Below, one piece after another: positions 1 through 64,000 of a DNA stretch of 64,000 nucleotides. A model generated the notes under the pieces. The model had not been told where the DNA came from. It worked only from the letters and a program-made list of their open reading frames with translations, and searched no databases. Numbering within the stretch: the stretch's first letter is position 1; every line of letters starts with the position of its first letter. Location: positions 64,001 to 128,000 of the forward strand of contig CAVPCT010000009.1 of assembly GCA_963702475.1 (NCBI GenBank). Reading direction: 5' to 3'. The translations under genes and the position numbers were made by a program. The DNA is from an uncultured Thermoleophilia bacterium (GTDB lineage: Bacteria > Actinomycetota > Thermoleophilia > UBA2241).

Positions 1-244
1 TGTCGCGCAGGGCTCCGTCGCCCTCGACGGCGTCAGCCTCACCATCGTCGCCGTCGAGGGACGGCGCCTCACCGTTTCGCTCATCCCGCACACCGCCGCC
101 GTGACCACGCTGACACGGCTGGCGTCCGGCGTGCGGGTCAACCTCGAGGCCGACCTGATCGCCAAGTACGTGTACGCGTTCGTCCACGGCCGCAGGCCGG
201 AGGCCGGACTCACCTGGGAGAGACTTGCGGAAGCGGGGTTCTGA
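1..244 (+). CDS. ribE: Riboflavin synthase (alpha chain), 3' part, truncated by window
   Basis: Frame 2 reads VAQGSVALDGVSLTI...SLIPHT...VNLEADLIAKY (second lumazine-binding repeat); TGA at 242-244; directly upstream of ribBA. Confidence 0.92.
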   Translation, partial: VAQGSVALDGVSLTIVAVEGRRLTVSLIPHTAAVTTLTRLASGVRVNLEADLIAKYVYAFVHGRRPEAGLTWERLAEAGF

Positions 245-245
245 C

Positions 246-1523
246 ATGACCACCCACGACTCACGCCACGGGGGCAACGGCTCCGGTAGCCCCTTCGCCA
301 CCGTTCCCGAGGCGCTCGACGACCTGCGCGAGGGCAAGATGGTCATCGTCTGCGACGACGAGGACCGCGAGAACGAGGGCGATCTCACGATGGCCGCCCA
401 GTTCGCCAGCGCCGAGCGCATCAACTTCATGGCCAAGGAGGGCCGCGGGCTCGTGTGTCTCACGCTCACGCCGCAGCGCTGCGCCGAGCTCAACCTGCCG
501 CCCATGACGCCGAAGAACGAGGCCCACCTGCAGACCGCCTTCACCGTGTCCATCGAGGCGCGCGAGGGCGTGACCACGGGCATATCCGCCGCCGACCGCG
601 CCCACACGATCCAGGTGGCGATCGACTCGGAGTCGAGGCCGACCGACCTGGTGCAGCCCGGACACGTGTTCCCGCTCATGGCGCGCCCGGGCGGCGTACT
701 CGAGCGCGCCGGGCAGACCGAGGCCGGCGTGGATCTCGCCCGTCTCGCCGGCCTGTACCCGGCCTCGGTCATCTGCGAGATCATGAACGACGACGGCACC
801 ATGGCGCGCGTCCCCGACCTGATCCCGTACGCGCAGCTGCACGGCCTCAAGATCATCACGGTGGCCGATCTCATCAAGTACCGGCGGCGGAACGAGAAGC
901 TCATCCGTCGCGGCGCCACCGTCTCGATGCCGACCAGGTACGGCGACTTCAAGGCCATCGGCTACGAGTCGGTCATCGACGGGTCGCATCACGTGGCGCT
1001 CGTCAAGGGCGAGCCGGCGGGGCACAGGGACGTGCTCGTACGCGTCCACTCCGAGTGCCTCACCGGCGACGCCTTCGGCTCGCTGCGCTGCGACTGCGGC
1101 GAGCAGCTGGCCGAGGCCATGCGCCGCATCGAGGAGGAGGGCCTCGGGGTGGTGCTCTACATGCGCCAGGAGGGCCGCGGCATCGGCCTGCTCAACAAGC
1201 TCAAGGCCTACGCCCTTCAGGAACAGGGACTCGACACGGTCGACGCCAACGTGGAGCTGGGGTTCGCCCCCGACCTGCGGGACTACGGGATCGGCGCGCA
1301 GATCCTCGCCGACCTCGGCCTCTCCACCATCCGCATCATGACCAACAACCCCAAGAAGATCGTGGCCCTGGAGGGGTACGGGCTGAAGATCACGGGGCGC
1401 GAGCACATCGAGGTCGCGCCGCAGGACGGCAACCTGGCGTATCTGCGCACCAAGAAGGACAGGATGGGCCACCTGCTCGAGCACGAGGATCTCTTCGGGC
1501 AGGACGAGGGACCGGAGGGCTGA
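246..1523 (+). CDS. ribBA: Bifunctional DHBP synthase / GTP cyclohydrolase II
   Basis: [41 protein letters not shown] and TNNPKK motifs; ATG at 246. Confidence 0.97.
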
Positions 1524-1579
1524 GGCGCTTCGCCGCAGCCCCGCCGGACGCGACGACCACCAGCAGAAGGAGCCGCACG

Positions 1580-2044
1580 ATGACCACCTACGAAGGCATG
1601 CTCAACGGCACGGGGATGAAGTTCGCCCTGGTCGTCGGGCGTTTCAACGAGCTCATCAGCAGCCGCCTGTACGACGGCGCCCTGGACTGCCTGCGGCGGC
1701 ACGACGTCGCCGACGGCGATGTGGACACCGCCTGGGTGCCGGGCGCCTTCGAGATCCCGCTCGTGGCCAAGAAGCTCGCCGAGAGCGGCAAGTACGACGC
1801 CGTGATCTGCCTGGGCGCGGTCATCCGCGGCGGCACGCCGCACTTCGACTACGTGGCCGGCGAGGCCGCCAAGGGCATCGCCAAGGTGAGCCTGGACACC
1901 GGCGTCCCGGTCATCTTCGGCGTGCTCACCACCGACTCCATCGAGCAGGCCGTGGAGCGCGCCGGCAGCAAGGCCGGCAACAAGGGCTGGGCCGCCGCCG
2001 CCACGGCCATCGAGATGGTGAGCCTGGGGCGCACGCTGCCCTGA
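1580..2044 (+). CDS. ribH: 6,7-dimethyl-8-ribityllumazine synthase
   Basis: [29 protein letters not shown] and GNKG motifs; AAGGAG RBS. Confidence 0.97.
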
Positions 2045-2257
2045 CCGGCGCCGCCGGCCCCGGCCGACCGGTCCTGCCGGCGGTCGGGGGCCCGGCCCGC
2101 GCTCTCTGTGGCGACGACCGCCGCGGGCGGTCGTGCTCTGGTAGCATCTGAGATATTCCGTGGCTCGGCCCGCCCGGTCCGATGGCCGGTCGTGCGGGTT
2201 CTGCCGGCCGGGCACGTGGTGCGCGCTGCGTCCCGCAACGACGGACAGGAGCAGGCG

Positions 2258-2977
2258 GTGAGCGAGCAGGACGAGCTGATGGAGCTGTTCGAGCGGTTCT
2301 CGCCGCTCGGGGTCAACGGGCTCAAGCCGTCACAAGCCGCGCGCATCCACCGCGAGCTGCGGGTGTCCATCACCCTCGGCGAGCTGCGACCGGGCGCCGT
2401 GATCGTCGAGGGTGCTCTGGCGGAGCAGTTCGGCGCGTCCAAGACCCCCGTGCGCGAGGCGCTTCGCCAGCTGCAGCACGAAGGGCTCGTGAACGTGCTT
2501 CCCCGCAAGGGGTACGTGGTCAGCTCGTTCGGTCTGGACGATCTTCTGGACGTGTACGCGCTGCGCAGCCTGCTGCAGCCTCCGCTCGCCGCCGCCGCCG
2601 CGCGGAACAGCGACGAGCGGTTGCTGCGCGAGCTCGCCGCCGCCGCGCGGCGGGACTTCGAGGCGACCACGTACCTCGCCGGGCTGGTCGCGGGCGTTGA
2701 GTTCCAGATCGTCATCGCTCAAGCTGCCCGCAACGGTCGCGCGGCGCGCGTGGTCACGGAGCTGATGCTGGAAGCGATGCGCTTCTGGCTCCTCGTGCCA
2801 CCGCCCTCCGGGATGCTCCAGGAGGCGCTCGGCTTCCAGCGCGAGGTCTACGCGGAGCTGCAGGTCGCCATGACGTCCCACGACGAGGAGGCAGCGTCCC
2901 GTGTCATGGCCGACGTCGTGGAGAGGTCGAGGCGGGAGATGGCGTCGCGCATGATGTCGAGGGGACTGACGCCCTGA
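2258..2977 (+). CDS. GntR family transcriptional regulator (FCD domain)
   Basis: wHTH pattern LRPG..IVEGALAEQFGASKTPVREALRQL..EGLV..PRKGY; GTG start inferred. Confidence 0.88.
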   Translation: MSEQDELMELFERFSPLGVNGLKPSQAARIHRELRVSITLGELRPGAVIVEGALAEQFGASKTPVREALRQLQHEGLVNVLPRKGYVVSSFGLDDLLDVYALRSLLQPPLAAAAARNSDERLLRELAAAARRDFEATTYLAGLVAGVEFQIVIAQAARNGRAARVVTELMLEAMRFWLLVPPPSGMLQEALGFQREVYAELQVAMTSHDEEAASRVMADVVERSRREMASRMMSRGLTP

Positions 2978-3037
2978 CCTCGAGCGCCTTGCCCCCCGAC
3001 TGTCTCGGGACGCGCACGTTCGCGAGGTGCTCCCCCG

Positions 3038-4461
3038 TCAGGATGTGCGCGCGGCGGCGGTCGCGGCGAGGCAGGCCTCGATGGTCGCCTCCGCCTCCTC
3101 GGGCAACGTGAACGCCGGCTCGGCGGCCCGCAGCTCTGCGACCCTGGCGCGTAGTCTCGCGACGAGGTCGAGGGCGCCGTCGGCACGCCAGTGGTCGTGC
3201 GGCCACTGGTCCAGCAGTGCGGCGACGCGGTAGTCGCGCACGTGCTGTCGCGTGTAGCGACGGGCGAGGTGGTTGCCGCGCGGACCGACCGCCTCGATCT
3301 CCTCCAGGGCCAGGGTGACTTCATCGACCGGGACGCCCCTCTCGAACGCGTCGAGGTAGTCCACCAGCTCGTCGGTGAAGACGACCGCCTCGTAGGAGCT
3401 CTGCAGGCCCGACTCGAGGAACCCGAGGTCGTGCACCAGCGTGGCCCGTGAGAGAGCGCCGAGCGCCAGAGTGACGGCGGTCTCGGCCGCCCACTGCCCG
3501 TCGAGCAGGTTCGAGTCGGAGGCGCCACCAAGGGTGAACGACGGCAGGCCGTAGAAGCGTGCGAGGTCGCAGCACGCGTGCTGGACTGCGTAGGCCTCTG
3601 GGGCGCAGTAGAGCATGCTCCCACTGCGCAGGTTGAGGGCGCCTTGGGCGACCCCGTAGACGAAGGGGGCGGCGGGACTGGCGAGCTGCGTGATGACGAG
3701 TCCGCTCAGCGTCTCCGCGTTGCCGGTGACGGCGACGGCCGCCCGGGACATGGGCGCCGTCGCCCCGGCCGACGGCGCCGTGGCGTACACCATCGGGATG
3801 CCGAGCTCTGCGCACACGACCAGCTTGTCGACGGCCTCGCGCTCATGGGAGAGCGGCGACGCCGGCATGGCGTAGATGGCGAAGCTCCGCGCCTCGCCGC
3901 AGGCAGCCGCCATCTCGCGCATGGCGGGGAGGATGCGGCCGTCGCGGGCCGACAGGATGACCGGCTTCCTCGAGCCGCGCAGCATGGCCGCGAACTGAGC
4001 CAGGTCGTCGATCTCCTGCGGCACGTCCGCCGGCAGGCCCATGGACATGACGAAGTCGATGTGGGGCAGCTGCTCCGAGACGGCGGCGATGCCGCGGATG
4101 TCGGCGACGGTCGCGCGCCGCCGTTCGCCGGACTCCGGGTCGCTCACATACAGGCAGTCCGACCCGGTGCCGTAGTAGGTGTGCGCGGTGTCCATGACGA
4201 GCGTTGCCGTGGCGCCGCGCGACGGCAGCTCGAACGACTTCGGCGCCGAGGCCAGGGCGTCGGCGACGAGTCCGCGGGGATGCGCGCGCGCACGCCGCTC
4301 ACGTCGGCGCCGGCGTCCTCGAGGAGCTCCAGCGCGCCCTGGTGGTGGACGTCGACGCCCGTCGTGGAGAGGATCCGCAGCGTCGCCTGGTGGACGGCGG
4401 CGCACGTCTCCTCGTCCCACATGCGCAGCGCCGGGTTCTCGTTCGGTCCGGTGGTGGTCAC
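3038..4461 (-). CDS. Trimethylamine methyltransferase (MttB) superfamily protein, non-pyrrolysine; frameshift near 4270
   Basis: N-term VHQATLRILSTTGV; GATAPMS..A, NAETLSGLVITQL, FYGLPSFTLGGASDS, GFLESGLQSSYE, VGPRGNHL; GTGA overlap with the upstream gene. Confidence 0.85.
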
Positions 4462-6183
4462 GATCCGCTCCCCTCTCTGTGGTCCTTTGGCCTCAACCCG
4501 TCGGCGACGGCGCAGCGACGGGGGTCGGCGACCGCGGTGTACGTGCCGTCTCTCCCGTCGCGGGCGATCATCGCGAACGACCCCATGTGGTAGTCGTAGC
4601 CGGCGACCACCGAGACGCGGACCCCGAGGCGGTGCAGGCCCGCTATCGCCTCGGGCGTGAGGCGGTCCTCCACCGTGACCTCCCGGGCCTCGGTCATGGG
4701 GAGCATGCGTGGGGCGTCGACCGCCGCCACGGGATCGAGGCCCAGGTCGAGCGCGTACGCCAGCACCTGCGGGACCGTGCAGTACACGTTGCCGGGGGTC
4801 CCCAGCGAGAGGATGGGCCGGCCGTCCCGGAGGACGAAGGTGTTGCCGACGCAATTGCGCGGTCGCGCGCCCTTGACGAGCGTGGCGTCCAGGGCGCTGG
4901 TGAGCGCTCCGAAAGTGACGTGGCTCCCGACCATGGGGACGCCGCCGACGACCATCCCGGGGATGCCCGAGGCCTGTAGCGTGTCCATCATCTGCACCCA
5001 GTTGCCGGCGGCGTCCACGACGGCCAGCTCGCAGGAGCCGGTGGGCCGGTCCGAGTCCGGCCTGGCGGAGCGCGGACGGCCGCCGCCCGCCGCGAGGGCG
5101 GCGAAGACGTCCCCGCCGGCGTCCGTGGCAAGGCGCAGATGCTCCGTCAGGTCCACGGTGGGGCGTGCAGCGCGGATCATCCTCGCGAGGTGGGCGTGGT
5201 AGGCGTCGTCGAGGACCTCGTCGCGGGGGACCCCGTAGATCGTGTCGTCCTGGGCGTACTCCCAGTGCCGCGCGGCCTGGCGCAGCGCGTGCCCCATCAT
5301 CCAGACGTGCTCGGCGGAGCACGGCTCCACATCGCGGATGCCGAGGTGCTTCAGGACACCCAGGGCGACGCCGATGAACAGGCCCTGCGTCTGCGGCGGG
5401 CCCAGGCTGACGATCTCGGCATCGTGGTGCCGGTAGCGCAGCGGTTCGACCCACCGCGGCGGCGTCTCCGTCATGTGCTCCGGGCGGATGGCCCAGCCCA
5501 TCTCGTTCGCCCTGGCGACGAACTGCCGGGCCCAGGGCCCGGTGATCATGTGGTCCGGCCCCTCCTCGGCGACGCCGCGCAGGGTCTCGGCGAGGCCCTG
5601 TGGGACCATCGTCTCGCCGACGTTGGGGAACCTGCCGTCAGGCTGGAAGAAGTCGCGTCCCTCGGGGAAGTAGGTGATGAACCGGTCGGCGAACACGTAG
5701 ACGCCGTACTCGAAGGTCGACACGGCGTGGCCCCGCTCCGCCCACAGCACGGCGTCCTCGCACAGGTCGGCCCAGGGCAGGGAGCAGAACCGCCGGTGTA
5801 CCTCCTTGAGGGCCGGCATGAAGCCCGGGATGACGGCCGCGGGTGGCACCGCCGCGTACGGGCCGGTGCCGGCGGGCACCGGCTTGAACGGCGGCAGCCC
5901 TGACGGGAAGGTGCCGCTGCCGTCGAGCTGGTGGATCGTGCCGGTCTCTCGCCTCGTAGTAGAGGAACGAGATCAGGCCGGCGTGGTTGGTCATGAACGG
6001 CTCCACGGCGGCCTGGACCATGGCGCCGGCGACGGCGGCGTCGGCGGCGTTGCCGCCTCGTCGGAGCACGTTCACCATCGTCTCGGTCACGATGGCCGAG
6101 TCGGTGCTCACGGCGGCCGTGAGGCCTCGTGGGGACGGCTTCGGACCGGGGTCCACCAGGTAGCGCCGGAGATCGTCGGTCAT
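4458..6183 (-). CDS. Gamma-glutamyltransferase-family Ntn hydrolase (divergent); frameshift near 5945
   Basis: LRRGGNAADAAVA, VEPFMT, VPG-like IPG, ELAVVDAAGN, GTPG, AVDAPR and ADPRR motifs. Confidence 0.88.
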
Positions 6184-6215
6184 GACCGCACCCTCCCTCA
6201 TCGTCAGGCCGTACC

Positions 6216-6251
6216 TTGACAACGCATCTGAAGTATCTTACAAGCATCCGA
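6216..6251 (+). promoter_or_regulatory. Candidate sigma70-type promoter with GCATC(T/C)GA direct repeats
   Basis: TTGACA at 6216-6221, 17 nt spacer, weak -10 TACAAG; GCATCTGA at 6224 and GCATCCGA at 6244 in an AT-richer divergent intergenic region. Confidence 0.45.
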
Positions 6252-6400
6252 CATCGGACGGACGGCGTCCAGTCCTGCGCCGACAGGGCTCTGAGTCCGG
6301 GTGTCGCCCGACCCGGGGGCCGGTCGCCGGAAGCTGGGTGACGCCGGCCGCGGAGCGGAGGAGCGTCCGACCGTCGCGACGCTCGTGAGACGGGAGGCGC

Positions 6401-8499
6401 ATGAGCGGACCCCACGGCAGCTCCGGCGGAGCCGCAGGCCTGTGCGCGTGGAGGCGGGCGGCCTGGAGTACGACGACCCCTTCGTGTGGCTCGAGGAGGA
6501 GAGCGCCGAGACGCTCGCGTGGCAGGCGGCGCAGAACGCCGTCGCCGAGCGCCGCCTGCGGGGTGTCGAGGGCTTCGAGGCCCTCAGGGCGCGACTCGCC
6601 GCCTGCCTCGAGGCCACCTACGTCAGCGCCCCGCATCAGTGTGGCGAGCGCTGGCTGCGCCTGGCGCACGGCGACGACGGCGAGCGCATCGAGACGTGCC
6701 GCAGGGCCGGCCGGTCCGTGGCGCTCCGTGTTCTCGGTCGCCGGCCTCTCCGAGCCGGGCAACACGGCCTCGCTCGACTGGTTCTTCCCCTCGCCCGACG
6801 GCCGTTTCGCGGCGGTGGGGATCTCGTGGGGCGGCGACGAGCAGTGCGTCCTGCGCCTGCTGGACGTCGAGCGCGCGGAGCTTCTCCCCGTCGCCGTGCC
6901 CGACACGTGGTTCGCGCGGGTGGCCTGGCTCCCCGATTCCGGCGGCTGCTACTTCCCGACCGGCGACTTCATGGAGGCCAGGCCCCGCGATCCTCTGCTT
7001 CCTGCGGCCGGGAGACGCCGCGCCGCTGCGGGAATCCCTCGCGGGCGTCGGCGTTCGAGTCGGCGTCGCCGGAGGCGCCCGCCGGCTACCCGCAGGTGTC
7101 CGCGGACGGCCGCTGGCTGACGCTCGCGAGCGAGCGTTCGGCGGCCGCGTCGCCCTCGCCCGGCGACTGCCCGGACGGCGAGTGGTTCGAGGTGCTCGAG
7201 GACACGCATGACCGGCCGGGCCTACGGCTTCGTCGACGGCGACGACTACGTGGCCATCGTCACCGAGGGCGCCCCGCGCGGCAGGCTCGTGCGCGTGCCG
7301 CTGCGAGACCGCCCGCGACCGCACCACGTGGGTCGAGGTGCGTACCGGAGTCCGACGAGGTGCTCGTGAGCGTCGACCTCGTCGCCGGCCACTACGTGGT
7401 CGCAGGGCTCGTCGGCACGGCCGCGCGTCGTCCGCGTCCTCGACCGGCAGGGGGCCCTCGTCGCCGAGGTGCCGCTGCCGGAACGCGGCGTCGTGGCCGA
7501 GCAGGCGTACAGCGGCAACTACAAGATCTTCCCGCCCATGGAGGGCGGCAGCGTCGTCCCGTGCGGCGAGGGCTTCACGTTCACGTTCGCCGCCCCCGGC
7601 AGCGCGCCGGCGACGTACCTCTACGACATCCCGCCGCGCCGTCTGACCCTGCTCGAGCCGCCGGCGGTCGTCCTGGACGACGTCACCGCGGAGCTGCGCG
7701 CGCTTCCGGCCCCGCCGGGCGCGAGGTGACGTACACGCTCGTCTCGCCGGCGGGCGCCCTGCCCGACGGGCCGCGGCCGACCCTCATCTTCGGCTACGGC
7801 GGGTTCAACGCCGCCTTCGTGCCCGACCTATCTCGGCAAGCTCGCTCCCTTCGTGCGAGGCCGGCGGCAACGTCGTCATCCCCAATCTCGCCGGGGGCGG
7901 CGAGTACGGCGAGGAGCAATGGCAGGCGGGTCGCATGGCCGCCAAGCAGGGCACCTTCGACGACCTCTACGCGATCGCCGAGGCTCTGGTCGCCGACGGC
8001 GTCACCACGCGCGGACCAGCTCGGCCTCGTGGGTGAGTCCAACGGCGGACTGCTGCGCGGCCGCGGCCGTCGCGCAGCGGCCCGACCTGTGGGGCGCCGT
8101 GTGCGTCCAGGTCCCGCTCGACGGACATGCTGCGCGCCCCGCTGGACCCGTTCGGCGCGGCCGTCACCATGGAGTACGGCGACCCGTCGTCACCCGACGA
8201 CGCGCCGCGCCTCATGGCCTGGTCGCCGTACCACAACCTGCGCGAGACCGAGTATCCGCCGGTGCTCGTGTGGACCGCGCGAGAACGACTCGCGCTGCGC
8301 TCCGTGGCACGCGCGCAAGTTCGCGGCGCGCCTGCAGCAAGTCGAACCGCTGCGTCCAGCCCCGATCCTGCTGCGCGCCCGCGCCGACGGCGGCCACCTG
8401 AGCGTCGGCACCGACCCCGACCAGGTGGCCGAGTGGCTCGGCTTCCTGATGCCCGCGCTGGGGCTGCCGCTGCCGGGCGCGGCGCGGCAGCAGGCATGA
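6401..8499 (+). CDS. Prolyl oligopeptidase family (S9A) serine peptidase; multiple frameshifts
   Basis: DDPFVWLEE, SPDGR, GYGGFN, GGGEYGE, GESNGG (catalytic Ser), WSPYHN, NDSRC (Asp) and GGH (His), spread across frames. Confidence 0.85.
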
Positions 8500-8523
8500 G
8501 CGGCGGGCGAGTCCGAGGGAGGC

Positions 8524-10032
8524 GTGAGGAGCGACACCACGCCGAGCGTCGCCGACCGGCTCTGGCCTGAGGAGGCGCTCGAGGCCATCCACGCGGCCTC
8601 GCTGGAGGTGCTGGCCCGCGCCGGCGTCCGTGTCGAGTCGGCGCGCGCCCGGGACGTGCTGCTGAGGGCGGGCTGCCGCGAGGGTCCGGACGGGCGGGTG
8701 CTGGTCCCCGAGGGCGTGGTGACGGAGGCCCTGGCGGCGTGTCCGCCGTCGTTCGGGGTGGCCGCCGGCCCCGGCGGCCACGACCTTCTGGTCGACGCCG
8801 CAGCCGGCCCAGACCTACGTGCACAACGTCGGCGACACGCGCGACGCCGTCGACCCGCGCACGGGGGAGACGCGCCGTGCAGAGGTCGCCGACCTGGCGC
8901 GCATGACCCGCGTGCTCCACCACCTCGACAACGTCGACGCTATCGTGCCGCCGCATCAGCCTGCCGGGGTCCCAGACGTGCTCGAGGACCTGTACGCGCT
9001 GCTGGTGATGGCGGCGGAGACGCACAAGCCCGTGATCGGTCCCGGCATCTCCTCGTCGTTCCAGGTGCGCCACCTCCGCGAGATGTCGGTGGCGCGCACC
9101 GGCGCCGACGGGTCGGGCGGCCGTCACGCCTGCCTCTTCGGCTTCTCACCGGTCAGCCCGCTGCGGCTGGGCGGGGAAGTGAGCGAGGCGATGCTGGACG
9201 CGGCGGCGCTGGGCGGCGTCGCCTTCCTGGCGCTGCCGTGCCCGCAGATCGGCACCACGGCGCCGGGCAGCCTCAGCGCCGCCTTGGCGCTGCAGAACGC
9301 CGAGGCGCTCGCGGTGATCGCGCTCCTGGAGTCGGCGCAGCCGGGCGCGCCGGTGCTGTTCGGGGCGCGCCTCTCCGGCATCGACCCCCGGAGCGGCCGC
9401 TTCACCACCGGCACGCCCGAGATGGGCCTGACGGCCGTCGCCGCCGTGCTGCTGGCGCGGTCCTACGGCCTGGCGGCCGACTGTTTCGGCCCCACGAGCT
9501 GCGCGCGGGTGATCGACGCGCAGTTCGGCTGGCAACACGCCGTCAACGCCTTCCTCGGCCTCGTGGCCGCCCCGCGGTTCCTCAGCGGCGCCGCCGACAT
9601 GCACTCCGCCGAGGGCACGTGTCCCGAGTCCGCCGTGCTCGACGACGAGATCCTCGGCGATCTGAGATACGCGTGCGGACCGCGGGCCTTCGATGGAGAG
9701 GCGCTGGACGTGGACGCCATCGTCGACGGCGCGCTGCGCGGCGGGTACCTGGGCGCGAAGCACACCCGCCGCTACCTGCGCGCCGAGCTGCGGCGGCCGG
9801 GCGTGGCCTTCGTCGGTGAGCGGCGCGAGTGGGCGGAGACGGGCTACGCGAGCGTGGTCGACGCGGCGTCGGAGCGGGCCGCGGAGCTCATCGCCAGAGG
9901 TCCGCTGGGTCTGGACGACGGGCTCGCAGCCATGTTCGCCGAGACGATGGCCGCCGCCGCGTCGGAGGCGGGGCTCGGCGAGTGGCCCGACCCCCGCGCG
10001 GTGCTCGCGGCCTCGCGGAGGTGCGCGCGTGA
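8524..10032 (+). CDS. Second MttB superfamily methyltransferase, non-pyrrolysine; frameshift near 8815, 3' end approximate
   Basis: IHAASLEVLARAGV, DPRTGETRRA, SPVSPLR, GTTAPGSLSAAL, NAEALA, GTPE, DAQFG and GYLGAKHT motifs. Confidence 0.85.
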
Positions 10033-11310
10033 GGCCCGGCGACGTTCACGCTGCATCATGTGCACGTCCTCGAGCAGGACGGCGGCTTCTCCGCGGCCAC
10101 GAGCGTCGTCGTCGAGGACGGCGTCGTGACGGCCGTCGCCGCCGGCGCCAGGGGTCCGGCCGGCGCCCCGGAGTACGACCTCAGCGGGCTCTGGCTCATG
10201 CCGGGCGTCTTCGACTGCCACGGCGCACGTGGGCTCTCGACCGTCGACTCCGGCGAGCTCCTGCGGACACCGGAGTCCTACGCCGTCCTGGAGACGGCCG
10301 TGAACCTGCGCAGGACGCTCGACGCCGGGGTGACCTTCGTGCGCGACCTGGGAGCATCGACGCCGGCGTCAAGAGGGCCGTCGCCGACGGGCTCGTGCCC
10401 GGGCCGCGCCTGCAGGTCGCGATCCGCCTGCTCAGCCAGACCGGCGGCCACGGGGACATGTACTCCGGCCGCATAGGCGTCGAGCCCGACCCGGTGTGGC
10501 GCTTCCTGATGACCACCGTGGACGGCGTGGAGAACATGCGCCTCGAGGTCCGCAGGCTGCTGCGCGACGGCGCCGACTGCATCAAGCTGTGTACCAGCGG
10601 GGGCGTCGTTTCGCCCCACGACACGCCGTTCGACGTGAGCTTCACCCCGGAGGAGATCGCCGTCGCCTGGCCGAAGCATCACGGCGACGGCGCCCGGTCG
10701 CGGTGCACGCGACCGGCGGGCGGGGCATCGACAACGCCGTGGCCGCCGGGGTGCGGTCCGTGGAGCACGGCACGCTGCTCACGGAGGAGCAGGCGGCCGC
10801 GATGGCTGCGGCCGGCTGCTGGCTGGTGCCGACCCTGAGCGTGCTCCGCGAGCTCATCGACGATGCGGAAGAGCCGGCCGCCGACGGCTTCGCGCCGTCG
10901 TACGCGCGGCGCAAGATCCTGGAGCCTGCGCGACCGGTTCGGCGACTGCGTGCGCGTGGCGCGTGCGGCCGGCGTTCGCATCGCGACCGGCTGCGACTGG
11001 ATCGACCGGCGCCAGCACGGCAGGAACCTGGAGGAGCTGGCGCTGCTGCACGAGGTGCGGCATGCGAGCCGAGGAGGTCCTTCTGGCGGCCACAGCCGTC
11101 GGCGCCGAGCTGTGCGGCGTCGGCGACCGCTACGGGCGCCTGGCGCCCGGCTGCGTCTTCGACGCCGTGGTGCTCGGCGCCGATCCGTCGGACATGTCGG
11201 TGTTCCGCCGGCGAGAGACGGTGCTCGAGGTGTTCAAGGAAGGTGTCCCCTGCCGGACCGGCGCGGCGCTTCTCGCGGAGCGTCGCGCCGGTGGGGAGGG
11301 GGCGCCGTGA
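10029..11310 (+). CDS. Metal-dependent amidohydrolase (Xaa-Pro dipeptidase/carboxypeptidase-like), copy 1; frameshifts
   Basis: LMPGVFDCH, AGVTFVRDLG, SQTGGHGD, GADCIKLCTSGGV, VHA, SVEHGT, LVPTL and GCD motifs. Confidence 0.85.
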
Positions 11311-11405
11311 GGCGCCGGGGTGGACGCGTCTTGACGCGGGCCACCCGGCGCGGCAGCGGACCGTCGACGGCGGCCGGAGGGTCGCCGTCAATGAAAGGGG
11401 GAGGC

Positions 11406-13118
11406 GTGACAGCTCGTCAGTTGCAGAAGCAGGCGGCGGTGCTCGCCGTCATCGTGCTCCTGGTGGCGCTCGCCGCGCTCGCCGGGTGCGGCAGCGGGTC
11501 GGACGGGAGCTCGAGGGGACGGCACGGGAGGCAGCGGCTCCGCCAGCCCGTCGGCCGACCAGCCCATCTTCAGGCTGGGCTCCGTGAACGATCCCTACGA
11601 CTCGCTCAATCCGTTCAACGCCCGGTACAGCAGTTCGTTCACGGCGATGACGCTCATGTACCCCAACCTCGTCGAGTTCTCGTCCGCGCTCGAGGCGATC
11701 CCCGACCTCGCCGACTCGTGGGAGTCGAGCGCCGACGGCCTGACCTGGACGTTCAAGCTGCACCCCGGCGCGGTGTGGACCGACGGTGAGCCCATCACCG
11801 CCGCCGACGTCGTGTTCACCATCGAGACGGTGCTGAAGTACAAGGACGACGCGAGCGCGTACCTCAACACGTTCATCCCCGTGGTGACGGGTGCGACCGC
11901 GGTCGACGACACCACCGTCGAGCTGACGCTGTCGGCGCCCTCGGCGACGCTGCTCTCCGACATGTACATGCTGCCCATCCTGCCGGAGCACGTGTGGGCG
12001 CCACTGGCCACGGGCGACGGCTCCCAGCTCAAGACGCCGATCAACGACCCGGCCAAGGAGGACGTCGTCGTGGCCGGCCCCTTCACCATCGAGAAGCTCG
12101 ACCTGAAGGGCACGTCGATCTACAGGCGCGTCGACACCTTCTACGGGACCAAGCCGCTCATCACCGGCTACGGCTTCCAGCTGTTCACCAACGCCGATGC
12201 CGCGGTGCAGGCCCTCAAGACCGACCAGATCGACGCCGCCTACTTCCTGCCGGCCAGCAGCGCGACGGCCTTCCAGGAGGGCACCGGGTTCACCGTCCAG
12301 GGTTTCGGCCAGCTGCCGTGGTTCCTCGCCCCGAACTGCTCCAAGAACTACACGGCGCACCCCGAGATGCAGGACCCGAAGGTCCGTCAGGCGTTCTCGC
12401 TGGCCGTCGACAGGCAGCCCCTCATCGACGCCGTGAACCGCGGGTTCGCCGCCTCCGGCGGGTGGCCGCTGCTCGACGCTTATGTTCCCCAGTTCCTGTC
12501 GCAGCCCATGACCGATCCCGGCTCAGGACGTGGCCGCCGCGAACCAGCTGCTCGACGACCTCGGCTACGCCAAAGGCGGCGACGGTATCCGCGTCGCCGA
12601 CGGCGTGAAGATGAGCTACGACATCCTGGTGTACGCGCCGTGGCGGGCTACGGACGGGCGCAGCGCCGAGCTCATCCGGCAGGACTTCGCCGCGATCGGG
12701 GTGGAGGCCAAGCCGAAGCTGCTGGACGACCCGTACACGGCCATGTGGGGCAACGACTACACGGACTACGCCTTCCTCCTGACGGCCTGGGGAGTCTCTC
12801 CCGACCCGTCGGGGATGCTGATCCTCTCCACCAGCGCCCTGCTCGGCAGCTCGAATCCTACAGGGTTACTCGGACCCCACCTTCGACAAGCTCTACGACG
12901 AGCAGCCGTCGGAGCTCGACCCCGAGAAGCGCAAGGCGATCATCGACGAGATGGCCGGCATGCTGCAGGACCAGCAGGTCTACATCCCGCTCTACGCCGG
13001 GCAGGTGATCACCGCGTGGAGCGACAAGTGGACCGGCGTCCAGGAGGCCGGCTCCCCGCTGGGCTTCTACATGCCGCTGAACAAGCAGATCTTCAACGCG
13101 CTGGCCGTGCAGCAGTGA
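11406..13118 (+). CDS. ABC transporter substrate-binding lipoprotein, family 5 (Opp/Dpp-like), copy 1; frameshifts
   Basis: Lipobox LAGC; DSLNPF, PDLADSWE.SADGLTWTFKL, WTDGEPITAADVVFT, GPF and DPKVRQA motifs; TGA at 13116-13118. Confidence 0.88.
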
Positions 13119-13234
13119 GCTGAGAGCCTGCCGACTGCGGAGCGACCGTCGGCCGGGGCGGCCGGGCTTGGGCCCGGCCGCCCCGGCCGCTGGCGGCTCC
13201 GGTGCGGGGAGGTGCCGGGCCCGCAACGACCTTC

Positions 13235-13955
13235 GCCCGGTGTCCGGTTCGGTGAACGCCTCCACGATGCCGGCCCGGCCGCGGCGAGCGCGCTCTCGCC
13301 GTCGGCGGCCACCCGCAGCGGGACCTCCCCGTCCATCCGCATGCGCAACAGGAGCCGGCCTCCAGCGCCTCGACGGCCCACACCAGGTCCGCCATCGAGC
13401 GTCCCGGACGAGCCTTCGACCGGCGTAGCGCACGATCGCCGCGAGCAGCTCGCCGGTCTCGGCACGTAGCGCTCGTTGGCGGGGCGGTCGCCGGCGGCAA
13501 CGTCCCCCGGCCGCCGCGAGCGCGCCCAGGCCGATCATGAGGAACATGGACGGCTCGGCGAACGACTCGCGGAAGTCCACCTCGATGGTCTCGGCGAGCA
13601 CGGCGCGCCATGGCAGTTTCCGCGCCAGACCGTCAAGTGTCGCGGCGCGCACCCGGTCGATGCCCGGCGTGGCCGCCTGGTCGAGGATACGGGAGAGCAG
13701 GTCCGCCTGGAACTCCGCCGGGTGGGCCAGATGTTGTACACGGCCCCGGTGGTCATGGCGCGCCCGTCCGCGCCGTTCCCGCCGGCCCGGTTCGCCTCTT
13801 CGAGCACGTCCGTGAAAAGGACGTCGGCGAGCGGATTCACGGAGGCGCCGTAGTCGCCGGCCACGCGCGCCTCAACCAGCCGCACCGCCGCCGCCAGCAA
13901 CAGGTCGCGGGTCTCTTCGCGTGTGTCGCCGTCGCGCGACGCCGTGTTTGCCCAT
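13235..13955 (-). CDS. Atypical TetR-like regulator or hypothetical protein; frameshifted, 3' end uncertain
   Basis: GAGGAGG RBS; ETRDLLLAAAVRL...MTTGAVYNIWP resembles a TetR HTH with an insertion between helices. Confidence 0.55.
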
Positions 13956-13988
13956 AGACACCTCCTCGCCGAAAGGCTACCATGCACA

Positions 13989-14005
13989 GCGTAGATTCCC
14001 TACGC
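13989..14005. promoter_or_regulatory. Palindrome GCGTAG-N5-CTACGC, candidate operator
   Basis: Perfect 6-bp inverted repeat between the divergent TetR-like gene and SBP copy 2; minus-strand TTGACA nearby at about 14019-14024. Confidence 0.4.
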
Positions 14006-14114
14006 ATTCGCTCTACGGTGTCAATGCGGTCGCGCGTGTCGCGCGCGACCGCGGTCCAGTCATCAAGAGGGCGAATCGGCGGCGGTGCGCCGGCGCGCAT
14101 CAAGGAGGCGGACA

Positions 14115-15830
14115 CGACCGGAACCCGCATATCTGGCGTAGGCCACGCGCGGCTGGTGGCGGCGCTCGCCCCCGTCGTGCTGGTGGCGGTCGCCGCCACC
14201 GGCTGCGGCGGGACTCCGGGGCGCCGGGACCACCGGCTCGGCCAGCCCCAGCGGCGACCAGCCGGTCTTCAGGCTGGGCACCGTGGGCATATCCTACGAT
14301 TCGCTGAACCCGTTCGTCGGCGTGTACGCCCAGGACTACGCGGCGTGGATGCTGATGTACCCTAACCTCGTCCAGTACACCAACGACCTCGAGGCCCAGC
14401 CCTGATCTTGGCGGAGTCGTGGACCACGAGCGCGGACGGCCTCACGTGCAACGTTCGCACTCAAGTCCGGCGCGGTCTGGACGGACGGTAAGCCCATCAC
14501 GGCCGGCGACGCGGCCTTCACCATCAACACCGTCGTTACGCTGCAGGGTGGCGCGGCCGCCGCGCTCAGCCCGTTCGTTCCCGGCATCGAGAGCGCCACG
14601 GCCGTCGACGACACCACGCTCGTGGTCAAGGTCGGCGCGCCGTCCGCGGCACTCCTCGCCAACCTGTTCCAGCTCCCCATCCTTCCCGAGCAGTTCTGGC
14701 TGTGTACGCCGAGGGCGACGGGGGCAAGCTGAAGACCGCGACCATGGACCCCGCCAAAGAGACGGTCGTCGCGGCGGGACCCTTCACCATCGAGAAGCTG
14801 GACCTCAAGGGCGCGACGATCTTCAAGCGCGTGGACACGTTCTACGGCCCCAAGCCGCTGATGACGGGCTACGGCTTGCAGCTGTTCACCAATGTGGATG
14901 CGGCGATCCAGGCCCTCAAGGCCGGCCATATCGACGCCCTTACCAATTCCCGCCCACGCCCGCCGAGAGCGGTGAAAGCGACGCCCTCTTCAGACCCAGG
15001 GGATCGCGGTAGCATCCCTCCTACCTCGTCGTCAACTATCCGAGTCAACAACAAGAAACACCCTGAGTTGCCCGACCTGAAGGTGCGCCACGCCCTCGAT
15101 ACTGGCCGTCGACCGCGCGGCGCAGATCTACACGGCTTACAGCGACTTTGCCATGCCCGGGGGCTCGTTCTCCTTCCCCCTGTACGCGCCCAAGTTTATG
15201 TCGGCGGAGGGCCCAGTCACCGAGCGCGATGTCGACCAAGGCGAACTAGATCCTCGACGACCTGGGCTTCGCCAAAGGTAGTGACGGCATCCGAGTCGCC
15301 GACGGGGTGAAGATGGAGTACACGGTCCTCGTCGGCACAGCGAACCGGCGCCATCAAAACGCCGCCTTCGGAGAATCCTCGCAGCAGGGCCTCGCCGAAA
15401 TAGGCATCGGCCTGGAGCGAAGGTCCTCGACAACCAGGTCCACGCTCATTATCGCCGCGCCGAGAGCCCTACACGGACTACGACATGACGTTCCTCGATA
15501 TCGGGCCTCACGCCCGACCCGGACAGGTCCGCACTCCTCTCGACCACCACCATGCTCGGCGCGTAACTTCACCGGCTACTCCAATCCCGCAGTACGACGA
15601 CCTCTGACTCAACAGACGAGCGCGATAGACCCCGACAAGCGCAAGGGGATCATCGACCAGATGGCGGCCATGCTCGCAGCAGGACCAGGTCTATCAGGCC
15701 CATCTGCGACATCCAGATGGTCATGGCGGGGAGAAAGGCGTGGCAGGGGGTACCCGACGCGGGCGGCCCCTTCGGCTATACAGATATCGGAACAAGGGCC
15801 CAGTTCAACCGCTCTGGCGGTAAGCAGTAA
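14115..15830 (+). pseudogene. ABC family 5 substrate-binding protein, copy 2; heavily frameshifted (error-rich sequence or decayed)
   Basis: Lipobox ATGC; YDSLNPF, MYPNLV, AGPFTIEKLDLKG, RVDTFYGPKPL and DPDKRKGIIDQMA match copy 1; many indels; start codon not intact. Confidence 0.7.
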
Positions 15831-15875
15831 GGGGCGGCAGGAGAGCCGGACGCAATATGACTCTGCTCGAGGGCG

Positions 15876-16841
15876 TTGAGCAAGCGCCAGAAGTACGTCG
15901 TGCGTCGCGCCGGGAGCGCGCTGCTGATCGCCTTCGTCGCGATCGGCTTCAGCTTCGTGCTGTTCCGCGTGCTCCCGGGCGACGCAGTCTCCGAACTTCG
16001 GTCGCGTCCCCAACATCACCCCCGAGATGTGGGGCCGCCATCCGGCCCAGTTCGGATCGACCGGCCGCTGACCGCGCAGTACGTCCTCTATCTCGGGGAA
16101 GCTGGCCCGCGGCGACCTCGGTGTCTCGCTACCAGACGCAGCAGCCGGTGCTCGGGACCTCCTGACGTCGGTACGCAACACCATTCCCATGTTCCTCGCC
16201 GGCGCCGGTCGCCATACTCGTCGGGACCCTTGTCGGGGTGACCAGCGGGTACCGCCAGGGCAACCCGCGAGACCGCCTCATCACCGGCTCCGCCATGCTC
16301 CTCTATCCGATGCCCATCCAGTGGCTCGCCCTGTTCCTGCTCGTCTGGCCTCGCCGGCTGGTTGCCCAATCCGGCATGAGCGATCCCTACCTCTTCGATG
16401 CCGGGCCCTGGCAGGTGGTCGTCGACCGCGCCCGCCACATGCTGCTGCCGGCGACCTGCGTCGCGCTCATGCTCTTCGGGTCCTTCGCCCTCGTCGTGCG
16501 CAGCTCGCAGCTCGAGGCGCTCGGCGACGACCACGTGCTCACCGCGCGCGCCAAGGGCTATCGCAACCGCCGCATCGTGTGGCGTGAGGCGTTCCGCTCG
16601 GCGATGCTGCCCCTGGTCACCCTCTCTACCCTCACGCTCGGGTGGGTCATCGGCGGGGACCATCCTCGTGGAGTCGGTCTTCACCTGGCCCGGCGTGGGT
16701 CTCGCCACGGTGCAGGCCGTGGCGGCGCGCGACTACCCGCTGCTCCAGGGCATCTTCCTCGTCGTCACCGTCTCCGTCGTGGGCTTCAACTTCCTCGGCG
16801 ACGTGCTGCACTCGGTGCTCGACCCGCGGGTCGTCGAATGA
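15876..16841 (+). CDS. Opp/Dpp ABC transporter permease (OppB-like); frameshifts
   Basis: YVVRR..., VLPGD, EAA-like loop HVLTARAKG, VESVFTWPGVG, RDYPLLQG, LDPRV. Confidence 0.85.
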
Positions 16842-17713
16842 GGCTGGCCCGCCTCCTCCTGCGCCGCCCCACGATCGTCGCCGGGATCGTCATCGTCGCG
16901 CTCTTCACGGCGGTCGCGCTGCTCGCGCCCGTGCTCGAGCCCTACTCGATCACGCGCCCCAGCGGCGCCCCTTCGAGCCGCCCTCGGCGGCCCACTGGAT
17001 GGGCACGGACGACGCCGGCATCGACATGCTACCTCGTAATCGCCGGCGCCCAGAACTCGATGCTCGTTGGCTTCGCCGCCGCGTTCGTCGCGGTACTGAT
17101 CGGCGGGACGCTGGGCATCGTCGCCGGTACAAGGGGAGCTGGGAGAGACCACCGTCACCGGCGTCACCGACTTCTTCCTCGTCATTCCGGGCCTGCCTCT
17201 GATGATCGTCTGGCCGCGCTCTTCGGGCAGACCATCTACCACATCGTGCTCGTGATCGGTCTGCTCAGCTGGATGAGCGTGACCTACGTGGTGCGCGCCC
17301 AGGTGCACACGCTCAAGGAGCGCGGCTTCGTCGCCCGGCGAGGACCTGGGCGCCGGCGATCTCTACATCATCCGGCGCCACATCCTCCCCCACGTGGCCC
17401 CGTTGCTCGTGGCTCAGACGGTGCTCACCGTCGCCTCCGCGGTCTTCTTCGAGGCGGCGCTCGCCTTCATCGGGCTCGGCGACCCACGCGTGTCCTGGGG
17501 CACCATCATCGAGAACGCCTTTCTGCACTCGGCCGTCTCCTCCGGCGCCTGGTGGGCGATCGTGCCGCCCGGCATCTGCATCGCCCTCGTCGTGCTCGGC
17601 GGCTTCCTCGTCGGCCAGGGCGTGGAAGAGGCCATGAACCCGCGCCTCGGCACGCCCACGTCTCGCCGAGCTGTACCGCCGGCGCCGCGCGACGGCGGAG
17701 GACGAGGCGTGAG
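16838..17713 (+). CDS. Opp/Dpp ABC transporter permease (OppC-like); frameshifts
   Basis: PPSAAHWMGTDDAG.D, VVRAQV, RHILPH, EAALAFIGLG, SWG and WWAIVPPG motifs. Confidence 0.85.
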
Positions 17714-18665
17714 CGTGCTCGAGCTCACCGGCCTTCACGTGTGGTTCGACGCCCCGGACGGCCGGTCCGCCCACGCCGTGCGGGGCGTCGACCTCGCGGT
17801 CGGGGCCGGCGAGCGCGTCGGCGTGCTCGGCGAGTCGGGCTGCGGCAAGACCACCCTGATCCTCGCGGCCATGGGCCTGCTGCCCTCGTTCGCGGCGGTC
17901 GCGGGCAGCGTGCTGCCTCGACGGCGTCGAGGTGCTCGCGCGCGGCGAGGAGAGTGCCCGGGCCGTCCGCTGGACGCACGCCGCCATGGTCTTCCAAGGG
18001 GCCATGAGCGCCCTCAACCCGGTCTACCGGGTCGGCAAGCAGATCGCCGACCCCATGGTGGTGCACGGGCAGCGCTCGAAGGCCGAGGCCCGAGCGCGCA
18101 CCGGCGAGCTGCTCGAGCTCGTCGGCCTGCCCGCGAGTGTCGCCCGCCGCTACCCGCACGAGCTCTCGGGCGGCATGCGCCAGCGCGCTGTGATCGCCAT
18201 GGCGCTCGCCTGCGACCCCAAGGTGCTCTTCGCCGATGAGCCCACCACGGCCCTGGACGTCGTCGTGCAGGCGCAGATCGGCGACCTCCTCGCGGAGCTC
18301 GCCGACAGGCTGGGGCTCGCCCTCGTCATGGTCACCCACGACATAGGCATGATCGCCGAGACCAGCGCCCGGGCGGTCGTCATGTACGCCGGCGTGATCG
18401 TCGAGGACGGCCCCACCTTCGATGTGCTCACGGAGCCGCGCCACCCGTACACGCGGCTGCTCCTCGAGGCCACGCCGGTGGTCAACCGCGACCGTCCGCT
18501 CGTCTCCATCCCCGGCACGCCGCCGCGCCTCGACGAAGCCGTCAGCGGCTGCGCCTTCGCCGCCCGCTGCCCGCACGTGTTCGCGGCCTGCTCCGTGCGG
18601 CCGCAGCTGTCTGGCGAGGGCACGCCGCCGCCTGCCACGCCCTGGAGCAGGGGAGGCTCGCGTGA
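17709..18665 (+). CDS. Opp/Dpp ABC transporter ATP-binding protein (OppD-like); frameshifts
   Basis: GESGCGKT, MVFQ, YPHELSGGMRQR, ADEPTTALD, HPYT and GCAFAARC motifs. Confidence 0.9.
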
Positions 18666-19690
18666 GCGCCGGCCGCCTCAGCCCCCGGCGACCACGCGCG
18701 GCCCGGCGACGGCGAGCACCTCCTCGAGGTGCGAGACCTCTCCGTGCACTTCACGCTGAAGCGCTCGTTCTCCGACCGCCTCGCGATCGCGGCGGGCAGG
18801 TGGCCCGCGCCGTCGACGGGGTGTCGCTCGCCCTCGACCGCGGCGAGCTCCTCGCTCTCGTCGGCGAGTCGGGCTCGGGCAAGACCACAACGGCGCTCGC
18901 CGCCCTGCGCCTGCTCGACCCCACTGCCGGCGCCGTGCTGCTCGACGGTCGCGACGTCACCGCGCTGTCGCACCGTGAGCTGCGCCCGCTGCGCCGCCGC
19001 GCCCAGCTCATCCACCAGGACCCGTACGCCGCCCTCGATCCTCGCCTGCGCACCCGTGACCTCATCGCCGAGGCCCTGCGCATCCACGGGCTCGCGCCCT
19101 CGGAGGAAGCGGAGCGCGCGGTGGTCCACGACGCGCTGGAGAAGGTCGGCCTCACCCCGTTGAGACCTTCGCGGAGCGCTACCCGCACCAGCTCTCCGGC
19201 GGTCAGCGCCAGCGTGTGGCCATCGCCGGCAGCCTGGTGCTCGGCCCGTCCTGCTCGTGGCCGACGAGCCCGTCTCTATGCTCGACGTCTCCGTGCGCGC
19301 CGGTATCCTGCAGCTGCTCGACAAGCTCCGCCGCGACGAGGGCGTCGGCATCCTGATGATCACCCACGACCTGGCCACGGCGGCGCACGTCTCCGATCGG
19401 GTCGCGGTCATGTACCACGGCAACCTCGTCGAACTCGGGCCTGCCCGCACCGTCATCGATGCGCCACAGCACCCGTACACGCAGGCGCTCATCTACGCCG
19501 TGCCGCGCGTGCACCGCGAGGAGGAGCGCGTGCGCACCTTGCCCGGCGAACCGCCGGACGCGGCGCACGTGCCGTCCGGTTGCCGCTTCCACCCACGCTG
19601 CCCGCTCTGCGAGGAGCGCTGCCGCAGCGAAGTGCCGACGCTGTTGCCGGCCGCCGGCGAACCGGGCGTGCTGCGTGGCCTGCCATCTGA
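18662..19690 (+). CDS. Opp/Dpp ABC transporter ATP-binding protein (OppF-like); frameshifts
   Basis: [40 protein letters not shown] and GCRFHPRCP motifs. Confidence 0.9.
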
Positions 19691-19739
19691 GATCGGACGG
19701 CGCGGTCGCGCCGCGTCCGTCCGGAGAGGAGCCGCGACC

Positions 19740-20615
19740 GTGAAAGTCTCGATAGGCGACGTGTCACTGTGGTTCGACGTGCTCAACGCCGGGCTGGTCA
19801 CGGACGGCCCGGTCATGCGTGAGAAGCCGGTGGTGCTGGCCCTCCACGGGGGCCCCGGCTTCGACCACACCGACTTCAAGGACATCCTCGAGCCGTTCTT
19901 CGACCTCGCGCAGGTGGTGATGTACGACCACCGCGGCAACGGGCGCAGCGACGACGGCGATGTGGCCCGGTGGAACCTCGAGCAGTGGGGCGACGACGTG
20001 CACGCCTTCTGCGGCGCGCTCGGCATCGAGAAGCCGTTCGTGCTGGGCTGGAGCTTCGGTGGCATGGTCGCCCAGTCGTACGCGTCGCATCACCCGGACG
20101 CGATCGGCGGCCTTATGCTGCTCTCCACCGCCCCGCGCATCTCGGAGGAGCAGTTCGGGCCGGTCTTCGAGCGGGTCGGCGGCCCGGAGGCGCGCGAGAT
20201 CGTGCGGCGCTTCCTCGTGGATCTCGACGAGAGCGCGTTCGACGAGTACACCCGCGTCTGCCTCCCGTACTACACCGTCAAGCGCGATCCCCTGCACCTG
20301 AGCTACCGCGAGACTCGACCCATCATCCGGACCGAGGTGACCCGCCACTTCTTCACCGGGGAGGCCTGGCGGATGGACCTGCGTCCCGGGCTTACCGCGG
20401 TCACATGTCCGACGCTGATCCTCAACGGCGTGCACGACCCCATCACGCCGCCGGAGTGCTCCGACGAGCTCGCGGCGGCGCTGGCCGGCGCGCCGGTGAC
20501 GCGCGTGATCGGACAGGCCAGCTCGCACGACGTACCCGAGGACGAGCCCGAGCTGTTCGAGGGCGCCGTGCGTGACTTCCTGAGCGGCTGTCTGGCGGCG
20601 CGGGAGGCGCAGTGA
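19740..20615 (+). CDS. Alpha/beta hydrolase (proline iminopeptidase-like)
   Basis: HGGPG, DHRGNGRS, nucleophile elbow GWSFGG, Asp (HDP) and His (SSH). Confidence 0.88.
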   Translation: MKVSIGDVSLWFDVLNAGLVTDGPVMREKPVVLALHGGPGFDHTDFKDILEPFFDLAQVVMYDHRGNGRSDDGDVARWNLEQWGDDVHAFCGALGIEKPFVLGWSFGGMVAQSYASHHPDAIGGLMLLSTAPRISEEQFGPVFERVGGPEAREIVRRFLVDLDESAFDEYTRVCLPYYTVKRDPLHLSYRETRPIIRTEVTRHFFTGEAWRMDLRPGLTAVTCPTLILNGVHDPITPPECSDELAAALAGAPVTRVIGQASSHDVPEDEPELFEGAVRDFLSGCLAAREAQ

Positions 20616-21915
20616 GCGCCGCCGCGGGTCCTTCGTTCGCCCTGCGCCACGCGTGTGTGCTTGAACAGGACGGCGGCTTCTCCGGCGAACAGGACGTGGT
20701 CGTCGAGGGCGGCATCGTGACGGAGGTCGGCACCGGCCTTACTGTCCCGGAGGCACGCCGGTCTACGACCTGAGTGGCCTCTGGCTGATGCCCGGCGTCT
20801 TCGACTGCCACGCCCACATGGCGTCCTCCACGGTGGACGAGCGTGAGCTGCTGCGCACGCCGCTCTGGTACGCCACGCTGGAGACGGCCGTGAACCTGCG
20901 CAAGACGCTCGACGCCGGAGTCACCTTCGTGCGGGACGCGGGAGGCACGGACGCCGGCTGCGAAGCGCGCCGTGGAGGATGGCCTCGTGGCCGGCCCACG
21001 GCTGCAGGTCGCGATCGTCCTGCTGAGCCAGACGGGCGGCCACGGCGACACCTACTCCGAGCGCGTGGGCGTGGACCCCGACCCGGTCTTCGGCCATCTC
21101 CTGACCACCGTCGACGGCGTCGACGACATGCGCGTCACGGTGCGGCGCCTGCTGCGCGACGGCGCCGATTGCATCAAGCTCTGCACGAGTGGGGGCGTGG
21201 TCTCCCCCACGACACGCCCTGGGACACGAGCTTCACCACCGAGGAGATCGCCACCGCCGTCTTCGAGGCCGGCCGGCGAGGAAAGCCGGTGATGAGCCAC
21301 GCCATCGCCGGCGAGGGCATCGACCTGGCCGTCGCCTGCGGGATCCGCTCGATCGAGCACGGCACGATGCTGACCGAGCGTCAGGCGGCCGCGATGGCGG
21401 CTGCCGGCTGCTGGCTGGTCCCGACACTGTCCATCGTCAACGACCTGATCGAGACGGCCTCGGCCAAACGGAGCGAGGAGTCGGTGGCGGCCCCTTCGTA
21501 CGCCATCAAGAAGGTGCTGGAGCTGCGCGACTCGTTCGGCGAGTGCGTGCGCATCGCCCGCGACGCCGGCGTGCGTATCGCCACCGGCTGCGACTGGATC
21601 GACCGCCGCCAGCACGGCCGCAACCTCGAGGAGCTCGCGCTGCTCCGCGAGGCCGGTCTCACGGTCGAGGAGACGCTGCTGGCTGCGACCGCGAGCGGGG
21701 CCGAGCTCTGCGGCGTCGGCGACCGCTACGGGCGAGTCGCGCCCGGCTACGTCTTCGACGCGATCGTGCTCGGCTGCGACCCCTCGGACGCGGCGGTCTT
21801 TCGCGACAGGGGGACCGTTCGCGAGGTGTTCAAGGGCGGGGTCGCCTGCCGCAGCGACGGCGACCTTCTTGCGGACGTGGGCCGGCGTCGGCCGAGCCGC
21901 CGGCGGGCGGCCTAA
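20612..21915 (+). CDS. Metal-dependent amidohydrolase, copy 2; frameshifts
   Basis: MPGVFDCHAH, IKLCTSGGV, MSHA, IEHGT and ATGCD motifs; close paralogue of 10029-11310. Confidence 0.88.
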
Positions 21916-22154
21916 GGTGTCCGCCTCCATCCCGCGCTCTCCCGGCGTGACGCACACACGGGCGATCGTCGTCGGCGTGACGGCGACGCGTCGGGCGGCT
22001 CCGGAGGGCGGCCTGATCGCGCCGCCCGAAGGGCGCCGCAGGGCGGTCCCCTCCGGCGGCCCGGCGCCCGGCTCCGGGGCAGCCCCGGTGACGCCGGTCG
22101 CACCCGGGTGTTGTATCCAGCGCCAGAACGTCGCATACTGCACGCGTCTTGTGG

Positions 22155-22180
22155 GGAAGTGATATATCCATATCACTTCC
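22155..22180. promoter_or_regulatory. Perfect inverted repeat GGAAGTGATAT-ATCC-ATATCACTTCC, candidate operator (core TGATA-N6-TATCA)
   Basis: 11-bp arms with a 4-nt spacer, about 70 nt upstream of the AOR start. Confidence 0.7.
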
Positions 22181-22249
22181 GGTCAGCTCCGGGCGGCGGA
22201 AGGCTGAGCGTGGGCGACGCTCCGGCCCCGGGAAAGGATGTGAGCGACC

Positions 22250-23962
22250 GTGACCGACTTCCTTACTGTCGACCTGACGACGGGCTCCGCGATCCAGGGA
22301 CCCCTGGATCCCGCGTTCGTGGCGGTGGGGGGCCACGGTCTCACCTCGGCCATCGTGGAGAGGGATGTCGAACCGACGGCCGACCCGCTCGGCCCGGGCA
22401 ACGTCCTGGTTTCGCCGCCGGCGTCTTCGCCGGCACGTCGGTGCCGAACGGTCACCGGCTCTCGGTGGGCGGCAAGAGCCCGCTCACCGGCGGCATCAAG
22501 GAGGCCAACTCGGGCGGCTCGGCGGCGCGCTCGCTCGCGCAGCTCGGCCTGCGCGCGCATGGAGCTCACCGGCTGCGCGGCCGAGCTCAGCGTGCTCGAG
22601 GTGGGCGCGGGCGGGGCGAAGCTGGTGCCCGCGCCCGAGCTCGCCGGCCTCGGCTCCTACGCCACAGTCGACCTGCTGAGGGAGAAGTACGGCGACAAGG
22701 TCTCGTTCATCTGCATCGGCCCGGCCGGAGAGCTGCAGATGAAAGCCGCCGCCGTCATCGTCACCACCGCCGACCACTACCTGCGCGCCGCCGCCCGCGG
22801 CGGCCTCGGCGCCGTGATGGGGTCCAAGAACCTCAAGGCCATCGTCATCGACGGCGCCGGCGGGCCGGGCGTGTCCGTGGCCGACCCGGCGGCGCTCAAG
22901 GATGCCTCCAAGGCCCTCACCACCGGCATCCTCTCGCACCCTGCCATGGCCGCGCTCGAGGCGCTCGGCTCCGCCTTCCTCATCAACGTGACCCAGTCCA
23001 TGGGCTGCCTCGCCACGAAGAACTTCTCCGCCGGTACCTACGAAAACGCGGAGAACATCACCGGCGAGCACATGGTCGAGCTCATGAACGCGCGCCCCAT
23101 GGCCGACCCCAAGCACAGCTGCATGCGCGGCTGCATCATCAACTGCTCGCAGGTGTACACCGACGAGGACGGCACCCCCATCACCTCCGGCCTGGAGTTC
23201 GAGACCATCGGCCTCGTGGGCTCCAACTGCCTCATCGACGACATCGACCAGGTGGCGCGCATCGATCGCCTGTGTGACGACCTCGGGCTCGACACCATGG
23301 ATGTCGGGGCCGCCATGGGCGTGGCGATGGAGGCGGGGCTCCTGGCGTGGGGCGACGGCCAGGGCGCCTACGACATGCTCAGCAAGCTGACCGGCGGCGA
23401 CGAGAACGCCAGGCTGCTGGCCAGCGGCTGCGCCGTCACCGGCAGGGCGCTGGGCGTCTCGCGCGTCCCCGCCGTGAAGGGCCAGAGCTTCGCGGCCTAC
23501 GACCCGCGCGTGCTCAAGGGCACCGGCACGACGTATGCGACGGCCCCACAGGGCGCGGACCACACTTGCGGCAACGCCCTGCCCAGCCCGGCGAACCCGG
23601 CGTACGACCCGGCGTCGCCCGAGGGCCAGGCGCAGATCTCGGAGTTCCTGCAGTGCTACTTCGCGGCGATCGACTCACTCGGCATGTGCCTGTTCGCGAC
23701 GCTCCCGGCCCTCGACATCCCCGAGCTGCAGGGGCTCATGGTCGATGCGGCGCGAGCCGTCACCGGCGAGGACCTGCCCGACGACTTCCTCATCAGCATG
23801 GGCGACACGGTCGTGCGTGGGGAGCGGGAGTTCAATCGCAGGGCGGGGTTCACGGCTGCGGACGACAGGCTCCCGTCGTTCGTGATCGAGGAGGCCGTGC
23901 TGCCGTCGGGCAACCGCTACGACGTGGCGGAGGCCGACATCGACGCCATGTTCGCAGGCTGA
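22250..23962 (+). CDS. aor: Aldehyde:ferredoxin oxidoreductase (W/Mo-pterin AOR family); compensating frameshifts at about 22415-22560
   Basis: GKSPLTGGIKEANSGG (alternate frame), IGPAGE, AARGGLGAVMGSKNLKAI, CMRGCIINC, EFET, DDLGLDT, GADHT and DDRLP motifs. Confidence 0.92.
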   Translation: MTDFLTVDLTTGSAIQGPLDPAFVAVGGHGLTSAIVERDVEPTADPLGPGNVLVSPPASSPARRCRTVTGSRWAARARSPAASRRPTRAARRRARSRSSACARMELTGCAAELSVLEVGAGGAKLVPAPELAGLGSYATVDLLREKYGDKVSFICIGPAGELQMKAAAVIVTTADHYLRAAARGGLGAVMGSKNLKAIVIDGAGGPGVSVADPAALKDASKALTTGILSHPAMAALEALGSAFLINVTQSMGCLATKNFSAGTYENAENITGEHMVELMNARPMADPKHSCMRGCIINCSQVYTDEDGTPITSGLEFETIGLVGSNCLIDDIDQVARIDRLCDDLGLDTMDVGAAMGVAMEAGLLAWGDGQGAYDMLSKLTGGDENARLLASGCAVTGRALGVSRVPAVKGQSFAAYDPRVLKGTGTTYATAPQGADHTCGNALPSPANPAYDPASPEGQAQISEFLQCYFAAIDSLGMCLFATLPALDIPELQGLMVDAARAVTGEDLPDDFLISMGDTVVRGEREFNRRAGFTAADDRLPSFVIEEAVLPSGNRYDVAEADIDAMFAG

Positions 23963-23980
23963 GGGAGGGGAGCCGTCCCG

Positions 23981-24823
23981 ATGCCACAGGAGACCCGGTC
24001 CGCTGCGAAGAAGCGCCAGACGGCGGACGGCGTCAACAGCTCCGAGCGCGGCGACGCCTTCGTGGTCCGGGCGCTCGCCAAGGGGCTCGGCATGCTGGGT
24101 CTCTTCGACGCCGTCCACCGCGAGTGGACGCTGGACGAGATGGTCGCCGAGCTTCAGCTGCCGCGCATGACCGGGTACCGCATGGCACGCACGCTGCAGA
24201 GCGCCGGCTATCTGGTGACCGACCGCACCAGCGGCCGCTACCGGCTCGGGCCGGCACTGCTGGCGTCGACCTACCTGTCCGAGGGGTACGCCGAGCTGGT
24301 CACCATCGCCCGTCCGTACATGGAGGCGCTGGTGGCCGAGACCGGTGAGTCGGCCACGCTGGCGGTCGATGTGGACGGGGTCGCGGTGTGCGTCGACATG
24401 GTCGACTCCCCGCGTCCGCACAAGCGCGAGGTCGCCGTGGGCCGCGTCATCGGTGACACGGCCAACGCCCACGGCAAGATGTTCGCGGCCTCGCTGCCGG
24501 ACGAGGAGCGGGCGCGCGTTGTGGCCACGCCTCACGCGCGCCTCACGCCCCGTACCATCACCGACCCCGACGAGCTGGCGGCCGAGCTGGAGCGCGCCCG
24601 TCGCGAGGGCGTGGCTCTCGACCTGGAGGAGCGCAACGTGGGTACCTGCGCAGTCGCGGCGCCCGTCTGCGACCAGGTCGGACGGGTCATAGGGAGCATC
24701 GGGGTGGTCGTCCCGACCGGCCGCTTCGGGCCACCCGAGCGGGAGGCGTGCATCGAGGCCGTGAAGAGAAGTGCCGCGGAGCTCTCGGCGTATCTGGGAT
24801 ACGCCGGCAGCACGCGCCGCTAG
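23981..24823 (+). CDS. IclR family transcriptional regulator, paralogue 1
   Basis: VRALAKGLGML HTH, GRYRLGP, TGESATL, HGK, TPRTITDP and AVAAPV motifs. Confidence 0.93.
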   Translation: MPQETRSAAKKRQTADGVNSSERGDAFVVRALAKGLGMLGLFDAVHREWTLDEMVAELQLPRMTGYRMARTLQSAGYLVTDRTSGRYRLGPALLASTYLSEGYAELVTIARPYMEALVAETGESATLAVDVDGVAVCVDMVDSPRPHKREVAVGRVIGDTANAHGKMFAASLPDEERARVVATPHARLTPRTITDPDELAAELERARREGVALDLEERNVGTCAVAAPVCDQVGRVIGSIGVVVPTGRFGPPEREACIEAVKRSAAELSAYLGYAGSTRR

Positions 24824-24876
24824 ACAGGCGCGACGGGCAGAGCGAGCGGCGCGCCGCGAGGGCACGGCCCAGTGAG

Positions 24877-24931
24877 CGTACGTGCGACGGCGGCCGGGGG
24901 CGCAGCGCCTCCGGCCGCCGTCGCACGTACG
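24877..24931. terminator. Long GC-rich hairpin (about 27-bp arms)
   Basis: CGTACGTGCGACGGCGGCCGGGGGCGC and GCGCCTCCGGCCGCCGTCGCACGTACG pair with one G-T mismatch; lies after IclR1; no U-tract. Confidence 0.6.
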
Positions 24932-25023
24932 GCCCGCCGTCCGGGCTTGTTCCGCGCGATGGCGAGGGCGGCCCGTTCCCACTTGAACTGAGGCTCCCGA
25001 TGCCCTAGGCTCAGGTCTGCAAA

Positions 25024-25045
25024 AAGTGATATGTGAATACCATTA
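25024..25045 (+). promoter_or_regulatory. Operator-like site AAGTGATAT-GTGA-ATACCATTA overlapping -10 TACCAT
   Basis: Same left arm and spacing as 22155-22180; upstream of the SDR operon. Confidence 0.6.
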
Positions 25046-25170
25046 GGAGCTCACCGCGCGTGCCACCAGCGAAGGGAACGTAGCGGCGATCGGAGCCGGG
25101 ACGATGGGTCCGGCGCGGGCGATCCTCGGCATCACCAGGACATGACAGAGATGGAAGGGACACGCTGACC

Positions 25171-25941
25171 ATGGAAGACATCTTCTCGCTGAAGGGCAGG
25201 AACGCCGTGGTCCTCGGGGCCGGCGGCATGGGCACGGCCATCGCCGCCGGGCTACTCCGCTACGGCGCCCGGCTCGAGATGGCCGACCGCGATGCGGCGG
25301 GTCTGGAGCGGAGCGTCAACGCCCTCGCCAAAGCGGGGCACGGCGCTGTCTTCACCCACGAGGTGGACGCCACCGACGAGGACAGCATGCAGGGGCTCGT
25401 CGACAAGACGGTGGGGAACATGGGCAGCGTCGACATCCTCGTCAACGCCCTGGGTTACAACTTCAAGGCGCACGCCACCGAGTACCCCATGGACGAGTGG
25501 GACAAGCTGTTCGCCGTCAACGTCAAGGCCGTGATGATGGCCTGCAAGCTGTTCGGCGCGCACATGATCCAGCAGGGTGGCGGCAAGATCATCAACCTCT
25601 CGTCGGTGCGCGACGACCGCGGCGCCCTCGGCGGCAACGCCGGGTACTGCGCCACCAAGGGCGCCGTCAAGATGATCACCAAGCAGCTCGGCGTCGAGTT
25701 GGCGCCGTACAAGGTCTACGTCAATGCGCTGGGTCCGATCATCACGAGGACGCCGATGACGGCCGAGCGCATCAAGCAGGACTCCTCGCGGTACGAGCGC
25801 ATGTTGCTCAACGTGCCGATGGGCCGCATGGCCGACGTCGAGGACCTTGTCGGCCCGGCCGTGTTCCTGGCCTCGTCGGCCTCCGACTTCATCACCGGCA
25901 CCGTCCTGTACGTCGACGGCGGGATGATGGCCTACGCGTGA
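25171..25941 (+). CDS. SDR family NAD(P)-dependent oxidoreductase
   Basis: GAGGMG Rossmann motif, DILVN, NLSS, YCATK, VDGG. Confidence 0.93.
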   Translation: MEDIFSLKGRNAVVLGAGGMGTAIAAGLLRYGARLEMADRDAAGLERSVNALAKAGHGAVFTHEVDATDEDSMQGLVDKTVGNMGSVDILVNALGYNFKAHATEYPMDEWDKLFAVNVKAVMMACKLFGAHMIQQGGGKIINLSSVRDDRGALGGNAGYCATKGAVKMITKQLGVELAPYKVYVNALGPIITRTPMTAERIKQDSSRYERMLLNVPMGRMADVEDLVGPAVFLASSASDFITGTVLYVDGGMMAYA

Positions 25942-25942
25942 G

Positions 25943-27205
25943 ATGAGGGATCACGCCGGCAGAGAAGCCGCCGCAGGCGAGCTCTCGTGCGGTGCGGCGC
26001 AGCGGCACCGCACATCTGACGTCGTCATCGTCTCGGCCGTGCGCACGGCGCTCGGCCGCATCGGCGGCTCGCTCAGGGACGTCCAACCCGAGGAGCTCGG
26101 GCGGATCGTCATCGAGGAGGCGGTCAAGCGCGCCGGCGTACGACCGGCCGAGGTGGACGAGGTGATCCTCGGCCAGACCAAACAGAGTGCCGACGCCGCC
26201 AATCTGGCGCGGGTGGCGGCGCTCAAGGCCGGCTTGCCCGTCGAGGTGCCGGCCTACACGGTCATGCGCCAGTGCGGCTCCGGCCTGCAGGCGGTGCACA
26301 ACGCCGTGCAGGCCATCTGGTGCGGCGAAACTGAGGTCGTGGTCGCCGGAGGGGTCGAGAGCATGAGCCTGGCGCCGTACTACCTGCGCGGCGCCCGCTT
26401 CGGCTTCGGCGCCGGCAACAGCGTCGTCGTCGACTCCAACACCGAGAGCCAGCAGCGCTCGCAGCCGTACGAGGTGTACGGCGACCTCACGATGGGCCTG
26501 ACGGCGGAGAACCTCGCGGAGAAGTACGACATCCCGCGCGAGGCGCAGGACGCGTACGCCCTGCGCAGCCAGGAGCGCGCCTTCGCGGCCATCGAGGGCG
26601 GGCGGTTCCGGGACGAGATCGTCCCGGTGCAGCTCCCCGCCCACAAGGGGCCGCCCCAGGTATTCGATACCGACGAGTTCCCGCGCCGCACCAGTCTGGA
26701 GCAGCTGGCGGCGCTCGCGCCGGCGTTCAAGGAGGGCGGCACCGTGACGGCCGGCAACTCGTCCGGCCGCAACGACGGCGCCGCCTGCCTGGTGCTCATG
26801 CCGGCCGCGACGGCGCGCGAGCGCGGCCTCGAGCCGCTGGCCACCGTGCGCGCGCAGGCCGTGGCCGCCGTCGACCCGCGGTTCATGGGCATCGGGCCGG
26901 TCCCGGCAGCGCGCACGGCGCTGCAGAAGGCCGGCCTCAACTTCGCCGACGTCGGCCTCATCGAGGTCAACGAGGCCTTCGCCGCGCAGACGCTCGCGGT
27001 CGTGCGTGAGCTCGGCCTCGACCAGGACATCACCAACGTCAACGGCGGCGCCATCGCCCTGGGGCACCCCCTGGGCTGCTCCGGCGCCCGCATCCTCACC
27101 ACCCTGCTGTACGAGATGCGCAGGCGCGGCACGCGGTACGGCCTCGCGAGCATCTGCATCGCCGGCGGCCAGGGTATGGCCACCATCGTGGAGGCCGCCG
27201 GCTGA
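25943..27205 (+). CDS. Acetyl-CoA C-acyltransferase (classical thiolase)
   Basis: RQCGSG, VTAGNSSGRNDGAA, NEAFA, GHPLGCSG and CIAGGQG motifs. Confidence 0.95.
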   Translation: MRDHAGREAAAGELSCGAAQRHRTSDVVIVSAVRTALGRIGGSLRDVQPEELGRIVIEEAVKRAGVRPAEVDEVILGQTKQSADAANLARVAALKAGLPVEVPAYTVMRQCGSGLQAVHNAVQAIWCGETEVVVAGGVESMSLAPYYLRGARFGFGAGNSVVVDSNTESQQRSQPYEVYGDLTMGLTAENLAEKYDIPREAQDAYALRSQERAFAAIEGGRFRDEIVPVQLPAHKGPPQVFDTDEFPRRTSLEQLAALAPAFKEGGTVTAGNSSGRNDGAACLVLMPAATARERGLEPLATVRAQAVAAVDPRFMGIGPVPAARTALQKAGLNFADVGLIEVNEAFAAQTLAVVRELGLDQDITNVNGGAIALGHPLGCSGARILTTLLYEMRRRGTRYGLASICIAGGQGMATIVEAAG

Positions 27206-27261
27206 CCGCGGCCTTCACCGCCGGGAGTCACAGCCTCCCCGTCCCAAGGAGAGTGAACCAG

Positions 27262-28101
27262 ATGATCGGAACGATGAAGGAGAGAGAGGGTCTCACGGCC
27301 GGTGTCGTGACCGACCCGTACACCGGACTCGAGCTCTACGAGCTCAGCCACGTGTGGGGCCACGGTGTGCCGTCGGAGCCGGGCCAGACCGACGTGCGCA
27401 TGGTGCGCGCCGTCAAGCACGCCCAGCACGGCGTGCTGGCCTGGCGCGTCACCACGAGCCTGCACACCGGTACGCACATGAACGCGCCCATCCATCTCGT
27501 CCAGAAGGGCGCCGACCTGGCCGCCGTGTCGCCGGACCGCCTGTTCGGCAACGGCGCCGTGATCGACGTCCCCAAGCAGGCCTGGGAGCTCGTCACGGCC
27601 GCCGACCTCGAGGCCGCCTCGCCGGCCGTGAAGGACGGCGACGTCATCGTCGTCGTCACCGGCTGGCACCACAGGTACTCCGACGGCCTCGAGTACTACG
27701 GCCAGGCGCCGGGCCTCACGAAGGACGCCGCCGAGTGGCTTATCGCGAAGAACCCGAAGTTCGTGGCCGTGGACACGCCCTTCGTGGACGCCCCGCTGGC
27801 GACCCACATGGGTCCGCACCGCGGCGGCCCGCAGATGAAGCGCCTCGCGCCCGAGTACGCCGCCGCGACCGGCGGCGACGCCAAGAAGGACTTCCCCGAG
27901 CTGTACCCGGCCCACAGGACCATCCTCGCCGCCGGCATCCCGACGGTCGAGCAGGTCGGCGGCGACGTCGACCTCGTCAAGGGCAAGCGCGCGACCCTCG
28001 CCGCCACGCCCTGGAAGTTCGAGCACGGTGACGCCTGCCCCGTGCGCCTGGTCGCCATGATCGACCCGTCCGGCACCTGCCGTATCGGCGCCGGCGCGTG
28101 A
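27262..28101 (+). CDS. Cyclase family metallohydrolase (kynurenine formamidase/isatin hydrolase-like), copy A
   Basis: HTGTHMNAPIH, TGWH, PGL, VAVDTP, AH..IL...VEQV and CPVR motifs; start may be 27253-27274. Confidence 0.87.
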   Translation: MIGTMKEREGLTAGVVTDPYTGLELYELSHVWGHGVPSEPGQTDVRMVRAVKHAQHGVLAWRVTTSLHTGTHMNAPIHLVQKGADLAAVSPDRLFGNGAVIDVPKQAWELVTAADLEAASPAVKDGDVIVVVTGWHHRYSDGLEYYGQAPGLTKDAAEWLIAKNPKFVAVDTPFVDAPLATHMGPHRGGPQMKRLAPEYAAATGGDAKKDFPELYPAHRTILAAGIPTVEQVGGDVDLVKGKRATLAATPWKFEHGDACPVRLVAMIDPSGTCRIGAGA

Positions 28102-28130
28102 CGGCCGCGGACGAGAAGGGACACGACACG

Positions 28131-28913
28131 ATGAGCCTCAAGGTCTACAACCTGAGCCACACGTTCACGCAGTTCATCCCGGAGTGGCCGTCCACGCCGA
28201 GCGTCAACGTGAAGGTGAGCAAGTTCCACGCCAAGGACGGCGTCTACGAGGTGGAGTGGGAAGGCATCATGCACCGCTGCACGCACATGGACGCCCCCCT
28301 GCACGTCACCGAGAACACCCCCAGCATCGGCGACTACCCGCTGTGGCGCCTGTTCGGCACCGGCGTGTGCGTCGACATCCCCAAGGAGAAGTGGGGCGTG
28401 ATCACGCCCGAAGACCTGGAGAACGCGACGCCCGCGATCCAGGAGGGCGACATCGTCATGATCAACACCGGCTTCCACCGCCTGTGGGCCGACACCGACG
28501 AGTACTTCGCCTACGGCTGCGGCATGGGCGCCGCGGGCGCCCAGTGGCTCGTGGACAAGAAGGTCAAGATGGTCGGTTACGGCCACCAGGCCAACGACCA
28601 CCCGATCGCCACGAAGCTCGTCGACCACGGTCTCGGGCCGTCACAGCCGCACCTCATCGACGAGTACAAGGCCGAGACCGGCCGTGACCCCAAGGAGGAC
28701 TTCCCGAGCTGGGAGCCGGCGCACAAGATCCTCATGTGCCAGGGCGGCATCCCGGGTATCGAGAACGTCGGCGGCGACCTCGACGAGGTCACCGGCAAGC
28801 GTTGCACCATCATGGCCTTCCCCTGGCGCTGGCCCGGCGGCGACGGCTGCATGGTGCGTATCCTCGCGGTGATCGACCCCGACCAGACCTTCCGTTTCGA
28901 GAGTGGGAAGTGA
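28131..28913 (+). CDS. Cyclase family metallohydrolase, copy B
   Basis: HRCTHMDAPLH, NTGFH, AHKIL, IENV and GDGCMVR motifs. Confidence 0.88.
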   Translation: MSLKVYNLSHTFTQFIPEWPSTPSVNVKVSKFHAKDGVYEVEWEGIMHRCTHMDAPLHVTENTPSIGDYPLWRLFGTGVCVDIPKEKWGVITPEDLENATPAIQEGDIVMINTGFHRLWADTDEYFAYGCGMGAAGAQWLVDKKVKMVGYGHQANDHPIATKLVDHGLGPSQPHLIDEYKAETGRDPKEDFPSWEPAHKILMCQGGIPGIENVGGDLDEVTGKRCTIMAFPWRWPGGDGCMVRILAVIDPDQTFRFESGK

Positions 28914-28914
28914 C

Positions 28915-30126
28915 ATGAGCGACATCCTGAACGGCGTCAGAGTCATCGAGATGGGGCACGTCGTGGCCGTGCCCGCGGCCTCGTCCATGATGGGCGACTG
29001 CGGCGCCGACGTGATCAAGATCGAGCCCCTCACCGGCGACCAGTCCCGCACCTTCCGCGGCACCGACATCAACCCTGGTTTCTACCTGCACAACCGCAGC
29101 AAGAAGAGCATCGCCATCGATCTGCGGCAGCAGGCGGGCAAGGACATCGTCTACAAGATGGTCGCCGACCACGACGTGTTCCTGACCAACTACCAGGCCG
29201 GCTCGCTCGGGCGCCTCGGGCTCGACTACGAGACCCTGGTGGGCTACAAGGCCGACCTCATCTACGGCATCGTCTCCGCCTACGGCACCGTGGGCCCCGA
29301 CAAGGACATGCCCGGGTACGACTTCGCCGCCGGCTGGGCGCGGTCCGGCATCCAGGACATGCTCAGCGCGCCCGGCAAGCAGCCGCCGGCCTCCCGGCCC
29401 GGCATCATCGACCGCGTGTCGAGCATGCAGATCTTCGGCGGCATGTGCGCGGCGCTCTACCACCGCGAGCACACCGGCGAGGGCCAGAAGGTCGAGTTCA
29501 ACCTGTACCACACCGGCGTGTGGATGGTCGGCGCCGACATCATGGACGCGCTCATGGGGCTGCCGCTGCGGCGCATCGACCCCGAGAAGTCCGACAACCC
29601 GTTCTACGACGTGTACCAGTGCAAGGACGGGCGCTGGCTGCAGCTCACGGCCGCCGACCGCTACGCCAAGGCGCACGACCCGGTCGGGGCCAAGTTCTGG
29701 CAGTCGTTCTGCCGCGTGCTCGACCGTCCGGACCTGGCCGAGGACCCGCGCTTCGCCACCACCGACATGCGCCAGCAGCACCGCAACGTGCTCTCGCCGA
29801 TCATCAACGAGGCCTTTCTGCAGCGCACCTACGCGGAGTGGGAGGAGCGCCTGCGCGCCGAGAGCCTCATGTACGGACCCATCCTCACGCCCGAGCAGGT
29901 CATCGAGGACCCGCAGGCCGAGGCCAACGACTTCTTCGTGGAGGTCGATCAGCCCGGCGTCGGCACGTTCCGCACCATCAACTCGCCCTACAAGTTCGTC
30001 CAGAACCCCGCCTACATCCACTCGCTCACGCCCGGTCTCGGCGAGCAGACCGACGAGATCCTCCACGATCTGGGCTACCGCGACGGGGATATCACAGAGC
30101 TGCGGGAGGCCAAGGTCATCGTCTGA
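28915..30126 (+). CDS. Class III CoA-transferase (CaiB/BaiF family)
   Basis: GADVIKIEP, NRSKKSIAIDL, RLGLDY, PGYD, catalytic-Asp region GIIDR, PGLGEQT. Confidence 0.93.
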   Translation: MSDILNGVRVIEMGHVVAVPAASSMMGDCGADVIKIEPLTGDQSRTFRGTDINPGFYLHNRSKKSIAIDLRQQAGKDIVYKMVADHDVFLTNYQAGSLGRLGLDYETLVGYKADLIYGIVSAYGTVGPDKDMPGYDFAAGWARSGIQDMLSAPGKQPPASRPGIIDRVSSMQIFGGMCAALYHREHTGEGQKVEFNLYHTGVWMVGADIMDALMGLPLRRIDPEKSDNPFYDVYQCKDGRWLQLTAADRYAKAHDPVGAKFWQSFCRVLDRPDLAEDPRFATTDMRQQHRNVLSPIINEAFLQRTYAEWEERLRAESLMYGPILTPEQVIEDPQAEANDFFVEVDQPGVGTFRTINSPYKFVQNPAYIHSLTPGLGEQTDEILHDLGYRDGDITELREAKVIV

Positions 30127-30159
30127 CCGGGGCACGCAGCCGTACCTAAGGAGCCAAGC

Positions 30160-30609
30160 ATGTCAGACGCAGAAGCCGGCGGACCCAGGCGGGTGCTGCT
30201 CGGTGACGGGCTGTTCACGCCGACCGAACCGGGCGAGGACGGCCAGATCATCGCGACGCACTGCAAGAGCTGCGGCGACTACTTCTTTCCGCGCAGCTTC
30301 ACCTGCCACAACCCCGACTGTGTGGAGCGTGACGTCGAGGACGTCGCCCTCAGCGGCACCGGTGTGGTCGACACCTACTCCGACATGAGCTACCCGCCGC
30401 CGCCGCCGTTCGTGGTGAAGAAGGAGGACTGGGTCCCGACGCCGGTCGTCTCGGTGAAGATGCCGGAGGGCATCCACATCATCGGCATGATGGACGACTG
30501 CACGCCCGAAGAGGTCTCCATCGGCATGGTGGTCCAGACCGTCATCCGTGTGCTCTACACCAACAAGAACGGCGAAGAGCTCGTCGGCTGGAAGTTCAGG
30601 AAGGTGTGA
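30160..30609 (+). CDS. DUF35 Zn-ribbon/OB-fold protein (thiolase partner)
   Basis: CKSC...FFP...CHNPDC zinc ribbon followed by an OB-fold; overlaps the downstream thiolase. Confidence 0.88.
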   Translation: MSDAEAGGPRRVLLGDGLFTPTEPGEDGQIIATHCKSCGDYFFPRSFTCHNPDCVERDVEDVALSGTGVVDTYSDMSYPPPPPFVVKKEDWVPTPVVSVKMPEGIHIIGMMDDCTPEEVSIGMVVQTVIRVLYTNKNGEELVGWKFRKV

Positions 30610-31799
30610 CAGTGGACGACATCGCCATCATCGGAGTAGGCCTGCACCCCTGGGGCAAGTTCCCCGAGAAGTTCTGGACCAACATGGCGTCCGACGCCAT
30701 CAACGACGCCCTCAAAGACGCCGGCATCACCTGGAAGGACATCCAGATCGTGGTCTCCGGCTCGCAGAACTGGGGCGGCCGCAAAGGCATCTACGCCGGC
30801 TCGTACATCGACGAAGTGATGGGCTACACCGGCGTGCCCACCATGAACATCAACAACGCCTGCGCCACCGGCGGCACCTGCATCGCCGTGGCCGCCGCCA
30901 TGGTGGCCTCCGGCCAGGCCGACGTGGTGCTGGCCGTGGCCGCCGACAAGTCGGCCAAGGGCTTCTTCCCGTTCCTGCCGCCGTACCACGAGGAGCCGGT
31001 GCCGGCCGACGACACCATGCGCTGGCTCATGGGCATGCCCAACCCCGTGTACTGGGCGCTCGAGTGCCGCAAGAAGATGGACAGGTTCGGTATCACCGAC
31101 GAGGACCTGGCCGGGGTCAAGGTCGCGACCAGCAAGCACGGCTCCCTCAACCCGGCGGCGCGCTACAAGAAGGAGTTCACCCTCGAGGAGGTGCTCGCCT
31201 CGCCGATGGTGTGCAACCCGCTGCGCCTGTTCGAGATCTGCGCCACCAGCGACGGCGCCGGCGCCGTGATCCTCTGCAACGCCAAGAAAGCGAAGCAGTA
31301 CACGAGCAAGCCCATCTCCATCGTGGGCTCCGGCCTCGGCAGCCCGCTGTACGGCGACCCGACCACCCGGATCCCCGTGCTCGGCTTCCAGCCCAAGGAG
31401 GGCATGCCGATCATCAGCGAGAGCTACGTGGCCGCCAGGGCCGCCTTCGCCGACGCCGGCATGGGCCCCGAGGACATCGACTTCGTCGAGGTCCCGGACA
31501 ACAGCTCGTGGCACTACTTCCAATACCTCGAGACCATGGGTTTCTTCGAGGAGGGCACCGCCCACCTTGCTCTGCGGAACGGCGACACCGTGATCGGCGG
31601 CAAGCTGCCGGTGTGCCCCAGCGGCGGCTTCTCGAGCTTTGGCGAAGCCACCATGGCCCAGGGCTTCGCCCAGGTGTACGAGATGGTGCTGCAGCTGCGC
31701 GGCCAGTGCGGCGCACGGCAGGTCGAGGGTGCCAAGGTCGGTATGTCCGAGGTCTACGGCATGGCCGGCAACAACGCCGCCCTGATCCTGAAGAGCTGA
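30606..31799 (+). CDS. SCP2-type thiolase / lipid-transfer-like protein
   Basis: GVGLHPWGK, NNACATG, NPAARY, SDGAGA, CPSGG..SFGE and QLRGQCGARQV motifs. Confidence 0.9.
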   Translation: MTVDDIAIIGVGLHPWGKFPEKFWTNMASDAINDALKDAGITWKDIQIVVSGSQNWGGRKGIYAGSYIDEVMGYTGVPTMNINNACATGGTCIAVAAAMVASGQADVVLAVAADKSAKGFFPFLPPYHEEPVPADDTMRWLMGMPNPVYWALECRKKMDRFGITDEDLAGVKVATSKHGSLNPAARYKKEFTLEEVLASPMVCNPLRLFEICATSDGAGAVILCNAKKAKQYTSKPISIVGSGLGSPLYGDPTTRIPVLGFQPKEGMPIISESYVAARAAFADAGMGPEDIDFVEVPDNSSWHYFQYLETMGFFEEGTAHLALRNGDTVIGGKLPVCPSGGFSSFGEATMAQGFAQVYEMVLQLRGQCGARQVEGAKVGMSEVYGMAGNNAALILKS

Positions 31800-31811
31800 C
31801 GAGGAGGGCCC

Positions 31812-32594
31812 ATGGAGGCCGAGTACGCGACTGTCATCTACGAGAAGACCGGCCCGACGGCGTGGATCACGCTCAACCGGCCGGAAAAGCGCAACGCGCA
31901 GAGCGACGAGCTGCGCGTGGAGATGGCGCACGCGCTCGAAGATGCGGGCCTCGACAAGGACGTGCACGTGGTCGTGATCACGGGCGCCGGAGAGGCCTTC
32001 AGCGCCGGCGCCGACATCGACGAGTTCCCCACGCGCCTGCTCACCGACGCCGTCATCTACAAGGCGCGTCGCCGGCCGCACGAGGCCATCCGCACGCTGC
32101 CGAAACCGGTGATCGCCATGGTGAACGGCCTCGCCCTAGGCGGCGGCTGCGAGCTCGTCCTGGCCGCCGACCTGGCCATCGCCGCCGACACGGCCAGGTT
32201 CGGCCAGCCCGAGATCCGCGTGGGCGTGATCCCGGGCTGCGGCGGCACGCAGGTGCTCCCTCGGCTCATGGGCGAGAAGCGCGCCAAGGAGTTCATCTTC
32301 AGCGGCCGCATGATGGACGCCGACGAGGCCCTCAGCTACGGCATCATCAACAAGGTCGTGCCGGCGGTGGAGCTTCGCGAGGCCACCGAGAAGATGGTCG
32401 GCGACCTGCTGCGCAACAGCCCCGCCATCCTCAAGATCGCCAAGCTGGCCGTCAACAAGTCGCTCGATCTGCCGCTGACGGTCGGCATGGACTACGAGCG
32501 CGAGCTCTACGCCATGTGTTTCGGCACCGAGGACCAGAAGGAGGGCGCGCGGGCCTTCTTCGAGAAGAGGAAGCCCGAGTACACGGGACGATAA
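31812..32594 (+). CDS. Enoyl-CoA hydratase/isomerase
   Basis: ITLNRPEKRNA, AFSAGADI, GGGCE and FGQPE (both catalytic Glu), EGARAFFEKR. Confidence 0.95.
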   Translation: MEAEYATVIYEKTGPTAWITLNRPEKRNAQSDELRVEMAHALEDAGLDKDVHVVVITGAGEAFSAGADIDEFPTRLLTDAVIYKARRRPHEAIRTLPKPVIAMVNGLALGGGCELVLAADLAIAADTARFGQPEIRVGVIPGCGGTQVLPRLMGEKRAKEFIFSGRMMDADEALSYGIINKVVPAVELREATEKMVGDLLRNSPAILKIAKLAVNKSLDLPLTVGMDYERELYAMCFGTEDQKEGARAFFEKRKPEYTGR

Positions 32595-32652
32595 GCTAAC
32601 TGCGGGAGAGCGGCGCGACGAGCGCGCCGCGCCGCGACGCAGGGGGGCGGGG

Positions 32653-33501
32653 ATGGCGAACGAGGGCGCGGCCGGCGGACGGCGCCGCGCGGGGCAGGCC
32701 GGTGAGTCGCACCGGCGCGAGCGCGGCGACGCCAGTGTCGTCCGTACGCTGGCCACAGGGATGGCCCTGCTCGGCCTGTTCGACGCGGAGCACCGCGTGT
32801 GGAGCCTGGATGCCATGGTGGACCGCCTCGGGGTGTCGCGTATCACGGCGTACCGCATGGCCAGGACCCTGCAGGGCAGCGGACACCTCGTGAGCGACCC
32901 CAGCGTCGGCGGCTACCGCCTGGGGCCGGCCATGCTCGCCGGCATCTACCTCGCCGAGGGCTTCGAGCAGCTGGTCGAGGTGGCCCGGCCGTACCTGGAG
33001 GCGCTCAAGCAGGAGACCGGCGAGCTGGCCGCCATCGCGGTGGAGCTGGACGGGGTCGCCGTGTGCGCCGACCTGGTCGTCTCCTCCCGCCCCTACGTGC
33101 TGGAGATCGCCGTCGGGCGCGTCATCGGCGACACCGCCAACGCCCACGGCAAGATGTTCGCCGCCATGAAGCCGGAGGCCGAGCGGTCGCGCGTCGTGAA
33201 AAAACGTCACCCACGGCTCACGCCCCACACCATCACCGGCCCGGCGGAGCTCGCGGCCGAGTTCGAGCGCATCAGGCGTGAGGGACTGGCGTGGGACGTC
33301 GAGGAGCACGATCTGGGCACCTGCGCCGTCGTGGCCCCGGTGCGCAACCAGACGGGCGAGGTCATCGCCACGCTCGGCGTCGTCGTCCCGGCGGGCAGGT
33401 TCGGCCCCGAGGCGCGGGAGGCGTGCGCGGCGGCGGTGAAGGCGTCCGCGACGGCGCTCTCGGAGTTCTACGGGTACTCCACACGGCCGCCGGAGCCCTG
33501 A
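32653..33501 (+). CDS. IclR family transcriptional regulator, paralogue 2
   Basis: YRMARTL, YRLGP, and VGRVIGDTANAHGKMFAA identical to paralogue 1. Confidence 0.92.
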   Translation: MANEGAAGGRRRAGQAGESHRRERGDASVVRTLATGMALLGLFDAEHRVWSLDAMVDRLGVSRITAYRMARTLQGSGHLVSDPSVGGYRLGPAMLAGIYLAEGFEQLVEVARPYLEALKQETGELAAIAVELDGVAVCADLVVSSRPYVLEIAVGRVIGDTANAHGKMFAAMKPEAERSRVVKKRHPRLTPHTITGPAELAAEFERIRREGLAWDVEEHDLGTCAVVAPVRNQTGEVIATLGVVVPAGRFGPEAREACAAAVKASATALSEFYGYSTRPPEP

Positions 33502-33536
33502 TCGCAGGCGCCGCCCCGGCATCCAACGAAATCCAC

Positions 33537-33564
33537 TTGTCACTATACGATAGTGCGGTATCAT
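33537..33564 (+). promoter_or_regulatory. Promoter TTGTCA-16-TATCAT with CGATA-N6-TATCA site
   Basis: -35 at 33537-33542, -10 at 33559-33564, palindrome at 33548-33563. Confidence 0.6.
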
Positions 33565-33623
33565 GTCCGCACCTCGGCCCACCGGCACGGGCCCGTCAGG
33601 CACCGTCAGATCAGGGAGACCTC

Positions 33624-35012
33624 ATGAGCAGCAACGATGCACGCGAAGCGGAACTGATGCAGCTGTCCTGGCCGGACGCCCCCAGCATGGTGACCGAGGT
33701 CCCCGGGCCCAGGGTCGCGGCGCTCATGGAGGAGTCCGCGAAGTACGAGTCCTTCACGCGCGGCGGCGGCGGCTTCCCCGTCATCCTCGAGCAGGGCAAA
33801 GGGGTCACGGTCAAGGACGCCGACGGCAACCTGTACATCGATATGGCCGCCGGCGTGGCCGTCAACGCCGTGGGGCGGGCGCACCCCAGGGTGCTCGACG
33901 CCATCCGCCGCCAGTGCGACGTCATCATGCACACCACCGACATCACCAACCCCAAGCGCCTCGAGCTGGCCAAGAAGGTCTCGTCGGTGATGCCCGAGGG
34001 TCTGGCAGGCAAGTGCCACACGGCCGTGTACCAGGCGGGTTCGGACGCGGTCGAGACGGCCATCAAGTTCGCCCGCGCGTACACCGGACGCTCGCAGATG
34101 GTCGCCTTCCACGGCGCCTACCACGGGGTGTGGATGGGCACGGCGGCGCTGACGACCTCGTACAACTACCGCCACGGGTGGGGCCCGATGATGCCGGGCG
34201 TCATCCACCTGCCGTACGCCTACTGCTACCGCTGCCCGTTCGGCATGGAGTACCCCGCCTGCGACGTGCAGTGCGGCAAGTACGTCGACCAGGTCCTCAA
34301 CGGGCCGTACACCGGCGCCGACGACGTCGCTGCGGTCATCGTCGAGGCGCAGCAGGGGGAGGGCGGCTACGTCGACCCGCCGCCGGCGTTCCTCGAGGCC
34401 ATCAAGGCGGCCTGTGAGAAGAACGGCTGCCTCTACATCGCCGACGAGGTGCAGGCCGGCGCCGGCCGCACCGGCAAGATGTGGGCCGTCCAGCACTCGT
34501 CTGTCGTCCCCGACATGCTCACGTGGGGCAAGGGCATGGGCGGCGACATGCCCATGGCCGGGGTCACCTACCGCGCCGAGATGGAGGAGGCTCTGCGCGA
34601 GGGCTCGCAGCCGTCCACCTTCGCCGGCAATGCCATGGGGTGCGAGGTCGCGATGACCAACATCGACATCATCACCGACCCCAAGGCCGACCTCATCGGC
34701 CGCGCGGCCTCCTTGGGCGCCGAGATCAAGGGCCTGTTCACCGACGCCATGGCCGACGTCAAGTGCATCGGCGACGTGCGCGGCAACGGCCTCATGATCG
34801 GCATCGAGGTCGTCGCCGACCGCGCGACGAAGGAGCCTCTCGCCGGCGAGAAGGTCGGCGAGATCACCTTCAGGCTGCTCAACTCCGGCATCCTCATGAC
34901 GCCGTGCGGGCGCCACGCCAACGTGTTCCGCTTCATGCCGCCGCTCACGATCCCGCGCGACTACGCGATGACGGCGAGCGAGATCATGCTCGGCATCCTC
35001 AAGGACTACTGA
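33624..35012 (+). CDS. Class III PLP aminotransferase (4-aminobutyrate/amine transaminase-like)
   Basis: DADGNLYID, GSDAVETA, FHGAYHG, QGEGG, DEVQAGAGRTG, PLP Lys in GKGMGG, STFAGN. Confidence 0.93.
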   Translation: MSSNDAREAELMQLSWPDAPSMVTEVPGPRVAALMEESAKYESFTRGGGGFPVILEQGKGVTVKDADGNLYIDMAAGVAVNAVGRAHPRVLDAIRRQCDVIMHTTDITNPKRLELAKKVSSVMPEGLAGKCHTAVYQAGSDAVETAIKFARAYTGRSQMVAFHGAYHGVWMGTAALTTSYNYRHGWGPMMPGVIHLPYAYCYRCPFGMEYPACDVQCGKYVDQVLNGPYTGADDVAAVIVEAQQGEGGYVDPPPAFLEAIKAACEKNGCLYIADEVQAGAGRTGKMWAVQHSSVVPDMLTWGKGMGGDMPMAGVTYRAEMEEALREGSQPSTFAGNAMGCEVAMTNIDIITDPKADLIGRAASLGAEIKGLFTDAMADVKCIGDVRGNGLMIGIEVVADRATKEPLAGEKVGEITFRLLNSGILMTPCGRHANVFRFMPPLTIPRDYAMTASEIMLGILKDY

Positions 35013-35103
35013 GCCAGGCCGACGGGCGCACCACGGGCGGCGGGGCGTGAGGGGGCGCTCCGCCGCCCTTTCCGCCCACCGGCACCGCGAGGGGGAGGAC
35101 GGC

Positions 35104-35922
35104 GTGGACGACGCGCTGCGTTTCATCCAGGTCGGCGAGCTGGTCAAGGGCATCAGCGAGGGGACGCTGGCGCCCGACGAGCTGCTCGCCGGCTCGACCT
35201 TGAGCCTGCACGCCGAGGACGGGAGCGTCACACGCCTCACCTTCGGCGCCGGCGGGCGCCTGGTGTGGGAGGTCACGGACGGTCCCGGCGCGGGGGCGCG
35301 TGGGGAGGAGACGTGCCGCATCACGCGGCCGCGGCCCGACGTGGTCGTCGTCGACTACGTGAGCGCGACGCAGCGGGCCACGTCTGTCACCGTCGTGCTC
35401 GACATGGACCGGGCGGCGGCCACCACCGTGGTCGGCATCCTGCCGACCGCGGCGCGGGCCGCCGTCGGCGCCTTCGAACTGGCGACGGCGGGCGAGGAGC
35501 TCACCTCCGTCGCCGTCACCTTCGTGCGCAGCGCCATCGGCCGGCCGTTCGACGCCGCTTCGCACCCGCACGTACCCACCGCCGGTCTCGTCGGCAAGCG
35601 CGTGGAGTACGTGTACAGCCGCACCGAGAAGTACGAGCACATCTACCTGAACGAGGACCTGTACACGTGGCAGTGCCTCGACGGCAGTGAGAAGGGGCTC
35701 GCCGACACCGACCGCTGTCACTACCGCCTGATCGGCGACGAGCTCTACCTGTTCGTGTGGCGCGAGAAGATCGTCCCCACACTCGGCGTGGTGCTCGTGG
35801 ACTGGCGCGCCAAGGTCTCGAACGGCAAGCTGTTCGGCTACGAGGGCGGCGACTTCGGCGCCCTCTCCACTACGCCCATCTCGTCACAGGCCACGCTGCT
35901 GAACGTCACGACCTATGTCTGA
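35104..35922 (+). CDS. MoaF family protein
   Basis: FIQVGEL N-terminus; LVGKRVEYVYS..EKYEHIYLN..YTWQCL.GSEKGLADTDRC...LFVWREKIVPTLG characteristic of MoaF domains. Confidence 0.8.
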   Translation: MDDALRFIQVGELVKGISEGTLAPDELLAGSTLSLHAEDGSVTRLTFGAGGRLVWEVTDGPGAGARGEETCRITRPRPDVVVVDYVSATQRATSVTVVLDMDRAAATTVVGILPTAARAAVGAFELATAGEELTSVAVTFVRSAIGRPFDAASHPHVPTAGLVGKRVEYVYSRTEKYEHIYLNEDLYTWQCLDGSEKGLADTDRCHYRLIGDELYLFVWREKIVPTLGVVLVDWRAKVSNGKLFGYEGGDFGALSTTPISSQATLLNVTTYV

Positions 35923-36330
35923 GACCGGCCTGGCGGCCTCAGCAGCTCGCCGCGGAGGCGGCGGATACCGCACGCGCAGGCGGCGCCTCGCGTCGCTCTC
36001 GGCAGACCCACCGCTCCGCGCTTGTCAGCCCATACATCGTGGGGTATTTTCCTGGTTCAGCTGTTTGCACTAGCGGCGGCGAGCTTACTGGACGCGTTGG
36101 CCGGTGGTTCGCATCCCGGGGCCGAGGCAGCGGACCGGACGGACGAAAGGAGCGACACCAGGGGGAACGTCAGCCTCACGGTCGCGCGAAGGTCCTGTCA
36201 TTCCAGAGGGTGGCGAGGGGACCGTCCGTCGGCAGTCGAACGACCGGCATCCGTTCGCCGTGAGGCGCCGCAGTCGATCCGCACAACGAGCACACTCTCC
36301 GCACAGCTTTTCCACAGGGGGACTGAGACT

Positions 36331-37563
36331 ATGCAGAGGAAAGTCACGTTCATCGTCCTTGCGCTGGTGCTGGCGCTGGCCTTCGCGTCGGCGTTGGCCG
36401 CGTGCGGCTCCGATTCCGGGGACACCGGCGCGCGCGAGGAGTCGGGGTCGCCCGCTCCGGCGGCCACCGGCGAACCCATCAAGATCGGCTTCGACGAAGG
36501 CTTCACCGGGTTCATGGCGGTCGACGCCGACATGACCGACAAGGGCATCGAGCTCGCCCTCGAGCAGCTCGGCAACCAGATCGCCGGCCGGCCGGTGGAG
36601 TACATCAAGGCCGACAACGCCTCCGACCCCGTCCAGGCGGTCGACAAGGCCAGGCAGCTCGTCGAGAGCGACGGCATCGACGTCATGATCGGGCCGATCT
36701 TCTCGCCGGCCAACGCGGCCGTCACCGACTACCTGGCGAAGAACGGCGGTATCCCCTCCATCTCCATCTACGGGCAGCCGATCGACAACATGAAGACCGC
36801 CAACGGCCTCTCCTTCGTGCCCAGCGGCCTGTTCTCGTTCGCCGGCTACCTCACCGGCAAATACGCGGCCGAAGAGATGGGCTGGAAGACCGCCAACTGC
36901 ATCAACTACGAAGACACGGCCGGGCGGCAGCTGCAGGAGGGCTTCAACCACGGCTTCGAGGAGGCCGGCGGCGAGATCCTGAGCACGCAGTTCGTGCCCA
37001 TCGACGCCGTCGACTTCAGCTCCTACATCACCAGCATCAAGGACGCCGACTGCACCTACTGGTGGATCTTCGGCAACGGCGCGGCGCCGTTCGTGAAGCA
37101 GTACAAGGACTACGGCCTCACCGCGCCGCTCATCACGGCCATGGCCAGCAACCTCACCGAGCCGCAGCTGGCCGACCTGGGCGACAACGCCCTCGGTCTC
37201 ATCGGCGGGGAGTTCTACACGCCCGAGATCGACAACGAGATCAACAAGGAGTTCGTCGAGGCCTACAAGGCTAAGTACGACGGCCAGTACCCGACCATGC
37301 AGAGCTTCGGCGCCTGGCTGGCGGTCAACCTGTTCGCGGGGGCCGTGGAGCAGCTGGGCGGCGACACGACGCCGGCCAAGCTCATCGAGGCCATGTCGAG
37401 CGTCACCATCGACACGCCGGCCGGCCCATACACGATGAGTGCGTACGAGGACATGTTCGTCGGCACCGGCAACTACTACATGATGGAGACCAAGCAGGTG
37501 GGCGACCGCATCGCGTGGGTGCCGGTCTTCACCTACGAGGGTCTGCTGCACGAGCAGAAGTGA
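36331..37563 (+). CDS. Liv-type (periplasmic binding protein type 1) ABC substrate-binding lipoprotein
   Basis: Lipobox LAAC, PIKIG, IAGRPVE, DNASDP..A..KARQLV, GPIFS and DFSSY motifs. Confidence 0.9.
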   Translation: MQRKVTFIVLALVLALAFASALAACGSDSGDTGAREESGSPAPAATGEPIKIGFDEGFTGFMAVDADMTDKGIELALEQLGNQIAGRPVEYIKADNASDPVQAVDKARQLVESDGIDVMIGPIFSPANAAVTDYLAKNGGIPSISIYGQPIDNMKTANGLSFVPSGLFSFAGYLTGKYAAEEMGWKTANCINYEDTAGRQLQEGFNHGFEEAGGEILSTQFVPIDAVDFSSYITSIKDADCTYWWIFGNGAAPFVKQYKDYGLTAPLITAMASNLTEPQLADLGDNALGLIGGEFYTPEIDNEINKEFVEAYKAKYDGQYPTMQSFGAWLAVNLFAGAVEQLGGDTTPAKLIEAMSSVTIDTPAGPYTMSAYEDMFVGTGNYYMMETKQVGDRIAWVPVFTYEGLLHEQK

Positions 37564-37601
37564 CCCGTCCGGCTCTCGCAGGGCGAGTCTGAGACGGACG
37601 T

Positions 37602-37638
37602 GGAGGGGGCCCGCGGCCACTGGCCGCGGGCCCCCTCC
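37602..37638 (+). terminator. Perfect GC hairpin after the SBP gene
   Basis: GGAGGGGGCCCGCGGCCA and TGGCCGCGGGCCCCCTCC form an 18-bp inverted repeat. Confidence 0.7.
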
Positions 37639-37817
37639 GCATCACCGTCCCGCACGCGCCTCTGCTGTGTGACGTCATCAGCGTGATCACGCAGCGCGCC
37701 TCGGCGTGTCAAATGCGTAACGTGGATATCACGAACGCACAGAGTCGCACAGGCACGGTTTCGCCGTCATCCGGGGGTGTCGTCCGGGGGGGCGGGATGC
37801 GGGCATGCGAACTGCTC

Positions 37818-37845
37818 TTGCCAGGTCGTGATATCGGTATATCAT
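37818..37845 (+). promoter_or_regulatory. Promoter TTGCCA-16-TATCAT with TGATA-N6-TATCA site
   Basis: -35 at 37818-37823; palindrome TGATA-TCGGTA-TATCA at 37829-37844. Confidence 0.62.
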
Positions 37846-38025
37846 TTCCCGCAACAGGCACCCGTCCGGGGGGTGTCGCCTCACCGGGTCCGGAGAGGTG
37901 GCACGAGGCACCGCGACCGCCGGCAGCGTCAGGGAGGTGGGACACAAGCGCGACGAGCTCCATCGTGAACACCGGCGCGCTGCCGGACCGCTGCTGAAGT
38001 GCTTCTGTCAACGCTAGGGGGGCGT

Positions 38026-38886
38026 GTGAGCACATTCACCATCACGACGCTGAACGGCGTCTCATACGCGTTCATCCTGTTCCTTCTGGCCGCGGGGTTC
38101 TCCCTGACCTTCGGCGTGATGGGTGTCCTGAACCTCGCGCACGGCGCCCTGTACATGATGGGCGCGTACTTCGGCCTCGCCATCGTGAGCAGGCTCGACA
38201 CCTTCTGGCTCGGCGTGGTCGTCGCGGCCGCCGGCACGGGGCTCATCGGCCTCGGCATCTACTACTTCTTCCTCCGTCACCTGTACGGCAAGGTGCCCGA
38301 GCAGGCGGTGCTGACCATCGGCCTGGGGTACGCCTTCGCGAACATGGTCCTCTGGATCTGGGGGCCGTTCGCGAAGATGGGCATGACGCCCGAGCTGTTC
38401 ACCGGCGTGGTGCGCATCGGCCACCTCGCCTTCCCGATCTACCGTCTGGCCATCGTCGGCATCGGCCTCGCCCTGCTCATCGTGCTCTGGTGGATGCAGG
38501 ACAAGACGCGCGTGGGCGCCATCATCCGCGCCGGCATGGACAACAAGGAGATGACCCGCAGCCTGGGCATCAACTACGGGCTGGTGAGCACCCTGGTGTT
38601 TCTGTTCGGCGCCGCGCTGGCCGGCTTCGCCGGCATCCTCGGCGCCCCCATCCTCGGCGCCTTTCCCTCCATGGGCGACGCGCTCCTGCTGCTCACCCTC
38701 ATGGTCGTGGTCGTCGGGGGCACCGGCTACATCCAGGGCACCATGCTGGGCGCCCTGATCATCGGGCTGCTCGACACCTACGGCAAGGCGTACGTGCCGC
38801 AGGCGGCCCTGTTCACGTCCTACGTGGTCTTTCTCGTCGTCCTGCTCATCCGCCCGAGCGGCCTGATCGGGCGGAAGGTCTTCTGA
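38026..38886 (+). CDS. Liv-type ABC permease (LivH-like)
   Basis: GFSLTFGVMGVLNLAHG, T..GAIIRA, LGIN and VVVGG.G motifs. Confidence 0.92.
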   Translation: MSTFTITTLNGVSYAFILFLLAAGFSLTFGVMGVLNLAHGALYMMGAYFGLAIVSRLDTFWLGVVVAAAGTGLIGLGIYYFFLRHLYGKVPEQAVLTIGLGYAFANMVLWIWGPFAKMGMTPELFTGVVRIGHLAFPIYRLAIVGIGLALLIVLWWMQDKTRVGAIIRAGMDNKEMTRSLGINYGLVSTLVFLFGAALAGFAGILGAPILGAFPSMGDALLLLTLMVVVVGGTGYIQGTMLGALIIGLLDTYGKAYVPQAALFTSYVVFLVVLLIRPSGLIGRKVF

Positions 38887-39953
38887 TGGCCGTGCAGGTC
38901 AGGCCGGGCCCCTTCACGGGCCGCCTCTTCGCGCGCAAGGCCGTCGCCGCCCCCGCGGAGCAGAGCGGGGCGCGGGCCTGGGCGCTCAAGCTGCTGCCGC
39001 TGGTGATACTCGTCGCGCTCATGCTCCTCCTGCCCACGTTCGTGCCCTCGTACATCCAGAGTCTCATCACCAAGATGATGATCTTCGCGCTCTTTGGCGT
39101 GAGCATGAACATCCTCTGGGGCTACGCCGGCATCCCGACCTTCGGCCACGCCGCCTACTTCGGCTTCGGCGGCTACGCCTGCGGCATCCTCATCGTGCAC
39201 GGCGGCGTCGCCAGCTTCTGGCTCAACCTGGTGCTGGTCGTCGTGTTCACGGGCCTGCTTGCCGCCGGCCTCGGTATCCCGGCCTTCCGCGTGTACGGCG
39301 TCGGGGCGTCCGACAACCCGATCTACTTCCTGCTGGTCACCCTGGCCTTCGGGGAGCTCATGGTGCGCGTGGCGATCGCCGCGCGCTCGCTCACCGGCGG
39401 GTCCACGGGTTTGGCAGGCATCCCGTATCCGCAGGATGTGTTCCCCGGGGTCACCATCAACTCGCGGAGCTTCTACTTCCTCGTGCTGCTGGTCGTGGCC
39501 GTCTGTCTCGTCCTCATCTACAGGCTGGTCAACTCGCACTACGGGTACGCCCTGCGGGGCATCCACGACAACGAGCGCCGCATGCAGGCCCTGGGTTACA
39601 ACACGTGGCTGTACAAGTGGACGTCGTACATCATCGCCGGCGCGTTCGGCGGCATCGCCGGCGCCCTCTTCGCCTACTTCGGGGGGGTGATGGTGCCGGG
39701 CAACATGGGCATGGCGATGACCGACATCGTGTTCCTCATCGTCATCATCGGCAGCGCCTCCATCTACTTCGGCCCCATCGTCGGCGCCGTCCTCGTGGTC
39801 GGCGTCGAGTACCTGGCCAGCGTGTACGTGCCGGACCGCTGGCCGCTCATCATGGGCGCCCTCATCGTGTTCGTCATCATGATCATCCCGCAGGGTGTCG
39901 GCGTGCTGCTGCTGAACCTGTGGAGGAGGGTCTCTCATGGCACCGATTCTTGA
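38886..39953 (+). CDS. Liv-type ABC permease (LivM-like)
   Basis: NILWGYAG..TFGHAAYFG, TLAFGE, LTGG..G, IHDNE and GPIVGA motifs. Confidence 0.92.
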   Translation: MAVQVRPGPFTGRLFARKAVAAPAEQSGARAWALKLLPLVILVALMLLLPTFVPSYIQSLITKMMIFALFGVSMNILWGYAGIPTFGHAAYFGFGGYACGILIVHGGVASFWLNLVLVVVFTGLLAAGLGIPAFRVYGVGASDNPIYFLLVTLAFGELMVRVAIAARSLTGGSTGLAGIPYPQDVFPGVTINSRSFYFLVLLVVAVCLVLIYRLVNSHYGYALRGIHDNERRMQALGYNTWLYKWTSYIIAGAFGGIAGALFAYFGGVMVPGNMGMAMTDIVFLIVIIGSASIYFGPIVGAVLVVGVEYLASVYVPDRWPLIMGALIVFVIMIIPQGVGVLLLNLWRRVSHGTDS

Positions 39954-40703
39954 GGTACAGGACCTCTCCGTGCACTTCGGCGGCCTGGCGGCCGTCAAGG
40001 ACGTCACCTTCACCGTCGAGGAGGGCGAGCGCCTGGCCATGATCGGCCCCAACGGGGCCGGCAAGACCACGCTGTTCAACCTGCTCACCGGACAGCTCAA
40101 GCCGTCGGGCGGCAAGGTGCTGTTCAAGGGGCAGGACATCACCCACAAGCCCGTGTTCGCGCGCACCCAGCTCGGCATCGCGCGCTCGTTCCAGATCACC
40201 AGTCTGTTCCCCAACGAGACAGTGCGCGTCAACGCGCTCATCGCGCTGCAGGGCACGCGCAAGGGGCGTTACGGCGTGCTCGGGGCACGTTCCGGAAGGA
40301 CAAGCACTTGCGCGCAGCCGCCCAGGAGCTCCTCGAGTCCATCGAACTGTGGGACAAGCGCAACGAGTTCGTCAGCTCGCTCGCCTACGGCGAGCAGCGC
40401 AAGCTCGAGATGGGGCTCAGCCTGGCCAGCGCCCCGGAGCTGCTGCTCCTGGACGAGCCCAGCTGCGGGCTCACGCCCACCGAGAGCGCCGACATCACGG
40501 AGCGCATCCGGCAGCTCGGCAAGAAGATCACCGTGCTGATGATCGCCCACGACATGGACCTCGTGTTCGGCGTGGCCGAACGCATCATCCTGCTGCACTT
40601 CGGCGAGATCTCGTGCGAGGGCACCTGCGAGGAGATCCGCGCCAACCAGACCGTCAAGGACATCTACATGGGCTCGCACAAGGCGAGCACCGCGGGGAAC
40701 TGA
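39937..40703 (+). CDS. Liv-type ABC ATP-binding protein (LivG-like); frameshift near 40290
   Basis: FGGLAAV, GPNGAGKTT, ARSFQ, LAYGEQRKLE and LLLLDEP motifs. Confidence 0.92.
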
Positions 40704-40705
40704 CG

Positions 40706-41413
40706 ATGCTGGTCATCAACGACATCCACACCTGGTACGGCGACAGCTACGTGCTCCAGGGCGTCGACATGGAGGTCAAGGACGGAAGCGTGGTCGCGCT
40801 GCTGGGCCGGAACGGCATGGGCAAGACCACCACGATCCGCTCCATCATCGGGCTCACGCCGCCGCGCAAAGGCAGCATCACGTTCAACGGCAAGGAGCTC
40901 GTCGGCCTGGCGCCGGAGCGCATCGCCCGAGCCGGCATCGGCCTGGTGCCGCAGGGGCGCATGATCTTTCCGTCGCTGTCGGTGACCGAGAACCTCACGA
41001 TGGCCGCGCGCACCGGCGACAAGAAGGACCCGTGGACGCTGGAGAAGGTGTACGAGACCTTTCCTCGCCTCAAGGAGCGCGGCAGGAACAAGGGCAACCT
41101 GCTGAGCGGCGGCGAGCAGCAGATGCTCACCATCGCCCGGGCCCTGATGACCAACCCGGACCTCATGATGCTCGACGAACCCTCGGAAGGGCTCGCACCC
41201 ATCGTGGTCCAGGAGGTCTACCGCGTCATCGAGAGGCTCAAGGCCGCCGGGCAGTCCATCCTCCTCGTGGAGCAGGACTTCGGCATGGCCATGAGCGTGG
41301 CCGACCACGCCTACATCATGAGCAAGGGATCGATCGTCTACGACTCCGCGCCGCAGGACCTGATCGAGAACGAGGCGGTGAAGGAGCAGTACCTCGGCGT
41401 GGGGGGGGAATGA
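40706..41413 (+). CDS. Liv-type ABC ATP-binding protein (LivF-like)
   Basis: GRNGMGKTT, FPRLKER, LSGGEQQML, DEPSEGLAP and LLVEQ motifs. Confidence 0.94.
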   Translation: MLVINDIHTWYGDSYVLQGVDMEVKDGSVVALLGRNGMGKTTTIRSIIGLTPPRKGSITFNGKELVGLAPERIARAGIGLVPQGRMIFPSLSVTENLTMAARTGDKKDPWTLEKVYETFPRLKERGRNKGNLLSGGEQQMLTIARALMTNPDLMMLDEPSEGLAPIVVQEVYRVIERLKAAGQSILLVEQDFGMAMSVADHAYIMSKGSIVYDSAPQDLIENEAVKEQYLGVGGE

Positions 41414-41460
41414 CCGACGCAGCGGGATCATCGACGGGTGCACCGAAGGGACACCCGTCA

Positions 41461-41903
41461 ATGACCCGGTACGGCACGTACGTGATCTCCGACCCCAAGC
41501 TGGTACACGACCTCGCGCACCACGACTACAGCTGCGTGAGCGGGTTCACGTACCCGGACCCGGTGTACCTGGACGCCGACCTCTGCCCGGAGGCCGGCAC
41601 CTGGCTCGACATCGTCTGGGTGTGGGAGAGGACCCTGCCGCGGGAGCTGCCCGGCCTGCACGCGCACCCCTTTCCCGGAGATCGTCCTCCTCGTCGGCTC
41701 TGACCCGCACGACCTCGACGACCTCGGCGGCGGTGGTGTCCTGGGGGATGGGGGAGGGCGCAGAGGCGGAGACGTTCACGCTCACGAAGACCACGGCGAT
41801 CTACGTGCCGGCCGGGCTGGCGCACGGCCCGCTGGTGTACGAGCGCGTCGACAGGCCGATCCTGAACATCGCCATCGGCTTGGGGAGCGGCGCCTACGGG
41901 TGA
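41461..41903 (+). CDS. Small cupin-like metal-binding hypothetical protein; frameshifts at about 41675-41735
   Basis: Joined frames give LHAHPFPEIVLLVGSDP..DLGG...AIYVPAGLAHGPL (HxH..E..H cupin pattern). Confidence 0.6.
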
Positions 41904-41997
41904 GCCGAAAGACGACGGGCGGCGGAGGCGCAGCGCCCCCGCCGCCCGGGCCGGCCATGGGGCGGCGCCACCGCCGGCGCCGCCCGCCTCCGGCGGG

Positions 41998-44610
41998 TCA
42001 GACCTGCTGCGCGTCCGGCAGGCGCTCCACCTGGATCAGCGCGGTGTTGCACGCCTGCCCCGGCGAGGTGGGCGTGATGAAGCGCTTCGGCGTCAGGATG
42101 TTGATGCAGCCGGCGAGGTCGGGCGAATGCCCCGGCTCGCCGGCCGGCTCGTAGTCGGCGCACGACTCGTAGCAGTGCACCGTGCCGGGGCGCACGCGCT
42201 CGGTCACGTAGGCGGCCAGGAGCACCTCGCCGCGGTCGTTGAAGGCGCGCACGAGGTCGCCGTGGGCGACGCCGCGCGCCTCCGCGTCCTCGCTGTTCAG
42301 GCGGATGATCCAGTAGTGCCGCCCGTCGTCCTTGAGCAGGCGGTGTTCTTCGATGTCCACAGCCCATGCGTCCTTGCCGTCGCCGTGCGTGTGGAAGCTG
42401 AAGCGCGGGTGGGGCGAGAGCAGCTGCAGCGGGTACCTCGCCGTGAGGTCGGCCGTCCGGTGGCCCTCCCAGCTCTCGATGTACTGGGGGCCCATGGCCG
42501 GGCGCTCGTCATCGACCACCTCGCCGCTCTCGTAGAACCGTGTGAGGCTCGAGCTCACGAACTCGATCTTGCCGGTGGTGGTCTGCAGGCCCTTGCGGCC
42601 CACGGTGTCCCACGGCGGCGGGCCCCAGTCCGGGGTGTCGCGCTCGCGGTCCTCGGCGAACCAGCGCAATGCCGGCGTCGAGCGGTGCGGCTCCGGCACC
42701 GGGACCACGTAGTAGCCCTTCTCATAGAACTCGTCCCAGGAGATGCGCTCGGGCAGGTCGCTGGCCTCGAAGATGCGCTTCGCCCAGTCCAGCTCCGTCA
42801 GCCCGCCCTCGGTGTAGATGTTGCCGATGCCCAGCTTGCCGGCCAGGGCCGCGAAGATCTCGTAGTCGGAGCGGGACTCGGCCAGCGGCTCGATGCACTT
42901 CTTCTGCAGGACGATGATCCTGTGGTTGACCTGCTCGAACTTGTGCGTGCCGTAGCCCGAGGCGTGCGCCCAGTCGCCGATGTCCCAGCGCTCGAAGTTG
43001 GTGCAGGCCGGCAGCACGATGTCGGCGAAGCGGGTCTCGCCCTCCATCCAGATGGCCTGGCTGACCACCGTCGGGATCATGCCCTCGCGGTAGGCGGTCA
43101 CGTAGCGGTTGGTCTCGGTCATGGTGCCGATGAACGAGCCCCCGTAGCGGTAGTACATCTGCACGTGGGGATAGCCGGGGGCGGGGTACTCGTACTTCTG
43201 GAACTGCGACTCGATGGACGAGCCGCAGAAGCCCTTGCCGTGCCACTGCAGCTTCTCGTGGCGCATGGCCTCGGGGATGCGCAGGCGGGGCACCGTCTGG
43301 CCCTCGGTGGAGTGCTGCGGGTTGCTGAGGAAGCCGCCGTTGGGCCACATGCGGCTGGCGAGCTGCTTGCCGGCGGCCGTCCCCGCTACGTCCCCGGAGA
43401 TGCCGCCCTCGGCGTAGCCGGGGAAGAAGAAGTCGGTGTCGAACGGCACGCCGCTCGTGGTGGACCAGAGGTTCTGGCCGGGCTTGCCGAGGCCCTGCAT
43501 GGCGACCAGGGCGATCATGGCGCGCGCCCACTCGTTGCCGCTGGAGGCGCGGCAGGCGCCGCCCCAGCCGCCCTGGCCGCCGGCGGCGAGCATGGTCTTC
43601 TTGCACGCCCAGGCGCGCGCCAGCGCGCGGATCTGGCGCGCCGGCACGCCGCACTCGTCCGCGGCCCAGGCCGCGGTCTTCGGCGTGCCGTCGCTCTCGC
43701 CCAGCACGTAGGCCTTCCACTCGCCGAAGCCGTGCGTGTGCGTGTGCACGTACTCGACGTCGTAGGTGCCCTCCATGAGCCACGTGTGGGCGATGCCCAG
43801 GGCCAGCGCCACGTCGGTACCCAGCCGCGGCGCCAGCCACGTGTCGCCGAGCAGCGCCGCGGTGTGGTTGTGGTACGGGTCGATGAAGACCATCTGCACG
43901 CCGAGCTGCTTGAGCCAGTCACGCCGCGAGGTGCTCTCGAACGAGGCGTACACACCGCCGGTGGTCTCGGGGTCGGACGACCAGAACACCATCAGCTCGG
44001 TGTGCCTGAGGGCGTCCTCGAGCATGTCGTACTGCTCGGGGATGCCGAGGCGGTGGCTGAAGCCCCACATGTGGACGCCGCCCCATTGCCAACCTTCCCA
44101 GCTGTCGGGGTTGTGCTCGCCGTAGGTGTAGCCGACGAGGTTCATGAAGCGGTTGTAGGCGCTGAAGCGGTAGCCCACGTTGCCCCAGAGATGGTGGGAG
44201 CCCGGCGTGGTGAGCATGCCGGCCGGGCCGACCTCGCGCTTGATGCGGACGATCTCGGCGGCCACGATGTCCAGGGCCTCGTCCCAGCTGATGGGCTCGT
44301 AGCCGGACTCGCCGCGGGTGTGGATGTTGCGGGCGCCGTCCGGGTCCCAGTCGACGCGCTTGAGCGGCGTGAGGATGCGCGACGGCGAGTAGATCGTCGA
44401 GCGATGGGCGACCGTCCAGGGCGAGAGCGTCGTCTTGCGCGGCGGCGAGAACGAGCGGCCGCGCGCCTGGATGGTCCAGGACGGCGCGTCGCTCTCGTCG
44501 AGCTGCAGCGGGATGATGCGTCGGATACGGCCGTCGGCCACGTCCACGTGCACGGGTCCGCCGGTGGTCAGATTGGTGAGGCGCCGGACCTCGGAGGTCG
44601 TTGCGGTCAT
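41998..44610 (-). CDS. Mo-bisPGD oxidoreductase, pyrogallol transhydroxylase large subunit (AthL)-like, copy 1
   Basis: LTNLTTGGPV, SHHLWGNVGYR, HNPDSWEGW (Ser Mo ligand), FWSSDPET, GGWGGACR, FPGYAEGGISGD and PHPRFSFH motifs; no N-terminal FeS motif. Confidence 0.9.
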   Translation of the reverse strand: MTATTSEVRRLTNLTTGGPVHVDVADGRIRRIIPLQLDESDAPSWTIQARGRSFSPPRKTTLSPWTVAHRSTIYSPSRILTPLKRVDWDPDGARNIHTRGESGYEPISWDEALDIVAAEIVRIKREVGPAGMLTTPGSHHLWGNVGYRFSAYNRFMNLVGYTYGEHNPDSWEGWQWGGVHMWGFSHRLGIPEQYDMLEDALRHTELMVFWSSDPETTGGVYASFESTSRRDWLKQLGVQMVFIDPYHNHTAALLGDTWLAPRLGTDVALALGIAHTWLMEGTYDVEYVHTHTHGFGEWKAYVLGESDGTPKTAAWAADECGVPARQIRALARAWACKKTMLAAGGQGGWGGACRASSGNEWARAMIALVAMQGLGKPGQNLWSTTSGVPFDTDFFFPGYAEGGISGDVAGTAAGKQLASRMWPNGGFLSNPQHSTEGQTVPRLRIPEAMRHEKLQWHGKGFCGSSIESQFQKYEYPAPGYPHVQMYYRYGGSFIGTMTETNRYVTAYREGMIPTVVSQAIWMEGETRFADIVLPACTNFERWDIGDWAHASGYGTHKFEQVNHRIIVLQKKCIEPLAESRSDYEIFAALAGKLGIGNIYTEGGLTELDWAKRIFEASDLPERISWDEFYEKGYYVVPVPEPHRSTPALRWFAEDRERDTPDWGPPPWDTVGRKGLQTTTGKIEFVSSSLTRFYESGEVVDDERPAMGPQYIESWEGHRTADLTARYPLQLLSPHPRFSFHTHGDGKDAWAVDIEEHRLLKDDGRHYWIIRLNSEDAEARGVAHGDLVRAFNDRGEVLLAAYVTERVRPGTVHCYESCADYEPAGEPGHSPDLAGCINILTPKRFITPTSPGQACNTALIQVERLPDAQQV

Positions 44611-44801
44611 CGTGGGGTCACCGTCCAGATGTGGGGCGTCAGGGCCCGGTTCTACGACGGCGATTGTACCGCGTAGCGGAATGTCACGTCCACAATGCGG
44701 TCCGCTGCACGGAACGGTCGCAACGCCGGCGCGCCCGGCGCGCCCGACGGCCCTAGCCCGAGGCGACGGCACACTGAGGTGTCCTGTCCGGACCCTCCGC
44801 G

Positions 44802-44823
44802 TTGATAGCTCGAGAGCTATCAA
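44802..44823. promoter_or_regulatory. Perfect inverted repeat TTGATAGCTC-GA-GAGCTATCAA, candidate operator
   Basis: 10-bp arms, AT-rich island about 190 nt upstream of AthL-like copy 1. Confidence 0.6.
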
Positions 44824-45046
44824 GACCGAGTGTCCCGCGAGGTACTCCCTCACGCCCACGACGCGTCCGCGTCCGGGCCGTCGCACGGCCCGTGAGCGGC
44901 CCGGCCGGCGTCCGCTCCGGCAGGCTCGGCGCCGACACGCTCGGCGCGCCCGCCGGCAGCCCGTACGCGGCCCGGCCCGCGGCGCCTGAGGCGGCGGCGG
45001 CGCGGGCCGGGCGGAGCGGGCCGGGCAGGGGGAGGGCCCGGCCGCG

Positions 45047-47251
45047 TCAGGCTTTGCCGTATGTGGGCACCGTCCCGTAGTTCTCCGTGGTGAACACCTC
45101 GTCCTGCAGCTCCTCGGGCCTGGCCTTGTAGACCTTGCAGATGAGGCAGGTCATGTCCGGCGACCCGTACATGGGGTCGAGGTGGTCGTTGCTGGTGCAC
45201 ACGTTGGGGTTCGAGATGAACACGCCGTGGTACCCCTCTGCCGAGGCCTCGGGATAGAACCAGTTGGCGGTGCACATGATCATGCCCTTCTTGATCCCCG
45301 GGAACTCGTGCAGCTTCTGGCGGATGCGCCCGCGCTTGGTCTCGATCCAGATGATGTCGCCGTCTTCCACGTCGTACTTCTTCGCGGTCTCGGGGTGCAT
45401 CTGGCACTGCGGGAACTCCATGTAGCTGCGCAGCCAGGGGATGTTGCGGTACTGGCCCAGGAAGTAGAAGGGCTGGCGGAAGCCGGTGCTCATGACGACC
45501 GGGTACTCCTCGAAGAGCTCCGGCGTGCTCACCGGGCTCTCGCCCGGCTCGCGGAACACGGGCAGCGGGTCGTACCCGAGCGACTCCAGGTGCTTGGACC
45601 AGAACTCGAACTTCTTCGTGGGCGTCGGGAACCCGCCGCCCTCGTGCCAGTAGTCGGTCCTGTACTTGTAGTAGACCTGGTCGGGGCCCATGCACGCGCT
45701 GACGAGGTTCTGGCTGAAGTCCTTCCACTTCATGGTGCCGTCCATGCCCTTGCGCACCTGGTAGTCGAGCAGGTCGTCCGTGTTGTCGAACCACTTGTCG
45801 GTGACGCGCCGGCCGACCTCGTTGAAGATCCAGGCGTCCGACTTCGCCTCACCGGGCGGCTCGATGACCTTGTTGTGCGCCTCGATCATGAAACGCGGGT
45901 GCATGTCGTACACGTCGTCGAGCTCGAGCCAGTGGGCGGCCGGCAACACGATGTCGGCCGCCTCGGCCATCGGCCCCATGAAGAGGTCGGTGTGGCTCAT
46001 GAACTCGACCTTCTCGATGGCCGCCACGACCTCTTTGGTGTTGGCCATGTGCACGATCTGCTGGCCGCCGACGCTGAACCACACCCTGATCGGCGCCTCC
46101 CCGCGGTTGAGCGCCTTCACCATGGTGTCGGGGTTGCAGGTGCGGGCGGCGCCCATCTTGTACGTGTCGCCGCCGATGATGTGGCTCTTCATCTCGTCGG
46201 TGATCGGCAGCTCGAGGAAGAAGTCCTCGATGAGGCCGGTCTCGGGCAGCACCCACGTGATCATGCTGCCCGGCCTTTCGATGTTGCCGGTCAGGCCCAT
46301 GAGGCAGGTGATGGCGCGCAGCGTGTGGCCGCAGTTGGCCTGACGCTCCAGCGAGCTGCCCACCTGGATGCACCCCGGCGTGTCGACGGCCCATAGGCTC
46401 GGCGGCCTGCGTCACGTGTTCCCTGGGGATCCAGCAGATATCGGAGACCTTCTCCGGGCGTGAAGTCCCTGGCCCGCTCCCTGAGCTCGTCGAACCCATA
46501 GGTCCAGTTGTCGCACGAACTCCTTGTCCCAGAGCTCGTTCTCGATGATGTCGTTGATCATGCCCAGAGCCAGGGCGCAGTCGGTGCCCACCCGCGGCTG
46601 GATCCAGAGGGTGGCGCGCGAGGCGTAGGCGGACGCGCGCGGGTCGATGATGATCAGATTCTTGGCGTAGTCCAGCGAGTTCATGAACCAGTAGGCCATC
46701 TCGGAGTCGGCGCTGCTGATCTCCAGCTGCTTTGCCCACGAGATCTGGGTCTTGGGGAACTCGCCGCCCCAGCCGTGGTAATCGCAGTACAGGCGGCCGT
46801 AGCCCGTGACCAGGCCGTAGAGGCCGAGGCGTGGGCTGTGACACACGTAGCCGGGGGTGATGGCGTTGCCGGTGCCCAGCGAGCGCGCCATCTTCATGGT
46901 GTAGCGGTTGTAGCCGCGGCCGGTGCCCTGCGAGACGGCGATGGAGTGCGGGCCGGGGTCGGCGATCGCCGCCTTCATCTTGTCGGCGATGGTGTCGAGC
47001 GCCTCATCCCAGGTGATGCGCTCCCACTTGCCGCTGCCCTTGGGCCCGACGCGCTTCATCGGGTGCTTGATGCGGTACGGGTTGTCGATGTGCTGGATGC
47101 TCGAGAGACCCTTGGAGCACATGGTGCCCCGGGTGGTCGAGTCCGGGTTGCCCTGGATGTGGACGATGACGTCGTCTTCCAGAGTGACGATCACCCCACA
47201 GCCGCCGTGGCAGCTCTTGCACGTCGTCAGGACTTGCCTACGTTCACCCAT
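45047..47251 (-). CDS. Mo/W-bisPGD oxidoreductase catalytic subunit with N-terminal [4Fe-4S] (acetylene hydratase-like clade); frameshifts at about 46410-46500
   Basis: CKSCHGGC..C, RIKHPMKR, WDEALD, putative Cys ligand GYVCHSP, GTDCALALG, ADIVLPAAHWLE, TPTKKFE and HPETA motifs. Confidence 0.88.
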
Positions 47252-47281
47252 TGTCTCTCTCCTGACAGGTCGTGGCCGCCA

Positions 47282-48261
47282 TCACGCGACCTTCGGGAGG
47301 ACGGACCGGTAGATGCCGACCTTGAGCACCGAGTACTTCAGCGCGAACGCGCCGACGGTGTGGCCGATGATGGCCACGATGAGCAGGCCCTCGGTGTGGC
47401 TGCCCATGGCCAGCGTCGCGAACGAGATGACCAGCGGCGTGATGATGCCCAGGAGCACGAGCAGGATCCAGAAGACCCAGCTTCTGGCTGCCCTTGATGA
47501 GGTCGTTGGCCGCCACCTCGGCGGCGGAATGCCGCCGGTAGGCGCGGAGCAGGTACCCGGCGATGAGCAGGGCGTTGGCGATGAGGAAGATGCGGCTCCA
47601 CGTCTCGAGCGTGCCGATGACGATTCGTCGGCGCCGCCCGTGGCGAGGTTGACGCCCATGGCCAGCGCCAGGCCGTCGGCGAAGCCCATCAGCACGAACA
47701 CGAGAGGCAGCAGGCCGGTGTTCCAGAACTGCAGGCCCTTGCAGTAGCTCATGGCGAACCCGCAGTAGGCGCCGGTGAGCACCATGAAGACGCCGGCGAT
47801 GATGCCGGTGATCCACGAGAGCACCGACAGCGTGGACACGGCCGAGGCTCCCAGGTCGCCCCAGAGCAGGAAGCCCCAGAACACGAGCTGGAGGAAGCCG
47901 AACCCACGAAGATGGTCGTGAACACCACGCCGCGCGCCATCCACGACGTCTTCCACGCCTTGCTGAACGGCGGGAAGGCGCGCCAGAAGCGGAGCGGCTT
48001 GCCGAGGTAGAAGAGGTGCAGGGGGAACTTGAACAGGACGATCATGAGCCAGCCGGCGACGGTCGCCCAGAACGCCCAGGCGGTGATCTCCCAGGCGCCG
48101 GCGATGAGACCGACCAGGTAGGTGCCCATGCCGAGCGCCGAGAAGACCTCGGCCAGCCACACCATGAGGCCCTTGCCGGCGATCCACTCGGTCTGCCGCA
48201 TGGGCTTGACCATCCACTCGTGGGTGGTGATCCACTGGCGGCGGGTCTGGACCTTGGTCAT
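47282..48261 (-). CDS. NrfD/DmsC-type membrane anchor subunit; frameshifts
   Basis: Multiple hydrophobic segments; LGKPLRFWR, SWMARG and FWN motifs; lies between FeS and catalytic genes. Confidence 0.8.
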
Positions 48262-49049
48262 GACGTCACCTCCGCCTCGTCCGGGTCGCGGCCGTAGATG
48301 CGCCGGTAGGCGTCACGGTCGACGGTGCTGAGGTGCTGGAGGTGGCTGCCGGTCTGCGCCTCGCGCGGCGCCTTGTTCGACGGCGCGCCGCCCAGCTTGT
48401 AGTCGACGTACCACACCGACGGGTCGGTGGCGTACTCAGTGCGCAGCTGGAATCCCCCACGGTCGCGGATGAGCCGCGACACGTTGCTCTCGGGGTCGTC
48501 GAGGTCGCCGAACGTGAGGGCGCGCGCCTGGCAGGTGTTGACGCACGCCGGGGTGGCGTCCCTGTCGATGCCGGGCAAGAGCCCCCTGGACATGCCGTCG
48601 TCGATGCGCTCCGCGCAGAAGTTGCACTTCTCCGTGGTGCCGCGCTGGTGCGGGTAGAGCTTCTCTCCCGCCTTCTCGAACCTGGTCTTCTCGAAGCCGG
48701 GAAAGTACCCCGGGTCCTTGTCCTTGGAGACGAAGGTGCGGTTCTGGTACGGGCAGGCGATGACGCAGTACCGACAGCCGATGCACTTGTCGTGGTCGAT
48801 GACGACGATGCCGTCCTCGCGCTGGTGTGACGCCTCGGTGGGGCAGGCGTGCACGCACGGGGCGTCGGAGCACTGGTTGCAGCGCACCGGGTACGTGCTG
48901 ACGTCGACGGCGCCCTGCTCGTCCACCTCATAGGCGATGAGTTTCACCCAGGTGATGTGCAGCGGCAGGAAGTGCTCGATCCTGCACGCGGCCACGCAGG
49001 CGTGACAGCGCATGCACTTCGCCAGGTTGATGACCATTCCCCATCTCAT
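48258..49049 (-). CDS. Four-cluster [4Fe-4S] electron-transfer subunit (DmsB/NrfC/PadC-like)
   Basis: CMRCHACVAAC, CNQCSDAPCVHACP, CIGCRYCVIACP and KCNFC..PACVNTC motifs. Confidence 0.93.
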   Translation of the reverse strand: MRWGMVINLAKCMRCHACVAACRIEHFLPLHITWVKLIAYEVDEQGAVDVSTYPVRCNQCSDAPCVHACPTEASHQREDGIVVIDHDKCIGCRYCVIACPYQNRTFVSKDKDPGYFPGFEKTRFEKAGEKLYPHQRGTTEKCNFCAERIDDGMSRGLLPGIDRDATPACVNTCQARALTFGDLDDPESNVSRLIRDRGGFQLRTEYATDPSVWYVDYKLGGAPSNKAPREAQTGSHLQHLSTVDRDAYRRIYGRDPDEAEVTS

Positions 49050-49078
49050 GGGCAGTCTCCCGTGGTCGGGGTGCGGGC

Positions 49079-49888
49079 CTACCGCGTCAGGGGGACGTCG
49101 CCAAGGCTGACGTCCTTGTCGGTCTGGACTTCGCAGGTGGCCGGCGCGAACCCGTCCGCGGCGATGGTGACCGCGTACGTGCCTTCCTCGAGCCCGTGGA
49201 GCCAGAAGTCGCCGAACGCGTCGGTCTGCGTCGAGCACGACGCGCCGTCGGCCGCCGTGGCTGTGACGGTGGCGCCGACCACGACCTCCTTTTCGGCCGG
49301 GTCGTACACCGTGCCGGCGATGAACCTCTTCGGGACGTTGAGGTAGTACACCCGCGGCTTGGTGCCGGCCTCGGGCTTCTTGACCTGCGCCTGCGCGATG
49401 AGGTCGGCGAACTCGTCCTGGTCGCCGAACTTGAGCGCGCCGGTGGGGCAGGAGTCCACACAGCGCGGGGCCTCCCAGCCGCCGTCCAGCAGGTGGGCGC
49501 AGCCGGTGCACTTCTGCGCCAGGTTGAGGTCTTCGTTGAAGGAGATAGCGCGGTACGGGCAGGCATCGACGCAACTCCTGCAGCCGGTGCACCTGTCGGT
49601 GTCGATGACGACCAGGCCGTCGTCGCGCTTGTACATCGCGCCCTCGACCTTGCACGAGGCCATGCAGGGCGCCTCGTCGCAGTGGTTGCAGTGGTTGGCG
49701 ACGTAGTGCATGCGCACCTGCGGCACCTGGCCGCAGATGTGCTCGTCCACGCGCATCCAGAACTGGCCGTAGTCGGGTTGCGGTTTGGCGATGGGGGCCC
49801 AGTCGTTGCCCACGTGCTCGTCCTTGCAGGCGAACTGGCAGCCGAAGCAGCCGTTGCAGATGCCGACGTCCACGATGAACGCTTTCAT
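49079..49888 (-). CDS. Transhydroxylase small subunit (BthL)-like FeS protein with C-terminal beta-sandwich domain
   Basis: CNGCFGCQFACKDEH..NDW, CNHCDEAPC, KCTGCAH and PRCVDSCP motifs; C-terminal TDAFGDFWL..L..GTY domain. Confidence 0.88.
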   Translation of the reverse strand: MKAFIVDVGICNGCFGCQFACKDEHVGNDWAPIAKPQPDYGQFWMRVDEHICGQVPQVRMHYVANHCNHCDEAPCMASCKVEGAMYKRDDGLVVIDTDRCTGCRSCVDACPYRAISFNEDLNLAQKCTGCAHLLDGGWEAPRCVDSCPTGALKFGDQDEFADLIAQAQVKKPEAGTKPRVYYLNVPKRFIAGTVYDPAEKEVVVGATVTATAADGASCSTQTDAFGDFWLHGLEEGTYAVTIAADGFAPATCEVQTDKDVSLGDVPLTR

Positions 49889-52518
49889 CAGTCGTTACCT
49901 CCGTCGACCACCCAGCCGTTGAAGCGCAGACCGGCGCCGGGGTCGTACTCGCGGGCGAAGGCCTCGGGGTGCTCGGTGCGCCACTGCTCCCACTCCTCGG
50001 GCCTGATCTTCTGCACGTCCACGAGGTAGCCGCTGGTGGCCTGGCCGCAGGCGTTCTTGGACGTCAGGCCGTGCGGCGCGATGGTGTTGATTGCGCCGCC
50101 GCGGTCGACCTTGCCGGGGATGATGGGGTCGTGCCGGGCGCCGTGGTCGATGTACGTCACGCCCGGCATCATGCGCTCCCACACGCAGGCGCCGGCGAGC
50201 ACGATGCCGCGCTCGTTGAAGATCTTGACGATCTCGCCGTGCCTGATACCGCGCTCCTCGGCGTCCTTTGGGTTCAGCCACACGGGCTCGTAGTTGTAGT
50301 TGTCGGGACCCAGCACCTTGCCGGTCGGGGTCTCGCGCGCCCACGTACAGTCGTCGCCCTGGGCGTGCGTGCGCCAGCGCGGGTGGTTGCTCATGAGGAT
50401 GAGCGGGAACATGTCGGCGCGCTCGCTGGAGAGCCGCTCGTCGTGCGTGATGCCCTTCTCGATCCACTTGGGGATCCCGGGGCGCTCCTTGTCGTCGGGG
50501 AAGTGCGTGGCAAGGCGATCCGAGTAGAACTCCAGCAGGCCCGACGGGGTCTTGAGCGGGTTGTTCTCAGGGTCCTCGTAGAACCTGCGCAGGCCGGGCG
50601 GGTCCTGCTCCCAGTCCTTCGCAGTGGGGTAGACGATGTACTGCTTCTCCTTGAACTCCTCCCAGGTCATGTACTCGGGACCGTACATGCACTCGAAGAC
50701 CTCACGCTGCAGGTCCTCGTTGCTCTTGCCAAGGGTGAGCTTCTCCTTGTAGCCGAGCTTCTCGGCCACCGCGAGCACGATCTCATAGTCGCTCATGGAC
50801 TCGCCCACCGGCTCGATGGCCTTCTCCGTCAGCATGCAGGTCTGGTACGGGGGACCCTGGCGGACGTTGGTGAGGCAGTCGTCGACTTCCATGGTGGTGT
50901 TGGCCGGCAGGATGATGTCGGCGTAGAGGCAGTCGTTCTCGAGCCACGGGTGCTGCGCGACCATGAACTCGATGCTCGGGTCGCGGTGCGCCTCGATGGT
51001 CCAGTTGCCGTGGTTCCAGCAGGTGATGCGGCACGGCGTGTCGGTCCAGATCATGTGCAGGCGGCTGCCGCCCTCCTCTTCTGGCTCCGGGAACCGGTAG
51101 TCGATGAACTGGTCCTCGGTCTCGGCGTTCTGCGCGCCGGTGCCGGCGAAGTGGATGGTCTCCGGGTTGAGGATGGCCTCCTGGATGAGCGTCTTGGGGA
51201 CGTTCTGCGTGCCCCAGGCGTCCACGCTGCTGCGGACCGGCGTGCGCAGGTGCTCGCTGAGGGTGGGGTTGAAGTAGCGGAAGTTGTCGAGCGCCTCCGC
51301 GCGCGGCATGCCGAAGTAGGAGAACTGCCACTGGTGCACGCCGGGGCCGCCGAGGCCCTGCATGCCGAGCAGGATGCACTCCAGGCGGCCGGGTTCGTGG
51401 GAGTACGGGCCGCGGACCATGGAGCCGCCGAAGTAGTGCAGGATCGAGGTGCACTGCTTGGCGAACTCGCGGGCCAGCGCCTTGATGGTCCACTCGGGGA
51501 CGGCGGTCTTCTTCGCGGCCCACTCGGGCGTCTTGGGCACGCCGTCTTCTTCACCGAGCACGTAGGCCGCGACCTTCTCCATGCCGACGGCGTGGCTCGC
51601 GACGTACTCCTTGTCCCAGGTGTCTTCCTTGAGCCACACGTAGATGATGGCCAGCTGCAGGGCGGCGTCGGTGTTGGGCAGGATCGGGATCCACTTGTCG
51701 GCGTGCACCGCGGCGCCGAAGTTGAGCTCGGGGCAGATGTAGACCTGCTTGATGCCGACCTTGGTGAAGAAGTAGGAGATGTTGGTGGCGTTCTGGCCGG
51801 TGAAGCCCCAGGGCGTGGTCTCGTCGTCACAGCCCCACTTGAGGACGAGGTCGCAGTTCTCCACCACGTCCTTGAGGACGTTCAGCTGGGGCGCCATCAT
51901 GCCCTGGAAGCCGTGGCCCCAGACGTGCTTGGAACCCCAGTACCAGCCCTCCCAGCTGTCGGGCTGGCGGACCTGCAGGGTGAAGCCGCCCATCTCGTTC
52001 ATCAGGCGGCCGTTGTGGCCGTGCGGCGTGTGGATGGTCTTGCTCTCGCCGTGGCCGTCGGCCTGGAGGAGGATCGCGTTGAGCCCGTAGGTCTTCTGGA
52101 TGCGCCGGATCTCCGCGGCGATGATGTCGGTGGCCTCGTCCCACGAGATGCGCGCGTACTTGCTCACGCCGCGGTTCTGCGGGTTGCGCTCGCCGTTCGG
52201 GTCCCAGTCCACGCGCTTCAGCGGGTACTTGATGCGGTTGGGGGAGTAGGTGCGCTTCTTGTACGCCGTCATGTAGGGGGCCGGACGGGACCTGGATCCC
52301 GGCTCCAGCGTGTGGCCGTTGCGTTCGAGCTTCCACGGGCGGAAGGTCTCGGCGTCGTACTTCCAGTCGTACTGGAACGGCCGGATACGCACGATCTTGC
52401 CGTCCTTGACGTCGACCATGACCTCGCCGGTGCCGCCGAGGAGGCCGCCCTGCGACAAGGCCCGGAGGACGGTCTTGTCGGGGGTCACATCCACGTTCTT
52501 GCGCGAGTCCTCACTCAT
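49888..52518 (-). CDS. AthL-like Mo-bisPGD oxidoreductase, copy 2 (divergent)
   Basis: YSPNRIKYPLKRVDWDPNGERNPQNRG, QPDSWEGWYWG, DGVPKTPEWA, HPRWRTH and DRGGAIN motifs; ATG at 52518. Confidence 0.9.
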   Translation of the reverse strand: MSEDSRKNVDVTPDKTVLRALSQGGLLGGTGEVMVDVKDGKIVRIRPFQYDWKYDAETFRPWKLERNGHTLEPGSRSRPAPYMTAYKKRTYSPNRIKYPLKRVDWDPNGERNPQNRGVSKYARISWDEATDIIAAEIRRIQKTYGLNAILLQADGHGESKTIHTPHGHNGRLMNEMGGFTLQVRQPDSWEGWYWGSKHVWGHGFQGMMAPQLNVLKDVVENCDLVLKWGCDDETTPWGFTGQNATNISYFFTKVGIKQVYICPELNFGAAVHADKWIPILPNTDAALQLAIIYVWLKEDTWDKEYVASHAVGMEKVAAYVLGEEDGVPKTPEWAAKKTAVPEWTIKALAREFAKQCTSILHYFGGSMVRGPYSHEPGRLECILLGMQGLGGPGVHQWQFSYFGMPRAEALDNFRYFNPTLSEHLRTPVRSSVDAWGTQNVPKTLIQEAILNPETIHFAGTGAQNAETEDQFIDYRFPEPEEEGGSRLHMIWTDTPCRITCWNHGNWTIEAHRDPSIEFMVAQHPWLENDCLYADIILPANTTMEVDDCLTNVRQGPPYQTCMLTEKAIEPVGESMSDYEIVLAVAEKLGYKEKLTLGKSNEDLQREVFECMYGPEYMTWEEFKEKQYIVYPTAKDWEQDPPGLRRFYEDPENNPLKTPSGLLEFYSDRLATHFPDDKERPGIPKWIEKGITHDERLSSERADMFPLILMSNHPRWRTHAQGDDCTWARETPTGKVLGPDNYNYEPVWLNPKDAEERGIRHGEIVKIFNERGIVLAGACVWERMMPGVTYIDHGARHDPIIPGKVDRGGAINTIAPHGLTSKNACGQATSGYLVDVQKIRPEEWEQWRTEHPEAFAREYDPGAGLRFNGWVVDGGND

Positions 52519-52564
52519 CTCAATCGCTGTCCTTTCGCCAGTGTCGATGCCCCCCTGAACGGGC

Positions 52565-53423
52565 TCAGACGGTTGACTCGGATGCAGGCCGGGACTGGTT
52601 CCAGCCGAGGTAGGCGGAGAGGGCGGCGGCCGTCTCCCGCACCGCCGCGGTGCAGAGCTCGCGCTCCTCGGGGCCGAAGCGACCCGAGGGCACGGCGACG
52701 GAGAGGGCCGCGACGACGGTGCCGAGCTGGTCGCGGACGGGGCAGCCGACGGAGCACACACTTTCGAAGAGGCCTTCGATGTCGTAGGCGACGTCGTCCC
52801 GCACGATGTCGTCGAGCTGCCTGCGCCAGAGCCTCGGGATCTGTGACGGTGTACGGCGTGTGTTTGCGCCGCGGCCGCGCGAGGATCTCGGCGCGCCTGT
52901 CGGGCGGCGCGAAGGCGGTGAAGATCTTGCCGTGCACGGCGGCCAGGTCGCCGATGATGCGGCCGGGCGCGATCTGCCGCTGGAACGGGCGCGCGGAGTC
53001 GATGATGCCCGCGCACACGGGCACGCCGTCGACCGGGATCGCGAGGGTGACCGACTCGCCGGTGGTCTCGACGAGCTCCTCGAGGAACGGCCGCGCGAGA
53101 TCGACGAAGTCGGAGTTGTCCTCGGCGACGTAGCTCAGGGCGATGGCGGCAGGCCCGAGGTGGTAGGTGTTCGTGGTGGCGTCGCGCACGAGGAAGTCGG
53201 CGCCTTCGAGCGTGCGCACCATGCGATAGGCGGTCATGCGCAGCAGGCCGGTGCGCGCCGCGATGTCGTCGATGGACCACTCGCGGTGCTCGGCGTCGAA
53301 CAGCGAGAGGATGGAGAGGCCGCGCGCGAGCGCGCGCACGGTGAGCGGGTCGTGCTCCGGCGTACGTTGGCTCCGCCGCCCGGACGCTCCTGGTCCCGCA
53401 ACCTGCGTCGTCGCGCCCGTCAT
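52565..53423 (-). CDS. IclR family transcriptional regulator, paralogue 3; frameshift near 52810
   Basis: VRALARGLSIL, YRMVRTL, TGESVTL, GRIIGD...HGK and PSGRFGP motifs. Confidence 0.9.
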
Positions 53424-53443
53424 GCCGTCCCCCGTCCCGACTC

Positions 53444-53520
53444 TTGCGCGTGAAAACGATACGGGAGTACCATTGTGGGCAAGGGCGCTCCGATATCGCC
53501 GTTGCTATCAGACGATATCA
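53444..53520. promoter_or_regulatory. Divergent control region with CGATA-N6-TACCA (53457-53472) and CGATA-N10-TATCA (53491-53510)
   Basis: AT-richer segment between IclR3 and AthL-like copy 3 containing both palindrome variants. Confidence 0.5.
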
Positions 53521-53612
53521 GCGTTTCCACGCATTGCAAGATGTCTGACGCGAATGTGGCCCGCCCGGCACGTGCGGGCGGCTGCGGTGAAGCCGGTTGG
53601 GGAGGTGCGTGC

Positions 53613-56147
53613 ATGACTGAGCAGGTGTTCACCAATCTGACGAACAACGGTCCCGTCACGGTGTACGTCAAGGACGGCGTGGTGACGCGGGTGCGCCCGC
53701 TGGTCGCCGACGAGTCCGAGTTCAGGCCCTGGGTGATCGAGGCGGACGGCAAGGAGTACTCGCCGCCCAGGAAGTTCAACGTGGCGCCGATGGTGCTCGC
53801 CGAGCGCCGGCGCCTCTACTCCGACGACCGCATCAAGTACCCGATGAAGCGCGTCGACTTCGATCCCGACGGCGAGCGCAACCCGCAGAACCGCGGCAGG
53901 TCGGCCTACGAGCGCATCTCCTGGGACGAGGCGCTCGACCTCGTCTCCGGCGAGATCGCGCGCGTGAAGAAGAAGTACGGCAGCTCCGCGATCAGCGGCA
54001 TGACGTCGTCTCACCACAACTGGGGCATCGTCGGCTACAAGATGGGCCCCTTCATGCGCTTCATGAACTGCCTCGAGGCCACCCCCGTGTTCGACAACCC
54101 GGACAGCTGGGAGGGGTGGCACTGGGGCGCCACGCACACCTACGGGTTCTACTGGCGCCTGGGCATGCCCGAGCCGTTCGACAACCTCCAGGACGTGATG
54201 AAGAACTCCGAGATGATCGTCTTCTGGTCGAACGACCCGGACACCACGCGCGGGACGTACTCGGGGCAGGAGTCGGCCATCTGGCGCACGTGGCTCCACG
54301 AGAAGGGCGTCCAGGCCGTCTTCATCGACCCCTTCCACAACTACACCAACGCCATCTTCTCCGACGCCAAGTGGATCGCGCCGCGCATGGGCACCGACAC
54401 CGCGCTGGCCATGGCGATCGCCTACGTGTGGATCACCGAGGACACCTACGACAAGGAGTACGTCGCCGAGCGCACCATCGGCTTCGACGAGTTCAGGCCC
54501 TACGTGCTCGGCGAGACCGACGGCGTGCCCAAGACGCCCGAGTGGGCGGCGGAGGAGTCGGGCGTCGACGCGCGCGTCATCCGGACGCTCGCGCGCGAGT
54601 GGGCCGAGCAAGCGCACCGCGCTCGCGGCCGGCGCGCGCGGCGGCGAGGGGAGCGCCTGCCGCACCGCCTACGGCACAGAGTGGGCCCGCATGATGGTGC
54701 TCCTCCAGGCCATGCAGGGTCTGGGCAAGCCCGGCATCACCATCGGGGGCGTCTCCATGGGCGCGCCGGCCGAGTTCGACACCTGGTTCCCCGCCTACGC
54801 CGAACCGCGCGGCCGCATGTCGCACTCGACGGTGGCCGCCAAGTACATCCCGCAGAACTCCACGAAGCAGCGGCTCTACAGGCTCACCGTGCCCGACGCC
54901 ATCCTCGACGGGCACGTCGAGTGGTGGGGCGCCGGCTTCTGCGGCCAGTCGCTCGAGCAGCAGTTCGAGCACTTCGTGTACCCCGCCGAGGGCTGCTCCG
55001 AGATCAAGCTCTGGTACCGCTACGGCGGCTCGTTCATGGGCACCATGAGCGACACCAACAAGTGGGTGCGCATGTACCAGAGCCCCAAGCTCGAGTTCGT
55101 CGTGAACCAGGACATCTGGTTCAACAGTGAGACGACGATGGCCGACGTGATCCTGCCGGCCTGCACCAACTTCGAGCGCGACGACCTCGGCGAGTTCGCC
55201 GCCTGCGGCGGCTACACGACGAACTCGCACTCCGGCAACAACTACCGTGTCATCGTCCGCGAGCAGAAGTGCATCGAGCCCCTCTGGGAGTCGCGCTCGG
55301 ACTACCAGATCCTCGCGGCGACTCGCCGAGCGCCTCGGCATGTACGACGAGTTCACCGACGGCGGCAAGACCGAGATCGACTGGGCCAAGGCGTTCTACG
55401 ACGCCTCCGACCTGGCCAGGACGCTGGACTGGGAGACCTTCAACGAGAAGGGCTACCACATCATCAGCGCCCCCGAGCGGTACGAGCCCAAGCCGTGTCT
55501 GCGCTGGTTCGCCGAGGGCCGCGCCTGCGACACGCCCGACACCGGCAACCCCAAGCGCAACATCCCGGAGAAGGCGCACGAGCTCGGCACCTACAGCGGC
55601 AAGATCGAGTTCTCCTCCGAGAGTCTCAAGGCGCACTTCCCCGACGACCAGGAGCGCCCGGTCTCGCCGAGGTACATCGAGAGCTGGGAGGGACACCACA
55701 CCACCGAGCTCTTCGAGAAGTACCCGCTGCAGCTCATGTCGCCGCACCCGCGCTTCTCGTTCCACTGCCACTACGACAAGCACACCGACTGGCTCGACGA
55801 CATCCCCGTCCACCGCATCAAGAAGGACGGGTACGCGTGGTGGCCGGCAAGGCTTCACCCCGCGGACGCCGACGCGAGGGGCATCCGCAACGGCGACCTC
55901 GTGCGGCTGTACAACGACCGCGGGTCGGTGCTCTGCGCCGCGGTGGTCACCGAGCGGGTCCGGCCCGGGCATCATCCACAGCTACGCCTCGTCGGCCAAG
56001 TACGACCCGCTCGAGCCGGGCAAGTCCGACTCCATCGACAAGGGCGGCTGCGTGAACGTGCTCACGCCGTCGCGCATGCTGAGCAAGCACGCGCCCGGCA
56101 TGACGCCCAACTCGTGCCTCATCGACGTCGAGAAGTGGGAGGGCTGA
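53613..56147 (+). CDS. AthL-like Mo-bisPGD oxidoreductase, copy 3; frameshifts at about 54605, 55320 and 55965
   Basis: FTNLTNNGPV, SSHHNWG, DNPDSWEGWHWG, FWSNDPDT, YRYGGSF and PHPRFSFH motifs. Confidence 0.9.
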
Positions 56148-56151
56148 TCCG

Positions 56152-56986
56152 ATGACCCGTCTCGGTCTGCTCATCGATGTCACCAGGTGCAGCGGCTGCT
56201 ACAACTGCTTCCTCGCCTGCCGTGACGAGCACTACGGCAACGACTACCCGGGCTACTCCGCGCCGCAGCCCCTGTACGACCACTTCTGGCTGAAGATCAA
56301 CGAGGTCGAGGGCGGCCGCTACCCGCGCCCCCGGCTCAACTACATCGCCGTCCCGTGCCAGCAGTGCCAGGACGCGCCGTGCATGGCTGCCGCCAAGGAC
56401 GGCGCCGTGTACCGTCGCGCCGACGGCATCGTGATGATCGACCCCGTGAAGGCCAAGGGGCAGGACCAGATCGTCGCCTCCTGCCCGTACCGCGTCATCT
56501 CCTGGAACGAGGAGCTGGAGCTGCCGCAGAAGTGCGGCTTCTGCGCGCACCGTCTGGACGAGGGCGAGAAGGTGCCCCGCTGCGTCGAGGCCTGCCCGAC
56601 CGGCGCCATGGCCTTCGGCGACCTCGACGACCCGCAGTCGGAGATCTCGCTGCGGCTCAAGGAGGTCTCGCCGAGGTGTTCCACCCCGAGTACGAGACCG
56701 GAGCCGAACGTGCTGCTACGCCGGCCTGCCGGGGCGCATGGTGGCCGGCGAGGTCGTGCTCGAAGGCGCCGACGCGTGCGCCGCCGGCGTCAAGGTCACC
56801 CTCAAGGGTGACGGTGAGACGTGCGAGACGCGATCGGGCGTGTTCGGCGACTTCGCCTTCGAGAAGCTGCCGAGGGGCAGGACATACCGCGTCACCGTGG
56901 CGCACGAGGGCTACGCCACGCTGTCGTGCGAGGTGCGGACCCACACCGACGTCGACCTCGGCCAGGTGGTGCTGGCGAAGGCGTGA
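56152..56986 (+). CDS. BthL-like FeS small subunit; frameshifts at about 56670-56720
   Basis: CSGCYNCFLACRDEH..ND, CQQCQDAPC, KCGFCAH and PRCVEACP motifs; C-terminal FGDFAFEKL domain. Confidence 0.88.
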
Positions 56987-57030
56987 GGTGCGTCGCGCGC
57001 GGGCGCGCGACGAGAGAGAGGAACTAGCCG

Positions 57031-57062
57031 GCGGCCGGCTGTCCGAAGGGGCGGCCGGCCGC
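57031..57062 (+). terminator. GC hairpin after the transhydroxylase-like operon
   Basis: GCGGCCGGCTGTCC-GAAG-GGGCGGCCGGCCGC. Confidence 0.55.
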
Positions 57063-57226
57063 TGCCTTCGCGGCCGATGACCCCCGATCTCACGACGGAG
57101 CTGCGTGCAACTCCGCGCCCAGGGCGCGCGCCGAAGCGCCGATGTGCTTGAGCGTGGGGTTGCCGTGCCGGCTCTCGATGCGTCAGCGTGTGCTCGTCGG
57201 GAGGACCGCGTCGTATGATGAATACC

Positions 57227-57547
57227 ATGAACGCGGAGCGTCAGCTGGTTGAGGAGGTCGTCGAACGCCTGCGCGCCGTCGCGGCGCCGGCGCGCGGGAT
57301 CCTGTTCGGCTCGATGGCCATGGGCAGCGCGACCAAGGACAGCGACCGCGATCTCCTCATCCTCTTTGATGCCGTCGCCGACCCGCGTCGTGAGAGCGTC
57401 CGCTTGCGCGAGGCACTGGGCGACATCGACATGCCGGTGGACGTGATCGTCATGACGACGTCGCGTTTCGACGAGACGAAGGACGTCATCGGCGGCATCG
57501 CGTACCCCGCCAACAAGTACGGGAAGGTCATCTATGAGGCCGCCTGA
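57227..57547 (+). CDS. Minimal nucleotidyltransferase (MNT), putative antitoxin
   Basis: LFGS-X10-DRD (GSX10DXD) and PVDVIV; about 106 aa; overlaps the HEPN gene. Confidence 0.85.
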   Translation: MNAERQLVEEVVERLRAVAAPARGILFGSMAMGSATKDSDRDLLILFDAVADPRRESVRLREALGDIDMPVDVIVMTTSRFDETKDVIGGIAYPANKYGKVIYEAA

Positions 57548-57950
57548 GGACGTGGCTCGAGAGCTGGCCCGCGAGTGGCTGGTGAAAGCGGACGTCGACC
57601 TGAGTGCAGCGCGCGCACTCTCGGCACCGGCGCGCACGCCGACGCCGCGGCCTTCCACGCGCAACAGGCCGCCGTGAAGGCGCTCAAGGCGTTTCTCGTC
57701 TGGCACCAAGTGGAGTTCCCCGAAGACGCACGACATCAAGCGACTGCTCGTCCTGTGCCGCCTGGTCGATGTGGACCTTGCTCGGGCACTGGCCGACGCC
57801 GTCGTACTCACGCCTTTCGGTGTGGAGTATCGCTATCCGGGCGACTACCCGCCGGTGTCCGCGGCGGTGGCCGAGGCAGGCGTGGCCAAAGCCGACAGCG
57901 TTGTGGCGCACATCGCGGAACGGCTGGCGGTGGACCTCAGCTCAGGCTGA
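57534..57950 (+). CDS. HEPN domain protein, putative toxin; frameshifts
   Basis: WLVKADVDL, FHAQQAA.KALKA, KTHD and YRYP motifs across frames. Confidence 0.82.
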
Positions 57951-58139
57951 CAGGTCTGCGTGGCCTTGCTCGGGGCACGCTGGGCGAACTGACCCAGAAG
58001 CCGCGACGTGTGCTCTGCCGTGACCGCCGGCGCGATGCACCCCCGGTCGCAGGTGCGCCCAGCCCAGGAGCGCACCTGTGGTCGCTCTCATCAGGAGGTC
58101 ACCAGCGCGGCGGACGGCGGAGCTGGTCCCAAGCGTCGC

Positions 58140-58870
58140 TCAGGCCGGCGCGGCGATGCCCGAGGCCTCGAGCGCGCGCGCGACGAGCCGGCGCACGCGC
58201 TCGACGTGGGCCGCCGCCGCGGCTGCGGCGAGCTCCGCGTCGCGGCCGCGGATGGCGGCCACGATCTGCTCGTGCGTGGCGAACACCTCGTCCTCGGTGC
58301 TGTCCAGCAGCTCCTGGTCCACCGGCAGGAAGAGGTCGGCGCGCACCATGTTCATGGCGAGCGCGAGGCGCGGGCTGTGCGCCGCCTTCGCGATGCTGCG
58401 GTGGATGCCGGCGTCGGCCTGGAACAGGCTCGAGCCCGCCGGCGGTTGTCCCGCTCCTCCTCGAGGGCGCGGTCGATGGCCTCGAGGTCGGCCGCCGTGC
58501 GCCGCTCCGCGGCCAGGGCGGCCAGCCTGCTCTCCACGGTCGTGCGCAGCTCGAAGATGTCGTCGAGCTCGTCGCTGTGCTCGGTCATCCACTGGTGCCA
58601 GCAGCGCTGGAGCGTCTGGATGTCGCTGACGCGCGAGCCGCCGTGGGCCCCGCGTGTGGTGACGAGGTAGCCGGTGCTCTCGAGCGACTTGAGCGCGAGG
58701 CGCAGCGTGACGCGCGAGATGCCGAGTCTGGCGGCGAGCTCCGTGGCGGGTGGCAGCCGGTCGCCGGGGCCCAGCTCGCCCCAGAAGATGAGGGCGCGCA
58801 CGTAGCGCTCGGCGCTCTCGCTCGCCGTGCCCGGCGCCAGGGACATGTCGTCGAAGCCGTGGTCGTCCAC
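58140..58870 (-). CDS. FadR/GntR family regulator; frameshift near 58440
   Basis: LGPGDRLPPATELAARLGISRVTLRLAL, RGAHGGS, ELRTTVE, DAGIHRSIA and HEQIV..I motifs. Confidence 0.88.
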
Positions 58871-58908
58871 CGTCTCGCCCTCCTCGGAACGCCCCGATGA
58901 TAGCAGAC

Positions 58909-58955
58909 TTGACAGGGAAAAAGCTAAATGACTACCATCTATGCAATTGGTGGTC
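58909..58955 (+). promoter_or_regulatory. Promoter TTGACA-18-TACCAT with imperfect inverted repeat GACTACCA...TGGTGGTC
   Basis: -35 at 58909-58914 and -10 at 58933-58938; ACCA/TGGT half-sites typical of FadR-subfamily operators. Confidence 0.6.
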
Positions 58956-58988
58956 GACGACCGGCGCAGGTCGGGACGGGAGGGGCGC

Positions 58989-61181
58989 ATGCCGACGCAG
59001 GTGCACGAGGAGAAGGCCTTGGCAGCCGGACTCATGGCGGAGGCCCTCGAGGCGGGGCGCCCCGCGCTCGACGAGGCGGCCGCGAAGCAGGTCCTGGCAG
59101 CCTACGGGGTACCGGTCCCGGCCGGCGGCGTCGTGCACTCCGCGCCCGAGGCGGTCGATCTGGCGGCCTCGCTGGGCGGCCCCGTCGCCCTGAAGGCCGC
59201 CGGCGCCCTGATCCAGCACAAGACGGAGGCCGGCCTGGTGCTGCTCGACCTGCGCACGCCCGAGGAGGTCGCCGCCGGCTACGCGACGCTCGCGGAGCGC
59301 GCCGGCGACGCCCTGGAGGGCGTGCTCGTCGAGCAGATGGTGGCCGGCAGCCGCGAGTTCCTCATCGGCATGAAGCGCGACGCCGCCTTCGGTCCCGTGG
59401 TGACCTTCGGTCTCGGCGGGACCATGACCGAGGTGTTCCGCGACATCGTCCTGGCGATACCCCCTGTCGCCGACGGCGATGTCGCGGGACTTCTCGGTCT
59501 CATCAAGGCGAGGGCGCTGCTCGGGCCCTTCCGCGGGCAGAAGGCCGTGGACCGCGACAAGGTCGTCGCGGTCTTCCAGGCCGTCGCCCGCCTGGCCGCC
59601 GAGCAGCCGCGCATCGCCGAGATCGACGTGAACCCGCTGCTCATCGCCGGCGACGCGCCGGTGGCCGCCGACGCCCTCATCGTGCTGGGCGCGGAGGCGC
59701 CGCAGGCGCCGGAGCGCCGCGCCTTCACACCCGACATCGAGGCCGTGCTGGCGCCGCGGTCCGTGGCCATCGTCGGCGCCTCCGACCAGGTCGTGAAGTG
59801 GGGCGGGTCGGCGCTGAAGAACATCCTTGCCGGCGGTTTCGAGGGTCCCATCTACCCGATCCACCCCAAGGGCGGCGAGTTCTTCGGCCTGCCCGTGTAC
59901 GCGAGCCTCGCCGACACGCCCGAGCCGCCGGACATGGCGCTCCTGGCCGTCGGCGCCGACCGCGTGCCGCAGATGATCGAGGAGTGCGGGCGGCGCGGCG
60001 TGCGCTGCGCCGTCGCCATCGCCGCCGGCTTCGGCGAGACGGGCGAGGCCGGCGAGCAGGCGGAGCGACACCTGCAGAAGACCGCCGCCGAAGCCGGCGT
60101 CACGCTCATCGGCCCGAACTGCATGGGCATCATCGCGAACGCCACCAGGCTCCATGCGACCGGGTTCATCGCCCTGCATCCGCGCCCGGGCAGGCTGGGC
60201 ATCGTCTCGCAGTCGGGCAACCTCGGCGTGCAGCTCACGGAGCTCGCCGACCGCCGTGACGTCGGCGTGCGCTGCTTCATCGGTGTCGGCAACGAGGCGC
60301 AGGTGAGCGCCGTCGACGTGGTGGAGTACCTGGGCGACGACCCCGAGACCGCCTCGATCCTCACGTACCTGGAGGGCATCGAGGACGGGCGTCACCTGCT
60401 GGAGGTCGCGCACGACACCAGCCTCAAGAAGCCCGTCGTCGTGCTGCGCGGCGGCCTCACCGACCTCGGCGGCAGGGCCGCCGCCTCGCACACCGGCGCC
60501 ATGGCGGGTTCGGCGGCCGTGTACGAAGCGGCCGCGCGCCAGACCGGTCTCGTCACCTGCACCTCGGTGCAGGAGGCGCTCGACCTCACCACCTGTCTGG
60601 CGCACCTGCCGCTGCCGGCCGGTCGCCGCGTGGCCGTGGTCACCAACGGTGGCGGCGCCGGGGTGCTCGCCACCGACGAGATCGCGCGGCACGGGCTCGT
60701 GCTTCCCGAGCTGCCTCCGGACCTCATTGCGGAGATCGACGGCATGCTGCCCTCCTTCTGGAGCCGCCGGAACCCCCTCGACATGGTCGCCATGGCCGGC
60801 GGGGACGTCGCCCACCGCATCCTCACCGCCGTCGCCCAGAGCCCGGCGTTCGACGCGGTGCTCGTGTTGTCGGTCCTCGGCGTGCCCAACACCGGCGACG
60901 AGGTCCGCGCCCAGAGCGGCGGCGGCGACTACGACGACTTCAGCCCCTGGGAGAGGGACTTCCTCGATCTGGTCGCCGACCTCATGGAGGAGACCGGCAA
61001 GCCCATCCTCAACGTCCCCGACCTGCCCATGCGCCGGGCGCTCCACCCCGGCGATCACCTGTACACTCCCGTCGTGGTCGGCACGCCGCGCAACGCCGCG
61101 CTCGCCCTCGAGCGCATGGCGACCTACGGCGCCTGGCGCGCCGCCCACGGCACGAACCCTCGAACGAAGGACCACGCATGA
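58989..61181 (+). CDS. ADP-forming acyl/aryl-CoA synthetase (ACD), fused with the ATP-grasp (beta) part first
   Basis: N-terminal HKTEAG, FGPVVTFGLGG and EIDVNP, followed by PRSVAIVGAS, GPNCMG, SQSG, AASHTG and NPLD. Confidence 0.92.
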   Translation: MPTQVHEEKALAAGLMAEALEAGRPALDEAAAKQVLAAYGVPVPAGGVVHSAPEAVDLAASLGGPVALKAAGALIQHKTEAGLVLLDLRTPEEVAAGYATLAERAGDALEGVLVEQMVAGSREFLIGMKRDAAFGPVVTFGLGGTMTEVFRDIVLAIPPVADGDVAGLLGLIKARALLGPFRGQKAVDRDKVVAVFQAVARLAAEQPRIAEIDVNPLLIAGDAPVAADALIVLGAEAPQAPERRAFTPDIEAVLAPRSVAIVGASDQVVKWGGSALKNILAGGFEGPIYPIHPKGGEFFGLPVYASLADTPEPPDMALLAVGADRVPQMIEECGRRGVRCAVAIAAGFGETGEAGEQAERHLQKTAAEAGVTLIGPNCMGIIANATRLHATGFIALHPRPGRLGIVSQSGNLGVQLTELADRRDVGVRCFIGVGNEAQVSAVDVVEYLGDDPETASILTYLEGIEDGRHLLEVAHDTSLKKPVVVLRGGLTDLGGRAAASHTGAMAGSAAVYEAAARQTGLVTCTSVQEALDLTTCLAHLPLPAGRRVAVVTNGGGAGVLATDEIARHGLVLPELPPDLIAEIDGMLPSFWSRRNPLDMVAMAGGDVAHRILTAVAQSPAFDAVLVLSVLGVPNTGDEVRAQSGGGDYDDFSPWERDFLDLVADLMEETGKPILNVPDLPMRRALHPGDHLYTPVVVGTPRNAALALERMATYGAWRAAHGTNPRTKDHA

Positions 61182-63035
61182 GCACCACCGACGTGACGGC
61201 CGCGGGTGCGGAGACGGCCGCCCCGCAGCTCGAGATCATGTCCGGCAACGAGGCCATCGCCCGCGGCGCCTGGGAGGCCGGCGTGCGCTTCGCCTCGGCC
61301 TACCCGGGCACGCCGAGCACGGAGATCCTGGAGTCGCTCTCGGGCTACGACGACGTGTACGCCGAGTGGGCCCCCAACGAGAAGGTCGCCGTGGAGGCCG
61401 CCACCGGCGCGTCCATGGCCGGCGCCCGCTCCCTGGCCTGCATGAAGCACGTCGGCCTCAACGTGGCCGCCGACCCCTTCTTCTCGGCCTCGCACGTCGG
61501 CGTCACCGGCGGGTTCGTGATCGTCTCCGCCGACGACCCGGACATGCACAGCTCCCAGGACGAGCAGGACAACCGCAACTACGCCAAGTTCGCGAAGATG
61601 CCCATGGTGGAGGCCGGCGACGCCGACGAGGCGCGCCGCTTCATCAAGGCCGCCTACGAGATCAGCGAGCGGTTCGACGCCCCGGTCCTGTTCCGCACGA
61701 CGACCCGCACCTCGCACTCCCAGGGCGTCGTGACGCCCGGCGAGCGCGAAGCCCACGACGAGCCCATCCTCGTCCTCGACCGCGACCCGGCCAAGCACAT
61801 CATGATGCCGCACAACGCCAGGCCGCGGCACGAGTTCATCGAGCGGCGCCTGCTCGAGCTCGCCGAGTTCGCCGAGACCACCGACCTGAACCAGGTCGAG
61901 ATGGGCGACACGCGCGCCGGCATCATCACGTCCGGCGCGGCCTACGGCTACGCCCGCGAGGCGTTCCCGGCCGCGAGCTTCCTCAAGCTGGGCATGACGT
62001 ACCCGCTGCCCGCCGGCCTCATCGCCGACTTCCGCGCCAAGGTCGACAAGCTGTACGTCGTCGAGGAGCTCGACCCGTTCCTGGAGGAGCTCATCCGCCT
62101 GCAGGGCGTGCACGGTGGACGGCGGCAAGGACATCCTGCCGCTCACCGGCGAGTTCAGCCCCGGCCTCGTGGCCCGTGCCCTGCACGAGGCCGGCGTGCC
62201 CGGCGTCGACGAGAGCCTGCTGGTCGTGCCCGAGCGCGCCCCCGACGACCTGCCGGACCGCCCGCCGACGCTGTGCCCCGGCTGCTCGCACCGCGGCGTC
62301 TTCGTCGCCCTGCGCAAGCTGCGCGCCTTCGTGAGCGGCGACATCGGCTGCTACAGCCTGGCGGCCCTGGCCCCGTTCAACGCCATGCACTGCAGTACGT
62401 GCATGGGCGCCGGCATCAGCATGGCGCACGGCATGGCCAAGGTCCTCGACGAGGGTGCCGACAAGAAGAACCGCCCCGTGGCCATCATCGGCGACAGCAC
62501 CTTCTTCCACTCCGGCATCACGTCGCTCCTGGACGTCGCCTACAACAGGAGCAACGTGGTCACCATCATCCTGGACAACCGCACCACCGCCATGACCGGC
62601 GGCCAGGAGAACCCCGGCATGGGCAAGTCCCTCATGGGGCAGGCCGCGCCGGAGGTCGACATCCCGGCCCTGGTGCGCGCTCTCGGCATCACCAGCATCC
62701 ACGAGATCGACCCGCTGGACGTCGCGCAGACGCAGGCCGTGCTCAAGGAGGCGATCGAGGCGCAGGAGCCGTCGGTCGTCATCGCCACGTCGCCGTGCGT
62801 GCTCGAGTACAAGATCAAGCGCGAGGCGTACCACGTGGAGGCGGCCGAGTGCACCGGCTGCAAGGTCTGCCTGCGGGCGGGGTGCACGGCGCTGAGCCTG
62901 TACAAGGACGAGGCCGGCGAGCGCAAGGTGGAGATCGACCCGGTGGCCTGCAGCGGCTGCAGCGTGTGCGCCCAGCTCTGCAACTTCGAGGCGATCAAGG
63001 CGCCTCAGCCCAAGGGTGGGGAGGAGGCCCGATGA
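61178..63035 (+). CDS. iorA: Indolepyruvate:ferredoxin oxidoreductase alpha subunit; frameshift near 62112
   Basis: GNEAIARG, YPGTPSTE, MKHVGLNVA, RPPTLCPGCSHR, GDIGCY, GDSTFFHSG, TAMTGGQ and two C-terminal ferredoxin motifs. Confidence 0.95.
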
Positions 63036-63628
63036 GCCGCCCGACGTTCAACATCCTCATCTCCGGCGTCGGCGGCCAGGGCGTGGTGCTGGCCAGCTAC
63101 GTGCTCAGCCAGTCGGCCCTGGCCGAGGGCTACGACGTCAAGCAGAGCGAGGTCCACGGCATGGCCCAGCGCGGCGGCTGCGTCACGAGCCACCTGCGCT
63201 TCGGCGACAAGGTCTACAACTCGCTGATCACCCCCGGCACGGCCGACGTGCTGCTCTCGTTCGAGTCGGTCGAGGCCATGCGCTACATCAACTGGCTCAA
63301 GCCGGGCGGCCTGCTCGTCTACAACATGACGCGGGTGAACCCGAGCACGGTGTCGTCCGGCGAGCTGGAGTACCCGGCCGGCCTGGCGGAGCGCATCGCC
63401 GAGGCGTGGCCCAACACGCGTGCCCTGGACGCGAGCGCCCTGGCCGCCGAGGCCGGCACCTTCAAGGCGGCCAACGTGGTGATGCTCGGCGCCATGGCGA
63501 GCGCCCTGCCGTTCAAGCCGGAGACCATGGAGGGCATCATCCGGCGCTCGGTGCCACCCAAGACGATCGACGTGAACCTCAGGGCGTTCGAGCTCGGCCG
63601 CAGCGTCGGGGCCGAGGTCGGCGCCTGA
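63032..63628 (+). CDS. iorB: Indolepyruvate:ferredoxin oxidoreductase beta subunit
   Basis: GVGGQG, SEVHGMAQRGG, ANVVMLG and NLRAFELG motifs. Confidence 0.95.
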   Translation: MSRPTFNILISGVGGQGVVLASYVLSQSALAEGYDVKQSEVHGMAQRGGCVTSHLRFGDKVYNSLITPGTADVLLSFESVEAMRYINWLKPGGLLVYNMTRVNPSTVSSGELEYPAGLAERIAEAWPNTRALDASALAAEAGTFKAANVVMLGAMASALPFKPETMEGIIRRSVPPKTIDVNLRAFELGRSVGAEVGA

Positions 63629-63638
63629 GAGGCGCGAG

Positions 63639-64000
63639 GTGACCGGACGCGTGGGCGGCGACGGCTCTCTTCCGTTGCCGTCGCCGGTTGCTCCCCACCA
63701 CGTCGGCATCAGCGTCGCCGACCTGGAGGAGTCGATCGACTGGTACGAGCGCGTGCTGGGCTTTCGGCTGGAGGCCGTCGTCGCCGTGCCCGAGGACGAC
63801 GGCCGGGTGGCCATGCTCGAACAGGGCGGCTTTCGTGTGGAGCTGTTCGAGATCCCCGGCGCGGCGGCGCTGCCGCCTGCGCGCCGGGAGGCCGGGAGCG
63901 ACCTGCGCACGCACGGCGTGAAGCATCTTGCGTATGAAGTGAGCGATATCGAGGCACACGCCGAGCGGCTGCGCGCCCTCGGCGTGGACATCGTGTGGGA
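63639..64000 (+). CDS. VOC (glyoxalase/epimerase) family protein, truncated by window end
   Basis: HHVGISVADLEESIDWYERVLGF..VELFE..GVKHLAYEV; absent from the ORF track because it has no stop in the window. Confidence 0.85.
   Translation, partial: MTGRVGGDGSLPLPSPVAPHHVGISVADLEESIDWYERVLGFRLEAVVAVPEDDGRVAMLEQGGFRVELFEIPGAAALPPARREAGSDLRTHGVKHLAYEVSDIEAHAERLRALGVDIVW

Follow-up and report, generated by a model that had tools for sequence, protein, structure and literature searches.

Analysis of the 64-kb stretch of DNA studied here (the window) pointed, in our estimation with somewhat better than even probability, to a real, lineage-specific catabolic cluster that was broken during assembly, with an MttB-family methyltransferase and a family-5 solute-binding protein (SBP5)/Opp importer as its functional core and hydrolases as additions. 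The importer would take up a methylated-amine substrate, the MttB-family enzyme would pass its methyl group to a corrinoid protein whose gene lies elsewhere in the genome, and the five hydrolases (a GGT-family enzyme whose nucleophile is Ser, an S9A peptidase, an S33-like alpha/beta hydrolase and a pair of COG1228-type amidohydrolase paralogues) may be lineage-specific. The host genome is high in G+C, probably that of a Gram-positive organism, and its closest affinity is most likely with Thermoleophilia.

The gene families and their order were evident from Pfam and NCBIfam searches (Table 1) and agreed with the original prediction, as did the arrangement in two divergent operons, with the GGT-like and MttB1 genes on the minus strand and those from S9 to amidohydrolase 2 on the plus strand. 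The GntR/FCD regulator was convergent with MttB1. Each MttB gene had also been described as translationally linked to a hydrolase gene; this holds for the GGT-like/MttB1 pair, because the GTG start of MttB1 (4461-4459) overlaps the TGA stop of the GGT-like gene (4460-4458) as GTGA, but not for S9/MttB2, in which the S9 stop (8497-8499) and the MttB2 GTG (8524) are close, 24 nt apart, without overlap. Amidohydrolase 1 follows MttB2 after a gap of ~28 nt on the same strand as S9. Coupling of the GGT-like gene to MttB1 through the stop/start overlap, and of S9 to MttB2 through a common operon, is plausible.

Table 1. Features of the cluster and its borders (positions in the window)
Feature	Position	Strand	Evidence or remarks
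GntR/FCD-family regulator	2258-2977	+	Pfam GntR 61 bits, FCD 33 bits; 0 frame corrections, intact
MttB1, non-Pyl MttB-superfamily methyltransferase, 474 aa read through	3038-4461	-	Pfam MTTB 204 bits
GGT-family Ntn-hydrolase-like gene, 574 aa read through	4458-6183	-	Pfam G_glu_transpept 169 bits
Divergent intergenic region, two operons either side	6184-6439	.	Coding phase absent 6215-6416
S9A (prolyl-oligopeptidase-type) serine peptidase, ~685 aa read through	6440-8499	+	Pfam Peptidase_S9_N 35 bits, Peptidase_S9 33 bits, on separate frame pieces
MttB2, second non-Pyl MttB-superfamily gene, 502 aa	8524-10032	+	Pfam MTTB 139 bits
Amidohydrolase 1, COG1228-like	~10060-11330	+	Pfam Amidohydro_1, 2 frame pieces
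SBP1, family-5 solute-binding lipoprotein	~11420-13123	+	Pfam SBP_bac_5 172 bits, +37 bits in second frame
Hairpin, 41-nt arms, 78% complementary, directly 3' of SBP1 stop	13127-13212	+	
~0.9 kb stretch without coding periodicity	13213-14129	.	
SBP2, family-5 solute-binding lipoprotein	~14130-15880	+	Pfam SBP_bac_5, 2 frame pieces
OppB- and OppC-type permeases	~15880-17700	+	Pfam BPD_transp_1, BPD_transp_1_N, OppC_N, several frame pieces
OppD- and OppF-type ATPases, oligo_HPY C-terminal domains	~17700-19640	+	Pfam ABC_tran, oligo_HPY; NCBIfam
Alpha/beta hydrolase, S33-like	~19740-20615	+	Pfam Abhydrolase_1 79 bits, Hydrolase_4 67 bits
Amidohydrolase 2, COG1228-like	~20650-21915	+	Pfam Amidohydro_1 96 bits
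Aldehyde:ferredoxin-oxidoreductase (AFOR) gene, neighbour outside the cluster	22244-23962	+	

The original prediction had treated these genes as intact, but in the deposited sequence 13 of the 14 cluster genes, from MttB1 to amidohydrolase 2, are split between reading frames, the exception being the alpha/beta hydrolase, which shares an open frame with the C-terminus of OppF with no stop between them. Within the split genes the Pfam profile coordinates carry on in another frame and the third-position GC phase switches. With a codon model, reading through from 4272 to 22555 required 49 frame corrections (42 in coding parts of the cluster, 5 in the non-coding stretch and 2 in the AFOR gene), the ~42 single-base cluster corrections spanning 4272-21200. 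Four breaks were placed exactly, each of +1 or -1 nt. MttB1 has one 1-nt deletion at ~4272 (C lost from GACCTC), with intact relatives matching in two frames by tblastn; the GGT-like gene has one 1-nt insertion at ~5947-5952 (in AGAG), and MttB2 a 1-nt insertion at ~8800 and a 1-nt deletion at ~10010-10020, which hides its natural TGA at 10030-10032. At least 10-11 frame changes were found in S9 by three-frame reading, and 10 corrections by the codon model with no stop read through. Amidohydrolases 1 and 2 needed 5 and 3 corrections, SBP1 ~3-4, SBP2 (the worst-damaged transporter gene) at least 7, OppB and OppC 3 each, OppD and OppF 2 each and the alpha/beta hydrolase 0. Two compensating shifts (~22406 and ~22555) were detected in the AFOR gene, where the alternative frame matches positions 46-104 of the AFOR_N profile and which is clean thereafter.

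We judged these breaks to be probable assembly errors rather than decay, because the codon model met no nonsense codon in the corrected read-through, the alignments with relatives were gapless, only 1 of 396 invariant residues was changed and the error-rich patch has intragenic edges, starting in MttB1 and stopping in the AFOR gene. Identity was 88.5% over 451 aa for MttB1 (relative P0002), 87.5% over 574/574 aa for the GGT-like protein (P0122) and 86.8% over 494 aa for MttB2 (P0241), with 0 gaps in each case. The invariant columns, defined over 38-39 relatives, were violated in 1/96 (MttB1), 0/208 (GGT-like) and 0/92 (MttB2) cases; relatives left out one at a time violated a median of 0-2 and a maximum of 7-9 columns, and the window copies no more than these. 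The codon model detected no tight +1/-1 pairs of the kind expected where a nonsense codon has been sidestepped, and placed 0 corrections in 6 control genes and 0 in 17 further window segments, having been trained on most of its own control genes. Comparable break patches were seen in unrelated operons elsewhere in the window.

It is improbable, in our opinion, that the genes are true pseudogenes, the result of numerous small indels that recently inactivated a catabolic island in this lineage. Such inactivation would fit the presence of the breaks in the deposited record, with its shortened gene calls (385 aa for MttB1, where relatives have 463-475 aa; 473 aa for GGT, where they have 564-574 aa), their concentration in accessory genes for catabolism and transport, with the rib and several CoA-metabolism genes left intact, and the four exactly placed indels, which are not confined to homopolymers. 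However, decay by ~40 frame-changing indels is difficult to reconcile with the missing nonsense codons, the gapless alignments, the nearly unchanged invariant residues and the intragenic edges; no loss of codon bias was found across the broken genes, S9 keeps its catalytic Ser, Asp and His motifs at a break density of up to 5 per kb, and natural gene decay yields far more substitutions than indels. The ~40 single-base indels would thus be errors of the deposited sequence, and therefore in the organism itself the cluster most likely encodes intact proteins.

MttB1 and MttB2 are distantly related (29% identical) non-Pyl enzymes. No in-frame TAG was found, MttB1 has Ala at the Pyl position, preceded by a PSF motif, and the TIGR02369 (Pyl-type MttB) scores were 265 and 157 bits, where the cut-off is 525. 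The nearest solved structure is MtgB (175 bits for MttB1-like and 97 bits for MttB2-like sequences), in which residues Y97, R312, H348 and F356 are described as binding glycine betaine (PMC13080624). In alignments at ~25-30% identity the equivalents are S, F, H and G in MttB1 and D, D, S and A in MttB2, with 1/4 and 0/4 residues kept. The same source describes the Arg equivalent to R312 as binding the carboxylate and as kept in all characterised members that it covers, including the proline betaine enzyme MtpB (PMC13080624); MttB1 carries Phe and MttB2 Asp at this position. Because both proteins depart from MtgB at the binding residues, we infer a substrate other than glycine betaine, and that of MttB1 is unlikely to be any acidic betaine.

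Concerning the hydrolases, the GGT-like protein has Ser-Cys at the nucleophile position, within a GSCELA motif at residue 382 that was the same in 120/120 relatives. The alpha/beta hydrolase, predicted to be iminopeptidase-like, scored 77.5 bits with the NCBIfam proline-iminopeptidase family (cut-off 168) and 94 bits with 3-oxoadipate enol-lactonase (cut-off 256), and its PDB matches to an esterase and a proline iminopeptidase were both ~60 bits; the proposed label is thus one possible reading, the esterase/lactonase-type match being equally weak. Proline-directed members do exist in the S9, amidohydrolase and S33 families, as had been proposed, but none of the hydrolases reached a proline-specific equivalog cut-off in NCBIfam, and S9A also includes oligopeptidase B, which is not proline-directed.

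The tie between MttB and the family-5 SBP/Opp importer recurred in relatives. An SBP5 gene was found within 3 kb of the MttB1-clade gene in 17 of 75 related loci (in 9 of them downstream on the same strand, with its start 190-490 nt away), and full Opp systems adjoin an MttB gene in three loci (L001, L043 and L048). These SBP5s are only 24-36% identical to SBP1, so that they can be equated in transporter function only at the level of the family. In L001, three MttB genes and two SBP5s occur together with Opp, a corrinoid protein, an amine-oxidase-like flavoprotein and a CocE/NonD hydrolase. Relatives of MttB1 (P0006, 76%) and MttB2 (P0245, 79%) lie together on one 51,878-bp contig. In contrast to this recurring core, the co-occurrence of MttB with peptide hydrolases expected by the original prediction was not conserved: GGT, S9, amidohydrolase and alpha/beta-hydrolase relatives were each found in 0/75 MttB1-clade loci (within 10 kb), and no contig of at least 10 kb carried both a GGT relative and a relative of MttB1 or MttB2.

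These results left largely unsupported the pathway that had been proposed, in which Opp imports N-methylated peptides or amides, the GGT-like, S9, amidohydrolase and S33 enzymes cleave them and MttB1 or MttB2 demethylates the released unit, perhaps of methylproline type. We regard it as rather unlikely. The GTGA overlap, the short gaps along S9, MttB2 and amidohydrolase 1, the shared 51,878-bp contig, the gene set of L001 and the prolidases among amidohydrolase relatives are in agreement with it, as are the enolase-superfamily and OCD-family enzymes beside MttB, SBP5 and Opp in L043 and L048, HpbD being described as a proline betaine racemase (PMC3950512). Against it are the 0/75 count and the lack of common contigs, the unreached proline-specific cut-offs together with the breadth of S9A, and the replacement in both MttBs of the carboxylate-binding Arg reported for MtpB (PMC13080624).

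The unconserved hydrolases could also mean that the genes are unrelated neighbours, Opp and the hydrolases scavenging ordinary peptides while the MttBs use free methylated amines taken up otherwise and were placed by chance in an accessory region. Further MttB genes were found in 19 of 33 related loci, and the MttB paralogues of related genomes occupy many contexts (aminotransferases, arginase-family enzymes, fatty-acid genes and others), as chance placement would allow. Nevertheless, we give this explanation very little credence, considering the GGT-like/MttB1 overlap, the position of MttB2 between S9 and an amidohydrolase on one strand, and the MttB-SBP5 adjacency in the 17 loci.

The 64-kb window was found to contain neither a corrinoid protein nor a methyl-acceptor methyltransferase, an activase of the RamA or RACo type or a cobalamin riboswitch, which weighs against our own reading as well as against the proposed pathway. 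Corrinoid proteins (7/33 related loci), BetI-type regulators and activases (RACo in 3 loci) are often near the MttB genes of relatives, with none in the window. The MtgBCD(E) system of the aerobic marine Ruegeria pomeroyi, an MttB-family enzyme in an aerobe, has mtgB, mtgC and mtgD dispersed in the genome according to its published description (PMC12478193), and therefore offers a precedent for a cluster without a nearby corrinoid gene; its substrate is glycine betaine, and MttB1 and MttB2 do not keep the residues that bind it.

Among known systems, that of Desulfitobacterium hafniense (MtgB, corrinoid protein, MtgA and a RamA homologue) shares with the cluster the superfamily, the TIM-barrel family and the non-Pyl character, but differs in its binding residues and in the neighbouring partner genes, which the cluster lacks. 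MtpB (proline betaine), MtcB (carnitine), MtyB (gamma-butyrobetaine) and MthB (phosphocholine) of Eubacterium limosum are also non-Pyl members, described as demethylating quaternary amines onto a corrinoid protein and as keeping the R312-equivalent Arg (PMC13080624), unlike MttB1 and MttB2. The Pyl-type trimethylamine methyltransferase MttB and the TAG-containing paralogues in related loci have the PSF motif in common with MttB1, which differs in its Ala at the Pyl position and in having no in-frame TAG. Both amidohydrolases (72% identical) are nearest, by structure and NCBIfam model, to COG1228 prolidases, carboxypeptidases and amide hydrolases (Cc2672 among them); the nearest PDB entries of amidohydrolase 2 were 3mkv, the 'prolidase' 3feq/3n2c, LlADH and ochratoxinase, and its NF051886 score, 109 bits against a cut-off of 500, is too low to assign specificity, the three frame pieces of amidohydrolase 1 being likewise far under it. 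Finally, the cluster has the full part set of Opp/Dpp/Nik-type importers with family-5 SBPs, namely two SBP5s (45% identical, with lipoboxes LAGC in SBP1 and ATGC in SBP2), two permeases and two ATPases with oligo_HPY tails, but differs in that its SBPs and permeases reached no NCBIfam equivalog cut-off, the best scores being 84 bits against 393 (NikA) and 74 against 650 (Opp4A), and the Opp/Nik/Dpp permease models all scoring under cut-off for OppB and OppC.

The genes of the cluster were chosen from third-position GC and by comparing stop-to-stop frame pieces with Pfam and NCBIfam in the window, whose G+C content was about 70%, and every family named in the original prediction was found by these means in the order it had stated. 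These parts, their order and strand and their tight spacing were read directly from the sequence and are collected, with the frame corrections of each gene, in the table. The stop codon of the GGT-family gene overlapped the start of MttB1 in the motif GTGA, and MttB2 followed the S9 gene after 24 nt, its GTG being preceded by a Shine-Dalgarno-like gagggagg. MttB1 and MttB2 were only 29% identical to each other. The two family-5 binding proteins (SBP1 and SBP2), both with lipoprotein lipoboxes, were paralogues with 45% identity and the two amidohydrolases shared 72% identity; each pair is a recent duplication within the cluster.

Features of the window, with the frame corrections required by the codon-usage model
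Feature	Position	Strand	Frame corrections
GntR/FCD regulator	2258-2977	+	0
MttB1	3038-4461	-	1
GGT-family gene	4458-6183	-	1
Divergent spacer, ~250 nt	between GGT-family gene and S9		
S9A-type peptidase	~6440-8499	+	10 (by eye at least 11)
MttB2	8524-10032	+	1 (and a second at the 3' end, placed with close relatives)
Amidohydrolase 1	~10060-11330	+	5
Family-5 SBP (SBP1)	~11420-13123	+	4
Hairpin	13127-13212		
Stretch without coding signal, ~0.9 kb, between SBP1 and SBP2	13213-14129		5 (meaningless)
Second family-5 SBP (SBP2)	~14130-15880	+	7 (further ones missed by the model)
OppB, OppC, OppD, OppF	~15880-19640	+	3, 3, 2, 2
Open frame shared by OppF C-terminus and alpha/beta hydrolase	19164-20612	+	
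Alpha/beta hydrolase	~19740-20615	+	0
Amidohydrolase 2	~20650-21915	+	3
Aldehyde:ferredoxin oxidoreductase (AFOR), neighbouring gene	22244-23962	+	2
Total	4272-22555		49 (42 in coding parts of the cluster)
AhtL-like oxidoreductase	42001-45150	-	
Molybdopterin oxidoreductase	45050-47281	-	2 (46400 and 46501)
AhtL-like oxidoreductase	49891-~52430	-	
AhtL-like oxidoreductase	53454-56152	+	
Nucleotidyltransferase/HEPN pair	57188-57950	+	2 (in the HEPN part)

The genes had been taken as intact, and nearly all of them proved to be split between reading frames. The matches to Pfam MTTB positions 2-83 and 81-490 in MttB1 fell in two minus-strand frames, those to SBP_bac_5 positions 2-242 and 264-360 in two plus-strand frames, and each ABC_tran domain was cut in two by a change of frame; the phase of third-position GC likewise changed repeatedly within genes. 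Proteins were recovered across these directly observed breaks (read-throughs) by choosing the path with the highest codon-usage score, each frame change being penalised and each stop penalised more heavily, and the S9 gene was mapped both with this model and by eye on a three-frame translation. No frame correction was required in six control genes, most of which also belonged to the training set of the model, nor in 17 further segments elsewhere in the window. The deposited record itself is broken, with 385 aa for MttB1 and 473 aa for the GGT-family protein on the 370,007-bp contig, as against 463-475 and 564-574 aa in their relatives. The error-rich patch opens within MttB1 and closes within AFOR. 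Breaks of a like kind were found outside the cluster (at 36258 and in 39.9-41.7, 46.4-48.3 and 52.6-58.4 kb of the window) and affected unrelated genes as well, namely LivK, Liv-type ABC, NrfD-like, IclR, molybdenum oxidoreductase, ferredoxin-like subunit, HEPN and GntR genes, while the blocks 22.6-36.2 kb and 58.9-63.6 kb were free of them. What seemed an operon of intact genes has about 2.5 frame errors in every kb, and the inference of any pathway from it first requires a corrected sequence.

Among the genes beyond the cluster, a molybdopterin oxidoreductase was split by an in-frame TGA (46412-46414) into two ORFs lying in the same frame. Selenocysteine at this TGA was set aside, since its surroundings do not resemble those of Sec in formate dehydrogenases and since the two frame corrections preferred by the codon model would explain the split. 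Three paralogous AhtL-like (pyrogallol-hydroxytransferase large-subunit-like) molybdopterin oxidoreductases were also present, two of them with Fer4_11/CarboxypepD_reg partner subunits and IclR regulators nearby, as was a toxin-antitoxin-like nucleotidyltransferase/HEPN pair.

The frame breaks are most probably errors in the sequence, or else of very recent origin. Four of them could be placed exactly by means of close relatives and each was a change of +1 or -1 nt: GACCTC had lost a C, AGAG had gained one base, a G had been inserted between GCA and CCG, and near 10015 the loss of one base masked the MttB2 stop. These indels were not bound to homopolymers, which would favour a real and recent pseudogenisation of the cluster. 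However, the read-through of the cluster passed no stop codon, and there was no tight +1/-1 pair such as the algorithm would use in order to dodge a nonsense codon; two apparent in-frame stops of S9 were bypassed by excursions of 80-100 nt into another frame which read as good protein. Compared with intact relatives, the read-throughs aligned without gaps in MttB1 (88.5% identity over 451 aa), the GGT-family protein (87.5% over 574 of 574 aa) and MttB2 (86.8% over 494 aa). Only one of 396 columns invariant among 38-39 relatives was violated by the window copies (MttB1 1/96, GGT 0/208, MttB2 0/92), within the range of leave-one-out relatives (median 0-2, up to 7-9), and S9, with about five breaks per kb, retained both its N-terminal signature of the POP type and the motifs with Ser, Asp and His. 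Of the marks of a decaying pseudogene, nonsense codons were absent from the read-through of the cluster, and larger indels and relaxed constraint at conserved residues were absent from the three genes compared with relatives. Natural decay leaving some 40 indels would also bring substitutions by the hundred, nonsense changes among them, and real recent pseudogenisation is unlikely.

The domains of an Opp/Dpp-type ABC importer (family-5 SBP, a pair of BPD_transp_1 permeases and a pair of ABC ATPases ending in oligo_HPY) were all present in order, although each of the genes requires 2-7 frame corrections. Directly after the SBP1 stop we noted a hairpin with 41-nt arms that were 78% complementary, followed by the stretch of 73% GC in which neither coding periodicity nor a family match was detected; tblastx of 13.1-14.25 kb yielded nothing beyond short matches prone to composition bias, and Rfam at gathering thresholds gave none in the whole window. 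Further downstream, the C-terminal oligo_HPY part of OppF shared one open frame with the alpha/beta hydrolase, stop-free between them, which would be either a fusion or the result of a stop masked by error, as at MttB2.

The GGT-family protein matched PF01019 with 169 bits (cut-off 27) and stayed below the threshold of TIGR00066 (132 against 358 bits); its nearest structure was 2nlz, a 'cephalosporin acylase' (107 bits). In place of the Thr-Thr nucleophile of canonical GGTs it had Ser-Cys (GSCELA, read-through residue 382), aligned to the place where 4y23 and 2nlz have their nucleophile, so that the nucleophile Thr of the gamma-glutamyltranspeptidases (PF01019, MEROPS T03) was lacking. The same Ser-Cys occurred in 120 of the 120 relatives listed, many of which, at about 70% identity, were named Steroidobacteraceae or Nevskiaceae, and the Ser-Cys proteins form a distinct subclade of the family. 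By its domains (PF02897, 35 bits against a cut-off of 24; PF00326, 33 against 22.6; on separate frame pieces) and by the motifs GESNGG, ENDSRC and GGH read in the three-frame translation, which we take to be those of the Ser-Asp-His triad, the S9 gene belongs to the S9A prolyl oligopeptidase family.

The original prediction had noted that three of the hydrolase families include proline-directed members, which is correct, but none of these proteins reached the cut-off of a model for a proline-specific enzyme. With the Xaa-Pro dipeptidase model NF051886 (cut-off 500), amidohydrolase 2 reached 109 bits and the pieces of amidohydrolase 1 reached 39, 33 and 20 bits, and for both the closest matches were prolidases, carboxypeptidases and amide hydrolases of the COG1228 type. 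The alpha/beta hydrolase fell below the cut-offs of TIGR01250 (S33 proline iminopeptidase; 77.5 against 167.65 bits) and related models and scored higher, though still below cut-off, as a 3-oxoadipate enol-lactonase (94 against 256 bits); in the PDB search esterase and proline iminopeptidase tied at about 60 bits. Its read-through contained HGGPG, a motif regarded as diagnostic for S33 proline iminopeptidases.

In order to evaluate whether this arrangement recurs, a collection of genomes was scanned with an alignment of 12 MttB1 relatives, which gave 75 loci at 50-58% identity, nearly all from Thermoleophilia or Actinomycetota MAGs, the source genome not being among them. The closer relatives (67-90% identity) of MttB1, MttB2 and GGT were metagenome proteins, and the counts that follow concern the 50-58% relatives. 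When 20 pieces of the window were compared by tblastn with these loci, up to 10 kb on either side, relatives of GGT, of each of five S9 pieces, of both amidohydrolases, of the alpha/beta hydrolase and of AFOR were found in none of the 75, a GntR relative was found in one, and the MttB2 piece matched only the loci's own MttB genes (at most 32% identity). SBP1-like proteins (24-36% identical) were present in 19 of the 75 and lay no more than 3 kb from the MttB gene in 17, and in nine they started 190-490 nt downstream of it on the same strand. In these loci the link of MttB to SBP5/Opp recurs, and the link to the hydrolases is not conserved.

Pfam analysis of 138 neighbour ORFs within about 3.5 kb was carried out in 33 loci, namely all of the 37 (among the 75) whose flanks were complete except L057, L073, L074 and L075. 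It showed further MttB-family ORFs in 19 loci, a divergent BetI-type TetR regulator in 13, a B12-binding corrinoid protein near MttB in seven and SBP5 neighbours in six, with scattered M20 peptidase, arginase-family, agmatine-deiminase-type, aminotransferase and fatty-acid genes; a RACo-type corrinoid activase was also present in L051, L064 and L067. The nearest parallel to the window was locus L001, with MttB, SBP5 and a CocE/NonD-family hydrolase on one strand and, divergently, an MttB1-like gene, corrinoid protein, SBP5, OppB, OppC, fused OppDF, a DAO-type oxidase and another MttB. Loci L043 and L048 carried SBP5, OppBC, OppDF, an enolase-superfamily enzyme, an OCD-family enzyme, a divergent GntR, MttB and SBP5. 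NCBIfam gave a specific name above cut-off only for CocE/NonD among the neighbours in L001, L002, L035, L043, L048 and L063. The proline betaine racemase HpbD is a member of the enolase superfamily, and a proline-betaine reading of L043 and L048 is a lead. In Paracoccus, the demethylases of the proline betaine pathway are Rieske and flavin enzymes and not MttB (PMC3950512).

No contig of at least 10 kb, matched by size alone, was common to the list of GGT relatives and those of MttB1 and MttB2. An MttB1 relative (P0006, 76%) and an MttB2 relative (P0245, 79%) were both on a contig of 51,878 bp, taken as the same one from its equal length, and at least one relative probably carries MttB1 and MttB2 together. 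A GGT relative (P0132) and an MttB2 relative (P0244) were both on a contig of 4,296 bp, possibly by chance, about 0.6 such coincidences being expected among short contigs by a rough estimate. Judged by title and abstract, none of the papers listed in a literature search linked MttB genes to Opp systems or peptidases. The repeated position of MttB1-clade genes beside family-5 (peptide/opine-type) binding proteins in Thermoleophilia-type genomes could guide the search for substrates.

Pyrrolysine-type genes were seen as well in the related Thermoleophilia/Actinomycetota MAG loci, with split MttB ORFs in seven of them (L003, L024, L026, L037, L038, L041 and L044); L024:12267-14249 is listed among these genes, and a dimethylamine methyltransferase was split in the same manner as Pyl-type MttB. 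LAM_C/radical-SAM genes (PylB-like or KamA-like) adjoined the RACo-type activases, at about 12.7-16.1 kb in L051, L064 and L067. ARAGORN detected no tRNA in ten related loci, and a literature search on pyrrolysine in Thermoleophilia returned nothing related, judged by title.

Neither B12-binding, URO-D/MT2, pterin-binding, RamA or RACo domains nor a cobalamin riboswitch were detected in the 64 kb window, which hence contained no nearby-encoded set of corrinoid protein, methyl-acceptor methyltransferase and reductive activase. There is a precedent for dispersed partner genes of MttB-family proteins in Ruegeria pomeroyi (PMC12478193).

The function that we infer from this arrangement is that the Opp-type system with two SBPs would import one or several small nitrogenous compounds, and that the MttB-family enzymes would move an N-methyl group onto a corrinoid protein whose gene lies in another part of the genome. 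The hydrolases may either release a methylated amine from its conjugate, a role for which the GGT-like/MttB1 pair offers the best grounds, or simply feed on co-imported peptides. The integrated pathway of the original prediction, in which N-methylated peptides or amides enter by Opp, are hydrolysed and have the released unit demethylated by MttB, seems rather doubtful. A bolder version, which we hold to be quite improbable, is that this lineage joined Ntn-type and serine or metallo amidases directly to two cobalamin-dependent MttBs without the carboxylate-binding Arg, for conjugate import, hydrolytic release and demethylation. This presupposes that the breaks are artefacts and that the operon coupling is functional; the methylated amine would enter through the family-5 SBP/Opp system as a peptide-like or gamma-glutamyl/acyl conjugate. 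With the Phe of Pyl-type TMA methyltransferases retained and Ala in place of Pyl, MttB1 would have as its substrate a non-acidic methylamine set free by the co-translated Ser-nucleophile GGT-like enzyme.

Non-Pyl MttB genes without an assigned substrate are very numerous and, to our knowledge, only a handful of substrates, all quaternary amines, have been established for this very large superfamily. Both proteins matched PF06253 (cut-off 25), MttB1 with 204 bits (profile 81-490) and, in a second frame, 34 bits (2-83), and MttB2 with 139 bits (129-473) and, in a second frame, 28 bits (34-101). That they are non-Pyl was shown by the lack of any in-frame stop or TAG in either read-through and by scores of 265 (MttB1) and 157 bits (MttB2) with the Pyl-type equivalog TIGR02369, far under its cut-off of 525. 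In plasmids, tblastn of MttB1-like and MttB2-like proteins gave only relatives of at most 30% identity (Sinorhizobium, Leisingera and others) in uninformative contexts. The cluster MttBs are new members of the numerous non-Pyl group in an unusual and poorly conserved neighbourhood.

The nearest solved structure for both was MtgB, in which Y97 and F356 are the cation-pi partners and R312 and H348 the carboxylate partners, the Arg equivalent to R312 being conserved in MtcB, MtpB, MthB and MtyB (PMC13080624). Residues were mapped by alignment to chain 9yce_A (numbering, native minus 2) at about 25-30% identity, so that single-residue calls carry risk. At the positions of Y97, R312, H348 and F356 the MttB1 clade had S, F, H and G (one of four kept) and the MttB2 clade D, D, S and A (none kept), the window copies having the same motifs. 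Since these substrate-site residues differ from those of the known enzymes and the Pyl-type scores are far below cut-off, MttB1 and MttB2 are predicted to be superfamily members outside every characterised specificity group, and the absence from both of the Arg common to all characterised members is a possible guide to their substrates. Neither protein thus has the full set of binding residues of the glycine betaine methyltransferase MtgB, and the Arg of MtpB, MtcB, MtyB and MthB is replaced by Phe in MttB1 and by Asp in MttB2. All eight split MttB paralogues of the related loci carried the TAG in PS[FY]VAGL-TAG-xDSK, where MttB1 reads PSFTLGGASDS; MttB1 therefore shares with the Pyl enzymes their Phe at the R312 position, whereas Ala replaces their Pyl.
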